Part shown: piece by piece, positions 1 through 64,000 of the stretch | Layout of the letters: the number at the start of each line of letters is the position of its first letter | Numbering within the stretch: position 1 is the stretch's first letter | NCBI GenBank assembly: GCA_038087875.1 | Contig: CM075988.1 | Location: 22,384,001-22,448,000, forward strand | DNA length: 64,000 nucleotides | Source: Malacoraja senta | Taxonomy: Eukaryota | Direction: 5' to 3' | Translations under genes and position numbers: made by a program | The notes under the pieces: model-generated | What the model saw: only the letters and a program-made list of their open reading frames with translations | Databases searched by the model: none | What the model was told of the DNA's origin: nothing

Positions 1-97
1 ATCAAATAAGAGGTGTGGCAGAAAATAAGTCACTTGTCACTTTCCATATTAAGCAACATTTATAAAATGTCCTCGACTGATCCTAATGTGATCCTAA

Positions 98-382
98 TAA
101 GAATAAGGGGTAAGCCATTTAGAACGGAGACGAGGAAACATTTTCTCACAGAGAGTGGTGAGTCTGTGGAATGCTCTGCCTCAGAGGGCGGTGGAGGCAG
201 GTTCTCTGGATGCTTTCAAGAGAGAGCTAGATAGGGCTCTTAAAAATAGCGGAGTCAGGGGATATAGGGAGAAGGCAGGAACGGGGTACTGATTGGGGAT
301 GATCAGCCATGATCACATTGAATGGTGGTGCTGGCTCGAAGGGCCAAATGGCCTACTCCTGCACCTATTGTCTATTGTCTAT
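98..382 (+). mobile_element. CR1/HER1-type LINE 3' fragment
   Basis: KPFRTETRKHF coding remnant, conserved 3'UTR, (ATTGTCT)n tail. Confidence 0.9.
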
Positions 383-507
383 AATGTCTAAAGATGTTCA
401 TTTTGTAAATCAGAAGAGCAAACCCTTTAAAGAAAATTAAATGTCATAGAACCATAAATAACCGTACTGTAGATGCTTAAAGGGATCTGTATGGTTATAA
501 ATATTAC

Positions 508-625
508 CTTGAGTGTGTTGGCGGTCATATAATTCCATTCCTGATCTGCAATCTCCAATCCAGGGGGACAAGGCAACGAGAAACTGTCGTTCAGGAATTG
601 TCCACTCATAGCTTCTTCAACAACC
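508..625 (-). CDS. PCSK7: PCSK7 exon (luminal stalk before the TM helix): (R)VVEEAMSGQFLNDSFSLPCPPGLEIADQEWNYMTANTLK
   Basis: 118 bp, caaag| and |gtaat, phase 2/0. AMSG..L.D.F.LPCPPGL..NTLK matches PC7. The final TM/cytosolic exon lies left of the window. Confidence 0.94.
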
Positions 626-1269
626 CTTTGGAAAGTCAAGGAAAAGCATCATTAGGCAGGATGGTTGCTCAGTTATTGGATGTTCTGAGCAGGAGAGAAT
701 TGTGTACGGTAGGTCATGCCCAGGAAATGAGCTCCCTGGTGGGAGAGCACTAGTTCTGCCTTTCCCAAGGGGATGAGAGGAATGTTTTCAATCATTTATT
801 CACCAGAGATAGCCATCAAGAGGAAAGTCAGCATTAATAGTCCAATTGCCCAAGAGAAGGTGATGGTGATCCTGCTGCCCCCAAGGTCAAGGGGCTTCTA
901 CCGTGCTCCAGATACTTGAAGTTGGACAGGAGTATAAGATTTACTGGGTGGAAGACTGCAAGTTTGTTGTTCCATGCTTTATTCTCATATTTATTATCAT
1001 CATACGAATCGTACAGCACAGAAATAGGCCCTTCGGCCCAACTTGCCCATGCTAACCAAGCTGCCCCATTGACACTAGTCCCACTTTCCCATATTTGGCC
1101 CATATCTCTCCAAACCTTTCCTACCCACGTACCTGTCCAAATTACTTTTAAATATTGCTATAGTGCCTTTCTCCAACTCCCTCCTCTAGTAGCTTGTTCC
1201 ATATTCCCACTAACCTCTGTGTGGAAATGTTGCCCCTCGGGTTCCTATTAAATCTTTTCCTTCTCACCA

Positions 1270-2073
1270 TAAACAATAGACAACAGACAATAGGTGCAGG
1301 AGTAGGCCATTTGTACCCCGTTCCTGACTTCTCCCCATATCCCGACTCCGCTATTTTTAAGAGCCCTATCTAGCTCTCTCTTGAAAGCATCCAGAGAACC
1401 TGCCTCCACCGCCCTCTGAGGCAGAGAATTCCACAGACTCACCACTCTGTGAGAAAAAGTGTTTCCTCGTCTCCGTTCTAAATGGCTTACTCCTTATTCT
1501 TAAACTGTGCCCCTGGTTCTGGACTCCCCCAACATCGGGAACATGTTTCCTGCCTCTAGCGTGTCCAAGCCCTTAACAATCTTATATGTTTCAATGAGAT
1601 ACCCTCTCATCCTTCTAAACTCCAGAGTGTACAAGCCCAGCTGCTCCATTCTCTCAGCATATGACAGTCCCGCCATCCTGGGAATTAACCTTGTAAACCT
1701 ACGCTGCACTCCCTCAATAGCAAGAATGTCCTTCCTCAAATTAGGGGACCAAAACTGCACAGAATACTCCAGGTGTGGTCTCACTACGGCTCTGTACAAC
1801 TGCAGAAGGACCTCTTTGCTCCTATATTTGATTCCTCTTGTTATAAAGGCCAACATGCCATTCGCTTTCTTCACTGCTGGCTGTACCTGCATGCTTACTT
1901 TCATAGACCGACGTACAAGGACCCCCAGATCCCGTTGTACTTCCCCTTTTCCCAACTTGACACCATTTAGAGAGTAATCTGCCTTCCTGTTTTTGCTACC
2001 AAAGTGGATAACCTCACATTTATCCGCATTAAACCTCATCTGCCATGCATCTCCCTACTCCCCCAACCTGTCC
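1270..2073 (-). mobile_element. CR1/HER1-type LINE 3' fragment, nested in an older CR1 (~1010-2232)
   Basis: ORF FNADKCEVIHFG..RDLGV..LYRAVVRPHLEYSVQFWSP is the CR1 RT C-terminus. Confidence 0.93.
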
Positions 2074-2763
2074 CCAAACCTATGTCCTTTGGTTCTTGAT
2101 TCCCCTACCCTGGCAAAAAGACTGTGCATTTACCCTATCTCTTCACATCATGATCTTATACACCTCTACGAGATCCCCCTGTGCTCCAAGGAATAAAGGC
2201 CCTCGTCCAACCAACCTCTCCCTATAGCTCAGATACTGGTGTATACCAAAGAGAGACACAAAAATGCAGGAGTAATTCAGTGGGTCAGGCAGCATTTATG
2301 GAGAAAAAGGATGCGTGAGGTTTTATTTGGGTTTGAACCCTTCTTCAGACTAAAGGTGGGATGGGGGTGGGGGGGGGGGGGGAAACTGCAGGTGGAAAAG
2401 GGCAAAACAAATCTGGATGGGTAATAGATGACCAAGAACGGATGGAGCCCATGTTTTAACTCGGACCAACAATGGGCCAATACGGGCTCCACTGTTGGTC
2501 ATCTATTTTTATATATTTTTAAATTATCGTTGGAAACATTAGCGACGCAGTGGTGCTGGTTTCCGACGGGCATGGTGACGGACACATCTATTGCAGGCCC
2601 TGACTTGTTCTGGCCTTTTCCTACCTTCAGTCACCTGCACCTCCACTTTCAGTCTGAGGAAAGGTTCCGATCCGAAACGTCACCCATCCTTTTTCTCCAG
2701 AGATGCTGCCGAACACGCTGAATCAACCAAAGTAACTTTGTGAACTTGCAAAGAAGAGTTTAC

Positions 2764-2860
2764 CTCTGTCGGCGTTTGACGTCTTTAAACGACCAGGAAG
2801 ATCCATACAACGTGAGTTGCCATTGAGTGAGGAAACCATTCTTCCGCTGGGCGTCAGTGT
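2764..2860 (-). CDS. PCSK7: PCSK7 exon (end of P domain): (D)TDAQRKNGFLTQWQLTLYGSSWSFKDVKRRQ(R)
   Basis: 97 bp, cacag| and |gtaaa, phase 1/2. QWQLTLYGS motif. Confidence 0.95.
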
Positions 2861-3231
2861 CTGTGCAGAAACAGAGAGAGGATGAGCACTGTGGTAAGTA
2901 GGACCGAGATGTATCATCATCATCATCGTTGAAATCATCAACAGGCACATTGCCTTACAATGCTATGTACGAGTGATCGCAACTTCTACTGAAGTGTGGA
3001 TGGCCGTTGGCTTGCTAGGAGCTCATCCGCCCTTTGACAGGTCCTGTTTTTGGTCCTGCTGGGGGTCCACAGCCCCCTCCTCACCTGGCAAACCAGGTGG
3101 GGGAGATGGTTTAGTCGCCGACTATCCGACCATGGAGCAGGTAGCACGGGATTACATGGTACCTGTGGCGGGGGGAACTTATATGTAACTCAGATGTAAC
3201 TCAGCTTGACAGTTGACTTCAGGAACAAATC

Positions 3232-3399
3232 GGGATGCAAGCAGAAGCCTCCACGTGGCACATCCCAGGCAATGCTGACGACAGAAACTGTACCACAGTG
3301 ACTGACTGAAGTAGCCAATTCTGCAACCACCGACCGTCAACCGTCACTGACCGACCGGAAAGACGTGATATAGAAGATGGCCGGACGCGAGGAAGAAGA
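3232..3399 (+). mobile_element. Unclassified retroposon 3' end with (GAA)n tail
   Basis: 11-bp TSD aggaacaaatc. Second copy at ~57506-57663. Confidence 0.75.
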
Positions 3400-4235
3400 A
3401 GGAACAAATCAGTGCCTAAAAGCATCCTTCTACTGTGATATGATAAAAGTATTAGTCCCCAACACTCTGCAACGAAGCCTATCGAAACCCTTCAGTAATT
3501 TCTGTGTTTAAATGAACCTGAGGTTGTGGTCCAAATCTGCTTAATCTTTCCTGATACAACAATCCCACATCCTAGAGTCAATCTATTGCAAACATATGCC
3601 TTTGTTTGGTAATGGTGACAATGGAACGTGCAATATTTGCAATACACCAGCATAATACACTACACTCGACACAAAATGCTGGAGTAACTCAGCGGGACAT
3701 GCAGCATCTCTGGCGAGAAGGAATGGGCGATGTTTCGGGTCGAGACCCTTCTTCAAACTAATATTTGCACTGCCCATATATATTTACAATAAAGCAATTT
3801 TACTCCTGTGCTCAAATCCCCTATCAATGAAGTCCAACATACTGTAAGTTTTCGCATTTGCTGGTTGAACCTGCATGTTATAGAAAATAGGTGCAGGAGG
3901 AGGCCATTCGACCCTTCGAGCCAGCACCGCCATTCATTGTGATCATGGCTGATCGTTATATTTTAGAGGTTCCTGTACTCGAACACTCAGATCCCTCTGA
4001 ACAGCAAGACCTTTTCAACCAAGTTAAACATTTCCACCAAAGTGGTGATCTCAATTGTTTCCACGTTATATTTTATTTTGTTCCTATTCATTCACCTAGT
4101 CTTTCTATACGCCTTGAAGCTTCAATGTAGCTAGCGTGTAGGGTTTGAAGAAATTTGACATATTCAATGAAATTCTTACCTGCTGCAGCTTTACAGGTAC
4201 ATTGAATGCAACAACACAATGAATGAACATACAAC

Positions 4236-4526
4236 AGGGTGGTACAGTGGCGCAGGTAGAGTTGCTGCCTCACAGCGCCAGGGACCAGGGTTCAATACTG
4301 ACTATGGGTGCTGCCTGTACGGAGTTTGTACGTCCCCCCCGTGACAACGTGGGTTTTCTCCGGGTGCTCCGGTTTCCTCCCACACATATAAGTTTGTAGG
4401 TTAAATGGCTTCGGTAAAACTGTAAATTGTTCCTAGTATGTGGGATAGTGCTAGTGTATGGGCTGATCGCTCGACTCGGTGGGCCGAAGGACCTGTTTCC
4501 GGTGCTGTATCTCTAAAGTCTAAAGT
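4236..4526 (+). mobile_element. HE1-type V-SINE
   Basis: tRNA-like head (A box, GGTTC B box), V-domain gggttttctccgggtgctccggtttcctccc, CR1-like tail. Confidence 0.85.
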
Positions 4527-5451
4527 ACAGCAAGCAAAAACAAAGGCAAATTATATGTTGGGCTTTATTACAAGAGAATACAGTTGCTGCCATTTTTCTC
4601 GCATATCAATTATTATTACTCATTATTTTCCTTATTTTCTCTCCGGTGGATGTAAATGTTGCAAGACAATATTTTAAAGTGTAGCAGATACCAACGCCAA
4701 TACTATTTTATTAGTAAGGGTGTCAGGGGTTATGGGGAGATGGCAGGAAAATGGGTTTGAGAGGGAAAGATAGATCAGCCACGATTGAATGGTAGAGTAG
4801 ACTTGATGGACCGAATGGCCTAATTCTGCTCCTATCACTTATGAACATCCATTATGGATAGGTATTGTGCACCCATTTCTCCCAATATCCCACCCCCTAT
4901 CCCCTTCTCTCCCTCCCCTTCCATCTACATCCCTTCCTCTGGCTTCACAATTTGGTCCTCTCCTTATCTCTCCGCCTTTTGTTTCCTTTTCATCTCTGTC
5001 CTTTGTCCACCCATCTGCCAATCAACATCCCTCACCAGTATCCACCTATCACTGATAGAGGCAAAGTGCTGGAGTAGCTCAGCGGGTCAGGCAGCATCTC
5101 TGGAGAAAAAAGGATTGGTGACGTTTCGGGACCCTTCAACAGAAAACGCCAACCAGCCCTTTTTCTCCAGAGATGTTGCCTGACCCACTGAGTTACACCA
5201 GCACTTTGTGTCTAACTTTGGTATAAATCAGCATCTGCAGTTCCATCTTCCACTTATCACTTGCCAGGCTTTGTCTTGCTCCCACCTCTTTTCCAGCTTT
5301 CTTCTCCCACTGCAATCAGTCTGAAGCAGGGTCCCGACCCGAAACGTTGCCTATCCATGTTCTCCAGAGATGTTGCCCAACACGCTGAGTTACTTGAGCA
5401 CTTTGTGTTTTTTTGTTCAAGATTCTGGTGGTTACCAGATAATTACCAGAT

Positions 5452-5879
5452 AATGGAGCAGCTGGGCTTGTACACTCTGGTGTTTAGAAGGATGAGAGGG
5501 AATCTCATTGAAACATATAAGATTGTTAAGGGCTTGGACACGCTAGAGGCAGGAAACATGTTCCCGATGTTGGGGGAGTCCAGAACCAGGGGCCACAGTT
5601 TAAGAATAAGGAGTAAACCATTTAGAACGGAGACGAGAAAACATTTTTTCTCACAGAGAGTGGTGAGTGTGTGGCATTCTCTGCCTCAGAGGGTGGTGGA
5701 GGAAGGTTCTCTGGATGCTTTCAAGAGAGAGCTAGATAGGGCTCTTAAAAATAGCGGAGTCAGGGGGAGAAGGCAGGAACGGGGTACTGATTGTGGATGA
5801 TCAGCCATGATCACATTGAATGGGTGCTGGCTCGAAGGGCCAAATGGCCTGCTCCTGCACCTATTGTCTATTGTCTATT
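5452..5879 (+). mobile_element. CR1/HER1-type LINE 3' fragment
   Basis: LGLYTL.FRRMRG.LIETYKI..RTRGHSLRI. (ATTGTCT)n tail. Confidence 0.9.
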
Positions 5880-7401
5880 CCATCATCTGCAGTTCCTTGC
5901 GTCTCCATCAATGAATATTATTAAAACCACAGATTATCTGGTACGTCTCATAGTGAGGTGCTGATGTGGCCTCTTGCTGTGCACACTTACATTCCACCAA
6001 ATAATTCATCACTGGCTGTAAGCCGCTTCGGGACATCTTGAATTGTATGTGAAAGGCTCTACATTTCTGTGGCTTCACTTCGAGTCATTCACTCCTGTTG
6101 CCAAACCGATTTGTGAGCAAGAGTGGACATAATTTAAAATATTTCTCTTATCTCTCTCTGAAGAAGTAAGAAAGAAAAGTGACTACAAAAGCAAAGGGGA
6201 TGGGAACGTGGGCGAATTAAAGATGAAAAATTACCAGTGAGCTGAGAGCCCACTCCCCCCAAATGACAGTTCGTCGGCAAGACAGAAGAGAAATAGAGTC
6301 TACGAGAGGATTGGGGCATGAAAACACAGACTGCGCCAGATAACACAGAAAAGAAAATAAAAGCTTGAGAAGCGGCCAATTGTAAATCTGTGTCTCCACA
6401 ATGCAGCCATTCCTGAGTGTCAAATATCGCCAGTGGAAGTGACGGATGGAAAGTGGCTGACACGGAAGCATCCCGGCTCAGACTGCAGTTGGACAGTGAA
6501 AGATGAAACTAATGAACAACAGATAAAAGTGTAACAGTCCCCAGAAAGTTTAGCAGGGGATGCATTTCCCCAAGATTGGATTCGTGCTGCTCCCTGTAAA
6601 AAGGGGCTCAAAAAGCACACTGCTTCTACAGCTATTCACTAAACACAGCCAATTCAAGAGTCGAGAGTCTTTCATTGTCATATGTCCCAAAACAGAACAA
6701 TGAAAATCTTACTAAGGCAGACAAAAATGCTGGAGAAACTCAGCGGGTGAGGCAGCATCTATGGAGCGAAGGAATGGGTGACGTTTCGGGTTATTCCATC
6801 TCCCTCCACCCTCTCATTGATCGGTAGATAAAAATGCTTCTTCTTGAACAAATCTCTTGTCTGCTAGGGATGAATTCCTGATCTTCCAATCTACCTCTTG
6901 TGGCCGTTTGCACTTTTTTTTATCTGGACTTCCTCTGTGGCTGTAACACTATACTCTGCACTCTGTTTCCTTTGGCTTTGCACTACCTGTTGTATTCATG
7001 CATGGTTTTATTTGCCTGGATAACACAACAAACAAAGTTTATCACTACATCTCGGTACATGTGACAAGAATAAACTGCTACCACCTGTGGTCTGGATTTG
7101 GGATGGGCCCAGAGAAGCCAGGGATGCAAAGTACTGCTCTGGCATTCTTTCAAAGGACAAAGAACATTTATTGTCACATACACCATTTCTGGTGCAGTGA
7201 AATTTGAGTTGCCATTTGCAGCAGACCAATAAAAAATAAAACACAACATTAAAGAACGTGACATTAAACATAAAAACACCCCTCCCCCAAAATGGCTCCC
7301 ACTGTGAGGGAAGGCAGCAAAGTCCCTCTATGTCCGCCCGTGGTCGGGGACCTATTGAGGCCTCCACAGTCACCTCGACGGCGGCCCGATGTTACAGCTT
7401 C

Positions 7402-7886
7402 ACGTAGGTTTACAAGGTTAATGCCCGTGATGGCGGGGCTGTCATATGCTGAGAGAATGGAGCGGCTGGGCTTGTACACTCTGGAGTTTAGAAGGATGAG
7501 AGGGGATCTCATTGAAACATATAAGATTGTTAAGGGCTTGGACACGCTAGAGGCAGGAAACATGTTCCCGATGTTGGGGGAGTCCAGAACCAGGGGCCAC
7601 AGTTTAAGAATAAGGAGTAAGCCATTTAGAACGGAGACGAGGAAACACTTTTTCTCACAGAGAGTGGTGAGTGTGGAATTCTCTGCCTCAGAGGGCGGTG
7701 GAGGCCGGTTCTCTAGATGCTTACAAGAGAGAGCTAGATAGGGCTCTTAAAAATAGCAGAGTCAGGGATATGGGGAGAAGGCAGGAACGGGGTACTGATT
7801 GGGGATGATCAGCCATGATCACATTGAATGGCAGTGCTGGTTCGAACGGCCGAATGGCCTACTCCTGCACCTATTGTCTATTGTCT
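7402..7886 (+). mobile_element. CR1/HER1-type LINE 3' fragment
   Basis: Same family, near-identical to the other young copies. Confidence 0.9.
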
Positions 7887-8334
7887 CTCGCCGCATGATG
7901 GAGCTCTGGCGTCGGGAGAACACTCTCAGTGGCTTGGAATGTCTTTCCAGAATCCCTAGGACAGTGTTCCCCAGAAAGATTAAGGATTATCAAATAAATG
8001 TCCATGGATCTGTCCCATTATAATGCACCAGTGAATAACCATTGAACCTTCTCACGCCCAGGAGAGATGTCATTCGGCACTACAGGTCTTTCTTCCGTTC
8101 TGTTGGTGCCAGGTCTTTGAGAGATGCTGACTGACCCGATGAGTTACTCCAGCACTTCGTGTCTATCTTTGAGTTAGACCAGTCCAGTTATTCCCCCATT
8201 CCTCCCCCATCCCTTTTTCCACGACCTCGGCAAAGTTGAACGCAACTTCCCTTCACTTGGCAGTCCCCCCAAACGAAAGACGTTTCATTGATTCTGTGTT
8301 TATTAACTTCACGTCTTGTGGCCTCTGCACTTAC

Positions 8335-8429
8335 CCAAGTCACGAATGACCAACTTGTAGATGCCATGTGCCCGCTCACCCCAGCAGCGTACGGTGGAAT
8401 ACATCCAGTCGGTGTAGCCAGAGGCATCC
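8335..8429 (-). CDS. PCSK7: PCSK7 exon (P domain): (R)[31 protein letters not shown](D)
   Basis: 95 bp, tgcag| and |gtaag, phase 2/1. [19 protein letters not shown] motif. Translated by hand. Confidence 0.96.
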
Positions 8430-9578
8430 CTGCATGGAGGAAAACAAGATGGCAGAGTCAATCAACAATTATCTTCTACCTGCATTGAGATATTGGTTAT
8501 GTGGAAGCTTGCTTGGCTAAACTGTTTACGGATCAGGATGTGGGCTACTGAGTGAGTGCGGCTGCCGCTATCTACTCACTGGATCAGATTAAGTACGCAT
8601 AATATCTTGGCACACATGTGAGGAATTTTTACATCCGTTTGCAATTTGTCTTCGGAATAGGATCTAGTGTCAGTCCTGGCAAGACTCTCCTTGACGATAA
8701 CATCAGATGGTTCCACAAATTCCCTCGCATTCACCATTTAAGGCTGAGGAGTTCCTACCCCCACCCCCCCCCCCTCTCAGCCTCGAGAAACGGGAGCAGG
8801 CAGTCTCGCACTAGGCGTCATCCAAGCCTGTCCCGGTTCATCCAGCCTCTTCAGCAAGTTCGCATTGAAACCTTCCCCCAACTAACAGCAGCTTCGAACG
8901 ACTTGTGGAAGAAATCAGTTTGCCCGTTATCATTTCTATCATTCCTCTGCCCTCACTCCTGTATTGTATTCACTCCTGGATTGCAATATGAAAGCATTAT
9001 CACATCTAGAAATTTAACACAATGTCACTCAGTATTCAAATAATACTTTCACTCAACCGATTCTCCAAAGATATTACATCCTCTTTGGAGTTTATACATA
9101 AGAGGAATATCCTTTAGGGTAGCACAATGGCACAGCGGTAGAGTTGTTGCCTTAAAGAGCCAGAGACCTGGGTTCGATCCTGACTACGGTTGCTGTCTGC
9201 ACGGTGTTTGCACGTTCTCCCTGGACGTTTGGACGTTTCCTCCCACATCCCAAGGACATGCAAGTTTGTAGGCTTGTAAAGTGGCCCTTGTGTGGAGGAT
9301 AGAACTAGCGAAGGGTGATCCTTGGCCAGCGCGAACCCAGTGGCCTGTTTCCACGCTGTATCTCTAACCTAAACTAAAACTAAACACAACAGAAAATGCA
9401 AATTCCAACAGAAACAAATGCTGGAAATGGCTCCGCAGGCCAAGCAGCATCTGCGGAAAGAAAAGTGGGCATAACATTTCAGGTTGGTAACCCCTTCAAC
9501 AAAACAAAACATTGATCAGATGCAATACTGATGAAAGCCCATGAAAAATCTCTGCATAAATGTGCTGGACACTGCTCA

Positions 9579-10546
9579 AGGGCCTGTCCCACTTACGTGT
9601 CCGTGGCACGCTAATTACGCGACCTCGTGGTCGCGTTGAGGCGCGACGGTCCCGATAAGGTCGAACGCGACTTCATTCGACCGCACAGGCGTCTGGAGCG
9701 CGTGACGTCATTTGAAGATAGACACAAAATGCTGGAGTAAAGGCCGTGTCTTACCTGTTTGCGGTCATCGGCGGTGAAGCGCGGCGTCGCCGGTAGCGAG
9801 GACCGCGCGGCAACGGCGAGAGCGTCGAGCCTATCCACTGGAGCGCCGCACGGATGTTGCGCGGGGGCCGAGTTAATTCAAACACGGCGGGTCCCACGTG
9901 CTTGCGGTAAGTAAAAAAAGGGCGGGCCGACTGCGATGACGTCGGCCCCCCGCACGTGACTCACCAGCGGCGGCTGTGGCGGCGGCCATCCTGATCGCGG
10001 CGCTGTAGCGGTGGCTGTGCCTGCGGCCGCGCGGCACACGTGCCTCACTGGCGGCGGCACGTGCGTCACTGGCGGAGGCTGTGGCAGAGGAGGTTTGACG
10101 CACGGCGCTCGACCCACACTGGCGGCGGCCCGTGCGAGCGGCCGTGCGCACTCGTGCATCACTGGTGGAGGTTGTGCGGTGAGTATAGTGTTTTCGACAT
10201 TGTCGATTTTATTTTTGCACCGCGCGGTGTTGGGAACACCGTCGCACGGCCCGGGAATTGTTCTTTCTCACGAGTGCGCGGTCTATGGCGGCAGATTCTT
10301 CCCGTTTCGCCGCCAATGACCGCAGATTCGTGAGACAGACCTTTAACTCAGCGGGACCGGCAGCATCTCTGGAGAGAAGGAATGGGTGATGTTTCGTGTC
10401 GAGACTCTTCTTCAGACTCAACTACATACCCCTCCGCGCTTCTCAGTGGGACCAGCCCCGCGCGGCCACACGATGCCCGTGCGCCTCAACGCGACCACGA
10501 GGTCGCGTAATTTGCATGCCAAGGACACGTAAGTGGGACAGGCCCT
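9579..10546. mobile_element. Harbinger/PIF-like MITE with nested insertions
   Basis: ~65-bp TIRs AGGGCCTGTCCCACTTACGTGTCC..., 3-bp TSD TCA. Confidence 0.85.
9741..10343. mobile_element. GC/CpG-rich non-autonomous TIR element (Harbinger-like)
   Basis: TAA TSD (9738, 10344) interrupting a pLTR. Imperfect ~45-bp TIRs (tgcggtcatcggcgg and ccgccaatgaccgca). Confidence 0.75.
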
Positions 10547-11957
10547 TCACACTTTCAGATCTGCTACCTTGATTCAGATCTGCCACTTTGACCGTATTCT
10601 AGCCTTGTTTTCAAAGGGTTACGTTGAGTTTGTTTTCTTCATTGAATAGGTCATCTTATTAATTATTTCTGACTGGGTCGGACTGGCAAACATTACGGAA
10701 CCATTCTGGAGTGAAAATCACTACACCCTGGGGAATCTTCACTTTGAAATCCATTCTGGGTGGATACATGTTATCTAGCAGCCAGACTGCTCACAGCAAC
10801 AGTACACCCCACGTTCTTCACTGTCGCGTACTGGAAGCAACATTAATAAATATTTACAACAAGGCACGGGCAAAAGCCAAGGTTAGGATTATTCAAATAT
10901 GTGCAAATTAAGGGACAATGTAAACCACATTCTTTGCTGCGTTCAGGAACGCAGAACAAGTCTTTTTTTAAACAGAGTACTCTGTGAGACAGATTGCTAC
11001 TGAAAAGCAGCAAGAAAAATATCAGACATGTCTCAGATGCGAGACATTCTTTGTGCGTCCTATAAATTTTATGGGCAAGCTTGATATTCACAAGTACTGG
11101 CCATTGCATAAACATCGTGTTTTTATCCTCAAATTGCTTCAGAATTACACTTAGTGAGCAATTGCTGGCTGAATTTAACCATTTTGTGTCCAGCAATGCA
11201 CGCGGGGTACATACAAATGCACGTGGGGTATATACAGTATAACATGTAAAGAAATATCACAGAAAAAGGCCGTTCAGCCCACTAAAAAGATATATGTTAT
11301 TCCAACCTCATTCCCTACACACCAGGGGAAATTTACAGAGGCCAATTCACCGTCAAACCTGCATGTCTTCGGGATGTGGGAGGAAACCGGAGCACCTGGA
11401 GAAAACCCTTGCGGTCACAGGGAGAACGTACAAACTCTGTACCGACAGCACCCGTAGTCAGGATCGAACCTAGGTCTCTACCGCTGTGCCTCTGTGTCTC
11501 TCACAACGCCCGTGCTGCCATCGTTGGAAACTTTGTTGGATTGAGTTTCATGGCTAACGCTACCAGATTTATTTAATTACTTGAAGTTAAATGTCTTTGC
11601 TGCCTTAATGAGATACTGTGGAAGCTGGTGTTGTTCCCTGGCAGAGCAGGGGATAGAGAGAGAGATAGAGACGGATGTGAGAGTTGTCGACCCCCGCCTC
11701 TTGTAGACACATTGCTTTATCCGTGGTAAATGTTAAGCAAAAGTCTTACAGCTGATGAGTTGTGCAGTTGCAGGCTGGTGATTTGGGAATGACTGGCAAA
11801 GTATTGACAGCATTTAGGGGCTACATGCTTATGCTCTATTCAACTGTTGACAGTTTAAAGTGGCTGACTGGGTTATGTGCTGATTCCTGCTTCCGATGGA
11901 TTAAAATCAAAGCACTGTACACTTGGGTATTCCACATAATCCCTCTGAACTACAGTA

Positions 11958-12648
11958 GAGACACACACACAGGCACACACACACACAAACACATACAGAC
12001 ATGCACACCCCAGACAGACGCGCGCACACACACACAGGCATACAAACAGACAGACGCGTGTGTGCACACACACACACAGGCAGACGCACTCACATACACA
12101 CAGGCACACAGACAGACGCTCGCACACACACACACACACACACACCCCAGACAGACGCGCGCACACACACACAGGCATACAGACAGACGCGCGTGTGCAC
12201 ACACACACACAGGCAGACGCACTCACATACACACAGGCACACACACAGACGCTCGCACACACACACACACACACACCAGACAGACGCTCGCACACAGGCA
12301 CACACACAGGCACACACACACAGGCGCACACACACACACACCCACACCCCAGACGCGCGCGCACACAAAGATGCGTTGGAAGATTGCAACCTTCACGTGG
12401 TCCGCCCTGTTTCGGCGAATGCAATCAACCCGGCATGCACAATCAAATAGGATCAAATTGAACAAGTTGTGCTACAACTTTAGGCTGTGCTCGCCATATG
12501 CAAGAAGACACAGACGCGAGCACACACACACAGACGTGAGCACACACACACACACACACACAGACAGACGCGCACACACACACACAGACAGACACGCGCA
12601 CACACACACAGACACAGACGCGAGCACACACACACACACACACACAGG
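11958..12648. repeat. Compound (CA)n microsatellite with higher-order units, interrupted by a retroposon
   Basis: CA/CAGA/CG blocks. A ~138-bp unit recurs at 12007 and 12145. Confidence 0.95.
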
Positions 12649-13195
12649 AGCAATTTATCCCATGCAAAATGTAGACTCCAGTTCCACAACTCAGTAAAGC
12701 AAGTTGTAAAGTCACCCTCATAGTAATTGAACGGAACAGTAATTTAGTTTTCTACAGTAAATTACTTGTGCTGTGATTAGATTAAGCTATGATTCATAGC
12801 TTCATATACCACATAACATTTTCCAAGATGCCTTTGAAATTGCAAAGAATATTGATAAGATAAGTATTGATAGTCCGTCCTCAAAAGTTGGTGATACAGA
12901 AAACGGTTACACACACACACACAATGTATTCATAAAGCTCCAAGCCATCGGTGAAAAAGGATGCGCTGCAGAGATTGTTAAAACTAGGAAGATCGACACA
13001 AAAAGCTGGAGTAACTCAGCGGGACAGGCAGCATCTCTGGAGAGAAGCAATGCGTGACGTTTTGCGTCAAGGAAACCCCTTTCACTGAAGAAGGATGACG
13101 ACCCAAAACATCACCTATCCAATCTCTCCAGAGATGTTGCCTGACCTGCTGAGTTACACCAGCATTTTGTGTCTAACTTTACTTTAACTTTAAGT

Positions 13196-13605
13196 GGAAA
13201 AATCAGATCAATTTCTCAAGAAATGGACACCCTTCAACCGAACTCTTACAAGAGTAGCATGGTGCAACACAAATTTAAATTTAAATCCGATGCCGGGTTG
13301 TGTGGGGTGGGTGGGGGGGACGAGGGGCAGGTATATCTCCACCTTTCTTTTTCTCTTTTCTTATTTCTATATCTTTTGGCCACACTACTTTGGTAGTTTA
13401 GGGGTCTTTCTTTTGTTCTTTTTCGATCTATCTTTTCACTTTTCACTTTTTTCCTTTCTTGTTTTCTTTTTCTTTTCTTGTTTTCATTTTCAGGTTATAA
13501 GGTTAAAAATGCAGCTGTACAACAATTGTATAATTTTAGCTGCCGAATGTTTTATCTTTGTACAATTGCTTCTAATAAAAATAATTTTAAATTAAAAAAA
13601 AAAAC
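13196..13605 (+). mobile_element. L1-clade 3' end (ORF2 terminus, 3'UTR, polyA)
   Basis: DQFLKKWTPF terminus, G-rich then T-rich UTR, AATAAA, polyA. 15-bp TSD actttaactttaagt (13181 and 13606). Confidence 0.8.
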
Positions 13606-13879
13606 ACTTTAACTTTAAGTCTCCTTTCAGAAAGGGATGGTAAACTGATGGCAGATGCATGGGGCGGGCGGGCTAGCTATGGGGACGGATGCCCTGGAGA
13701 GTGAGTTGTTGGGCTGGTTGATTGGGCTCCAGCTCCATGGCAACAAATAGTGGTGCGTGTGTGTCACAGTCAGCACAGACTGTGTAAACACTCGGGCCAC
13801 CATTGTGGGGTCAGAATTATTACAGCATAGGAGGCCATTGTCCATCCGAGCGAGTCCGTGGCAGCTTCAGTAGAGCGAT

Positions 13880-14455
13880 CATAGAAACATAGAAAATAGG
13901 AGCAGGAGTAAGCCATTCGGCCCTTCGAGCTACACTCTGGAGTTTAGACGGATGAGAGGGGATCTCATTGAAACATATAGGATTGTTAAGGGCTTGGACA
14001 CGCTAGAGGCAGGAAGCATGTTCCCGATGTTGGGGGGAGTCCAGAACCAGGGGCCACAGTTTAAGAATAAGGGGTAAGCCATTTAGAACGGAGACGAGGA
14101 AACACTTTTTCTCACAGAGCGTGGTGAGTCTGTGGAATTCTCAGAGGCAGGTTCTCTGGATGCTTTCAAGAGAGAGCTAGATAGGGCTCTTAAAAATAGC
14201 GGAGTCAGGGGATATGGGGAGAAGGCAGGAATGGGGTACTGATTGGGGATGATCAGCCATGATCACATTGAATGGCGGTGCTGGCTCGAAGGGCCAAATG
14301 GCCTACTCCTGCACCCATTGTCTATTGAGCCAGCACCGCCATTCAATATGATCATGGCTGATCATCCAGAATCAGTACCCCGTTCCTGCCTTCTCCCCAT
14401 ATCCCTTGATTCCGTTAGCCCCATGAGTTATATCTGACTCTCTCTTGAATACATC
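13880..14455. mobile_element. Plus-strand CR1 fragment (~13930-14327) nested in a minus-strand CR1 3' end
   Basis: The host 3'UTR is split at gagc, which is duplicated. Confidence 0.8.
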
Positions 14456-15025
14456 CCATCAGTCGCATTCCCCAAGTCCGTCCCCACCGCCCCACAAGTT
14501 ATCCTCGCTCGAATCCCCTGTCCAGGTCCTGTTGATGCTGTTTCTACCATCCTGTGAACAGTGCATTTCCCACCATCACTCTTGTCATTGCAAAAGAAAG
14601 GGATTCATTAGCATTCACTTCTTTTTTTCCCAGTAATGGGAGAGTCTGGAATCAGAGGTCGCAGACTCCGAATACAAGGATGTACCTTCAGAATGGAGAT
14701 GAGGAGGAATTTCTTTCGCCAGAGGGTGGTGAATCTGTGGACTTTACTGCCACAGACGGCTGTGGAGGCCAAGTCATTGGGTATTTTTAAAGCAGAGACT
14801 GATAGATTCTCGATTAGTAAGGGCGTCAAAGGTTACGGTGAGAAGGCAGGAGAATGGGGTTGAGAGAGAAAAATAGATCAGCCATGATTGAATGGTAGAA
14901 TAGATCTGATAGCTGAATAGCATAATTCTGCACCTATGTCTTACGGAATCACCAAGACTTAGATGGTTGCATGGACTCAGTGGGCCGAAGGGCCTGTGTC
15001 TGTCTATGAGATTGGAGCAGGCACA

Positions 15026-15562
15026 ATGTGTAGGAAGGAACTAACTGCAGATGCTGGTTTAAACCGAAGAGAGACACAAAATGCTGGAGTAACTCAGCAG
15101 ACAGGCAGCATCTCTGGAGAGAAGGAACGGGTGACGTTTCGGGTCGAGACCCTTCTTCAGCCTAGTCAGGGGAGAGGGAAACCGAGAAATATAGACAGTG
15201 ATGTAGAAAGGTATAGAACAAATGAATGAAAGATGTGCAAAAAAGTAACGATAATAAAGGAAACAGGCCATTGTTAGCAGTTTGCTAGGTGAGAATGGGA
15301 AGTTGGTACGACTTGGGTGGGGGAGGGATGGAGAGAGAGGAGTGCAGGGGTTACTTGAAGTTAGAGAATTCAATATTGATACCACTGGGCTGTAAGCTGC
15401 CCAAGCGAAATATGAGGTGCTGTTCCTCCAATTTGCGATTAGCCTCACTCTGACAATGGAGGAGGCCGAGGACAGAAAGGTCAATATGGGAACGGGAAGT
15501 GGGAATTAAAGTGTTTGGCAACCGGGAGATCAGGTGGGTCCAGGCGGACTGAGCCAAGGTGA
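15026..15562 (-). mobile_element. Penelope-like element, second subfamily, 3' fragment
   Basis: C-terminus DLSVLGLLHCQSEANRKLEEQHLIFRLGSLQPSGINIEFSNFK, then a pyrimidine-rich spacer and the pLTR. Confidence 0.9.
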
Positions 15563-16980
15563 GAGTTGGGCAGGGTGTGGTTTTAGTTTCTGTCACCAAT
15601 GCTGCCCGTGGACTACTCCAGCTTGCGGCTCAGCCTCTGTCAGCGGCACCAGCATCTCCCGAGTGTTGAACGTGAGCAGCCCTGCCATCCAGATGCCATA
15701 GAAACAAAGAAAATAGGTGCAGGAGGAGGCCATTTTAAGAGCCCTATCTAGCTCTCTCTTGAAAGCATCCCCCATATCCTTTGATTCCCTTGGCCCTAAG
15801 AGCTAATCCAGAGTCCACAGCCATCGCACAACCCACCGTGATGTTGAACTGATCTTGGTCAAAGGTCGTCTCCAAATCCATGACTTATTAGGGTGCGGGT
15901 TGAAAAGTTGATGGGAAAAGGCAGGTAGACAGTGTCGTCGAGGGTTATCCCGTCGTGACAGAATAAAGAATGGTGTGTGAGCAGCTGAGTGTAATTTGAG
16001 ACAGGCTGTGAAAAGGAGCCTCTGTGTGGTCGAGAGCTCAGCGGTGTATTTTGCTGATGAGGTAAGGAAGAGCAAAACCCCTGCAAAAGCATCTAATTAT
16101 CACGTCAGGCCTGCACATGCCTCTTGACTGGTCTGCAATTAGTTCCTGCTGTGTGTGTGTCGGTTCCAGGCAGGACACTCTATCCATTGTCGGTGACCTG
16201 TGGCTTGTTAATCCTTGCGATGCCACAATTAGCTGCCTTCCAGCACAGAGTAGCCACAGATGGTCTTCATTTCCGCTTGGGGACTGGGCTTCGCCTCTCC
16301 CTGCCTCCTGGTTCGGGCTCTATTGTTTCATGGGAGTGACTTTTCCCGTTCTCAATTACCTGGTGCTTTCTTCGTGTTTTGATTGGAATGTGATTAGGCG
16401 CTTCGCTGCCGACATGATTGTACATGTCAAAGCACCACTTCTCTGCTTCCCCCTCCCCTCCCCAACGGAGCAAAATGATTCTGTCAGCTGGCTCCAGGTT
16501 GTGGCTCTGTCGATCCAGGAACAAATCCCACGTCAGAAGACTATTCGACCTCAGAGGGCTGTTTTGTGAAGGTGGCCTGTTCATCCAGGGGGCAGGAACC
16601 AAACTCAGGAACAAGGTGACAATAGCAAGAATGCCCTTCCTCAAATTAGGAGACCAAAACTGCACACAATACTCCAGGTGCGGTCTCACCAGGGTCCTGT
16701 ACAACTGCAGAAGGACCTCTTTGCTCCTATACTCCTCTCTTTATGAAGGCCAACATGCCATTAGCTTTCTTCACTGCCTGCTGTACCTGCATGCTTATTT
16801 GTGGTATGTGGGGATGAATAAAATTGGGATTAGTGTAAACGGATGCTTGATGGTTAGAATGGTCGCAATGGGCTGAATGGCATGCTTCATATTTCTGCGA
16901 TTAATTCAAATCCACGAAAGTCATAGAAACGAAGAGCACAGAAACAGGCCATTCGGCCCAACTCATCCTGTATACATTGT

Positions 16981-17628
16981 GAAGGTAGACAAAATTGCTG
17001 GAGAAACTCAGCGGGTGAGGCAGCATCTATTGAGCGAAGGAAATAGGCAACGTTTCGGGCCGAAACCCTTTTTCAGACTGATGTAGGGTGGGGGGCGGGA
17101 AGAAGAAAGGAAGAGGAGGAGCCAGAAGGCTGAGGGAGAACTGAGAAGGGGAGGAGACAGCAAGGGCTACCGGAAATTGGAGAAGTCAATGTTCAGGCCA
17201 CCGGGATGCAGACTGCCCAAGCTGAATATGAGGTGCTGCGCCTCCAATTTCCGGTGGTGCTCACTCTGGCAATGGCGGAGGCCTAGGACAGAAAGGTCGG
17301 ATTCGGAATGGGAGGGGGAGTTGAAGTGCTGAGCCACCAGAAGATCAGGTTGGTTAATGCGGACCGAGCGGAGGTGTTCGGCGAAACGATCGCCAAGCCT
17401 ACGCTTGGTCTCACCGATGTAGATCAGCTGACATCTAGAGCAGCGGATGCAATAGATGAGGTTGGAGGAGATGCAGGTGAACCTCTGTCGCACCTGGAAC
17501 GACTGCTTGGGTCCTTGAATGGAGTCAAGGGGGGAGGTAAAGCGACACGTGTCGCATCTCTTGCGGTTGCAAGGGAAAGTGCCCGGGGAGGGGGTGGTGC
17601 GGGTGGGAAGGGAAGAATTGACCAGGGA
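16981..17628 (-). mobile_element. Penelope-like element (Neptune-type) 3' fragment: GIY-YIG endonuclease plus pLTR
   Basis: ORF 17167-17630 has the Cys linker PCNRKRCDTC, NLIYC..CQLIYIGET, RFAEH, HF..H and RKLE..GLN, followed by the pLTR with a hammerhead-like core. ctgtataca occurs on both sides (16968, 17629). Confidence 0.92.
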
Positions 17629-18224
17629 CTGTATACACTTTGACCCATATCCCTCTAAACCTTCCAAAAGAGCAGTGGGGAGAATTTTTTACAAATCCTC
17701 TAACACCTGATATGTTTTTCCCTTTCCCCAATCACCATTCATTGCCCTGGAACATGAAATTGAAGAAACCGGATAGTTTCTCAAAGAGATTGTAATTTGA
17801 GCTATGCAATCTGGCACAGACAATTTTTAATCAGGTGAGTCAACCTCCCTATGAGCCTGCAGCTCAGGAAGCCAGTTTAATTCAGAGCTCCAACATCTGC
17901 AGTTCCTTCTTAAACCCCATCAGTCTGAAGAAGGGTTTCGGCCCGAAACGTTGCCTATTTCCTTTGTCCATAGATGCTGCTGCACCCGCTGAGTTTCTCC
18001 AGCATTTTTGTGTACCTTCGATTTTCCAGCATCTGCAGTTCCTTCTTAAACACAAACACACAGTAGGCAGTCAGACGCAGTGTAAAATGAGCCACTCTTG
18101 CTGCAAAATCCATCTGGGACACACACATACAGACAGATCCTTGACATGCCTTCAAATGGCCATCCATTGACTCAATGTACACTTCATGTTGCATCGGCAT
18201 GGCCACCAGCACAATCAAGGAAGA

Positions 18225-18572
18225 GTCTCACACCAACTCCCCTCTCCCATCAGGCAAGAGGTACAGAAGTGTGAAAAAGCACACCTCCAGATTCAGGGAT
18301 AGTTTCTTCCCAGCTGTTATCAGGCAACTGAACCATCCTATTAACAACTAGAGAGTGGTCCTGAGCTACTGTCTACCTCAGTGGAGACCCTTGGACTATC
18401 TTTAATCAGACTTTACTGGACTTTATCCTGCACTAAACGTTATTCCCTTTATCATGTATCTGTACACTGTGGATGGCTCGATTGTAATCATGTATTGTCT
18501 TTCTGCTGACTGGTTAGCACGCTTCAAAAGCTTTTCACTGTATCTTGGTACATGTGACAATAAACTAAACTA
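18225..18572 (+). mobile_element. Rex1/Babar LINE 3' fragment
   Basis: LPSGKRYRSVKKHTSRFRDSFFPAVIRQLN and 3'UTR. Paralogous copy at ~34580-34920. Confidence 0.82.
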
Positions 18573-18986
18573 ATCAAAAATGGACGTATTAAATAAAGGA
18601 TGAGTCCGCTCAACTTAATATCTTTTAGATATTTCCCAGCTTCTTACCCAATGTTAGCAGACTACTGAATCTTATCAGCTAAGGGTGTCATTCCAATCTA
18701 ACTCATTGTAGCATTTGCACTTATTTCTTATCTGCACTTTCTCCACAACTATAACAATATATTCTGAACGCTGGTCTTTTTCTCTTTGCTCTACCTGTTA
18801 TGCCTCTGTAATGGCTGATTGTACTCGAGTGTAGTTTAATTTGACCAGACAGCATGCAGAGTTTTTCTCTGTATCGTGACAATATGGTGACAATAATGAA
18901 CCAATACCAATAACGTTCCTCTCATGCATCAAGGAGGTCCTATGCAAGGACAGGCACAGTGGTGCAGCGGCAGAGTTGCTGCCTTA

Positions 18987-19434
18987 TGGGCCTGACCCAC
19001 TTAGGCGATTTTTTAGGCGACCAGACTGTCGCCACATGGTCGTCGGGGTGTCGCCTGTATGGTCGTGAGTCGTCTCCTCAGTCGCCCAAAGAGTTGTAGC
19101 ATCTCTTTCTGGTCGCCACTGGATTTTCAACATGTTGAAAAATATTCGGCGACAGTCGGCGACAGTGGGTTTGACGCCAATGAGCGTAGCTTGACTTCTC
19201 CTGACGTAGGTGCTGTCGTAGGTTGTCGCCAGGTGACGTAGGTTGTCGCCAGGTGACGTAGGTTGTCGCCAGTGCTGACTGTGATTTTTTGTTGTTAAAG
19301 TGATGATTCTTTTACATAGACAATTTCAAATTTTATGTCAAAGGGGGGTCCAGTCGCTGGTTTTTGGGCGACCTGCTACAACTATGACAGTCGCCGGCAG
19401 TCGCCTAAGAAATTGCCTAAGTGGGACAGGCCCA
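18987..19434. mobile_element. Harbinger/PIF-like MITE inserted in an HE1 SINE head
   Basis: TIR TGGGCCTG(A/T)CCCACTTAGGC. TTA TSD. The SINE resumes exactly (gcctta|cagcgccagagac). Confidence 0.9.
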
Positions 19435-20527
19435 TTACAGCGCCAGAGACCCACATCCGATCCTGATTACGGGTGGTATCCATATGGAGTTTGTCCGTTC
19501 TCCCTGTGATCACGTGGGGTTCCTCTGGTTTTATCCCACATCTCAAAGAAGATAAGGTTTGTAGGCTAATTGGCTTCTGTAAAACTGTCCCTAACGTGTA
19601 GGATAGTGCTAATGTACGGGGATTGCTGGTCGGCGCGGACTCGGTGGGCCGAAGGGCCTGTTTCCGGGCTGTTTCCCTAAACCAAACAGCACATTCTGCA
19701 ACAGGTCCTTTCTGCAAACTTATCTGTTAAAACCAGCAGTCCTCAGTTTATTCAGCAGCTGCAAAACCAAAATGAGACAATGCTTCCTACTGAACGCAAG
19801 GCCAGAACAAACCTATTATTAACATCTCAACGTCAATACTAATCACGAGGTATGAAAAACAAACCAGACAGATTTAATTTCAACCAATGTTTGGGTTTAC
19901 CAGACAAGGTTTAAAGATTGGATTTCGGAGCTTTGAAACAAGATGTTTTCTTTTCCAGTGATGATGGGTAGATGGTACAGATTATAAAGTCAAGCTGGAT
20001 GTATTGGTGGGTGTGTCTGTGTACGGTACATCAAGGTAATACTACCTCAGGGGAGTAAAATAATAGGCTAGACACCCCTTACCCCCAATCTGACATCCTG
20101 CCAGAACACATACTGAAACTAATTTAGTTAAAACAATATGTGGAAAAAAAAAATCAAACAGTATACTAATGAAAGTCCCACCAACCTTTCACCTTGGGGT
20201 GAACATTATCTGAGATCTTTAGATGAAACCCTCACAACATACAGAGCCTTCAGTGTCGAAAACCTTTATTGCTGCTCGAGGACATTCATAAATATATTAA
20301 TTGCGCCTAATAATCCCTCCAGAAATATTAGGATTTAATTCTAGCCCTAAGCATCGAAGCACATATTACTTATTCTTACATGACCTCCACAGTTCAATGA
20401 AGCCAACCTCTGAAACAGTGCAGAGGACAAGTTGGTCCATTGCCTGTTCAGTTTACATCAAGTTAGCCCTGTATCTTAACAACAAAGTGACCATACACAT
20501 CGTTCACTGTGTAACACGAAGGACAAC

Positions 20528-21131
20528 ACATAGAAACATAGAAAATAGGTGCAGGAGTAGGCCATTCGGCCCTTTGAGCCTGCACCGCCATTCAATATGA
20601 TCATGGCTGATCATCCAACTCAGTATCCTGTACCTGCTTTCTCTCCATACCCCCTGATCCCTTTAGCCACAAGGGCCACATCTAACTCCCTCTTAAATAT
20701 AGCCAATGAACTGGCCTCAACTACATTCTGTGGCAGAGAATTCCAGAGATTCACCGCTCTCTGTGTACATTTTTTTTTCTCATCTCAGTCCTAAAAGATT
20801 CCCTTTATCCTTAAACTGTGACCCCTTGTTCTGGACTTCCCAACATCGGGAACAATCTTCCTACATCTAGCCTGTCCAACCTCTTAAGAATTTGTAAGTT
20901 TCTATAAGATCCCCCCTCAATCTTCTAAATTCCAGCGAGTACAAGCCGAGTCTATCCAGTCTTCCCTCATATGAAAGTCCTGACATCCAAGGAATCAGTC
21001 TGATGAACCTTCTCTGTACTTCCTCTATGGCAAGAATGTCCTTCTCAGATTAGGAGACCAAAACTGTACGCAATACTCAGGTGTGGTCTCACCAAGACCC
21101 TGTACAACTGCATTAGAACCTCCCTGCTCCT
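20528..21131 (-). mobile_element. CR1-type LINE 3' fragment (different subfamily)
   Basis: CR1 3'UTR with (TATGTTTC)n tail and a decayed RT C-terminus. Confidence 0.85.
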
Positions 21132-21765
21132 ATGCACAATTAACTGGAGTAACTCAGTGGGTCTGACAGCATCACTGGAGAAAAGGAATAGGTAACGTTT
21201 CGGGTCTCGATCCGATCATCACCTATTCCTTCTCTCCATAGATGCTGTCTGACCCACTGAGTTACTCCAGCTTTTTGTGTCTACCTTCGTTTAAACCTGC
21301 ATCTGCAGTTCCTCTCTGCACATACACAATTAGGCTCCACGAATAAAGCAGACAACTGTGTGATTTTGCAGAAAACCAGCAGCTAATCTCAGTGAAGGGA
21401 AGAAAAATAAACTGAGATTTGCCAAGTCTGATTTTTAATTGCCTGTTACGCAGTTAATATAATTCAATACTTTTTGGTAAACATTGAGCAATCTCTGCAG
21501 ACTTTCGTTCTCAAGAAAAGCCGAAGAGCACAAAGCTTTGTCATGATGGCAATTTGAAGTGTAACAATTAAAACAAATCCCATTGAATATTGCAGGGACT
21601 GACATGGAGGGTTGTCTCATTTTCTCCCCCATGGAGGATATTTTTTCAGCCCTGTTCACTGATACTGCTGCCACAGAACTTTGTAAACCTGTGACCTCCA
21701 GCAGCTAGAGGGACAAAGGCAGCAAGGTTGAAATGTTTTATAATGCTGTTATGGGGGGGGGGGGG

Positions 21766-22057
21766 GGTGGCGCGGTGGCGCAGCGGTACAGTTGCTGCCT
21801 TACAGCGCCAGAGACCCGGGTTCCATCCTGACTACAGCTGCTGCCTGTGCAGAATTTGCACCTTCTACCTGTGATCGCTTGGGTTTTCTCCGGACGTCAA
21901 AAGACGTTTAGGTTTGTAGGCTAATTGGCTTCAGTAAAATTGTAAATTGTCCATAGTGTGTAGGGTAGTGTTCATGTACGGGTGATCGCTGGTTGGCACA
22001 GACTCGGTGGACCGAAGGGACTGTTTCTACTCTGTATCTCTAAACTAAACTCAACCA
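21766..22057 (+). mobile_element. HE1-type V-SINE
   Basis: Same tripartite structure, (CTAAA)n tail. Confidence 0.85.
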
Positions 22058-22348
22058 AAAGGCCTGTTTCCGCGCTGTATCTCTATAAGCTGACTGATTT
22101 TGCGTTAGTAGAAGTATACAACGTTTCCCAGTAAAGGAATCGGAAGAGGAGTTAAACTGGAGAGCAACGACGAGATCCTGTAGGCTCAGACATTATGACT
22201 CTATAACCCCTTTAACCCATCACCCTCACGGGGCATTTAATGACTTGAGGTTTCAATGACATCGTGGTCCTGGAGTCATACAGGGTGGAAACAGGCCCGT
22301 TGGTTCAGTTTGTCCGAGATGCCCATGCACACTGGTCCGATTTGCCTG

Positions 22349-22585
22349 TCAAGTCAAGTCACTTTTATTTCTATAGCACATTTAAAAAACAACTCTCGTT
22401 GACCAAAGTGCTTTACATTGGTGGAGGTACTAACGTTATACAACAGTTGCAGGCGGGACAGGGAAGATTGGCTGATGCCAGTGTAAAGGGAGTTGCAGTA
22501 ATCGAGGCGGGAGGAGATAAATGTGTGGATGATCTTTTCGAGGTCATCAAACTGGAGGAATTGTTTTATTTTAGCTATTTTAGCC
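22349..22585 (-). mobile_element. L2-clade LINE fragment
   Basis: AKIKQFL..LEKIIHTFISSRLDYCNSLYTG..LSRLQL, plus a 3' tail-like segment. Confidence 0.85.
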
Positions 22586-22610
22586 TGTGTTTGAAGCATG
22601 TCCCACTAAC

Positions 22611-22767
22611 CTGTCCATGAGGCGCTTGGCTCCGATGAGCGATGACATCCCGCTGGGACAGTGTAGCGTCAGCTCCAGGGCACCACGGGCTGGGTGTGAT
22701 ATGGTCACAGTGACTGCCACGTGTTCCAGAGTCTTCATGCCCGACAAGTGTAAGCCATCGGCGGTCA
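22611..22767 (-). CDS. PCSK7: PCSK7 exon (P domain): (V)[51 protein letters not shown](R)
   Basis: 157 bp, cgcag| and |gttag, phase 1/2. [18 protein letters not shown]-domain signature. Confidence 0.96.
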
Positions 22768-22818
22768 CTGCGGAGAACAAAACCTTTCTTACTCACTTCT
22801 GCAGCAAGCCATTCAGCC

Positions 22819-22943
22819 CGTTTAAGAAGGAACTGCAGATGCTGGAAAATCGAAGGTAGACAAAAGTGCTGGAGAAACTCAGCGGGTGCAGCAGCATCTA
22901 TGATGCTGCTGCACCCGCTGAGTTTCTCCAGCACTTTTGTCTA
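22819..22943. mobile_element. Fold-back Penelope pLTR insertion
   Basis: Inverted arms around gcagcatc-tat-gatgctgc. 14-bp TSD caagccattcagcc. Confidence 0.85.
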
Positions 22944-23744
22944 CAAGCCATTCAGCCTATCGGGTCCATGCTAGCTCCTGGAGAGGCAATCCCCTCAATG
23001 CCATGTTCTTTCCCTTCCCCCCTGCAACCTGCTCTCATACACATACCCATCCATCCTCCTGTGATTCTTTTGCAACCCATCTACTCAAGAGGCAATTTCA
23101 AGCCGCCAATTAACTTGCCAACATGTGCCTGGGACGCAGGGAGGAAGCCAGAGCACCCGAGGGAAACCCACGTGGTCACGAGGGGAACTTGCATACTCCA
23201 CTCAAACAACACCCAAGGTCTGAATTGAACTTGGGTCCATGATTCGATTAGACAGCGCCAGTAACAACTGTTGCTCCATCTCAACCCAGTGCAACTCGAA
23301 CAAAGCGTTAAGCTGGTTAACACTGGATGGGAATAGACGCAAAAAATATAGTCCATAATCATGAAAGGAATGAGGTCCAGGTTTCTCACAACTGGGCTCA
23401 CATGGATCCCCTCCCACGGTGAAAGCAATGGGCACCAATTTGAAGTCTTGGTCGAAGCCCATTGACTGGAGGGTAGAAAAACAAAGGAGAAGATACCCGT
23501 CGGTGCAAAGGCAAAACACAAAGTGTTGCAACATTGAAAAATTTCTTCATTGCAGAGTGATGTAATTCTGTTTGTTTCTGGGTGTCTTGGCAACAGTCAC
23601 TAATATTGAAGGTTTAAGAAGGAACTGCAGATGCTGGAGAATCGAAGGTAGACAAAAATGCTGGAGAAACTCAGCGGGTGAAGCAGCATCTTCATCAGTC
23701 TTGTACATCAGTCTATGAAAGTATCAAGCATCTTCATAGCTTGT

Positions 23745-24443
23745 ACATCAGTCTATGAAAGTGAGCATGCAGGTACAGCAGGCAGTGAAGAAAGCGAATG
23801 ACATGTTGGCCTTTATAACAAGAGGAATCAAATGTAGGAGCAAGGAGGTCCTTCTGCAGTTGTACAGAGCCCTAGTGAGACCACACCTGGAGTATTGTGT
23901 GCAGTTTTGGTCCCCTAACTTGAGGAAGGACATTCTTGCTATTGAGGGAGTGCAGTAGGTTTACAAGGTTTATTCCCGGGATGACGGGACTGTCATATGC
24001 TGAGAGAATGGAGCAGCTGGGCTTGTACACTCTGGAGTTTAGAAGGATGAGAGGGAATCTCATTGAAACATATAAGATTGTTAAGGGTTTGGACACGCTA
24101 GAGGCAGGAAACATGTTCCCGATGTTGGGGGAGTCCAGAACCAGGGGCCACAGTTTATGAATAAGGAGTAAGCAATTTAGAACGGCGACAAGGAAACACT
24201 TTTTCTCACAGAGAGTGGTGAGTCTGTGGAATTCTCTGCCTCAGAGGGCGGTGAAGGCGGGTTCTCTGGATGCTTTCAAGAGAGAGCTAGATAGGGCTCT
24301 TAAAAATAGAGGAGTCAGGGGATATGGGGAGAAGGCAGGAACGGGGTGCTGATTGGGGATGATCAGCCATGATCACATTGAATGGCGGTGCTGGCTCGAA
24401 GGGCCGAATGGCCTACTCCTGCACCTATTGTCTATTGTCTATT
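23745..24443 (+). mobile_element. CR1/HER1-type LINE 3' fragment inserted into a fold-back pLTR
   Basis: [27 protein letters not shown]. The pLTR halves lie at ~23613-23690 and ~24443-24560. Confidence 0.92.
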
Positions 24444-25178
24444 ATCTATGGAGCGAAGGAAATAGGCAACGTTTCGGGTCGAAACCCGAAACGTTGCCTA
24501 TTTCCTTCGCTCCATAGATGCTGCCTCACCTGCTGAGTTTCACCAGCATTTTTGTCTACCACTGAAATGGAAGGCACATTTTCAGGTGAAATTTATTTTC
24601 TGGCATCAGACTTGACCGAATGACCCCCAGGGTGGAGCAAGACTGACGGATTCATCACGTCATATTTTCAACCACAACAAGCTGCTAACGAGCACTCACT
24701 CCCCACTCACGGTAGAACCAACGTTTACTCATGCTTACGGATCAGACAGTGCTACTTTAAAAGGTCGAACACGCCAAGGCAGATTCCCAGTGACTACACT
24801 CTACGTATACTGCACGTTACTCATGGCAAGCACTAACCCTGCCCATGCATCATCATCACAGCTGTGCTCCAACCAAACCTGGCTTCCAATGTCCTTGTGT
24901 CTTTGCTAACAAAAGCTTCAAGAATAAATGGGTTATCGAGTCATTTGCTGGTTTTCAGGTTGAAATGGCACCTATCAGTCTGAAGAAGGGAAATAGGGAA
25001 AGCAGTTCCTTCTTAAATACCTTCGATTTTTCAGCATCTGCAGTTCCTTCTTAAATCTATTCCCTTCGCTCCATAAATGCTGCTGCACCCGCTGAGTTTC
25101 TCCAGCACTTTTGTCTACCTTCGATTTTCCAGCATCTGCAGTTCCTTCTTAAACACGTCATCTATCAATGTTCACTTA

Positions 25179-25508
25179 AAGCCCTGTCCCACGGTGCGAG
25201 TTCATTCCAAGAGCTCTCCCGAGTTTGCCCTGATTCGAACTCGGAGATTTACGGTAATGGCCACTCGTCGGTACTCAGGGCTCTCGTGGACATTTTTCAA
25301 CATGTTGAAAAATCTTCGCGAGTCTTCCCGTGCTTACCTGCCGTTAGCGAGTCTTCCCGAGTACCTGCCGTTAACGTTACGATCCGCTAAGAGACGTCCC
25401 CGAGCTCCGACGTACCCGCTACGTTCATTCTCCGTGCTTACCACGAGTTTGATTTTTTAAAAACTCGGGAGAGCTCTTGGAATGAACTCGTACCGTGGGA
25501 CAGGGCTT
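25179..25508. mobile_element. ~330-bp Harbinger-like MITE family copy
   Basis: ~47-bp TIR AGCCCTGTCCCACGGTACGAGTTCATTCCAAGAGCTCTCCCGAGTTT. Confidence 0.88.
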
Positions 25509-27559
25509 TGAGAGGTGTATAAAACCATGAGGAGAGGAGATACGAGGGAGTGACCGGGGCGAGACTGGTCCTTGATCATGCTGCTGGCCTTGCCAAGGCA
25601 GCATGAAGTGTAGATGGAGTCAATGGAAGAGAGGTTGGCTTACGTGATAGTCTGGGCCATGGCCACAATTCTCTGCAATTTCTTGCAATCTTGGTGATGT
25701 TTCAGGTCGGAGCCCTTCTAATGGTCTGAAGAAGGGTTCCGACCAGAAACGCCACACATCTTTTTCTCCAGAGATGCTGCCTGAGCCGTGAGTGACTCCA
25801 GCACTTTGTGCCTATCTTCGGCAGAACAGTTTAGTTCATTTTTGGCACAGTGAAAAGCCTATTTGTTGCGTGCTCTCCAGTCACTGAAAAGACTATACAT
25901 GATTCAAATCAAGCTGTCCACAGTGTACAGATACAGGATAAAGGATATAATGTTTAATGCAAGATAAAGTCTGATTATAAATAGTCCGAGGGTCTCCACT
26001 GAGGTAGATGAGAGGTCAGTTCTGCTCTTTAGTTGGAGAGAACTTTGGGAAGAGCCCCAGAAACAGTGAAGCCGCAGTGTCTGAAGAAACAAGAGAGGCG
26101 GCCAGCAGCCAAAACAAACCGCTGCAAAAGTGAAGGAAAACAAACTCCATCTAAGCTCATCCGCCATTTTACTACAGCTGTTCTTAGCCTTAGAGCAGCG
26201 TTTGTGGAGACGACAGCCCTAAGCTTCCTTCTGTAGCAGGCCGAACAATGAGTTTGGCAATCGGCTGTCGAGCATGTTGGAAATGACTCTGATCAAGCAA
26301 ACTCTGGGTGTTGTTTGACAGCCAGGCGGCCTCTGTCTACATTTTACTGCCACCGTTGTGTGGAGCAATAACATTGCCTTAAATGGTCAACAACCAGAGG
26401 GTAACCTGGCTATCGACCAGCTTCAACTTCAGCTTCAACACTGAAGCTGCCTCTCGTTGAAGCTTAAAGTTTGCATCACATTTCCTCTCAGATAAATTCT
26501 CAGTAGAAACATGACTCTTGGCTACGTTTATGCCAAAAATGATCAATAAATAAAAAAACTAGATGTTGAAACCAGTGGGCGGGCATGAGATCACTCCCTG
26601 GCTGACGGTAACCAGTTGAAGTTGGGATTAGTGTTCACTTCATCCCAGAGGAAGTCAGACAACAGCCTCCTCCCTCTGAGCACAAGTGCTCAACTTCTGC
26701 GATTGTTGTCTGGTGATTCGTATCAAGGGCACTTACAGAGTCATACAGGGTGGAAACAGGCCTTTCAGCCCAACTTGCCCACGCTGACCAACATGTCCCA
26801 TCCACACTAGTCTTGCCTGCCTCCATTTGGCCCATATCCAATGCCCTATCCTAATCCTATCCATGTACCTGTCCAAATATTTTTTTAAGAAGGAACTGCA
26901 GATGCTGGAAAATCGAAGGTCGACAAAAGTGCTGGAGAAACTCAGCGGGTGCAGCAGCATCTATGGAGCGAAGGAAATAGGCAACGTTTCGGCCCGAAAC
27001 GTTGCCTATTTCCTTCGCTCCATAGATGCTGCTGCACCCACTGCATAAAATGCTGCTGCACCCGCTGAGTTTCTCCAGCACTTTTGTCTTCCAAATATTT
27101 TTTTATTATTGTGATAGTACTTGCCACAATTACTTCCTTTGGCAGCTTGTTCTAAACACCCAGCAGCTTATGTGTGCAAAACGTTGCCCCTCAGGTTCCT
27201 CCTATGAAATCTTCCCCCCCTCAATTTAAACCTATGTCCTCTGGTTCTTGATTCCCCTACTCTGGGTAAAAGACTGTGCATTCACTCTATCTATTCTTCT
27301 CATGATCTTGTACACCTTTATAAGATCACCCCTCATCCTCCTGCGTGCCAAGGAATAAAGTCCTGGCCTGCTCAGCCTCTCCCTACAGCTCAGGTCCTCA
27401 AGTCCTGGCAACATCCTCACAAAACGTCTCTGCACCCCATCTAGCTTAACAACATCTTTGCTATAACAGGGAGACCAAAACTGAACGCAATGTGGCCTCA
27501 CCAATGTCTTGTACACTTTGTTATGACTGGGCTTGGTGGTGATGGCTTCCCCAGCTGAG

Positions 27560-28048
27560 AGCACAAGGTTAATTCCCGGGATGGCGGGACTGTCATATGC
27601 TGAGAGAATGGAGCAGCTGGGCTTGTACACACTGGAGTTTAGAAGGATGAGAGGATATCTCATTGAAACATATAAGATTGTTAAGGGCTTGGACACGCTA
27701 GAGGCAGGAAACATGTTCCCGATGTTGGGGGAGTCCAGAACCAGGGGCCACAGTTTAAGAATAAGGAGTAAGCCATTTAGAACGGAGACGAGGAAACACT
27801 TTTTCTCACAGAGAGTGGTGAGTCTGTGGAATTCTCTGCCTCAGAGGACGGTGGAGGCAGGTTCTCTGGATGCTTTCAAGAGAGAGCTAGATAGGGCTCT
27901 TAAAAATAGCGGAGTCAGGGGATATGGGGAGAAGGCAGGAACGGGGTACTGATTGGGGATGATCAGCCATGATCACATTGAATGGCGGTGCTGGCTCGAA
28001 GGGCCAAATGGCCTCCTCCTGCACCTATTGTCTATTGTCTATTGTCTA
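27560..28048 (+). mobile_element. CR1/HER1-type LINE 3' fragment
   Basis: ORF 27533-27952 and (ATTGTCT)3 tail. Confidence 0.92.
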
Positions 28049-28233
28049 CTCACAAGGTCACAATCCATCATGCTTGAGCCTGGGAGTTCCTGCACGACCT
28101 CTATTAGTTTAGTTTAGAATTACAGCATGAAAACAGGGCCTTGCGGTCCACGCCGACAACCGAACAGCCATTCACACAAGTTCAATGTTATCCCGCTTTA
28201 ATGCAACAACAAAAAACAATGTTCTGAAGTCTA

Positions 28234-28433
28234 GTTTAAGAAAGAACTGCAGATGCTGGAAAAATCGAAGGTCGACAAAAATGCTGGAGGAACTCAGCGG
28301 GTGAGGCAGCATCAATGGCGTGAAGAAATAGGCGACGTTTCAGTCTGAAGAAGGGTCTCGACCCGAAACGTCGCCTATTTCTTCTCTCCATAGATGCTGC
28401 CTCACCCGCTGAGTTCCTCCAGCATTTTTGCCT
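28234..28433. mobile_element. Fold-back Penelope pLTR insertion
   Basis: Inverted pLTR arms. 15-bp TSD atgttctgaagtcta (28219-28233 and 28434-28448). Confidence 0.88.
28345..28372 (+). ncRNA. Minimal type I hammerhead ribozyme motif in a Penelope pLTR (representative copy)
   Basis: CTGAAGA-A-GGGT(CTCG)ACCC-GAAA-CGTC: both conserved core boxes, stem II, a palindromic ACGT in place of stem III, and a GUC triplet. Identical cores at 46128, 63443 (+) and 15133, 46053, 46099 (-). Confidence 0.75.
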
Positions 28434-29567
28434 ATGTTCTGAAGTCTATATAGCTCAGAGCTTATTTGGAGGTTGTAGTGCCCCAAAACTGGGAAGCACA
28501 GTGAACCAAGAGGAGGATAGTTAGAGACTTCAAGGAGCAATAGAGAGGTTGGTAGATTGCTTGATGCAATTTAACACAGAAAATGCAAAGCATTGCATTT
28601 CTGTAGAATGAGCCCAGCTGGGACCAGAGGACGGTTTCCAAAATCTCAAGAAAGTCAAGAATGGTTTAATTGTCCTATGCAGCGACGCCAGGACAGTAAT
28701 ATTCTTACTTGCTGCAGCTTTACAGGCAGATTAAATGAAACAACACAAGAAGTAAATATACAACACATTATAGGGTAAAATAAGTTTGGTGTTAAATGTG
28801 CATCAATGGTTGAAATTGATCAGTCAGGACAGGTTGAGAAAGTGATTAGACAATAGATTAGACAGGTTGAGAAAGTGATTAGACAATGCAGGAGTAGGCC
28901 ATTTGGCCCTTCGAGCCAGCACCGCCATTCAATGTGATCATGGCTGATCATCCCCAATCGTTACCCCGTTCCTGCCTTCTCCCCATATCCCCTGACTCCG
29001 CTATCTTTAAGAGCCCTATCTAGCGCTCTCTTGAAAGCATCCAGAGAACCGACCTCCACTGCCCTCTGAGGCAGAGAATTCCACAGACTCACCACTCTCT
29101 GTTGAAAGAACATACAAGGGGGAAACTCGCTGAGTTTCTCCAGCATTTTTGTCTACCTTCGATTTTCCAGCATCTGCAGTTCCTTCTTGAACATATAAAT
29201 TATTATATTGGAATTGCTAATTGATCAGCACATACTGTGGCAATAGGGTTTGAAATTCCTTGTCTGTCAAAGCAAACCCATGCCCACCAACCAGCACCAG
29301 AAGACTTCACTTCTACCTCCACTGTTAGCAAGTGCTTCTGGCAGGCAGGTTCACAAGCCAGAACTAGGCACTTTGTTTTTGCTACAGAAACATCTGGCTG
29401 TGTTATGTGGGACCTTGTAAAGCCAATTACCAATCTGCTCATGGCAGCAACTCTCTCCTGTTGGGTTCAAACAAAAATTGGCAAGATTAAACTCAATTGT
29501 ATCGCAATCCAAATCCGATCGCTTTTGAACTTGGTTGTGAAACCAAGTCCTGGAGCAGTCAGCCTAA

Positions 29568-29897
29568 TAGCCCTGTCCCACGGTACGATTTCATTCCAAG
29601 AGCTCTCCCGAGTTTTAAAAAAATCAAACTCGTGGTAAACACAGAGAATGAACTTAGCTGGTACGTCGGAGCTCGGGGACGTCTCTTAGCGGCTCGTAAC
29701 GCTAACGGCAGGTACTCGGGAAGACTCGCTAACGGCAGGTAAGCACGGGAAGACTCGTGAAGATTTTTCAACATGATGAAAAATGTCCACGAGAGCCCCG
29801 AGTACTGACGAGTGGCCATTACCGTAAATCTCCGAGTTCGAATCAGGGCAAACTCAGGAGAACTCTTGGAATGAACTCATCCCGTGGGACAGGGCTT
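29568..29897. mobile_element. ~330-bp Harbinger-like MITE family copy
   Basis: Same TIRs, opposite orientation. Confidence 0.88.
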
Positions 29898-30927
29898 GAA
29901 CAGACTGAAACATTCAAAACAAATCAGAAATGTTAACAATTCAGTGAGAAGATCAGGGCCGAGAGTCGAGAGTCAAGACACATTGTCATATGTCCCAAAA
30001 CAGAAGAATGAAATTCTTACTTATAGCAGCACAACAAGTATGTACACCTAGTACTCCGTAAACACCACAATAAACAATAAACAGTTCAGTGTGTGTGTGT
30101 GTGTATGAACAGTAACAGTGCAAAGATGAAAACAATGCCCCCAAGTTTATGTGTAAGAAAGAACTGCAGATGCTGGTTAAAATCAAAGGTAGACACAAAA
30201 TGCTGGAGTAACTCTGCGGGACAGGTAGCATCTCTGGAGAGAAGGAATGGGTGACGTTTCGGGTCGAGACCTTTCGAAGAAGGAATGGGCGACGTTTCGG
30301 GTCGAGACCTTTCGAAGAAGGAATGGGCGACGTTTCTTCGAAGGGTCTCGACCCGAAACCTCGCCCATTCCTTCTCTCCAGAGATGCTGCCTGTCCCGCT
30401 GAGTTACACCAGCATTTTGTGTATACCCCCAAGTCTATGTTGTTCAGAACTGATTTGGAGGTTGTAGTGTTTAATAACCTGATGGTTATTAACCAGTTGT
30501 TTTGGTGAGATCAAAGATTCACCAAAGTGAATCAAACCACCATTGAACCATGAAGGTGCTATAGAGAAGTTCCAGCACGCTCTTCCATTGACTTCAATGG
30601 AATGACACTGGGAAGCAGAATATTGACATTGCAACCAGGGGTGAATTTCTTGGCCTGACTGTTGAGTAGTTATGTGTTAACCACACAGCTAGAGTCTACC
30701 AAGCCAAACTTGGTAAGGATAGCACATTTTGTTATTTAAAGAACATTGATGGATTTTGATGACGTTTCAACAATTCACGTTCACCATTACTGATAATTAA
30801 TTCCAAATTTATTTAATTAACCAAATGTAATTGCCAAACCATGGCAGCAATGGGATCTGTACTCACTTTGCTGAATCTTTAGATCAGGCTTTCAGATAAT
30901 CGACCAATAATAACCATGAAGCTCTCA

Positions 30928-31447
30928 TTTGGGCCACATATCTGAGGAAGGATGTGCTGGCGTTGGAGAGGGTCCAGAGGAAGTTTACGAGAATGATCCC
31001 AGCAATGATTGGGTTAACCTATGATGAGTGTTTGACGGCACTAGGCCTGTACTCGCTGGAGTTTAGAAGAATGAGAGGGGACTTCAATGAAACTTACCGA
31101 ATAGTGAAAGGCCTGAATGGAGTGGATGTGGAGAGGATGTTTCCACTAGTGGGAGAGTCTAGGACCGGAGGCCATTGCCCCAGAATAAAGGCACGTACCG
31201 TTAGAAAGCAGATGAGGAGGAATTTCTTTACTCAGAGGGTGGTGAATATGTGGAATCCATTGCCACAGAAGGCTGTGGAGGCTGTCTATGGATATTTTTA
31301 GGGCAGAGATTGATTAGTAAGGCTGTCAAGGGTTATGGGGAGAAGGCAGAAGAATGGGGTTGAGAGGGAAAGATAGATCAGCCATGGTTGAATGGCGGGG
31401 TAACACTCGATGGGCCGAATAGCCCAATTCTGCTCCTGTAACCTATG
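30928..31447 (+). mobile_element. CR1-type LINE 3' fragment (older subfamily)
   Basis: LERVQRKFTRMIP..LGLYSLEFRRMRGD. Confidence 0.88.
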
Positions 31448-34400
31448 AATGTCACTTCAATCTGAGGACGAACAGGTGACACCTGGTTTGCTGTTCAATA
31501 TCATGACGGCTAAATTATCCCACACCCTCCACATCAAATACCTAATAATTGTGAAAGGGATTTTCTTAACCCTATTGTATTATATATCAAAGGAATCTAT
31601 TCTATTATATGTCAAGAAAGACTGCTGTAACTTGAAGGGTTAATCACAAAGTTTGTCTGAATTTCTCCGAAGGAACAAACAGATGGAATGAGTCGAAGCT
31701 ACTTTGGATATTTTATACTCTTGCTGTCAAGCATTTTTCCAATGCGATGATATGACCCAAAGGTTGAACTGAAAGGAAGAGGGGGAGGGGAGAGGGAGAA
31801 TTTCTGCACAGTGTATTAACCACTCGGATACAGGAAAGACCTTGCAGGAGTTATGTCCAGATTATCGCAGTGACGAACTTAGCTGGAGTTTGACATGGAC
31901 CCAAGTCTTCTGAATTCAGCCTTCGCTCTGACTCCGTGTGTGAAAGGGTGGAAGTCTAAGCAGGACAAAAATCCCACCTTCCCTGAAACACCTCAATCCT
32001 GTAGCGCAGCTTCAGGCAGGAGCTAAACCAGCAAGAGTCCAAGGGTGACTTTACCACGTCAGAGCACCACCATGTTCCTGGTTTATTCTTCAGTTCACTG
32101 AGTCCGCGCCGACCAGCGATTACCCGGACACTAAACACTATCCTCGACATTAGGGACAATTCATAATTGTCCTGAACGGAGCTGTTCAGGAGATCTTTCC
32201 CCCGTGCAGCCATTTGATTTTATAATACTGACCGCTAGGCTGTATGGGGATGCTTTGCATTTTTAATAGTTAATTATTGGGTCTTTTTAAGTATTTATTG
32301 CTTTCAGGTATTGTCCATATTGTATTGTATGTGTTTTTTGTCTGCTTTCGTTCTGAATGTGTGGATTTGTTGGTTGTTGGCTCTTGGGCATCTGAATTTC
32401 CCTGAGGGGATCAATAAAGTATTTATTATTATTATTATTATTATTAATTTTGAGAGGGAAAGTTAGATCGGCCATGATTGAATGGAGGAGTAGACTTGAT
32501 GGGCAGAATGGCCTAATTCTGCTCCGAGAACTCTCGAAGCTATCCCTTCTCGTGCAGTGGTGAAATGACTACAGCCTGTGATCTCTTGCTGCTGCTCAGA
32601 GTGTGGACGAGTCAGGATCTTCAAAAGCGGTTTACCAGAGCCCTTGGCAGCAAGACCTGAGTCCTGACTTCAGCAGCAAGCAAGGAACAGATTAACTTCC
32701 TTGTGAAACTGCGCTAAAGCAGAGTTGTCTTGAAGGCCAAGAGCCTGCGGCAGGAAGGAAGATAGAAACTCACAGGCAATCAGAGCTCTGGCAAATACTC
32801 ACGTCCCGAGGCCACGCCTTCTCACGAGAGGTTAACGGCACCAGGCATAGCATGCGCTAAGTCTCCTCAGGTTCTGGGTCAGGATGGGGTCAGCAACACA
32901 TCTTTTCTGGGTGGTGCCACAGTGGAGCAGCTAGTAGGGCCACTGCCTCACAACGCCATAGACTCAGAATCGATCTTGACCTCGAGTGCTGTCTGTGCGG
33001 AGTTTGCACCCTCTCCCTGTGACTACGTGGGTTTCCTCCCGCATCCCAAAGACGTGCGGGTTTGTAGGTTAATTGGCCTCTGTAAATTGCCCCTAGTGTG
33101 TAGTGAGTGGATGGCAAAGTGGGATAACGTGGGCAAATGAGACTAACTTAGATGGGGCATCTTAGACGGCATAGATGAATTGGGTCGAAGGGCCTGTTTC
33201 TGCATTGTATCACTCTGTAACAGATACAGGGACGCACAGATATAGATCAAGTAGAAACGCCAGCAAGCAGGGTTCTGCTATTTATTAAACCTATTTTTTA
33301 AAAGACAATTACCAGACATACAGGTCTGCTTATTTTGAAAAATAATAAAAGATGCTCTCAGAGAGAATGTCAGAGATGCTAAATAGTCCCTGATGTTAAA
33401 CCAAAACCATGTGCTTACGTTACTAACAATCCTTACAAATTGTTACAAGAATGCTGCTGCTGTTCCCGCGATGACAGGTTGATGAACTAATGTCGATGAT
33501 TCATTCTCGCAAACTATCTTTCACCAACTCATTTGAGGGGATGAGACGCCACATATTCGATGACATGGGTGGGCAATGTACGAAGTTTAGATGGAAGCAA
33601 TTAATTGGAAGGAGCTGTGAGAGGATTAACCAACTGGATTTCCAAGTAGGGATGCATGAGATCATAGTTGGACTTAACAAGAGTAGAACAAAGCAATTGT
33701 AAATGGTGAAAAGCTCATGAGGTCCAAAACACCAGAGGTCCAAAAGAACAGAGTTTCATGCTCATGGATCAATAAAATGCCTTAGTTTGGTTTTGTTTGG
33801 AGATCAATCAATCAATCAGTTTTATTCGTCACTTGCACATAAAGTGCAAGTGAAATGAATTTGCCAGCAGCGGTACAATGATAAAGAACACACAAAAACA
33901 CAATAAAAATTGAACACAAACATCCACCACAGCATTCATGACTGTGGTGGAAGGCACAAAATTTGGCCAGTCCTCCTCCATTTCCCCCCCCTGGTCGGGA
34001 CCTCAACCCTCCGCAGCCGCCGCTGTGGGCGTCCAGATGAATAGACAGAGGGAACTCTCTACTCCTGATTAGTACAGGTGTCAGGGGAGAAGGCAGGAGA
34101 ATGGGGTTAGGAGGGAGAGATAGATCTTGCCGTGATTGAATGGCGGAGTAGACTTGATGGACCATGATTGAATGGGCCTGTTTCTATGCTGTACTGTTCT
34201 ATGTTCTACACAAAGGATAAACCATAGCTGGACCACATCATTAAAAGGATAAAACGGCCTTGAGAGGAGTGCAATATAAATGAGACGTCATTGAGCTGAA
34301 CCTTAACTTGCTTCCCCTCTCCACTTGTGAAAACTTCCAGCACCTCCCGTTTCAACAAGACAAACTACAGCTGCAGTCCCCAGAATGTAATCAAGTTTTT

Positions 34401-34924
34401 TAATTGTCATGGGTAAGCAGAGAGATCCGATCCCAGCACTTTGTGTCTTTTTTGTCGTAAACCAGCATCAGCAGTTCCTTGGATTTACAGTTTAAAAAAT
34501 TACAACCAGCATTTTTAGAAGTGCAGTTAAGAAACCCTTCTACATTGAGAAGGTGATAAAGACAAGGACCAGTCTCAGGCCGGTCACTCCCACTTCTCCC
34601 CTCTCCCTTCAGGCAAGAGATACAGAAGTGTGAAAACGCACACCTCCAGATTTGGGGACAGTTTCTTCCCAGCTGTTATCTGGTAACTGAACCATTCTAT
34701 CAACAACTGGAGAGCGATCCTGAGCTTTTATCTACCCCAATGGACACCTTCGGACTATCTTTAATCTGACTTTACTGGACTTTATTTTGCAATAAATGTC
34801 ATTCCGTTTATCATGTATCTGAACGTGGTGGACAGCTTAATTGTAATCATGTATAGTCTTTCCGCTTTTCACTGTATCTCATAAATGACAATAAATGACA
34901 ATAACATGACAATAAACTAAACTA

Positions 34925-35207
34925 AAAAAAAAATCAAACTCGTGGTAAGCACGGAGAATGAACGTAGCGGGAACGTCAGAGCTTGGGGACGTCTCTTAGC
35001 GGCTCGTAACGCTAATAGCAGGTACTCGGGAAGACTCGCTAACGGCAGGTAAGCACATGACGACTCGTGAAGATTTTTCAACATGATGAAAATTGTCCAC
35101 GAGAGCCCCGAGTACCGACGAGTGGCCATTACCGTAAATCTCCGAGTTCGAATCAGGGCAAACTCGGGAGAGCTCTTCGAATGAACTCGTACCGTGGGAC
35201 AGGGCTT
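34925..35207. mobile_element. ~330-bp MITE family copy lacking one TIR
   Basis: Internal sequence and the right TIR only. Confidence 0.85.
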
Positions 35208-35615
35208 TAAAGGTTTGAACTCTCTTCCACCCATATCTCATAGATATGTGTGTTTGTTGGTTAATTGGCCTCTATAAATTGCCCCTAATGTGTAGGAATG
35301 CATGACACAACATAAAACTAGTGTGAACAGGTGAGGGATGGTCAGTGTGGACTCGGTAGGCCGTGGGACATGTTTCTAAGCACTATCTTTAAAACTAACA
35401 AAAACGAAATGATGAATGAAAGTAGGTCAAATGTTAAGTTTAATTCTGAGATGAATGGCTTTCTATTAACTGAAGGTCTGAAGGGATTTGGGAGAAAGGT
35501 TCCACAAAGTAGTTAGGTCATAGGTTGGCCATGACTGGTGGAACAGGCTTGAGTGGCTAAAGGGTCTCATCCTTGTCATTTGTTCCAAGTCAGTTGCACA
35601 GCTGAAGTTAACTAA

Positions 35616-35945
35616 TAGCCCTGTCCCACGGTACGAGTTCATTCCAAGTGCTCTCCCGAGTTTAAAAAAAATCAAATTCGTGGTAAGCACGGAGAATGAA
35701 CGTAGCGGGTACGTCGGAGCTCGGGGACGTCCCTTAGCGGCTCGTAACGCTAACGGCAGGTACTCGGGAAGACTCACTAATGGCAGGTATGCACGGGAAG
35801 ACTCGTGAAGATTTTTCAACATGTTGAAAAATGTCCACGAGAGCCCAGAGTACCGACGAGTGGCCATTACCGTAAATCTCCGAGTTCGAATCAGGGCAAA
35901 CTCGGGAAAGCTCTTGGAATGAACTCGTACCGTGGGACAGGGGTT
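35616..35945. mobile_element. ~330-bp Harbinger-like MITE family copy
   Basis: TIRs and TAA TSD. Confidence 0.9.
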
Positions 35946-36799
35946 TAAAGTATGCAGACCTCAAGGACGCTTTATTTGAAGTGTTTCCAGACATCAGATG
36001 ATGTTGATTAAGGACGCTCTATTAAATGCACACTATTTAAAGCTTTGAATTTAAACTCACAGCCTGTGGTATTGGGGAGGGGGGGAGAATGCAGAAGGAC
36101 CGGCTTACAATTTATCCCCACCCAAAATATTAACCTCCCCACCACTCCCCCACCCAAAAAAAAAGAGCTGACTGTTGTGGTTGTGTGCAGGAATTTAACT
36201 TTGACTATTTTTTGGAAAGATATGTCAAATATAGTGGGTCAGAAGAGTGGTGCAGCGGTAGAGTTGCTGCCTTACAGCGCCAGAGACCCGGGTTCGATCC
36301 TGACTACGGGTGCTGTCTGTACGGAGTTTGTACGTTTTCTGCGGGTGCTCCGGTTTCCTCCCACAACCAAAAGACACACAGGTTTGTAGGTTAATTGGCT
36401 TTGGGAATTAGTTAATTGGCTTTGGTAAAATTGTAAATTGTCCCTTGTGTGTAGGATAGTGCCAGTGTGCGGGGTGATCGCTGGTCAGCGCGGACTCGGT
36501 GGGCAGAAGGGCCTGTATCTCTAAAGTCTAACGTTGAACAGCATTCAATGAAACCCGATTACACATTTCAAGGAAAGTAAGGATTACAGTAACACACATT
36601 AACATTATGTCTTTCAAGACCGTAACACACGCCCACACACAGTACGCTCAGTGATGTTGCTGCTGTAATTTAGCGTCTAACGTGAACCAGGCAAAGTCCC
36701 ATAAACAGCCAGGTGAAAATAAAGTGGTAATCTGCACTTGTTAAAGAATACCATGCCTGTCGATGAATAGGTAACAGGCTGGGTAGAGTGAGAACTTAA

Positions 36800-37103
36800 G
36801 GGCGGCATGATATCGCAGCGGTAGAGCTACTGCCTTATGGCGCCAGAGACCCGGTTCGATCCTGAACATGGGTGCTGTCTGTACGGAGTTTGCACGTTCT
36901 CCCAGTGACCTGCGTGGGTTTTCTTCAGTTTCCTCCCACACTCCAAAGACGTACAGGTTTGTAGGTTAATTGGCTTGGTATAAATGTAAAAGGTTGTTCC
37001 TAGTGTGTGTGTAGGACAGTGCTAGTGTGTGGGGTTCGCTGGTCGGCACGGACTCGGTGGGCCGAAGGGCCTGTTTCCGCGCTGTATCTCTAAACTAAAC
37101 TCA
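36800..37103 (+). mobile_element. HE1-type V-SINE (part of a cluster: ~36243, 36800, 37427, 37957)
   Basis: Full head, V-domain and tail. Confidence 0.88.
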
Positions 37104-37785
37104 ACTCCCAGAGATTATTGCAGCATGGAGGCAGGCCTTTTGGCCCATCATGTCTGTGCTGGCTATCAAGCACCCGTTTACGAGAAAACCCACACGGTCA
37201 CAGGGAGAATGTACAAACTCCCTACAGACAGTACCCGTAGTCAGGTGGTAAGGCAGCAACTCTACCGCTATGCCACTGTGCTGCCCTAAATGTTCAATGA
37301 TGGTTATTTCCTGAACGAGCTGGAGTTTATGGAATGAAGGAGGTTAGCAGGGAGAATGAAGGAAATCCAGACGGTGATGAGGGCAAGCTGTAAATGGACT
37401 TGATCATATTCAAGGTGGTAAATTTGGGGCGGCAAGGTGGCGCAACGGTAGAGTTGCTGCCTTACAACGCCAGAGACCCGGGTTCGATCCTGACTACGGG
37501 TGATATCTGTAGGGAGATTGTACGTTCTCCCTGTGACCGCGTGGGTTTTCTCCGGGTGCTCCCACACTCCAAATACGTACAGGTTTGTAGGTTCATCGGC
37601 TTCGGTTATTGGCAAATTGTTCCCTACCGTGTAGGATAGTGTTAGAGTACGGGGTGATCGCAGCTCGGCGCGGACCCGGTGGGCTGAAGGGCCTATTGCC
37701 GCACTGGATTTCTAAACTAAAGCTAAATGGAACAACATTTCTTACTTGCCCAACCACCCAACAAATGCAAAGATGCACTACGTAC

Positions 37786-37888
37786 CATTCCAGGTGATCT
37801 CCAGCTTGCCAGGGCTCAGGGGGATGAGCTGCTTCTCTTTCTCAACAGGGCTGGCGTAAGAGCTGAGGAACGGTACGGACTCCCAGAT
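37786..37888 (-). CDS. PCSK7: PCSK7 exon: IWESVPFLSSYASPVEKEKQLIPLSPGKLEITWN(V)
   Basis: 103 bp, tccag| and |gtacg, phase 0/1. Homologous to PC7 IWTSVPYLASY..LEVLWN. Not in the ORF track; translated by hand. Confidence 0.94.
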
Positions 37889-38922
37889 CTGGAGAGGAAC
37901 ATACATGGATGGTTAACTAACCAGCTCAGCGTCAAACACGGGCGTGAGGATGAATACACCAAAAACATACTGGTTTGTAGGCTAATTGGCTTTGGTAAAA
38001 TTGTAAATTGTCCCTACTGTGTGTAGGATAGTGTTAGTGTGCGGCGATCTCTGGCCGGCGCGGATTCAGCGGGCTGAAGGGCCCGTTTCCTCGCTGTATC
38101 TCAAAACTAAACCAAACTAAAATAATCCAGACTGAGTACTACAGCACATTTCTTTCCCTAAAGTGAACCATATGGGTTTAAACAACCATGCAACATTTTT
38201 ATGCTGACAGATTCTTTTGCAGTTAACTGAATTAATTTAATCCTGAAATTTTCCAGATGCCATGCTGGGATTTGAACTCATGACTCAAAGTCATATCCAG
38301 CCTCTAGATTATAAATCTGCCGGTATACTCAATGTGCACATGGGCATTGCAAAATTCATTGAATGATTCAAGGGATGAGGAGACTAAATGGTGAAGACAG
38401 GATACATAAAACATGAATTACATTGATTTTAGACGGTTGAAGAGTGATCTTTTATGGTTTTAGAATTATATTTGGATTTCATTAACTTCCTTTCTTCTGA
38501 GAGAATCCAGAATATGGGGAAAGCACTTCATTGTCAAGTCGAGTTTATTGTCATAGCAGCAAGTATGGTGAGGTGTAGGTAGTATGAAAAACTTGCCTGC
38601 AGCAGCATCGCGGACTTGTCTGCCACGGAGTGAGATAGTTGACCCGCCCGGAAGGCCCGGAAGGCCCAGCACTTTGCGAAAGATGGTCTGATCTCAGGCG
38701 CTGCGAGGCAGTAGCTTCGATGTTTGAGCAAAACATCTTTTAACAGTTTGTGACCATTGCATCATCAGGAAACTGGCTCACAGTAATTACCAGCAATAGG
38801 CCTGTTAAGTCCAGGATGTGGTGGTGTCAACCAAAAGTCATTAGGCGGTGATCAGAGAGAATATTATCGGAGCCAGAGTTGGGCAGTTGACGCTTGAATC
38901 CCTCCTTCTGGTCTAGTCTCTG

Positions 38923-39226
38923 TTTAGTTTAATTTAGTTTAGATATAGTGCGTAGAAACAATGAGGCCCTCTGAGTCTGGGCCAATCAGCAACCACCGGC
39001 ACTGTCCTTCACACCAGGGACATTTTACATTTTACCAAAGCTAATTAACGGACAAAACTGTACGTTTTTGGAGTGTGGGAGAAAACCGGAACACCCGGAG
39101 AAAACACACGCAGGTCACGGGGATAACGTACAAACTCCGTACAGACAGCACCCGTAGTCAGGATCGATCCTGGGTCTCTGGCGCTGTGAGGCAGCAACTC
39201 TATCGCTGCGCCACTGTGCCGCCCCC
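38923..39226 (-). mobile_element. HE1-type V-SINE
   Basis: Reverse-complement copy with head at the right end. Confidence 0.85.
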
Positions 39227-39287
39227 ACTTTCTCCTTGACCCTATTTGAGCCTCCATTAGGAATGACCATATCACCAGAACACCCAC

Positions 39288-39395
39288 CTTTGCAGCGTTC
39301 ACCATGCGCCAGGCATTAAGCAGGCCAAAACCATGCTGGTGACTGTGGCTGAATCCAGCTCCATTTACTTCCCAACCAGCGATGAGGTCATCAAA
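39288..39395 (-). CDS. PCSK7: PCSK7 exon: [36 protein letters not shown]
   Basis: 108 bp, tttag| and |gtggg, phase 0/0. PC7-specific [15 protein letters not shown]. Confidence 0.96.
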
Positions 39396-39444
39396 CTAAA
39401 GGCAAAGAGAAAAACCCAATCAAAGTAAGTGGAATTCAACATTA

Positions 39445-39728
39445 AGGGCCTGTCCCACTTACGCGATTTTTGTCGCGGGGTGATGCCTGTTTGGTGGTGA
39501 GTACTCGCCCAAAGAGGTCGTACCTTTTTCTGGTCGCCGCTGGATTTTCAACATGTTGAAAATTTTCGGCGACTGCCGGCACCCGTCATAGTCGCAGCAG
39601 GTCGCCGAAAATGTTCAACATGTTGAAAATCCAGCGGCGACCAGAAAAAGGTACGACTCTTTGGGCGACTACTCACCACCAAACAGTCTTCACACCCTGA
39701 CAAGAATCGCTAAAGTGGGACAGGCCCT
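39445..39728. mobile_element. Harbinger/PIF-like fold-back MITE
   Basis: TIR AGGGCCTGTCCCACTT, TTA/TAA flanks, nearly the whole element palindromic. Confidence 0.85.
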
Positions 39729-40639
39729 TAAGTGTCAGAAAGTCATGTTGCAGCTTTATAAAACCTTGGTAGGATGTATTTGGAGTATTGCGTTCAGTTC
39801 TGGTCCTCCAATTACAGAAAGGAGGTGTAGGCTTGGGAGTGGATGCAGAAGAGGTTTACCAGGATGCTGTTTGGATGAGAGAGTATTAGCTACAAGGAGA
39901 GGCTGGATAATCTTGGAATATTTTCTCCGGAGCGTTGGAGACTGAGGGGAGACCTGATAGAAGTTTGCCAATTTAAGAGAGGCATAGACACGGTAGACAA
40001 TCAGATCCTTTTTTTCCCCACAGTAGAAATATGAAATTCGACAGAGGATATCGGTTAATGGGAAAAGGGAAAGATTGAAAGGATCAAGAAGGGACTGCAG
40101 ATGCTGGAAAATCGAAAAATGCTGGAGAAACTCAGCGGGTGAGGCAGCATCTATGGAGCGAAGGAAATAGGCAACGTTTCGGGCCGAAACCCTTCTTCAG
40201 ACTGAAATCAAATCAATCATGAAATCAATGAATTCAGACAGAATCAAATATTAAAAGGTGATGTACAAGAGGGCGGTCGCAGTGGCGCAGCAGTAGAGTT
40301 GCTGCCTTACAGCGAATGCAGCGCCGGAGACCCGGGTTCGATCACCACTTGGACCAGAAAGTGTTTGTAATCTCTGAGTGCTGTGCCCTTCGTATTATTG
40401 TCCACACAGCTGAGTTGCGCTGGATGTAATGGCTAAGCACTTGGAGGTTAATCAGGGACAGTCAGCACTGAGTCAGGAGAGAGGGGGGAAAGTTGTGTCT
40501 CACCGTGATCTAAGTTCCAGCAGATTGTAGAGTGTACAGCTAAAGACAATGAGATCCACGTTTAGATTGGGTACCGTTTCGCAGTTAGCTTTTAGACGAG
40601 ACATCTCCAATATCTTATTTTTTTCACACTGTCTCTGCT

Positions 40640-40915
40640 CGCTTCACCTCCCCTCCTACTTCCTTCTTCATCTCTCCCCATCTCTATTCCTCACCCATTC
40701 TGCTTCTGAACTCTCTCTCTCTCAACCTATCTTGCTCTTACTCTTCAATCCTTCCCTCAACCCCCCTCTTCTTCCCCCTCTCCCTACTCCTCCCTCCCCC
40801 GTCCCCACCCCCTCCCCTCCCTTCCTCCCCCCCACCTCCCTCTCCTCTCCCACCTTGTCTCTCCACATCTCCCCCCACATCCCCCACTATCCTCTCCCCC
40901 CCGCCCCACCACACA
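40640..40915. repeat. Polypyrimidine / C-rich low-complexity tract
   Basis: Almost pure C/T on the plus strand, with many G-runs on the PCSK7 sense strand. Confidence 0.85.
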
Positions 40916-41420
40916 CATATAATTTTCCATTTTATCATTCCATCTATCATGGTATCATCTCATTGTGTTTGGATTCAAAAGGATCACAAGACTGCTGTCA
41001 CTTCACCTTAAGCCTCCATTTCAATGTACTACAATCCATCCCTCACAACAAACCATCGCACAAAGACCTTTCCGACTCCTCACTGTGCAATCTTCTTCAT
41101 TTTTTAAACCACGATTATAGGAGGATTTGTTTTCTTAATAATGCATGTGTCCATGAATTTGTTTGAGAACACCAAACTATGCAGCATTTACTGGAAGGTG
41201 CGGATTGAAAATCTAAAGTCAATATTATTCATGGAATTGTATTGTGATAATTTGAGGATATGCCATTGTCCTGTGCTGTGGTGATGGAGTTTCCCCTTTA
41301 GGTTTTATTGTCCGTGCCTAAGATAGATTCGGAAAGTACACGCGAATGGAAACTTGTCCACTTTGTGTGTCACTGGCCGTGTCTGGTTTAGTAAAAAGAA
41401 AGAGATCTAAAGGGGAGAGG

Positions 41421-41727
41421 TTTAGTTGAGTTTAGTTTAGAGAAGCAGAGTAGAAACAGGCCCTTCAGTCCACCTAGTCTGTGCTGACCGGCGATCACCC
41501 CAGATGGGAGTACGATTCCTACACACTAAGGACAATTTATAATTTTACAGAAACCAATTAACCTACAAACCTGCACGTCTTTGGAGTGTGGGAGGAAACA
41601 GGGGCACCAGGAGGAAACCCACGCGGTCACAGGGAGAAGGTGCAAACTCCGCACCCGTAGTCAGGATTGCACCCAGGTCTCTGGAGCTGCAACGCAGCAA
41701 CTCCACCGCTGCGCCACCGTGCCGCCC
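41421..41727 (-). mobile_element. HE1-type V-SINE
   Basis: Reverse-complement copy. Confidence 0.85.
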
Positions 41728-41859
41728 TGTTAATGGTGAGTTATGGGTAGAGTTGCAAACACGAATATAAACACCAATATTGGTCCGTTGTGCCAAATGG
41801 CTGGGTCTTTGAGTGGATGTGTGACGATGCCGTTGTGCCCAGCCGTGCCCCATTCTTAC

Positions 41860-42027
41860 CCGCGTAGCCGTGAAGACAATGATGTACTGAACATCCCGCC
41901 ACGTGAGGCATGGGCGAACCTGCAGCATCAACGCAACCATTCCTGCAGCCAGCGGTGCAGCAGCGGAGGTCCCAGTGTGCCCTTCAGTGCAGCCAGTGCC
42001 GTCTTGCATCTGCCAGTCAGAGGTCAC
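41860..42027 (-). CDS. PCSK7: PCSK7 exon (catalytic domain with active-site Ser): [56 protein letters not shown]
   Basis: 168 bp, ttcag| and |gtaag splice sites, phase 0/0. Contains the HTGTSAAAP subtilase motif and the LTWRDVQ motif, and closely matches the PC7 sequence as I recall it. Confidence 0.97.
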
Positions 42028-45000
42028 CTGAATAGCAGAGTAGGGAAGGACGATTGATTAACCACTAGTTCATCTCCAGAGAGACAATAGACAATAGACA
42101 ATAGGTGCAGGAGTAGGCCATTCGGCCCTTCGAGCCAGCACCGCCATTCAATGTGATCATGGCTGAGCATCCCCTTGGGTTAGTTTGAACTGGAAGATCA
42201 GGATACGTGATTTAGCTCATCAACTACCACTGAGTTATTGGATCTCCCAGGTTGCTATAGGAAAGTCTAACTTGGAAAGTTCTGATTATAATTTATAGGT
42301 TCGATAGAAAAATTGGTCATTTGTCCTACAGATCTCTGCAATTCAAATCCCAGACTCACCTCAGAGATACCTGGATTTACAAAGTACTTCAAATTCCAGT
42401 GATAGGTATTATTCACAAAGTACTTCAAACACTTCAAGTGCTTAAGAAAGAACTGCAGATACTGGAAAAATCAAAGGTAGATAAAAATGCTGGAGAAACT
42501 CAGCGGGTGAGGCAGCATCGCAGATGCTGCCCCACCGGCTGAGTTTCTCCAGCATTTTTATCCACCTTCAAACTCCAGTGGTAGATATGTGTAGAAAGGA
42601 ACTGCAGATGCTTGTATATACCGAAGATAGCCACAAAGTGCTGGAGTAACTCAGTGGGAGAGGCAGCATCTCTGGAGAGAAAGGATGGGTGACTTTTCGG
42701 GTCGGGACCCTTCTTCAAACTTAGCGTAGAGGGAAAGGAACAGGAGGCCAGAACAAAGCAGGGCCTGCAACAGATAATCAAGGAAGGATGGAGCCCATAA
42801 TGGTCCATTGTTGGCTGGGGAAGAGGTGATGATGAAGGGATACAAGGATGCTGGTGCTAAATGTCTCAAATCAGAGTCTGCTGTCATTTGGCCTCACTCA
42901 AGTTGACCAGACCTCAGGTCCTGGCATTGTGCTAGTTCCATAAACCAGGTCAGTAAATGCAGGATTATTAATTCAATGTTGGGGCATAAATTACAGCCAT
43001 AACAAACCATTTATTGATTTTCTGAAAGGGTAAATTGGTCCAGCACGGAAGCTTGACTGAAATTTGAATCCAGGATTGGATGAATAATTACACTTTATAA
43101 TCTACAGACCTATCTCCAAAATTATGCTATTGGTAATTTATTTTATTTTTTTATTTTTTTCTCTCTATAGCTCAATCTTTCAAAAAATCTATTAAAAATA
43201 AATAAATGGAAGCTGTGTTAATGTGTAATTGATAAACAAATTGTGTTTTGGTTATGATATGTATATGCTTCTAATAAAAAAATATTAAATTTTAAAAAAA
43301 AGAACAAACTATTTGTGATCCATCGAGGCAGGTTAAATTGGAGCCTCTCCCCACTCGCTGGCTGAGCTGCATTCGAAGCACGCAAAAACCTTTTGAACAA
43401 TGTTACTGCTTTCAGGCTGCATCAGGCTCAGACCATGAGACTGGGTGAACAATGATGTCATCACCAGAATTTTGTAGCAGTTCAAATCTATGACAATCTG
43501 TTGATCAAAGGCTTGCTGAGATCAAAGTGGCCAAAGAGTCATAAGTCCAGCATAAAATGCTGCTCCCTTGTTGCTTCTAGAACAAGGAAGATTACGCACT
43601 GTATGAAGGTGCTTCTGGTTAAGCTCTGACTTTCCTGGAAGGGTTTTGTATTACAGACATGGTTTGAGCTTAGTATTCTCAGGTGAGTCCTTGAATCACC
43701 ATCTTATTATTTTGCAAACAGTACATTGCAATGGAACATGCTATGTTTTATTTGAAGCATATTTAATAGCATGACAAAGCCAAAACATAGATGGAAGCTT
43801 GTATAAGTACCACTGAGAAAGCTTGAGCAGCAGATACAGTACGTATGGTTTATCAGAATGAGGATCCTTGGTGGATAGCAGAAGAAATGGCTGTCATAAT
43901 GTGCTATGCAGATAAACGGTTGTACACAGTGCTCTGCAGGTCCATGTATTCGATCATAATGTTTCCAGGATATATTACGCACAGCGTCATTTTAGACAAA
44001 GTGGACGGACATGATATCTTTGACCCACGAAGTCACACAGATCTCAGATTGGAGATAAACCAAAGTTTCAATTGCAACAGCAACCACTGGGTCCATGACG
44101 AAACAAGTCTCGCATTTCAGTGGCACAGATGTGGAGATGTCACCGCTCTCCATCCCCATTACAGTCACAAGCAGTGATGAATGTGTCTCTTCAACCATCA
44201 CACATTGATACCTTGAAGAGAGCCACACAGCCACAATACAAACTTTGATCTACAGTAATTCCTAGATTTATGAACGTTCGATTTATACATTTTTTGCTCT
44301 AACGCCATTGCTTACATCTTTGATTTACAAAGTTGCTTTATCATGCACCGCTCACCGTCCAAAGAATGCCTTGTACTGAAATGGTGTCATGAATTTTGCC
44401 CAGTCTGTAATGATTTATTAATTGTGCTTAGCGAAACGTTCTCTTTAGGAGCATGCCCCCTTTTCTAAGTCAAGTAAGACCTGTATTTAATTTCTGATTA
44501 CAGGCAGAGACACAACAAAATAGTTTGGCAACCCAGACATAAAAGACAGTAGCAATGGGACCAAATTATAACGTGGCTAATCCCCTATGGAGCATTAAAG
44601 GATTTGAAGACTTTGTTACCCATTTTCAATTCCCACTGTCCGTATCAAATTCCCCAATATTGGCTATCAGTCAAACGAGTGAAAAATTAATTCCCAGAAT
44701 TTTCAGATCACCGCACACACACTGACATTAATTTGAAACCAGCTGTCTCTTTAAAACGGATTCTTAATTTGTATCAGTTGAGTAACTGATAAACTAGAAT
44801 TTTCCAGCATTGGTGTTTGAAGGATTAAATATATGTCTCCAGCACATCTTAATATGCATTTTCCACAGGAACTGTAGATAATTAATAACTCGAAGATCAA
44901 CTCTCAATTTCAAGTATGTCTTTGCAAAGAGGGGCTGCACACTGGAGCAGCAGTAGAGTTGCTCTCTCACAGCACCAGAGAACCGGGTTCGATTCTGACA

Positions 45001-45941
45001 ACGGGTGCTGTCTGTACAGAGTTTGCACGTTCTCCCTGTGACCGCATGGGTTGCCTCTGGGTGCTCTCACATTCCAAAGACGTACAGGTTTGTAGGTTCA
45101 TTGGTTTCTGTAAATCGTCCCTGGCCTGTGGGATAGAATTAGTGTACGGGTGATCGCTGGTCGGTGCGGACTCGGTGGGCCAAGGGGCCTATTTCCGCGC
45201 AGTTAGTCTCAAATAACAGGAATCCACTGGTGCAGCATTAAGATTTTACCTAGGATTATTATCCGGTTTACAAACGCCATATTGACAGTTCTGGAGATAA
45301 AATATCTCATGTAGTAACAGACTGAATTCTCCAGGGCTGTGTTATAAAATAAAGTGATGTAACATGACCCTCATGTACTAATAATGAGGGCCTTGCAACA
45401 AGGCGTCAGCTTGTACACAGGGAATATTATTTACAGTCTTCAGCTTCCATGCAACATGAATAATTCTACTCAATCTGTATTGCAAATTGGCACACACATG
45501 TTAGAGAAAAATAATCAGATGATCTGAAATAGCAAAACTACTGTAACTTGATCAGTTTTCTTTTGAGGAGAGTGAGATTGCACATGTGGAGGTTATGTGC
45601 GACTGTTTGCATGTGTATGAGGTGTGTGTGTGGGTGAGAGCAATGGGAAAGGCTGTATCGTGAGAACTGCAACAGAGGCAATAATAATTTAAAAAATAGA
45701 AATGAAACATGCAAACGTGCATTCTCAGGATTGGGATGTGAACGTCGAAAATAGTGGCGAGGGCAAGTCGCGGGTTGCTGCAGTTTCCACGCGAGGTCAG
45801 GATCGAAGCCGGGTCTCTGGTGCTGTGAGTCAATTTCTCAGAATGACGAGACATTGTGCTGGCAGTGACTGGGCGTCACACCCAGAGTGTGTGGCAAATA
45901 TGGTGACATCATTACTCCGCTCTGCCACCGATCTCTCCAAA

Positions 45942-46258
45942 GACAGACACAAAATGCTGGAGTAACTCAGTGGGACAGGCAGCATCTCTGGAGAGAAGGA
46001 ATGGGTGACGTTTCGGGTCGAGACACTTCTTCAGTCTGAAGGAGGAATGGGTGACGTTTCGGGTCGAGACCCTTCTTCAGTCTGAAGGAGGAATGGGTGA
46101 CGTTTCGGGTCGAGACCCTTCTTCAGTCTGAAGAAGGGTCTCGACCCGAAACGTCCCCCATTCCTTCTCTCCAGAGATGCTGCCTGTCCCGCTGAGTTAC
46201 TCCAGCATTTTTGTGTCCATCTTCGGTTTAAACCAGCATCTGCAGTTCCTTCCTGCAC
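45942..46258. mobile_element. Fold-back Penelope pLTR with a 46-bp tandem array of hammerhead cores
   Basis: Three minus-strand cores (46007, 46053, 46099) and one plus-strand core (46128). Confidence 0.88.
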
Positions 46259-46482
46259 AATGATCTCTCCACACGGGTTTCCTGGCTCAGTATCAATGGA
46301 GAAGGCTCCCAAATGCCTGCTAAAAAAACGACCAGGAAATCCTCCCTTGATGAGTAACTAATCATATTTAAAATATTGAATCCCGCCTGTGCTCTCCGAC
46401 AACATTAAGGTTGGCCATTAACTCTGGCCTCAATACTTTCTGAATGTGCCAAATGAGAATGAAGATAGTGACTTGCTAATTT

Positions 46483-47845
46483 TTTTATTTTTTATTTTTT
46501 TATTATTTTTTTATTAGAAGTATTTTACATTACAGTAATCTGTAATAACGTAAGTTTATACAGTTCTTATACCACTTCTTATTTTAAACTTTAATAGGAA
46601 AAAACTTGCTTCTATTGTTCCAAAAATAATCAATTCTGCATTCGGTTTCAGTTTTATTTTAAATAATTTAGTGAAAATTTCAAAAATTTCATACCAAAAT
46701 GTTTGAATTTTTATACAAAAAACAAAAGAATGTGCTATAGTTGATTCTTGGATTAGGCATTTATCACAGATAGCAGAGGTATTTGGGTAAAATTTAATTA
46801 ATTTAGCTTTTGAATAGTATAATCTATGTAAAATTTTAAATTGAATCAGAGTATGTCTTACGTTAATCGAGCATTTATGCACATATAATAGGTGTTTATC
46901 CCAACTCTCTTTCGAGATTTTTATAGCTAGTTCCTGTTCCCATTCTCTTCTAATCCCATCCGATGATGGAATTTCTATGTTTAAAATGGAATTGTATAGG
47001 TATGATATTAAATTAGCTGATTCCGCTTTTATATTCATTATCCCATCTAATAGGTCAGGAGACATATTTTGATATTCTCGTGTATACTTTTTCAAATAGT
47101 CACGTATTTGAAAATATTTGAAATATTGATTACTATTCAGGTTGTATTTAAGTTGTAATTGGTGAAATGTTAAAAAACTTCCATTATCATACATATCTCC
47201 AAACGTTTTAATTCCTACTCTTTCCCAATTTATAAAAGCTCTATCTATCATAGAATGTTTAAACGAAGGGTTATTCATTATAGGTGAGAGACGTGATAGA
47301 TTTCTTAATTTTAACGTTAATTTTATTTGTTTCCAAATTCTAATTGTACTATGAATAATTGGATTTTTACTATATATTGTATTCTTCATTTTTGTTGGTG
47401 AGAGAAGGATCGCTCCTATATTAAAAGGGGAACAGTCCTCTCTCTCCATTACTATCCATTCCACCTGCTGGGCCGAATTGTCCAACAGGTGAATCATATT
47501 TTTGACATTTGTGGCCCAATAATAATATAAAAAATTGGGGAGTGATAATCCACCAAATTCTTTAGGTTTACACAAATGTTTTCTTTGGATTCTGTGGAAT
47601 TTATAGTCCCATATAAAGTTTGTAATATCAGCATCCAATTAAAAAAAAAAAAATGTTGGTAAGTATATCGGTATTGACTGGAATAGATATACAATTTGTG
47701 GTAAAAAGATCATTTTTATAGCATTTATTTGACCTATAAGAGACATCGGGAGGGTTTTCCAGAATTTAATCAGTGTTTTTAGTTTATTGAGTAAGGGCAT
47801 ATAGTTTGCATTAAATAGAGATTTATATTTTCTAGTAATTTCAAT
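46483..47845 (-). mobile_element. L1-clade LINE ORF2 fragment (late RT to Cys-rich C-terminus)
   Basis: 360-aa ORF with GGLSLPN..YYWA, QFKILHRLY and C..C....T..H.F..C. Frameshift at an A-run near 47641. A-rich tail. Flanked by a 102-bp direct repeat. Confidence 0.93.
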
Positions 47846-48423
47846 TCCCGCCTGTGCTCTCCGCCAACATTAAGGTTGGCCATTAACTCTGGCGTCAATA
47901 CTTTCTGAATGTGCCAAATGAGAATGAAGATAGTGACTTGCTAATTTATGACAGCACTGTGAAGAATCAATCTTTCACAATTCCCATAGTTTAGCGATAA
48001 ATATTCTGGCTGAGATGCTAATTTTATGACAGAAACCTCTTTAATTTAAAATATTGCCCCTTAATATATCAATTCACTCTCAGCTCTGTGTTCATCCCTC
48101 AAGATGAACTGAATGTTTTTAAGCCGCAGAAAACAAAAAGAAATAGACAATAGGTGCAGGAGTAGGCCATTCGGCCCTTCGAGCCAGCACCGCCATTCAA
48201 TGTGATCATGGCTGATCATCTGCAATCAGTACCCTGTTGCTGCCTTCTCCCCATATCCCCTGACTCCGCTATCTTCAAAAGCTCTATCTAGCTCTCTCTT
48301 GAAAGTATCCAGATATTTAAAAAATGTGGATTCAGGATATCCGAAATGAAAACAGTTGCTGGAAATGTTCATCAGGTGAAGAAGCAACAGTGGAGAGAGG
48401 AACCCGAAATCATGTTTCAGGTT

Positions 48424-48660
48424 TAAGAAAGAACTGCAGATGCTGGAAAAATCAAAGGTAGACAAAAATGCTGGAGAAACTCAGCGGGTGAGGCAGCATC
48501 TATGTAGATGCTGCCTCACCCGCTAAGTTTCTCCAGCATTTTGTAGGTTAGTGTTAATGTGCGGGGATCGCTGGTCGGCGCGGACCCGGTGGGCCGAAGG
48601 GCCTGTTTCCGCTCTGTATCTCTAAACTAAACTAAGTTTCTCCAGCATTTTTGTCTACCT
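48424..48660. mobile_element. Fold-back Penelope pLTR insertion with a nested HE1 SINE 3' fragment
   Basis: Flanking direct repeat tcatgtttcaggtt. SINE tail at ~48543-48635 with its own ~20-bp duplication. Confidence 0.8.
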
Positions 48661-49042
48661 TCATGTTTCAGGTTAATCGCCTTTCAGCTGAACTTCAGAG
48701 CTGTTTGGACTAGTCCCGGTTAAATTCACGAGCCACAGGTTAATTGGCTTCGAATAAATGTAAAATTGTCCTTAGTGTGTATAGAATAATGTTAGTGTGC
48801 GGGGATTGCTGGCCGGCATGGACTCGGTGGGCCGAAGGGCCTGTTTCGGCGCTGTATCTCTAAACTAATCCAAACCGTTTGAATTATGGACTGAAGAGAT
48901 ACTCACACAAACCACTCTGGTATTTGAACAACTACAGAGTAAACATTAGCAGCTAGAAATGAAACAAGTGCAGGTCTCCAAGTGCAAGAGGAAGTGCCTC
49001 TCCTTGTATTTTCCTAGTTAAAGCTACTCTTAATATATAATG

Positions 49043-49235
49043 TTTAAGAAAGAACTGCAGATGTTGGATAAATCGAAGGTAGACAAAAAAGCTGGAGAAA
49101 CTCAGCGGGTGAGGCAGCATCTACGGAGCGAAGGAAATAGGCGACGTTTCGGGTCGAGACACGAAACGTCGCCTATTCCTTCGCTCCATAGATGCTGCCT
49201 CACTCGCTGAGTTTCCCCAGTTTTTTGTCTACCTA
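49043..49235. mobile_element. Fold-back Penelope pLTR insertion
   Basis: Inversion inside hammerhead stem II. 11-bp TSD aatatataatg. Confidence 0.85.
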
Positions 49236-49611
49236 AATATATAATGAAGTTCTTCAGAGCCTCCATCCAACACTGAAGAGCCCCCTCCCCCACCCTAGTC
49301 ATCCTACAAGTTGCACTGTTCGCATCCTTGCAGTTAGCACATCTGTCCTCGCCAACAATGGGCCATTGTGGACTCCACCCTTCATGAGGTCATCTGTTGC
49401 CGGCCCTGGTCTTCTCTATCTTTCAGTCTGAAGAGTTCTGATCCGAAATGCCATCTATTCCTTTTCTCCAGAGATGCTGCCTGACCTGCTGAGTTGCACC
49501 AACATTTTATGTCTATCTTCCACAGACTGGCTCCGCTTGCGTAGGAAAGAACTACAGATGCTGGTTTAAACCAAAAATAGACGCAAAATTCTGGAGAAAT
49601 TCAACGGGTTA

Positions 49612-49931
49612 AAGCCCTGTCCCACAGTACAAGTTCATTCCAAGAGCTCTCCCGAGTTTGCCCTGATTCGAACTCGGAGATTTACGGTAATGGCCACTCG
49701 TCGGTACTCGGGGCTTTCGTGGACATTTTTCAACATGTTGAAAAATCTTCACGAGTCTTCCCGTACTTACCTGCCGTTAGCGAGTCTTCCCGAGTACCTG
49801 CCGTTAGCGCTAAGAGACGTCCCCGAGCTCCGACGTACCCGCTACGTTAATTCTCCGTGCATACCACGAGTTTGATTTTTTTTAAACTCAGGAGAGCTCT
49901 TGGAATGAACTCTTACCGTGGGACAGGGCTT
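49612..49931. mobile_element. ~330-bp Harbinger-like MITE copy inserted in a pLTR
   Basis: TIRs and TTA TSD. The pLTR resumes at ggcagcatc. Confidence 0.9.
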
Positions 49932-50280
49932 TTAGGCAGCATCTTCGGAGAAAAGGACTAGGTGACGTTTTGAATCGAGACCCTTCTTCAGACTGAGAGT
50001 CAGGGGAAAGGGAAACCAGAGCTTCCTGCACACTCTGGTAACTCACCACTCTCCTCTCAACTCTGCTTCATGTCTACACCCCTCCTCTCTCCAGCTCCCT
50101 CAGCCCATCTGCATGTATCTCTCTTTCCAATCAAGCAACATCTCCTCTCTCCTTTAAAATGCTTTTCCTACTGAATATTTGGCACCAGCGTTCAGACAGG
50201 CGTGCTGGTCAGTTCCAGATGGGAATGAATCGTGTTATGAGGATAGATTAAGGAGACTACCGCTGCGCCACCGTGACTTG

Positions 50281-50591
50281 GTGGTCACGGTGGCTCAGCG
50301 GTAGAGTTGCTGCCTTACAGCAAATGCAGCGCCGGAGACCCGGGTTCGATCCCGACCACAGGTGCTGCCTGTACGGACTTTCTTCTCCCCGTGACCTGCG
50401 TGGGTTTTCTCGGAAATCTTCGGTTTCCTCCCACACTCCAAAGACGTACAGGTTTGTAGGTTAATTGGCTTGGTAAATGTAAAAATTGGCCCTAGTGGGT
50501 GTAGGATAGTGATAGTGTGCGGGGGTCGCTGGTCGGCGTGGACACGGTGGGCCGAAGGGCCTGTTTCCGCGCTGTATCTCTAAACTAAACT
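50281..50591 (+). mobile_element. HE1-type V-SINE (subfamily with a short insertion in the head)
   Basis: TGGCTCAGCGG A box, GGTTCGATCC B box, tail gctgtatctctaaactaaac. Confidence 0.88.
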
Positions 50592-51140
50592 TTCTGGAAT
50601 TTAGGAGGAAGAGAAATTATTTTATTGTTGCAAGATTCCGCGAGGATAGGACAGACGTTGGGAGGATGTTTTCCCTGGTCAGTGAATCCAAATCGGGAAT
50701 AAACTATTAATGCGATTCTCAGGCTGAAACCTTCAGCATGTAATTGCTGTAAACAGGATGCTTGCTCATTGTTAAATGGATAATTGACTGCAGGAAGCAG
50801 CATCTTAATGACCTCTCAGATGCTTGGACAAGGTCTCCTGACAATTGAATGCTCAGGGCCCAGCTCTTCATTACCGAGCAACTCAATGTAATACACTGAT
50901 AGAAATGGGATTTTCCTCCTTCAGTGTTAGTTTGCCTGTGGCCTCTTTGACTGTGTGTCATTGTTATCGGAATCATGGGTCACAACACATATTAGGATGG
51001 TCGTGAGACAGTCAGTGAACAAAAGCACTTTTAATAGTTTGGATTTAATTTAGTGATACAGCACAGAAACAGGCCCTTCGGCCCACAGTGACAGTGCCGA
51101 CCCAACCATCACCCATATACTAGCATTTATCCTACACACT

Positions 51141-51438
51141 CACCCCGTTGGATTGCAACCTTGTCGTGGTCGGGGAGCTTGTGTGTCTCAGTGACCCCTA
51201 GAGCCATGTCAGCGGGAGATTCGTCTCCTGTTAGGGACTCCCATGCTGGACAGGTCGAAGGGTAGAGGCGAGACGAAGAGCGATCCACTGGTCCTCCAGA
51301 TTGGAGGTTGAGCACAGGGCTAACAACCCTGTCTCGTAAAACAAATATGTTACGGAAACAGCAACTGGAGGAATCAACAAGGACCTTCGTTACTGCCCAA
51401 CATGCCAGGAGGCATAATAGGCAGTAAGTAAGTAAGTA
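51141..51438 (+). mobile_element. Bipartite RTE-derived short retroposon (5'UTR fused to 3' end), nested in an HE1 SINE
   Basis: ccttgtcgtgg..gagccatg..ggactcccatg..ggtcctccag..gggctaacaaccc resembles RTE (Expander/BovB-like) 5'UTRs. (TAAG)n tail. 12-bp TSD atcctacacact. Confidence 0.8.
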
Positions 51439-52681
51439 ATCCTACACACTAGGGACAATTTACAGAATCCAATTACCCTACCAACCTGCACGTATTTGGA
51501 ATGTGGGAGGAAACCGGAACACCTGGAGAAAACCCACGCAGTCACGGCAAGCACGTGCAAACTCTGCACGGACAGCACCCATAGTGAGGGTCTCTGGCGC
51601 TGTAAGGCAGCAACTCTACCTAAAAATGTAAATCCTATCAATCCTAAATCTCTAAACTGAGCTGAGAACTGCTCTCTAGGGGTGGGTGGGTCCTTGAGCT
51701 TTTCCAATGTGATGATTTTATAGTTTGAATTGATTGAAAGATACAGCTTTGTAACAGGCCCTTCAGCCCACTGAGTCCACGCCATTGATCACCCATTCAC
51801 ACTAGTTCTATGTTATTCCACTTTTGTATTAATTCCCTACACACTAGTGGTAAGTTACAGAGGCCTAGTATTAATCTGCAAACCCAAGAGAGACACAAAA
51901 TGCTGGAGTTACTCAATGGGTCAGGCAGTGGTTTCGGGTCGGGACCCTTCTTCACACTGATTGTAATGTGGGGGGGGGAGGTGGGTGGTGGGGGGCAGAT
52001 GGGGTGGGGGGGGACTGCAAGCGAGCAAATCAGGGCTGGCAATAGATTACCTCAGGCAAGGAGGTTCCCTGATAGGCCGATTGTTGACTTGGGACAAGTG
52101 AGTGTCCAAGTGGGATTGCATTTATGTGTATCTTTAGTGTAAACCAGCCATCTGCAGTTCCTTTTTATTACAACCTATAAACCCTCCAGTCTTTGGGAAG
52201 TAGGAGGAAACCAGAGCACCCGGAGGAAACCCGCTGGGTCACAGGGAGAGTGTGCAAAACTCCACTCAGACAGCACCTGAGGTCAAAATCGGTTTTGGTC
52301 TCTGGCATTGTGAGGTGGCAGCTCGACGAACTGCGCCACTGTGCCTGCCGCCCTGTTGGCTAGTGAGTGAATCGACCACATCACAACAGCACTACCATAC
52401 AGAGCAATTTTAAAGCTAGACTACATTTTGATGACTTTTATCCTTCAAATGAATTCTAACAAAGCTGCAGCTCCTAATTAATATTGTATGAATTTGTGAA
52501 AAGCATCAAATTAACTTTTGTTCAATCCACTGTTCGGTGCCACGGTTTTAATTTTGTCCCACAGATCGGTGTATTATTCACATTTTCCTCAATATATGAA
52601 CCTTTAACAAACACCCACATTGATGTTGTCAGGACCTGAGGGCCCGAGCTGCAGGGAGAGGCTGAGTAGGCGAAGACTTTA

Positions 52682-53011
52682 AAGCCCTGTCCCACTGTAC
52701 GAGTTAATTCCAAGAGTTCTCCCGAGTTTGCCCTGATTCGAGCTCGGAGATTTACGGTAATGGCCACTCGTCGGTACTCGGGGCTCTCGTGGACATTTTT
52801 CAACATGTTGAAAAATCTTCACGAGTCTTCCTGTGCTTACCTGCCGTTAGCGAGTCTTCCCAAGTACTTGCCATTAGTGGTACGAGCCGCTAAGAGACGT
52901 CCCCGAGCTCCGACGTACCCGCTACGTTCATTCTCCGTGCTTACCATGAGTTTGATTTTGTTAAAACTCGGGAGAGCTCTTGGAATGAACTCGTACCGTG
53001 GGACAGGGCTC
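52682..53011. mobile_element. ~330-bp Harbinger-like MITE family copy
   Basis: TIRs and TTA TSD. Confidence 0.9.
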
Positions 53012-53037
53012 TTAGTCTTTGGACTGCAGGTGGGGTT

Positions 53038-53399
53038 GATCTTATAGAGGTGTATAAGTTCATGAGAGGAATCTATAGGGTAAATGCACAGAGTTTTTTT
53101 GCCCAGAGTAGGGTAATCAAGAACCAGAGGACATAGGTTTAAGGCAAAAGATTTAATAGGATCCTGAGGGACAACTTTTTTTTTTACACAAAGGTTGGTA
53201 GATGTATGGAATGAGCTGCCGGAGGAGATAGTTGAGGCAGATCCGATCACAATGTTTAAGAAACATTTCGACAGGTACATGGACAGGATAGGTTTGGAGG
53301 GATATGGAGTAAATGCGGGCAGGTGGGACTAGTGTGGATGGGGCACGTTGTGTGGCGTGGGCAAGTTGGGCTGAAGGCCCTATTCCCGTGCTGTATGAC
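53038..53399 (+). mobile_element. CR1-type LINE 3' fragment whose tail resembles the HE1 SINE tail
   Basis: DLIEVYKFMRGI..SRTRGHRFK remnant. Ends gggctgaaggccctattcccgtgctgtatgac. Confidence 0.8.
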
Positions 53400-56300
53400 A
53401 GACTGCAAATATTTCACAATATGTTTCCTATGTTAAAGCAGTGACTGCCTTTGGGATTTCCCAAGTAGAAAAGTATTTTATATATAGACACATATATGGG
53501 AAGCCTTTCCTCTTTTTAAGTATTAACACTCTCCTTGGGATTCCTGTAAATGTCTTCACCATTCTGAGGATCCAGTGCAAATGTGATCACACTTTGCGAT
53601 TTCCAAGAATTAGCTTCATTCTAGACATCCCCCGCATGTATTGACCGACGACAATGAATCCCTAGAAAATATTAATAGACTCTTTGGGATACTTTGCAGA
53701 TACACACACACTTTGAGGGACCCCATGGTAACATTAACACTCCCAAGGATCCTTTGCAAACATTACCATTCTCCCAGGGATGCTCTGCTCTTGCAAACCC
53801 CGCGATCAAACTCTGAGAGAACACCAAACATTTGCTGGGGAAACCTTGTTCTCATTCTTGAAAGCCAAGAGGAAAACGCCTGAGATAGACACAAGAGGTT
53901 CAAATGACAATAAACGGTATTGTATTGTATTGTATTGTAGATGCTGGAGTAACTCAGCGGCTCAGGCAGCATCTCTGGAGAAAATGGAGGGGACGTTTCG
54001 GGTCAGGACCCTTCTTCTGACTGAAGAAACAGTCTGAAGAAGGTTTTCTGACCCGAAAAAAATCACCTCTCCATTTTCTCCAGAGATACTGCCTGACCCG
54101 CTGAGTTACTCCAGCATCTTGCGTCTATCCTTGATATAAACCAACTACTGCAGTTCATTTCTATTGCAGAAAGATTCCTGATATCATTTGCAAAAAGAAG
54201 CGTATACGACACAGGAGAGCGGCCAGTCAGCCTTTCGAGGTTGCTCTGCTTTTCCAGTGATTAGCTGATCCAATCTTTGACTCAACACTACTCTTGGGGA
54301 TGATCAGCCATGATCACATTGAATGGCGGTGCTGGCTCGAAGGGCCGAATGGCCTACTCCTGCACCTATTGTCTATTGTTTATTGTCTATTGTCTTCCGC
54401 TTTCTCCCCACACCTCTCGAATCCCTTGTATTTAATATGTCTGTTAATTTCCACTTTGAATACGTTCTATGACTCTATATCTACCTGTTCCCTGGGTTAG
54501 AGGGATGACCAAGGATTCACAATCTTTTACGAGAAGAAATGCCTCCTCATTTTTGCCTGAAACTCTGCTCCCGGGATGCATATTCCCTGACTCGGGGGAA
54601 AAAAACTCTCTCTCGAGTCAATCATCTTGCGTTAAGATCAAATCTCATTCTTCTCCATTCCCGTGTGTGTGGGGAAACCTCCTCAGCCTTTATTCATACA
54701 CAACCCATCCAAAGGATCAGCTGAGTGAACCTTCCCTGCTCCACCTTCATTCCTTGCTGTGTATCTCTACATCGAAGATAGGATAACAACCAATTCATCC
54801 ACTATCCCTACTGCCCATAACAATTTAGAATGCAGATCATCAAGTCCTGGTGACTTGTTGACCTTCAGCATCATTAGAACAAGAGAGAAATGTTTAAACG
54901 ACTGCTGGTTTGGAAAGTGCAGGCATTGAATTTCTTCCCAGTCAGAGTACCAAGCAGAGTATAAAGACTTCTGAAGTCTTTATGGGGTGTCGGTGTGGAG
55001 TTTGCATGTTCTCCCCGTGACTGCATGGGTGTACATTCTCCGGTTTCCTGATACATTCCACAGACGTGCCGGTTTGTAGGTTAACTGATCTCTGTAAATC
55101 GCCCCCAGAGTGTAGGATGCAATAGTGGTCTAACATCAAACTAGTGTATGGCTGATCGATGGTCGCCATGGACACGAAGGGCCTGTTTCCACATTATACC
55201 TCTAAACTCTAAATTTAAAACCCATGACAGAGATCCACATTATCTTTAAATACAAAAATGTCCTAAAACTAACTGCGTGCCCGCTTTTCCAGACAGTTGT
55301 GTGAAACGTTTAAAAAAAATGACTGATGTTCTGAGTAACATTGTATTGCACTGTATTAACAATGTTCTGCACAACATTTTATTGTACTGTTTAAAATGAC
55401 TAAGAATTTCATGCCAAAGGCATATTGAATTTACAGAAAGGGATGGGCTCTGTGACCGATGCTAATCCAATTCCTTTCAAAGGAAGCCATGGCTTCATAT
55501 ATTTCCTGTCACTGGATGTTGACAAAAGATCTCACTCTGCCTATTTTCCCCACTCGCACTGTATTATGTAATTCTCATAAAAAACCACCCGACAATGACG
55601 GATGACCTTTGCTAAAGCTTAGGTGAGTTTGAAAGCTGTAGGAGACCGGAACAGAGAGACCTTGTATTAGACAGACAGAACAAAAGATGCTCTATTCATG
55701 TTGCAGTCCGTTCCAGAGCATCTGTTCCTTGCAATGAGCTGGAATTTTAAGAAGCGGATGATATGCGGTGAATTGATTAAAACGTGGTAACCAGAGTTGC
55801 ATCATTAGGGATTTGCCCAGATCAACAGAACCATCTTGAATATTCCTGGAGTGCAAAGGAGAACATCAAGAAATAACTTCATTTGGTTGCACCCATTTGA
55901 AGAATATTTTATCCTTCGAACTGGCCTTACACTGTAATGTTAGCTAACTTTCTGAGGTAAATCGATCTGTCACTGTTGGTCGCTCAACAAAGGAAGAGAT
56001 ATCTGGAAATCTAGTTCAAATATATCAGGCTCTTAAAGATAGCGGAGTCAGGGGATATGGGGGGGAGGCAGGAACGGGGGTAGTGAGTGGGGGATGATCA
56101 GCCATGATCACATTGAATGGCGGTGCTGGCTCGAAGGGTCGAATGGCCAACTCCTGCACCTATTGTCTATTGTCAATGAATTTGTATTGGTTGTTAAGGG
56201 TTGTTGTTGCCCTGTCTTGAGGTGCAGTAATACTATAATAAAATGAGCCTGGGGCCATTGGAGAGGATGGAAGATGAAATTTTTCGAAGTTTATATGAAA

Positions 56301-57773
56301 TGAAAAAGCTGTTACTTAACATATTTCTAATTTTTGAGGCAATGAAATTTTTTATTTAATTAGCACAGCTGGTCATATTGGGCATGTGTTTATGTGCGTG
56401 TGCCTGTGCATGTGTGCGACCCTGTGTGCCCTTGTGTGTTTAAAAAACTGAAAGTAAAAAAAATTACAGATGCTGGAAATATTAAATTGAAACAGAAACC
56501 ATTCAGCAGGTCAAGCAACATATGTGGAAAGAGAAACATAATTAATGTTTCAGGTCTTTTATGTTTTTATGATCTTAAATATAGTTCCATACAGTGGTAT
56601 GAAAGACTTCCCCAGAAGACTGAGGACATTTGTCATGTCTCCAACAACACTTACCAACTTCTACAGATGTGCCGTAAAACCATATTATCGGGATGCATTA
56701 CAGCTTAGTTTCAGTAACTCTGCCGAAGATCGCAAGAAATTGGTGATTTGTGGATGTAGCCCAGACCGTCACATAGATCATCAACCCCCCTACCATCAAC
56801 TCCCCCGACATTTCATACTGCTTCTTGATGATTCCATCAATGTGCTGGGTCCAGGACAGATCTTCAGAGACATGTCCACCCAGGAATATATTTTAGGCAC
56901 CTGGACTACCTACTGAAGTGCACACCACTCTCCTTTGAAGTCCATTGAGATTTTGATGATCTGCCCAGCTGGAGGTAAGGATGTCATTAAGTTGGAAAGG
57001 GAGCAGTACAGATTCACCAGAATATTCAGGAGATACAAGGAACCGCAGATGCTGGGTTATACAAAAAAATGACTCAAAGTGCTGGAGTAAACCGGTAGGT
57101 CAGGCAGCATCTCTGGAGAACATGGATAGGTGACATTTCAGGTCGGGACCCATCTTATTCTGGTCGACCCGAAACATCACCTATCCATTTTCTCCAGAGA
57201 TGCTGCATAACCCACCGTGTTACTCCAGCATTTTGTGTCTTTTTTAATATAAACCGGCATCTGCAGTTCCTTGTGTCCTTTTTTTCCCGCTGGATATTAG
57301 CTGGGTTTACAGGCTTGAGTTAGAGGGAGCGGGCTGGGAGGCTGCAGGTGTAATCTTAGAGGTGAACAAGATCACATTCCTTCTCTCCAGAGATGCTGCC
57401 TGTCCTGCTCAGTTACTCCAGCATTTTGTGTCTACCTTCGATTTAAACCAGCATCTGCAGTTATTTTGTACCCAAGATCATGAGACATGTACCCAAGATC
57501 ATGAGAGAAGCCTCCACGTGGCACATCCCGGGAATGCTGACAACAGAAACTGTACCACAGTGACTGACTGAAGTAGCCAATTCTGCAACCACCGACCGTC
57601 AACCGCCAATGACTGACCGGAAAGACGTGATATGGAAGATGGCCGGACACAAGGAAGAAGAAGATGAGAGACATGGATAAACTGAACCACAGGGAGGAGG
57701 ATGCTAAAGCTAGAGGGCATAGGTTTGAGGTGAAAGGGGAAAAGATTTAAAAGGGACTTCAGGGGCAACTTTT

Positions 57774-57973
57774 NNNNNNNNNNNNNNNNNNNNNNNNNNN
57801 NNNNNNNNNNNNNNNNNNNNNNNNNNNNNNNNNNNNNNNNNNNNNNNNNNNNNNNNNNNNNNNNNNNNNNNNNNNNNNNNNNNNNNNNNNNNNNNNNNNN
57901 NNNNNNNNNNNNNNNNNNNNNNNNNNNNNNNNNNNNNNNNNNNNNNNNNNNNNNNNNNNNNNNNNNNNNNNNN
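57774..57973. other. Assembly gap (200 N)
   Basis: Run of N. The round size suggests a scaffolding placeholder of unknown true length. Confidence 0.99.
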
Positions 57974-58112
57974 GCAATTTCTTGCAGTCTTGGATGGACC
58001 TGTTTGCAAACCATGCAGTGATGCATCCTGATAAAATGCTTTCTACGGTGCATCTGTGGAATTTAATGAGGGTTGTTAAGGACATTCCGAATTTTCTAAG
58101 CTTTCTAAGGGA
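57974..58112 (-). mobile_element. Rex1/Babar RT fragment
   Basis: TLIKFHRCTVESILSGCITAWF. Similar remnant at ~56615-56765 (+). Confidence 0.8.
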
Positions 58113-58333
58113 TTATGGGAGTGTGCGAAACTATCTACCGTGACCGGGTCTCAAATTACCTTATCTGAAGAAGATTTGAAGAAGAGTTCTTCAAAACATC
58201 ATCTGTCCATTCCCTCCCCAAGTGCTGCCTGACTTACTGAGTTCCTCCAGCATTTTATGCTTTGTTCAAGATTGCAGCATCTGCAGTTTCTTGTGTTTCA
58301 ACTTACCTTACCTAATTTACCTGAGTGAGATAA

Positions 58334-59012
58334 TCTATATAACTAAAAGTCTCATCTTGACCACTTCCTGTCTGCGCTGTATATTGATTTTAGAAAAAAA
58401 CGCTACCATATAACGCTATGATTTTTGGCCATTTTACTCGCAGTCCTCCTCCGCTGAGGCAGCCCCGGGGATTTTTCCGATCGATGAAAACTAAAACAGT
58501 TATGAGTGTTTAAAGAATCTTGAGATCAGCTGATTGGTCCTCTCACCTGTTAATCACCACAATGAAGGTAACGCCCCTTCCGGGGGGGGCGCAGGACTAT
58601 AAAACCCCGGATGCCTGGACGTGAGTCAGACACTCTGGAAGATCGTGAGGGAGAGTCCACAACTGTGATTCTAAGCTGTGAATCAACTGAACTGTGAGTC
58701 TGCAATGTACTTGCAATAAATGATTTGTTAGCCCTTAATGACAATGTAATGAGTTGTTTGGCAATTTGGTGGCCTATACTCTGCTTGAAATGCTATGAAA
58801 CTCAATTTGGTGGCCTGCACTCTGCCTGAAATGCTATGAAACTGAATTTGGTGGCCTGCACGCTGCCTGAAATGCTATGAAACTGAATTTGGTGGCCTGC
58901 ACTCTGCCTGAAATGCTATGAAATTGAATTTGGTGGCCTGCACTCTTCCTGAAATGCTATGAAACTGAATTTGGTAGCCTGCACTCTGCCTGAAAGGTCC
59001 CACTTTGTCTAG
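58334..59012 (+). mobile_element. Non-autonomous Helitron
   Basis: Starts A|TCTATATAACTAAAA, ends CTAG|T, no TSD or TIR, internal minisatellite. The subterminal hairpin is weak. Confidence 0.75.
58763..58995 (+). repeat. 41-bp minisatellite, ~5.7 units
   Basis: Unit aatttggtggcctgcactctgcctgaaatgctatgaaactg, starting at 58763, 58804, 58845, 58886, 58927 and 58968. Confidence 0.95.
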
Positions 59013-59125
59013 TATGAGTTAGGAGAAGGAATCAACCATTCTGCCCTGCATGCCTATTCCATCATATTGTTTTAGATTAACCATACATTCCCGTCCATCC
59101 ATGGTAAACTTTAATGCCCATGCTT

Positions 59126-59421
59126 ATTTTAGTTTAGTTTAGAGATACAGCGCGGAAACAGGCCTTCACCCACCGAGTCCGCACCGACCAGCGATCCCCG
59201 CACATTAACACTATCCTGCACACACTAGGGACAATTTACACATACACCAAGCCAATTTACCTACAAACCTGAATGTCTTTGGAGTGTGGGAGGAAACCGA
59301 AGATCTCGGAGAAAACCCACGCGGTCATGGGGAGAATGTACATACAGTACCTGTGGTCGGGATTGAACCAGTGTCTCCGGCGCTGCAAGGAAGCAACTAC
59401 ACCGCTGCGCCACCATGGCCG
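59126..59421 (-). mobile_element. HE1-type V-SINE
   Basis: Reverse-complement copy. Further copies near 9117, 11250, 32910, 44931, 52170, 54990, 60606 and 62000. Confidence 0.85.
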
Positions 59422-60030
59422 CTCAAGAGCGGCCTCATCAAGGCTCTTTCTGCCTGACTTTACTTCCACTGCCCTTTGTGGACAAGAGTTGTGAAACCTC
59501 AGAGAAAAGAATTCCACCTCATCTCTCTCTCCAATGAGAACCCTTTTAAACAGTTGCTTCTGGTTATCGATACCACACATCCACCCTGTCTAAGACACAT
59601 TGAACAGTACAGCACAAGAACAGGCCCTTCGGCCCACAATCTCTGTGCTGAACACAATGCCATTAATTCTCCACCTGCATATAACCCATATCCCTCCATT
59701 CTCTGCATATCCAAATGCCTTTTAAATGTCTCTGCTTCAATCACCACCCCGGGCAGTGTGTTGCAGGCACTCACACCCTCTGCGTCACAGACGTACCCTG
59801 CACATCTCCTTTAAACTTTGCCTCACCTCACCTAAACCCTCAGGATATAACATGTTTTGACATATCTCATTACACTAAACTCTAACAGATACGAATCTAG
59901 CCCGACTACCTTTTCCTCATGTGTAATCCTCCCATTCCAGGGATTTGTTTAAGAAAGAACTGCAGATGCTGGAAAAATCAAAAGGTAGACAAAAAAAGCT
60001 GGAGAAACTAAGCGGGTGAGGCAGCATCTA

Positions 60031-60173
60031 TCTTCTTCTTCTTCTTTCGTGTGGCGTGCACAGCCTAAAGTTGTAGGACAACTTGTTCTATTTGATCTTC
60101 CGTTTGTGCACGTCGAGTTGATGGCATTAGTCGAAACAGGGCGGACCACGTGAAGGTTGCAATCTTCCACCCC
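60031..60173 (-). mobile_element. Second unclassified (GAA)n-tailed short retroposon, inserted in a pLTR
   Basis: 12-bp TSD aggcagcatcta. Second copy at ~12377-12508 (+). Confidence 0.8.
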
Positions 60174-62764
60174 AGGCAGCATCTATGGAGCGAAGGAATA
60201 GGAAACGCTTCGGGTCGAGACCCTTGGGTCTCGACCCGAAACGTCGCCTATTCCTTCGCTCCATAGATGCTGCCTCACCCGCTGAGTAAGGGTCCTCACC
60301 CGCTGAGTAAGGGTCTCGACCCAAAACATCGCCTATTCCTTCGCTCCCTCACCCGCTGAGTTTCTCCAGCTTTTTTGACCACCAGGGGTTTGTTTAGTAA
60401 GTTGTTTCTGAACATCCTTACTTAAATAAAGAGACCAATATGTATGAAAATACAAAGAACGCAGGTGCTGGAAATCTGAAATACAAACATAAAATGCTGG
60501 AAAAATGTCAGGCAGCAGCTGTGGAAACAGACAGACCGTTCGTCAGAACAAGGGTCCCAGATCTCAAACGTTAAATATTTTCCTTTCCACAGATGCTGCC
60601 TGACCTTTAGTTTAGTTTAGAGAGACAGCGTGGAAACGTGCCCTTTGGCCCACCAGGGATTACCCATACACACCAGTTCTAACCTACACACTGGGGACAT
60701 TTTTTTCAGAGACAATTAATTAACCTACAAACCTGTACATCTTTGGAGTGTGGGAGGAAACCGGAGCACTCGGAGAAAACCCACGCCGTCACGGGGAGAA
60801 TGTACAAAAACACCGTACAGACACCACCCGTAGTCAGGATCGAACCGGGGTCTCTGGTGCGAAAAGGCAGCTACTGGACCGCTGCGCCACTGTGCTGGAA
60901 AAACCTGTGTTTTTCCAGCATTTTCTATTTTTATAAGAAATACTGTATGCAACACTCCAGATCTGAGCTCCCTAATGCTCCTTTTAACTCAGCTATATCT
61001 TCTTTACTTCTGTATTCAATTCTCCTTGCTAAAATCAATAACATTTTAGCTTTCCCAATTGCCTGCTGGACCTGGATCATTTCCTTGCACTTAAAACCAA
61101 GCAGCCACAGACTGAAAGCCGCACATGGCTGAGGTGGACACAGACGTATGCAAGAGATTTGGAAATGGAAAGTAACATATATCGCTGACACAACCGACCC
61201 TGTTTTATAGATCATTTGCAGTTCATTATGAGCACACCCTATTAAACTTAAAAAATTAAACTTTAAAAAATGTCTCCTGATTTTTATAGTTATACTGCAG
61301 CCAATACAACTTTTGAATAAGATCGTAAGATCATAAGTGATAAGAGTAGAATTAGGCCATTTGGCCCCATCAAGTCTACTCCGCCATTCAATTATGGCTG
61401 ATCTCTCTCTCCCATCCTAACCCCATTCTCCTGCCTTCTCCCCATAAACCTCTGCACCCATAAGAATCAAGAGACGTAACCTTAAGGTGATCATAATTTC
61501 AATGCATCAATACACAACTTCTCTCCACTACTAATACTGCATTTTATGTCTGAAGGTCTCCCTGCAAATCGCAGAAAAACTGGCCCATCTACAATTTTCA
61601 CCAGACAAAGAACAAAGGAAGGCAGAGAAATTGGCTGGTATTTCATTTTATGGAATGCAACCTTGATAAGGATGTACAGGTAATTAACCCTTTCAGGTAA
61701 GCAGGCTATTTCATGTTGAAACAAGGAACTGCAGATGCAGGTTTACAAAGATAGACACATAGGGCTGGAGTAACTCAGCGGGTCAGGCAGTATCTCCGGA
61801 GAACATGGATGGGTGACATTTCGGGTCAGGACCATTCTTCAGACTCCTCTGAAGAACATGGATGGTTGACGACTCAAAACTTCACCTCTATGTCCTCCAG
61901 GCTATTGCATTTATTACAAGAAAATGTTCTGATTAGTAGTCATATTAATACAAATAGGAATTTAATCTGGCTACTGAAGCAAGCTGTTGGCCTTGACACT
62001 TTAGACTTTTAGATTTTAGAGATATAGAGCGGAAACAGGCCCTTCGGCCCACTGAGTCCGCGACGACCAGTGATCCCCTTACACTAGCACTACCCTACCC
62101 ACTAGGGACAATTTACAATTTTTACTGAAGCCAATTAACCCACAAACCTGTACATCTTTGGAGAGTGAGACACGGTGAAAACCCACGCAGTCACAGGGAG
62201 AACATACAAACTTTGTACAGACAGCACCCGTAGTCACGATCGAACCCGGGTCTCTGTTGCTGTAAGGCAGCAACTATACTGATGCACCACTGTGCCGCCC
62301 CAAATGTTAACTGTTTCTTTCTCCATTTTCTGATCTTTCTACAAATGTAGTTCATACTGGAACCGCTCAGCTGAATTTCCAGAGTGATACAAGACAACCC
62401 AGAAATCTTATTTCATCCTTAAATAAGGCACAATGTCAAATACATAGCACGGTTCCTACATATGCAACTCCATTTCCAGACCATGTAATCTCCGCAAGGA
62501 AACGAGAGCAAAATCTCAGTTCATTTCAAGAGAGTCAGGCTGTCAGGTCATTGTGACACTGCTGGCAATACTCTACAGACCACATGCTCCATATCTTGGT
62601 ATCTGTTAAGTCTGACACAGTGAACACTATTAATCGTCTTGACCTACAATGCTGCACGACTTTCTCCGTAACCCACGGCCGGCCTCAGCTTCAGGGACAA
62701 GGAGAGAATAATGGTGGAGAGGAATCCATGCAAATTGGGATACAATTTCCACCTTGGTGTGAAG

Positions 62765-63136
62765 CAAAGATCCTATAGCGAGCAAGATAGTCCACTTGAC
62801 GAAAAAGACGTAGTACGGTCATGGGCAGATTCATGGGTAATTTTCGGCCCCATTTCCGTAACCGGCTTCCCAAAGATCCCATAGGATACTAGTGCGGAGA
62901 CGGAAACCGGTTACGGAAACATCCTCGTAAAAATAAAAGTTATTTGGTAAAAATCTTCTCATTTTCAGAATTTTAATTTATTAACACAACGTTGATTACA
63001 CTGTGAGTCGGGTTGGGTCGGGTCCGGTTACGGAAATGGATGAAAAAAAGGCCCACGTTCCGTTCCGTTGCGTACTACACGTCAGCCCATTGCATTTAGC
63101 AGGAGTGGTCTATCTTGCTCCGCTATAGGATCTTTG
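62765..63136. mobile_element. Non-autonomous DNA transposon with 8-bp TSD (hAT or P superfamily)
   Basis: ~32-bp TIR CAAAGATCCTATAGCG(G)AGCAAGATAG.CCACT. TSD GTGTGAAG (62757 and 63137). Confidence 0.88.
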
Positions 63137-64000
63137 GTGTGAAGAAGGGTTTCGACCTGAAACATCACCTATTCCTTTTCTCCAGAGATGCTGCCTGACG
63201 TGCTGAGTTACCCCAGCTTTTTGTGTCTTTCTTTGGCTTAAAGCAGCATCTGCAGCTCCTCCATTTTGTCTGCTCCCATGTGAAATCTCCTCAAGGTATG
63301 CTTACTTTAAAATAAGTTCTCCTCCTTTCTCCATCGAGGATTCTGCAACACTCTCTCTTGCTGCACCCCCTCTCTGATTCCTCCGGCTCTGCGACCACGT
63401 TTTGACCCAGACTCGCTACTGCAGCCACCTGCTTCTTAAGGTCTGAAGAAGGGTCTCGACCCGAAACGTCACCCATTCCTTTTCTCCAGGGATGCCGCCT
63501 GACCCGCTGTGTGACTCCAGCATTTTGCGTGTGTCTTCCATCTTAACAACTCGTCTAATATCAGCTGCTAATTCCTCCCCTGGAGAGCTCATTGCATTTT
63601 TGCACTGTAGCCAAATCAACAAATTTTGCACTGCTCAGTTTGAGTGGAGAATCTTCTTCAAGAACTAAGTGCTGGAACCCTGTTTTGTTAAAAACAAAAC
63701 ATATTCAGCAGGGGCTTTTTGTTCTGTTGGCCACGGGTTAGATAGTTTTAAAGTTTGAATGTATTTACGTGCTAGCATCTTGGAGCATGTAAATCCCAAC
63801 TGATCCTAGAATGGACTATTCGCCCCGCATTATTTAAAAAAATGTTCTTCCCTTTCCTCCCCTCACAAGGGAATCGTGTCTTCAAGTACAAAACATCATC
63901 TGTTCTTCTCGTGTGAATTTGGTCGGTGAGACTGAGTTGATTTTGTTATTGCCACATCAAGAGTGTTCCAGCATTCCTAGCGGCTGCCCTGGTGCTAAAT

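Follow-up and report, generated by a model that had tools for sequence, protein, structure and literature searches.

Short Neptune-type pLTR palindromes in a skate genome and their possible origin in priming from both target nicks

The window analysed here (the whole 64-kb stretch of Malacoraja senta DNA) raises the question of how copies of a ~135-bp Neptune-type Penelope pLTR, present in ~44 insertions that make up 8.9% of its bases, come to be joined head to head. The layout itself (inverted pLTR, one-sided tail, target-site duplication [TSD], palindromic junction) has already been published for Penelope-like elements (PLEs), and the architecture would not surprise a PLE specialist. The completion of PLE integration and the origin of inverted pLTRs with a one-sided tail are an open mechanism; in the parts of the papers available, the later integration steps are called unvalidated (PMC11167929) and experiments are requested to separate self-priming models (PMC3846280). 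The literature searched (most subscription papers and Repbase/Dfam lay outside its scope) turned up neither short TSD-flanked pLTR palindromes in cartilaginous fish nor twin priming by a PLE.

The pLTR swarm and its parent element

A search of the whole window with nhmmer, using a profile made from pLTR copies of the window itself, returned 73 pieces, 68 of them at E<1e-3, which form 45 clusters and occupy 5,675 bases. An earlier note had described a recurring ~130-bp unit between 22805 and 60391; the recurrence is real, and the swarm extends beyond that range (26 clusters inside, 19 outside) to span the entire window at about one per 1.4 kb. The same note had equated the unit with the pLTR at 15026 and 16981. 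A common unit is indeed present, but it is not uniform: it comprises at least three or four subfamilies, and those two copies belong to different ones. Pieces no more than 40 bp apart are head to head in 16 cases versus 3, 2, and 2 for the other orientations, a count reached by none of 20,000 strand shuffles. By hand count, head-to-head pairs account for 18 of the ~44 insertions (about one pair per 3.5 kb) and for 13 of the 25 events within 22805-60391, about half rather than most as had been stated; all 12 pairs named previously are head to head, three of them (23613, 48424, and 59948) split by later insertions. Such an insertion usually consists of its two pLTR arms alone, 125-340 bp in length with no ORF. 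Arms have diverged in places and carry later nested inserts, and tandem duplications are present at four pair centres.

The parent element is represented by the following features:

16968..17637, minus strand: 5'-truncated Neptune-type copy; ORF end (17170-17628) with predicted Zn-linker and GIY-YIG, then spacer and tail-less pLTR (16981-17083); 9-bp direct repeat
15026..15560, minus strand: 5'-truncated copy with the final 69 codons of the endonuclease region, followed after a spacer by a tailed pLTR from a second subfamily
17890..18052, plus strand: complete unit from 5' boundary to tail end, preceded by a 27-bp direct-orientation tail piece
17925..17952, plus strand: putative minimal type I hammerhead motif (example copy); core, 4-bp stem II, palindromic helix III, 2-bp helix I

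The ORF end at 17170-17628 matches the Pfam GIY-YIG family at E=2e-4 with a score of 22.0, just under the curated cut-off of 22.6; two cysteines between GIY and YIG and two downstream histidines align with RT-bearing homologues. It thus has the C-terminal GIY-YIG and CCHH motif expected of a putative EN+ PLE endonuclease. A CX4CX2C Zn-finger linker is also present; according to the available text of PMC8557442, a CX2-5CxxC linker before the endonuclease is found in Neptune and is absent in Penelope and Poseidon. The Neptune-type assignment is therefore a prediction from motifs, and the endonuclease and linker motifs support the Neptune PLE origin suggested earlier. The window copies are 5'-truncated and lack RT; homologues P0004 and P0005 show a YIDD region, and homologue P0015 combines RT with GIY-YIG (48-50% identity). 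A pLTR lies downstream of both ORF fragments, tailed in one and tail-less in the other. Neither a full-length element nor RNA evidence was found in the window and data examined, and scans for exact patterns gave 0 matches in metagenome, viral, and prokaryote collections.

The putative hammerhead keeps its core in 17 copies, with stem II 92.6% paired and helix I just 2 bp long. As a motif it corresponds to the minimal type I hammerhead, and metazoan PLE minimal hammerheads, as described in the available text of PMC4209133, agree with it in the core, the palindromic helix III, the short helix I, and a base left unpaired ahead of stem II. Stem covariation was not above shuffles, an Rfam scan gave no hammerhead family match and sub-threshold hairpin matches, and the single pLTR unit folds no better than shuffles (z -0.8, -1.6, and +0.1).

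Palindromes as single insertion events

Head-to-head pairs in the window include the following, listed together with one non-inverted copy:

5041..5261: pair beyond the range first described, inserted into upstream sequence of another pLTR copy; direct repeat of 13 bp, one mismatch
12966..13187: old pair, also beyond that range; no significant repeat
21132..21332: pair adjoining a LINE end; repeat 10/11, score 8, equal to the null maximum
22805..22957: young pair between 14-bp direct repeats (22805-22818 and 22944-22957); tail on the left arm (22820-22902), none on the right (22902-22944); arms 43/43 identical; centre +45/+49; a run X1 contig matches the right junction with 0 differences, and an empty site is inferred for run X4
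23598..24574: older pair, interrupted at ~23692-24443 by a LINE-like insertion; direct repeat decayed to 12/15; centre in hammerhead stem II; both outer junctions present in contigs of other organisms
24969..25167, plus strand: non-inverted copy; repeated tail pieces ahead of it, read as template jumps; direct repeat 8/9, not above the null; left junction found in an X1 contig
25693..25823: old pair; left arm just 27 bp; no direct repeat; unscored for asymmetry
26872..27105: pair within a LINE-like repeat; ~12-bp direct repeat; stem II centre, 7-nt microhomology; tail-less arm reaches further 5'
28219..28448: pair; perfect 15-bp direct repeat; one private base common to both arms; tail-less arm has 25 nt extra of the 5' end, the whole hammerhead core
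30135..30440: pair; centre with a triplicated 38-bp unit; 13-bp direct repeat, one mismatch
42439..42573: pair; centre +49/+50 with 2 filler bases; doubtful repeat; one private base in both arms
45930..46271: pair; right arm tailed; centre at the 5' boundary motif; 46-bp unit present in triplicate; direct repeat of 10 bp
48410..48674: pair; 14-bp direct repeat; SINE-like fragment splits the right arm; blunt near-symmetric centre +46/+48
49029..49246: pair; 11-bp direct repeat; stem II centre
53930..54170: old pair; unusually short left arm; weak repeat (10/12)
57034..57275: old pair; both arms tailed, no direct repeat; sole exception to the asymmetry
59937..60396: pair; 15-bp direct repeat, one mismatch; blunt centre +7/+9; 140-bp insert with its own 13-bp repeat splits the left arm

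Flanking direct repeats with a score of at least 9 occur at 9 of the 18 pairs and at none of 306 mismatched flank pairs (maximum 8), and are thus commoner than chance; their lengths of 10-15 bp were set by hand and include 1-4 nt of microhomology with the arms. The four repeats named earlier were all found in place. Among the 12 pairs first listed, 8 have strong repeats, that of 23613 is decayed, 57034 has none, and the weak repeats of 42442 and 53941 fall inside the null range. Non-inverted copies reach a score of 9 in 2 of 17 cases, in a wider search window without a matched null, and this figure is not used as evidence. Any target sequence preference is weak, the repeats being 61.5% A+T versus 54.5% for the window.

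A search for paralogous empty sites gave a usable one at 1 of 11 events (at 16981 the paralogue lies 37 nt out of register and tells nothing): a LINE copy at 53203-53323 contains the target of pair 26872..27105 once, with neither arm. An orthologous empty site for 22805-22957 is suggested by contig coordinates in one run, two other runs being ambiguous. In an overlay of ~1 million repeat contigs per run, in which summed depth does not equal copy number, junction contigs of the same organism match with 0-3 differences, and several junctions are common to other organisms; contigs end within palindromes, and 0 cross a whole pair. Single TSD pairs bounding both arms at half of the pairs, and the empty sites free of either arm, support one retrotransposition event per palindrome, as had been proposed.

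Arm ends and centres

Exactly one arm carries a tail of 33-43 nt in 14 of the 15 scorable pairs (P=4.6e-4 versus independent choice), and in 11 of 12 after removal of three doubtful pairs (P=0.003); tail classes were assigned by hand, for 15 pairs of one window. The earlier description of one full arm and another that usually ends ~30-35 nt short needs correction at 57034, which has two tails. Measured from a fixed CCAG motif, 11 of 14 short arms stop 11-17 nt further on (the remaining three stop ~0, 3, and 20-27 nt past it), and the full end lies at 51-55. Arm ends therefore cluster rather than fall at random, and the fixed second end proposed earlier is borne out. Of 21 non-inverted copies, 8 are closed by this tail-less end too, among them the ORF-bearing one at 16981; their 3' ends lie at CCAG offsets 10-19 and coincide with the short ends of the pairs. 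None of the 15 pairs is without a tail, versus 8 of 21 non-inverted copies (P about 0.0005-0.002).

Pair centres vary between copies, mainly at three self-complementary spots. That inversion points favour such spots was correctly noted; stem II, given as their frequent site, takes 7 of 18 centres, and two other spots take most of the rest. Microhomology of at least 4 nt is present at 4 of 10 clean centres versus ~2% by chance (P=4e-5, or 1e-3 if 23612 is counted as 3); the centres at 22820, 42439, 48421, and 59946 are 1-4 nt from symmetric, with microhomology of 0-1 nt. Among the 14 mixed pairs, the tailed arm reaches further 5' in 7 and the tail-less arm in 5, with 2 ties. A private base, found in no other copy, is common to both arms in 6 of 15 pairs versus 2 of 210 cross pairs, and no subfamily-discordant arms are evident in the 15 pairs.

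Hammerhead cleavage as the origin of the ends was rejected, since no centre or 5' end falls at the predicted cut (+28/+29); two non-inverted copies start 2-3 nt past it. The pLTR hammerhead of PAc, a Poseidon element of Anolis carolinensis, is reported as dispensable for insertion in vitro (PMC11167929, available text).

Priming from both target nicks and its alternatives

We favour reading the pairs as the shortest insertions of an EN+ Neptune-type PLE, made when both target nicks prime on one template, and give this reading a probability of roughly 0.5. A GIY-YIG nuclease, the presumed enzyme, would nick both strands 10-15 bp apart, the distance given by the observed direct repeats. Each freed 3' end would then prime on pLTR RNA at a start site of its own, the tail end for one strand and a point ~35 nt upstream for the other; use of two start sites would leave one tailed and one tail-less end per insertion, both facing outward. 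The end positions are observed, and the priming step is suggested by Anolis PLE biochemistry: purified protein, a predicted dimer, cuts and extends both target strands, and reverse transcription starts at two internal sites bounding the tail (PMC11167929, available text). Synthesis would tend to stop at or before the boundary just 5' of the hammerhead, where clustering is observed, possibly at the RNA 5' end or at a splice-acceptor-like block, so that both cDNAs would be short; in D. virilis the intron end lies at the 5' side of helix I (PMC4209133, available text). Two cDNAs of identical sequence could pair solely at self-complementary spots, and joining there or bluntly, followed by fill-in, would yield the junctions observed. 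Loss of one cDNA would leave a non-inverted copy with either end. The one-of-each ends, together with the private bases that arms have in common, suggest that both primers used a single RNA or a single source transcript.

Counting against priming from both nicks are the four near-symmetric centres, which would arise more simply from a folded-back cDNA than from two independent stops. Shared private bases are also expected from such folding or from later arm-arm conversion, and the biochemical analogy is with a Poseidon-clade element, whereas the window ORF fragment has a Neptune-type Zn linker.

Snap-back of the cDNA, the reading of the earlier note and a self-priming idea of Arkhipova et al. 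2013, is a possible but less favoured alternative: a cDNA primed at the tail end would fold back, copy itself, be stopped or cut ~35 nt before its start, and join the other target side. Most young pairs are near-symmetric with 2-4-nt loops, the tailed arm reaches further in 7 of 14, and both arms share subfamily and private bases, all as snap-back would have it; in the available text, PMC3846280 takes junction palindromes as self-priming, but on an antisense template, and PMC8557442 attributes the tail to endonuclease resolution of an intermediate. The reading is weakened by the 5 of 14 pairs whose tail-less arm extends beyond the tailed one, a relation that is exact at 26884 and 28234 (at the latter by 25 nt, with a perfect 15-bp repeat). 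Of these five pairs, two are old and diverged, and in one the centre is rearranged; asymmetric deletion at a palindrome centre after insertion could blur polarity and make the remaining cases, and tandem duplications do mark four centres. Tail-less ends also close non-inverted copies, and cDNAs started there should fold too, giving untailed pairs, which were not observed (0/15).

Priming of the two ends on separate RNAs, or on transcripts of two loci, with start sites chosen independently, would account for either arm giving the centre and for the double-tailed 57034. It is already disfavoured and seems improbable: it predicts ~50% mixed pairs and occasional discordant subfamilies, against 14 of 15 and none evident, and the shared private bases would need later conversion.

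Still less probable is a non-autonomous SINE, MITE, or retrozyme spreading as a unit from master copies. The copy number is high, units complete within fixed bounds are common (of the 15 non-inverted copies that lack upstream element DNA, 7 start within one 8-nt stretch), and direct tail-to-5'-boundary joins, expected from a tandem or circular template, are seen at 17890 and among the contigs of each of the four runs. However, no two palindromes in the window agree in both subfamily and centre, the length of the direct repeats varies, and there is no whole-unit tandem array and no end at +28/+29. Because centres differ between copies, the palindrome is built anew at each insertion and is not a self-copying unit, nor is any host function implied; the "SINE-like product" of the earlier note falls in that sense, although a short non-coding master RNA may exist for the single unit. 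An assembly artefact, or a second arm landing on the first in successive insertions, is very unlikely: contigs do break inside palindromes, but one pair of direct repeats bounds both arms, junction contigs agree within and across organisms, arms have diverged and taken later nested inserts, and the paralogous empty site has neither arm.

The inverted pairs have counterparts in published EN+ PLE insertions. As described in the available texts, those of Adineta vaga Pen2/Pen2a (PMC3846280; PMC8557442) and Drosophila virilis Penelope (PMC2377424) likewise have head-to-head pLTRs, a 30-40-bp tail at one end, and junction palindromes; the published cases are few and mostly ORF-bearing with TSDs of 8-10 bp, whereas those described here have TSDs of 10-15 bp and are mostly two pLTR arms alone. 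PAc matches in its two internal RT starts bounding the tail and its cutting and extension of both strands, but inverted products are not discussed in the available text of PMC11167929. Opposite-strand hammerhead pairs 100-700 bp apart in Schistosoma mansoni resemble the paired motifs here; in the available text of PMC4209133 they are only mentioned, with no TSD or end analysis and no cartilaginous fish. Non-LTR retrozymes (10.64898/2026.07.22.740005, available text) are PLE-derived, hammerhead-bearing, and non-coding, and occur in one chondrichthyan, but are defined by whole-unit tandem direct repeats, whereas the window has inverted pairs and singles. Membership was rejected: no whole-unit tandem exists among the 73 pieces, where repetition is confined to tail pieces or internal units of 38-46 bp. 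A SINE/MITE-like unit was likewise rejected, as centres differ among the 18 pairs and subfamilies.

In LINE-1 twin priming, both target ends prime cDNA, giving an inversion within one TSD pair; the two parts come from adjacent, non-overlapping RNA stretches, and one end is the poly(A) tail. Unlike L1, both arms here copy the same RNA stretch from two fixed starts. LINE-1 twin priming is mentioned in the available text of 10.1101/2024.12.14.628481.

For repeat annotation, such pairs resemble MITEs or miRNA hairpins, as the sub-threshold Rfam hairpin matches illustrate, and they are usable as presence/absence markers among skates. With ends-only copies at one pair per 3-4 kb, simple counts can separate the integration models: the arm from which the centre comes, the frequency of tails on both arms or on neither, and whether the arms come from one template; the palindromes are thus a useful, readable record of the integration mechanism, as the earlier note foresaw. 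More tentatively, a "nested twin priming" may be envisaged, in which a dimer would hold one RNA at two starts ~35 nt apart, one per nick of a 10-15-bp staggered cut, with both target ends copying the same RNA stretch; the tail would be a footprint of dimer geometry, and the ~135-bp stumps would be run-off near the RNA 5' boundary, with no separate SINE. If so, the integration step would be documented in skate genomes by natural mutagenesis on a very large scale.

Terminal-repeat pairs and their insertion sites

A search profile made from copies within the window detected 73 pieces of the ~135-bp terminal repeat (pLTR) of a Penelope-like element (PLE), 68 with E<1e-3, in 45 clusters that cover 8.9% of the window; the copies split into at least three or four subfamilies. 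A hand count gives about 44 insertions. Head-to-head pairs make up 18, with a doubtful long pair at 2230-2721 in addition. Adjacent pieces lie head-to-head in 16 cases versus 7 for all other orientations, a bias reached in 0 of 20,000 shuffles. The pairs are real; the earlier note's description of the swarm at 22805-60391 as mostly paired was too strong, as pairs make up 13 of the 25 insertions there (hand count).

The proposal that each palindrome is one insertion event is supported by flanking direct repeats (10-15 bp, microhomology counted in), which score at least 9 in 9 of 18 pairs tested (the doubtful 2230 pair included, 61723 excluded); of 306 mismatched flank pairs none does, their highest score being 8. 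It is supported also by a paralogue (53203-53323) of the LINE-like repeat broken at 26884, the sole usable one for 11 events checked for an empty site, in which the target is present once and the arm is absent.

Public contigs from four runs extend the comparison across organisms A-D. A 448-nt contig of organism C (run X4) ceases to match after 256 letters at 22804, the base preceding the first repeat copy, and an X4 contig of equal depth spans 23017-23102; 256 + 159 letters leave 33, coordinates that fit a putative precise empty site at the 22805-22957 pair. Against this, contigs of runs X3 and X7 start at 22926, within the right arm of this pair; the insertion may be present there, or the flank may have been forced onto a similar arm end. 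If B and D truly carry the insertion, C would represent a precise loss rather than an ancestral empty site, because 17 of the 40 variant rows listed put B with D and A with C. Other organisms also have the pair at 23613-24560, as its decayed repeat would suggest: its left junction is found in each of the three further runs and its right junction among the rows listed for X4. Organism C likewise has the right junction of 28234.

Two copies of a short host repeat, 87% alike over 39 bp on the right side, each carry a pair (28219-28480 and 30135-30469, of different subfamilies) within 2-3 nt of the same site, which may mark a hot spot for targeting.

Arm ends, centres and the integration mechanism

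Exactly one arm carries the tail (a 33-43-nt 3' extension) in 14 of 15 scorable pairs; both do in 57034, and no pair lacks it entirely (25693, 60454, 61723 and 2230 were left unscored). Short arms stop 11-17 nt past a fixed motif in 11 of 14, the full end lying at 51-55, which bears out the fixed second end proposed earlier. Among non-inverted copies 13 are tailed (hand count) and 8, including the ORF-bearing copy at 16981, end at 10-19 past the motif; the short end is therefore made by the element itself, outside palindromes too. For an Anolis PLE, PMC11167929 shows that reverse transcription has two internal starts, which bound the tail, and that both target strands are cut and then extended.

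Counting from the base that opens the hammerhead core, the centres group in three places: -5 to +1; stem II, +7 to +21 (7/18); and +45 to +50. Inversion at self-complementary spots had been proposed, and microhomology of at least 4 nt does occur in 4 of 10 clean centres (about 2% expected by chance); stem II, said to be used often, accounts for the 7 only, and the centres do not coincide with the predicted hammerhead cut site. No two pairs share both subfamily and centre, so the mirror half arises at each landing. The arm extending further 5' is tailed in 7 pairs, tail-less in 5 (26884, 28234, 5054, 12966 and the last junction of 30150), with 2 ties; in 28234, a pair bounded by a perfect 15-bp repeat, 25 nt of the tail-less arm are missing from the tailed arm. 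Tandem duplications at four centres indicate that centres do rearrange, and a later deletion could reverse arm polarity. Four other centres are almost symmetric (0-1 nt microhomology). A private base, found in no other copy, is common to both arms in 6 of 15 pairs versus 2 of 210 cross pairs, reflecting either one template or conversion afterwards.

The best reading, to which we give a probability of about one half, is that both nicks prime, each at its own start site, using a single template or source transcript, and that two identical cDNAs would then be joined bluntly or where the sequence is self-complementary. This would explain the one-of-each ends, either centre polarity, singles with either end and the shared private bases; it could account for near-symmetric blunt centres solely via shared pause sites or later trimming. 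Those centres favour folding back, and cDNA snap-back with a fixed stop or cut is a tentative second choice; however, a tail-started cDNA folding back can only yield the tailed-further pattern, leaving the five tail-less-further pairs and the absence of tail-free pairs unexplained. The 15 pairs thus lean against the plain snap-back suggested in the earlier note, without settling the question. Two independent RNAs are improbable, as independent tail choice would give 50% mixed pairs (P=4.6e-4; 11/12, P=0.003, with three doubtful pairs dropped). A self-copying unit, which predicts recurrence of one subfamily and centre, is more improbable still, and an artefact is very hard to reconcile with contigs of the same organism (run X1) that match the junctions at 22919-23177 and 24534-25015 without differences.

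Tail-less and tailed ends of different subfamilies also meet tail-to-tail over about 20 bp at 42569-42588 and 49520-49543. Similar joints are among the contigs listed for all four runs, and the arrangement may reflect chance at such density or targeting beside existing ends.

Start sites of the short copies

Of 15 non-inverted copies without upstream element DNA, seven start in the same 8-nt stretch immediately ahead of the hammerhead core (P about 8e-5, for a stretch picked after looking and with three old copies omitted). Sequence shared among contigs, seen as loose ends in each of the four runs, also starts at this motif and fades soon past the short end. All eight examined copies that retain upstream element DNA have a pyrimidine tract ending in AG exactly at the start motif, which on sequence resembles a splice acceptor; the motif also agrees with the vertebrate initiator consensus. 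Run-off cDNAs of 100-135 nt would result if an RNA 5' end lay at this point or if synthesis were blocked there. The accessible text of PMC4209133 places the intron end in D. virilis at the 5' side of helix I, and mentions hammerhead pairs on opposite strands in Schistosoma.

At 17890 a whole unit is preceded by a 27-bp tail piece, as if the enzyme had run off and then restarted at a tail end; such tail-to-start joints occur in 7-30 contigs per run among the matches listed. The hammerhead motif is minimal, its helix I being 2 bp long, and a search for covariation in its stems among unit copies gave no signal. For the unit (17918-18053), two of the three folded copies are predicted to pair +48-55 with the tail in an 8-9-bp helix whose loop region contains the short end; overall folding of the three is no better than shuffles.

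Host, other repeats and known systems

A 153-residue ORF fragment (17170-17628, minus strand) is closest to Leucoraja and Rhinoraja proteins (75-77% identity), followed by other rays and sharks, indicating a skate-like host. It aligns with the C-terminus of proteins bearing PLE reverse transcriptase, and its Pfam GIY-YIG match scores slightly below the curated cut-off. Its linker reads CX4CX2C, two cysteines lie between GIY and YIG, and two histidines follow downstream; by the criteria in PMC8557442 it is Neptune-type, a class assigned from motifs. Other features of the window are as follows.

Features other than pLTR copies
3220-3325: weak Rfam match, CPEB3/HDV-like ribozyme family (24 bits, cut-off 35; E=0.046)
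near 11950-12700: CA-rich tandem region
14158-14456: 300-bp head-to-head inverted pair of LINE-like 3' pieces, not pLTR
15354-15560: second, shorter PLE ORF fragment
25174-25512, 29562-29900, 34926-35212, 35611-35950, 49610-49932, 52673-53027: ~340-bp MITE-like family, ~45-57-bp terminal inverted repeats (self-BLAST)
39045-39395 and 41563-42057 (second also given as 41566-42057), minus: subtilase (proprotein-convertase-like) host-gene exons (second, Pfam Peptidase_S8, E=2e-11)
39442-39731: 290-bp palindrome, 87% arm identity, unrelated to pLTR, ends like the MITE-like family
46556-47638, minus: 360-codon open frame
57774-57973: 200-base assembly gap

Given the subtilase exon at 41566-42057, much of the region may lie within introns. 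The 360-codon frame gave no match in a Pfam search; it may resemble the C-terminal part of an L1-type ORF2. Stretches similar to the ribozyme match and to the 290-bp palindrome lie near 57500-57730 and 18990-19435, respectively, and a ~300-bp SINE-like repeat is present about 20 times in the window, beside about 14 LINE-like 3' fragments. Some pLTR arms were themselves hit later: near +48 of the unit by a LINE-like piece (23691) and by a 140-bp insert (60031), and elsewhere by a SINE-like fragment that has a ~20-bp duplication (48543) and by a MITE-like element (49610).

The pairs resemble published PLE insertions, for which the accessible portions of PMC3846280, PMC8557442, PMC2377424 and PMC8969392 describe an inverted truncated pLTR, a one-sided 30-40-bp tail, a target-site duplication and junction palindromes. 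Retrozymes, in contrast, are described as tandem direct repeats, which the window copies are not. A literature search that covered few subscription papers and no repeat databases found no study treating minimal pairs of this kind in cartilaginous fish, or PLE priming from both target ends. The pairs are of a kind known from PLEs, here in extreme short form, and constitute a dense, countable record bearing on the PLE mechanism.
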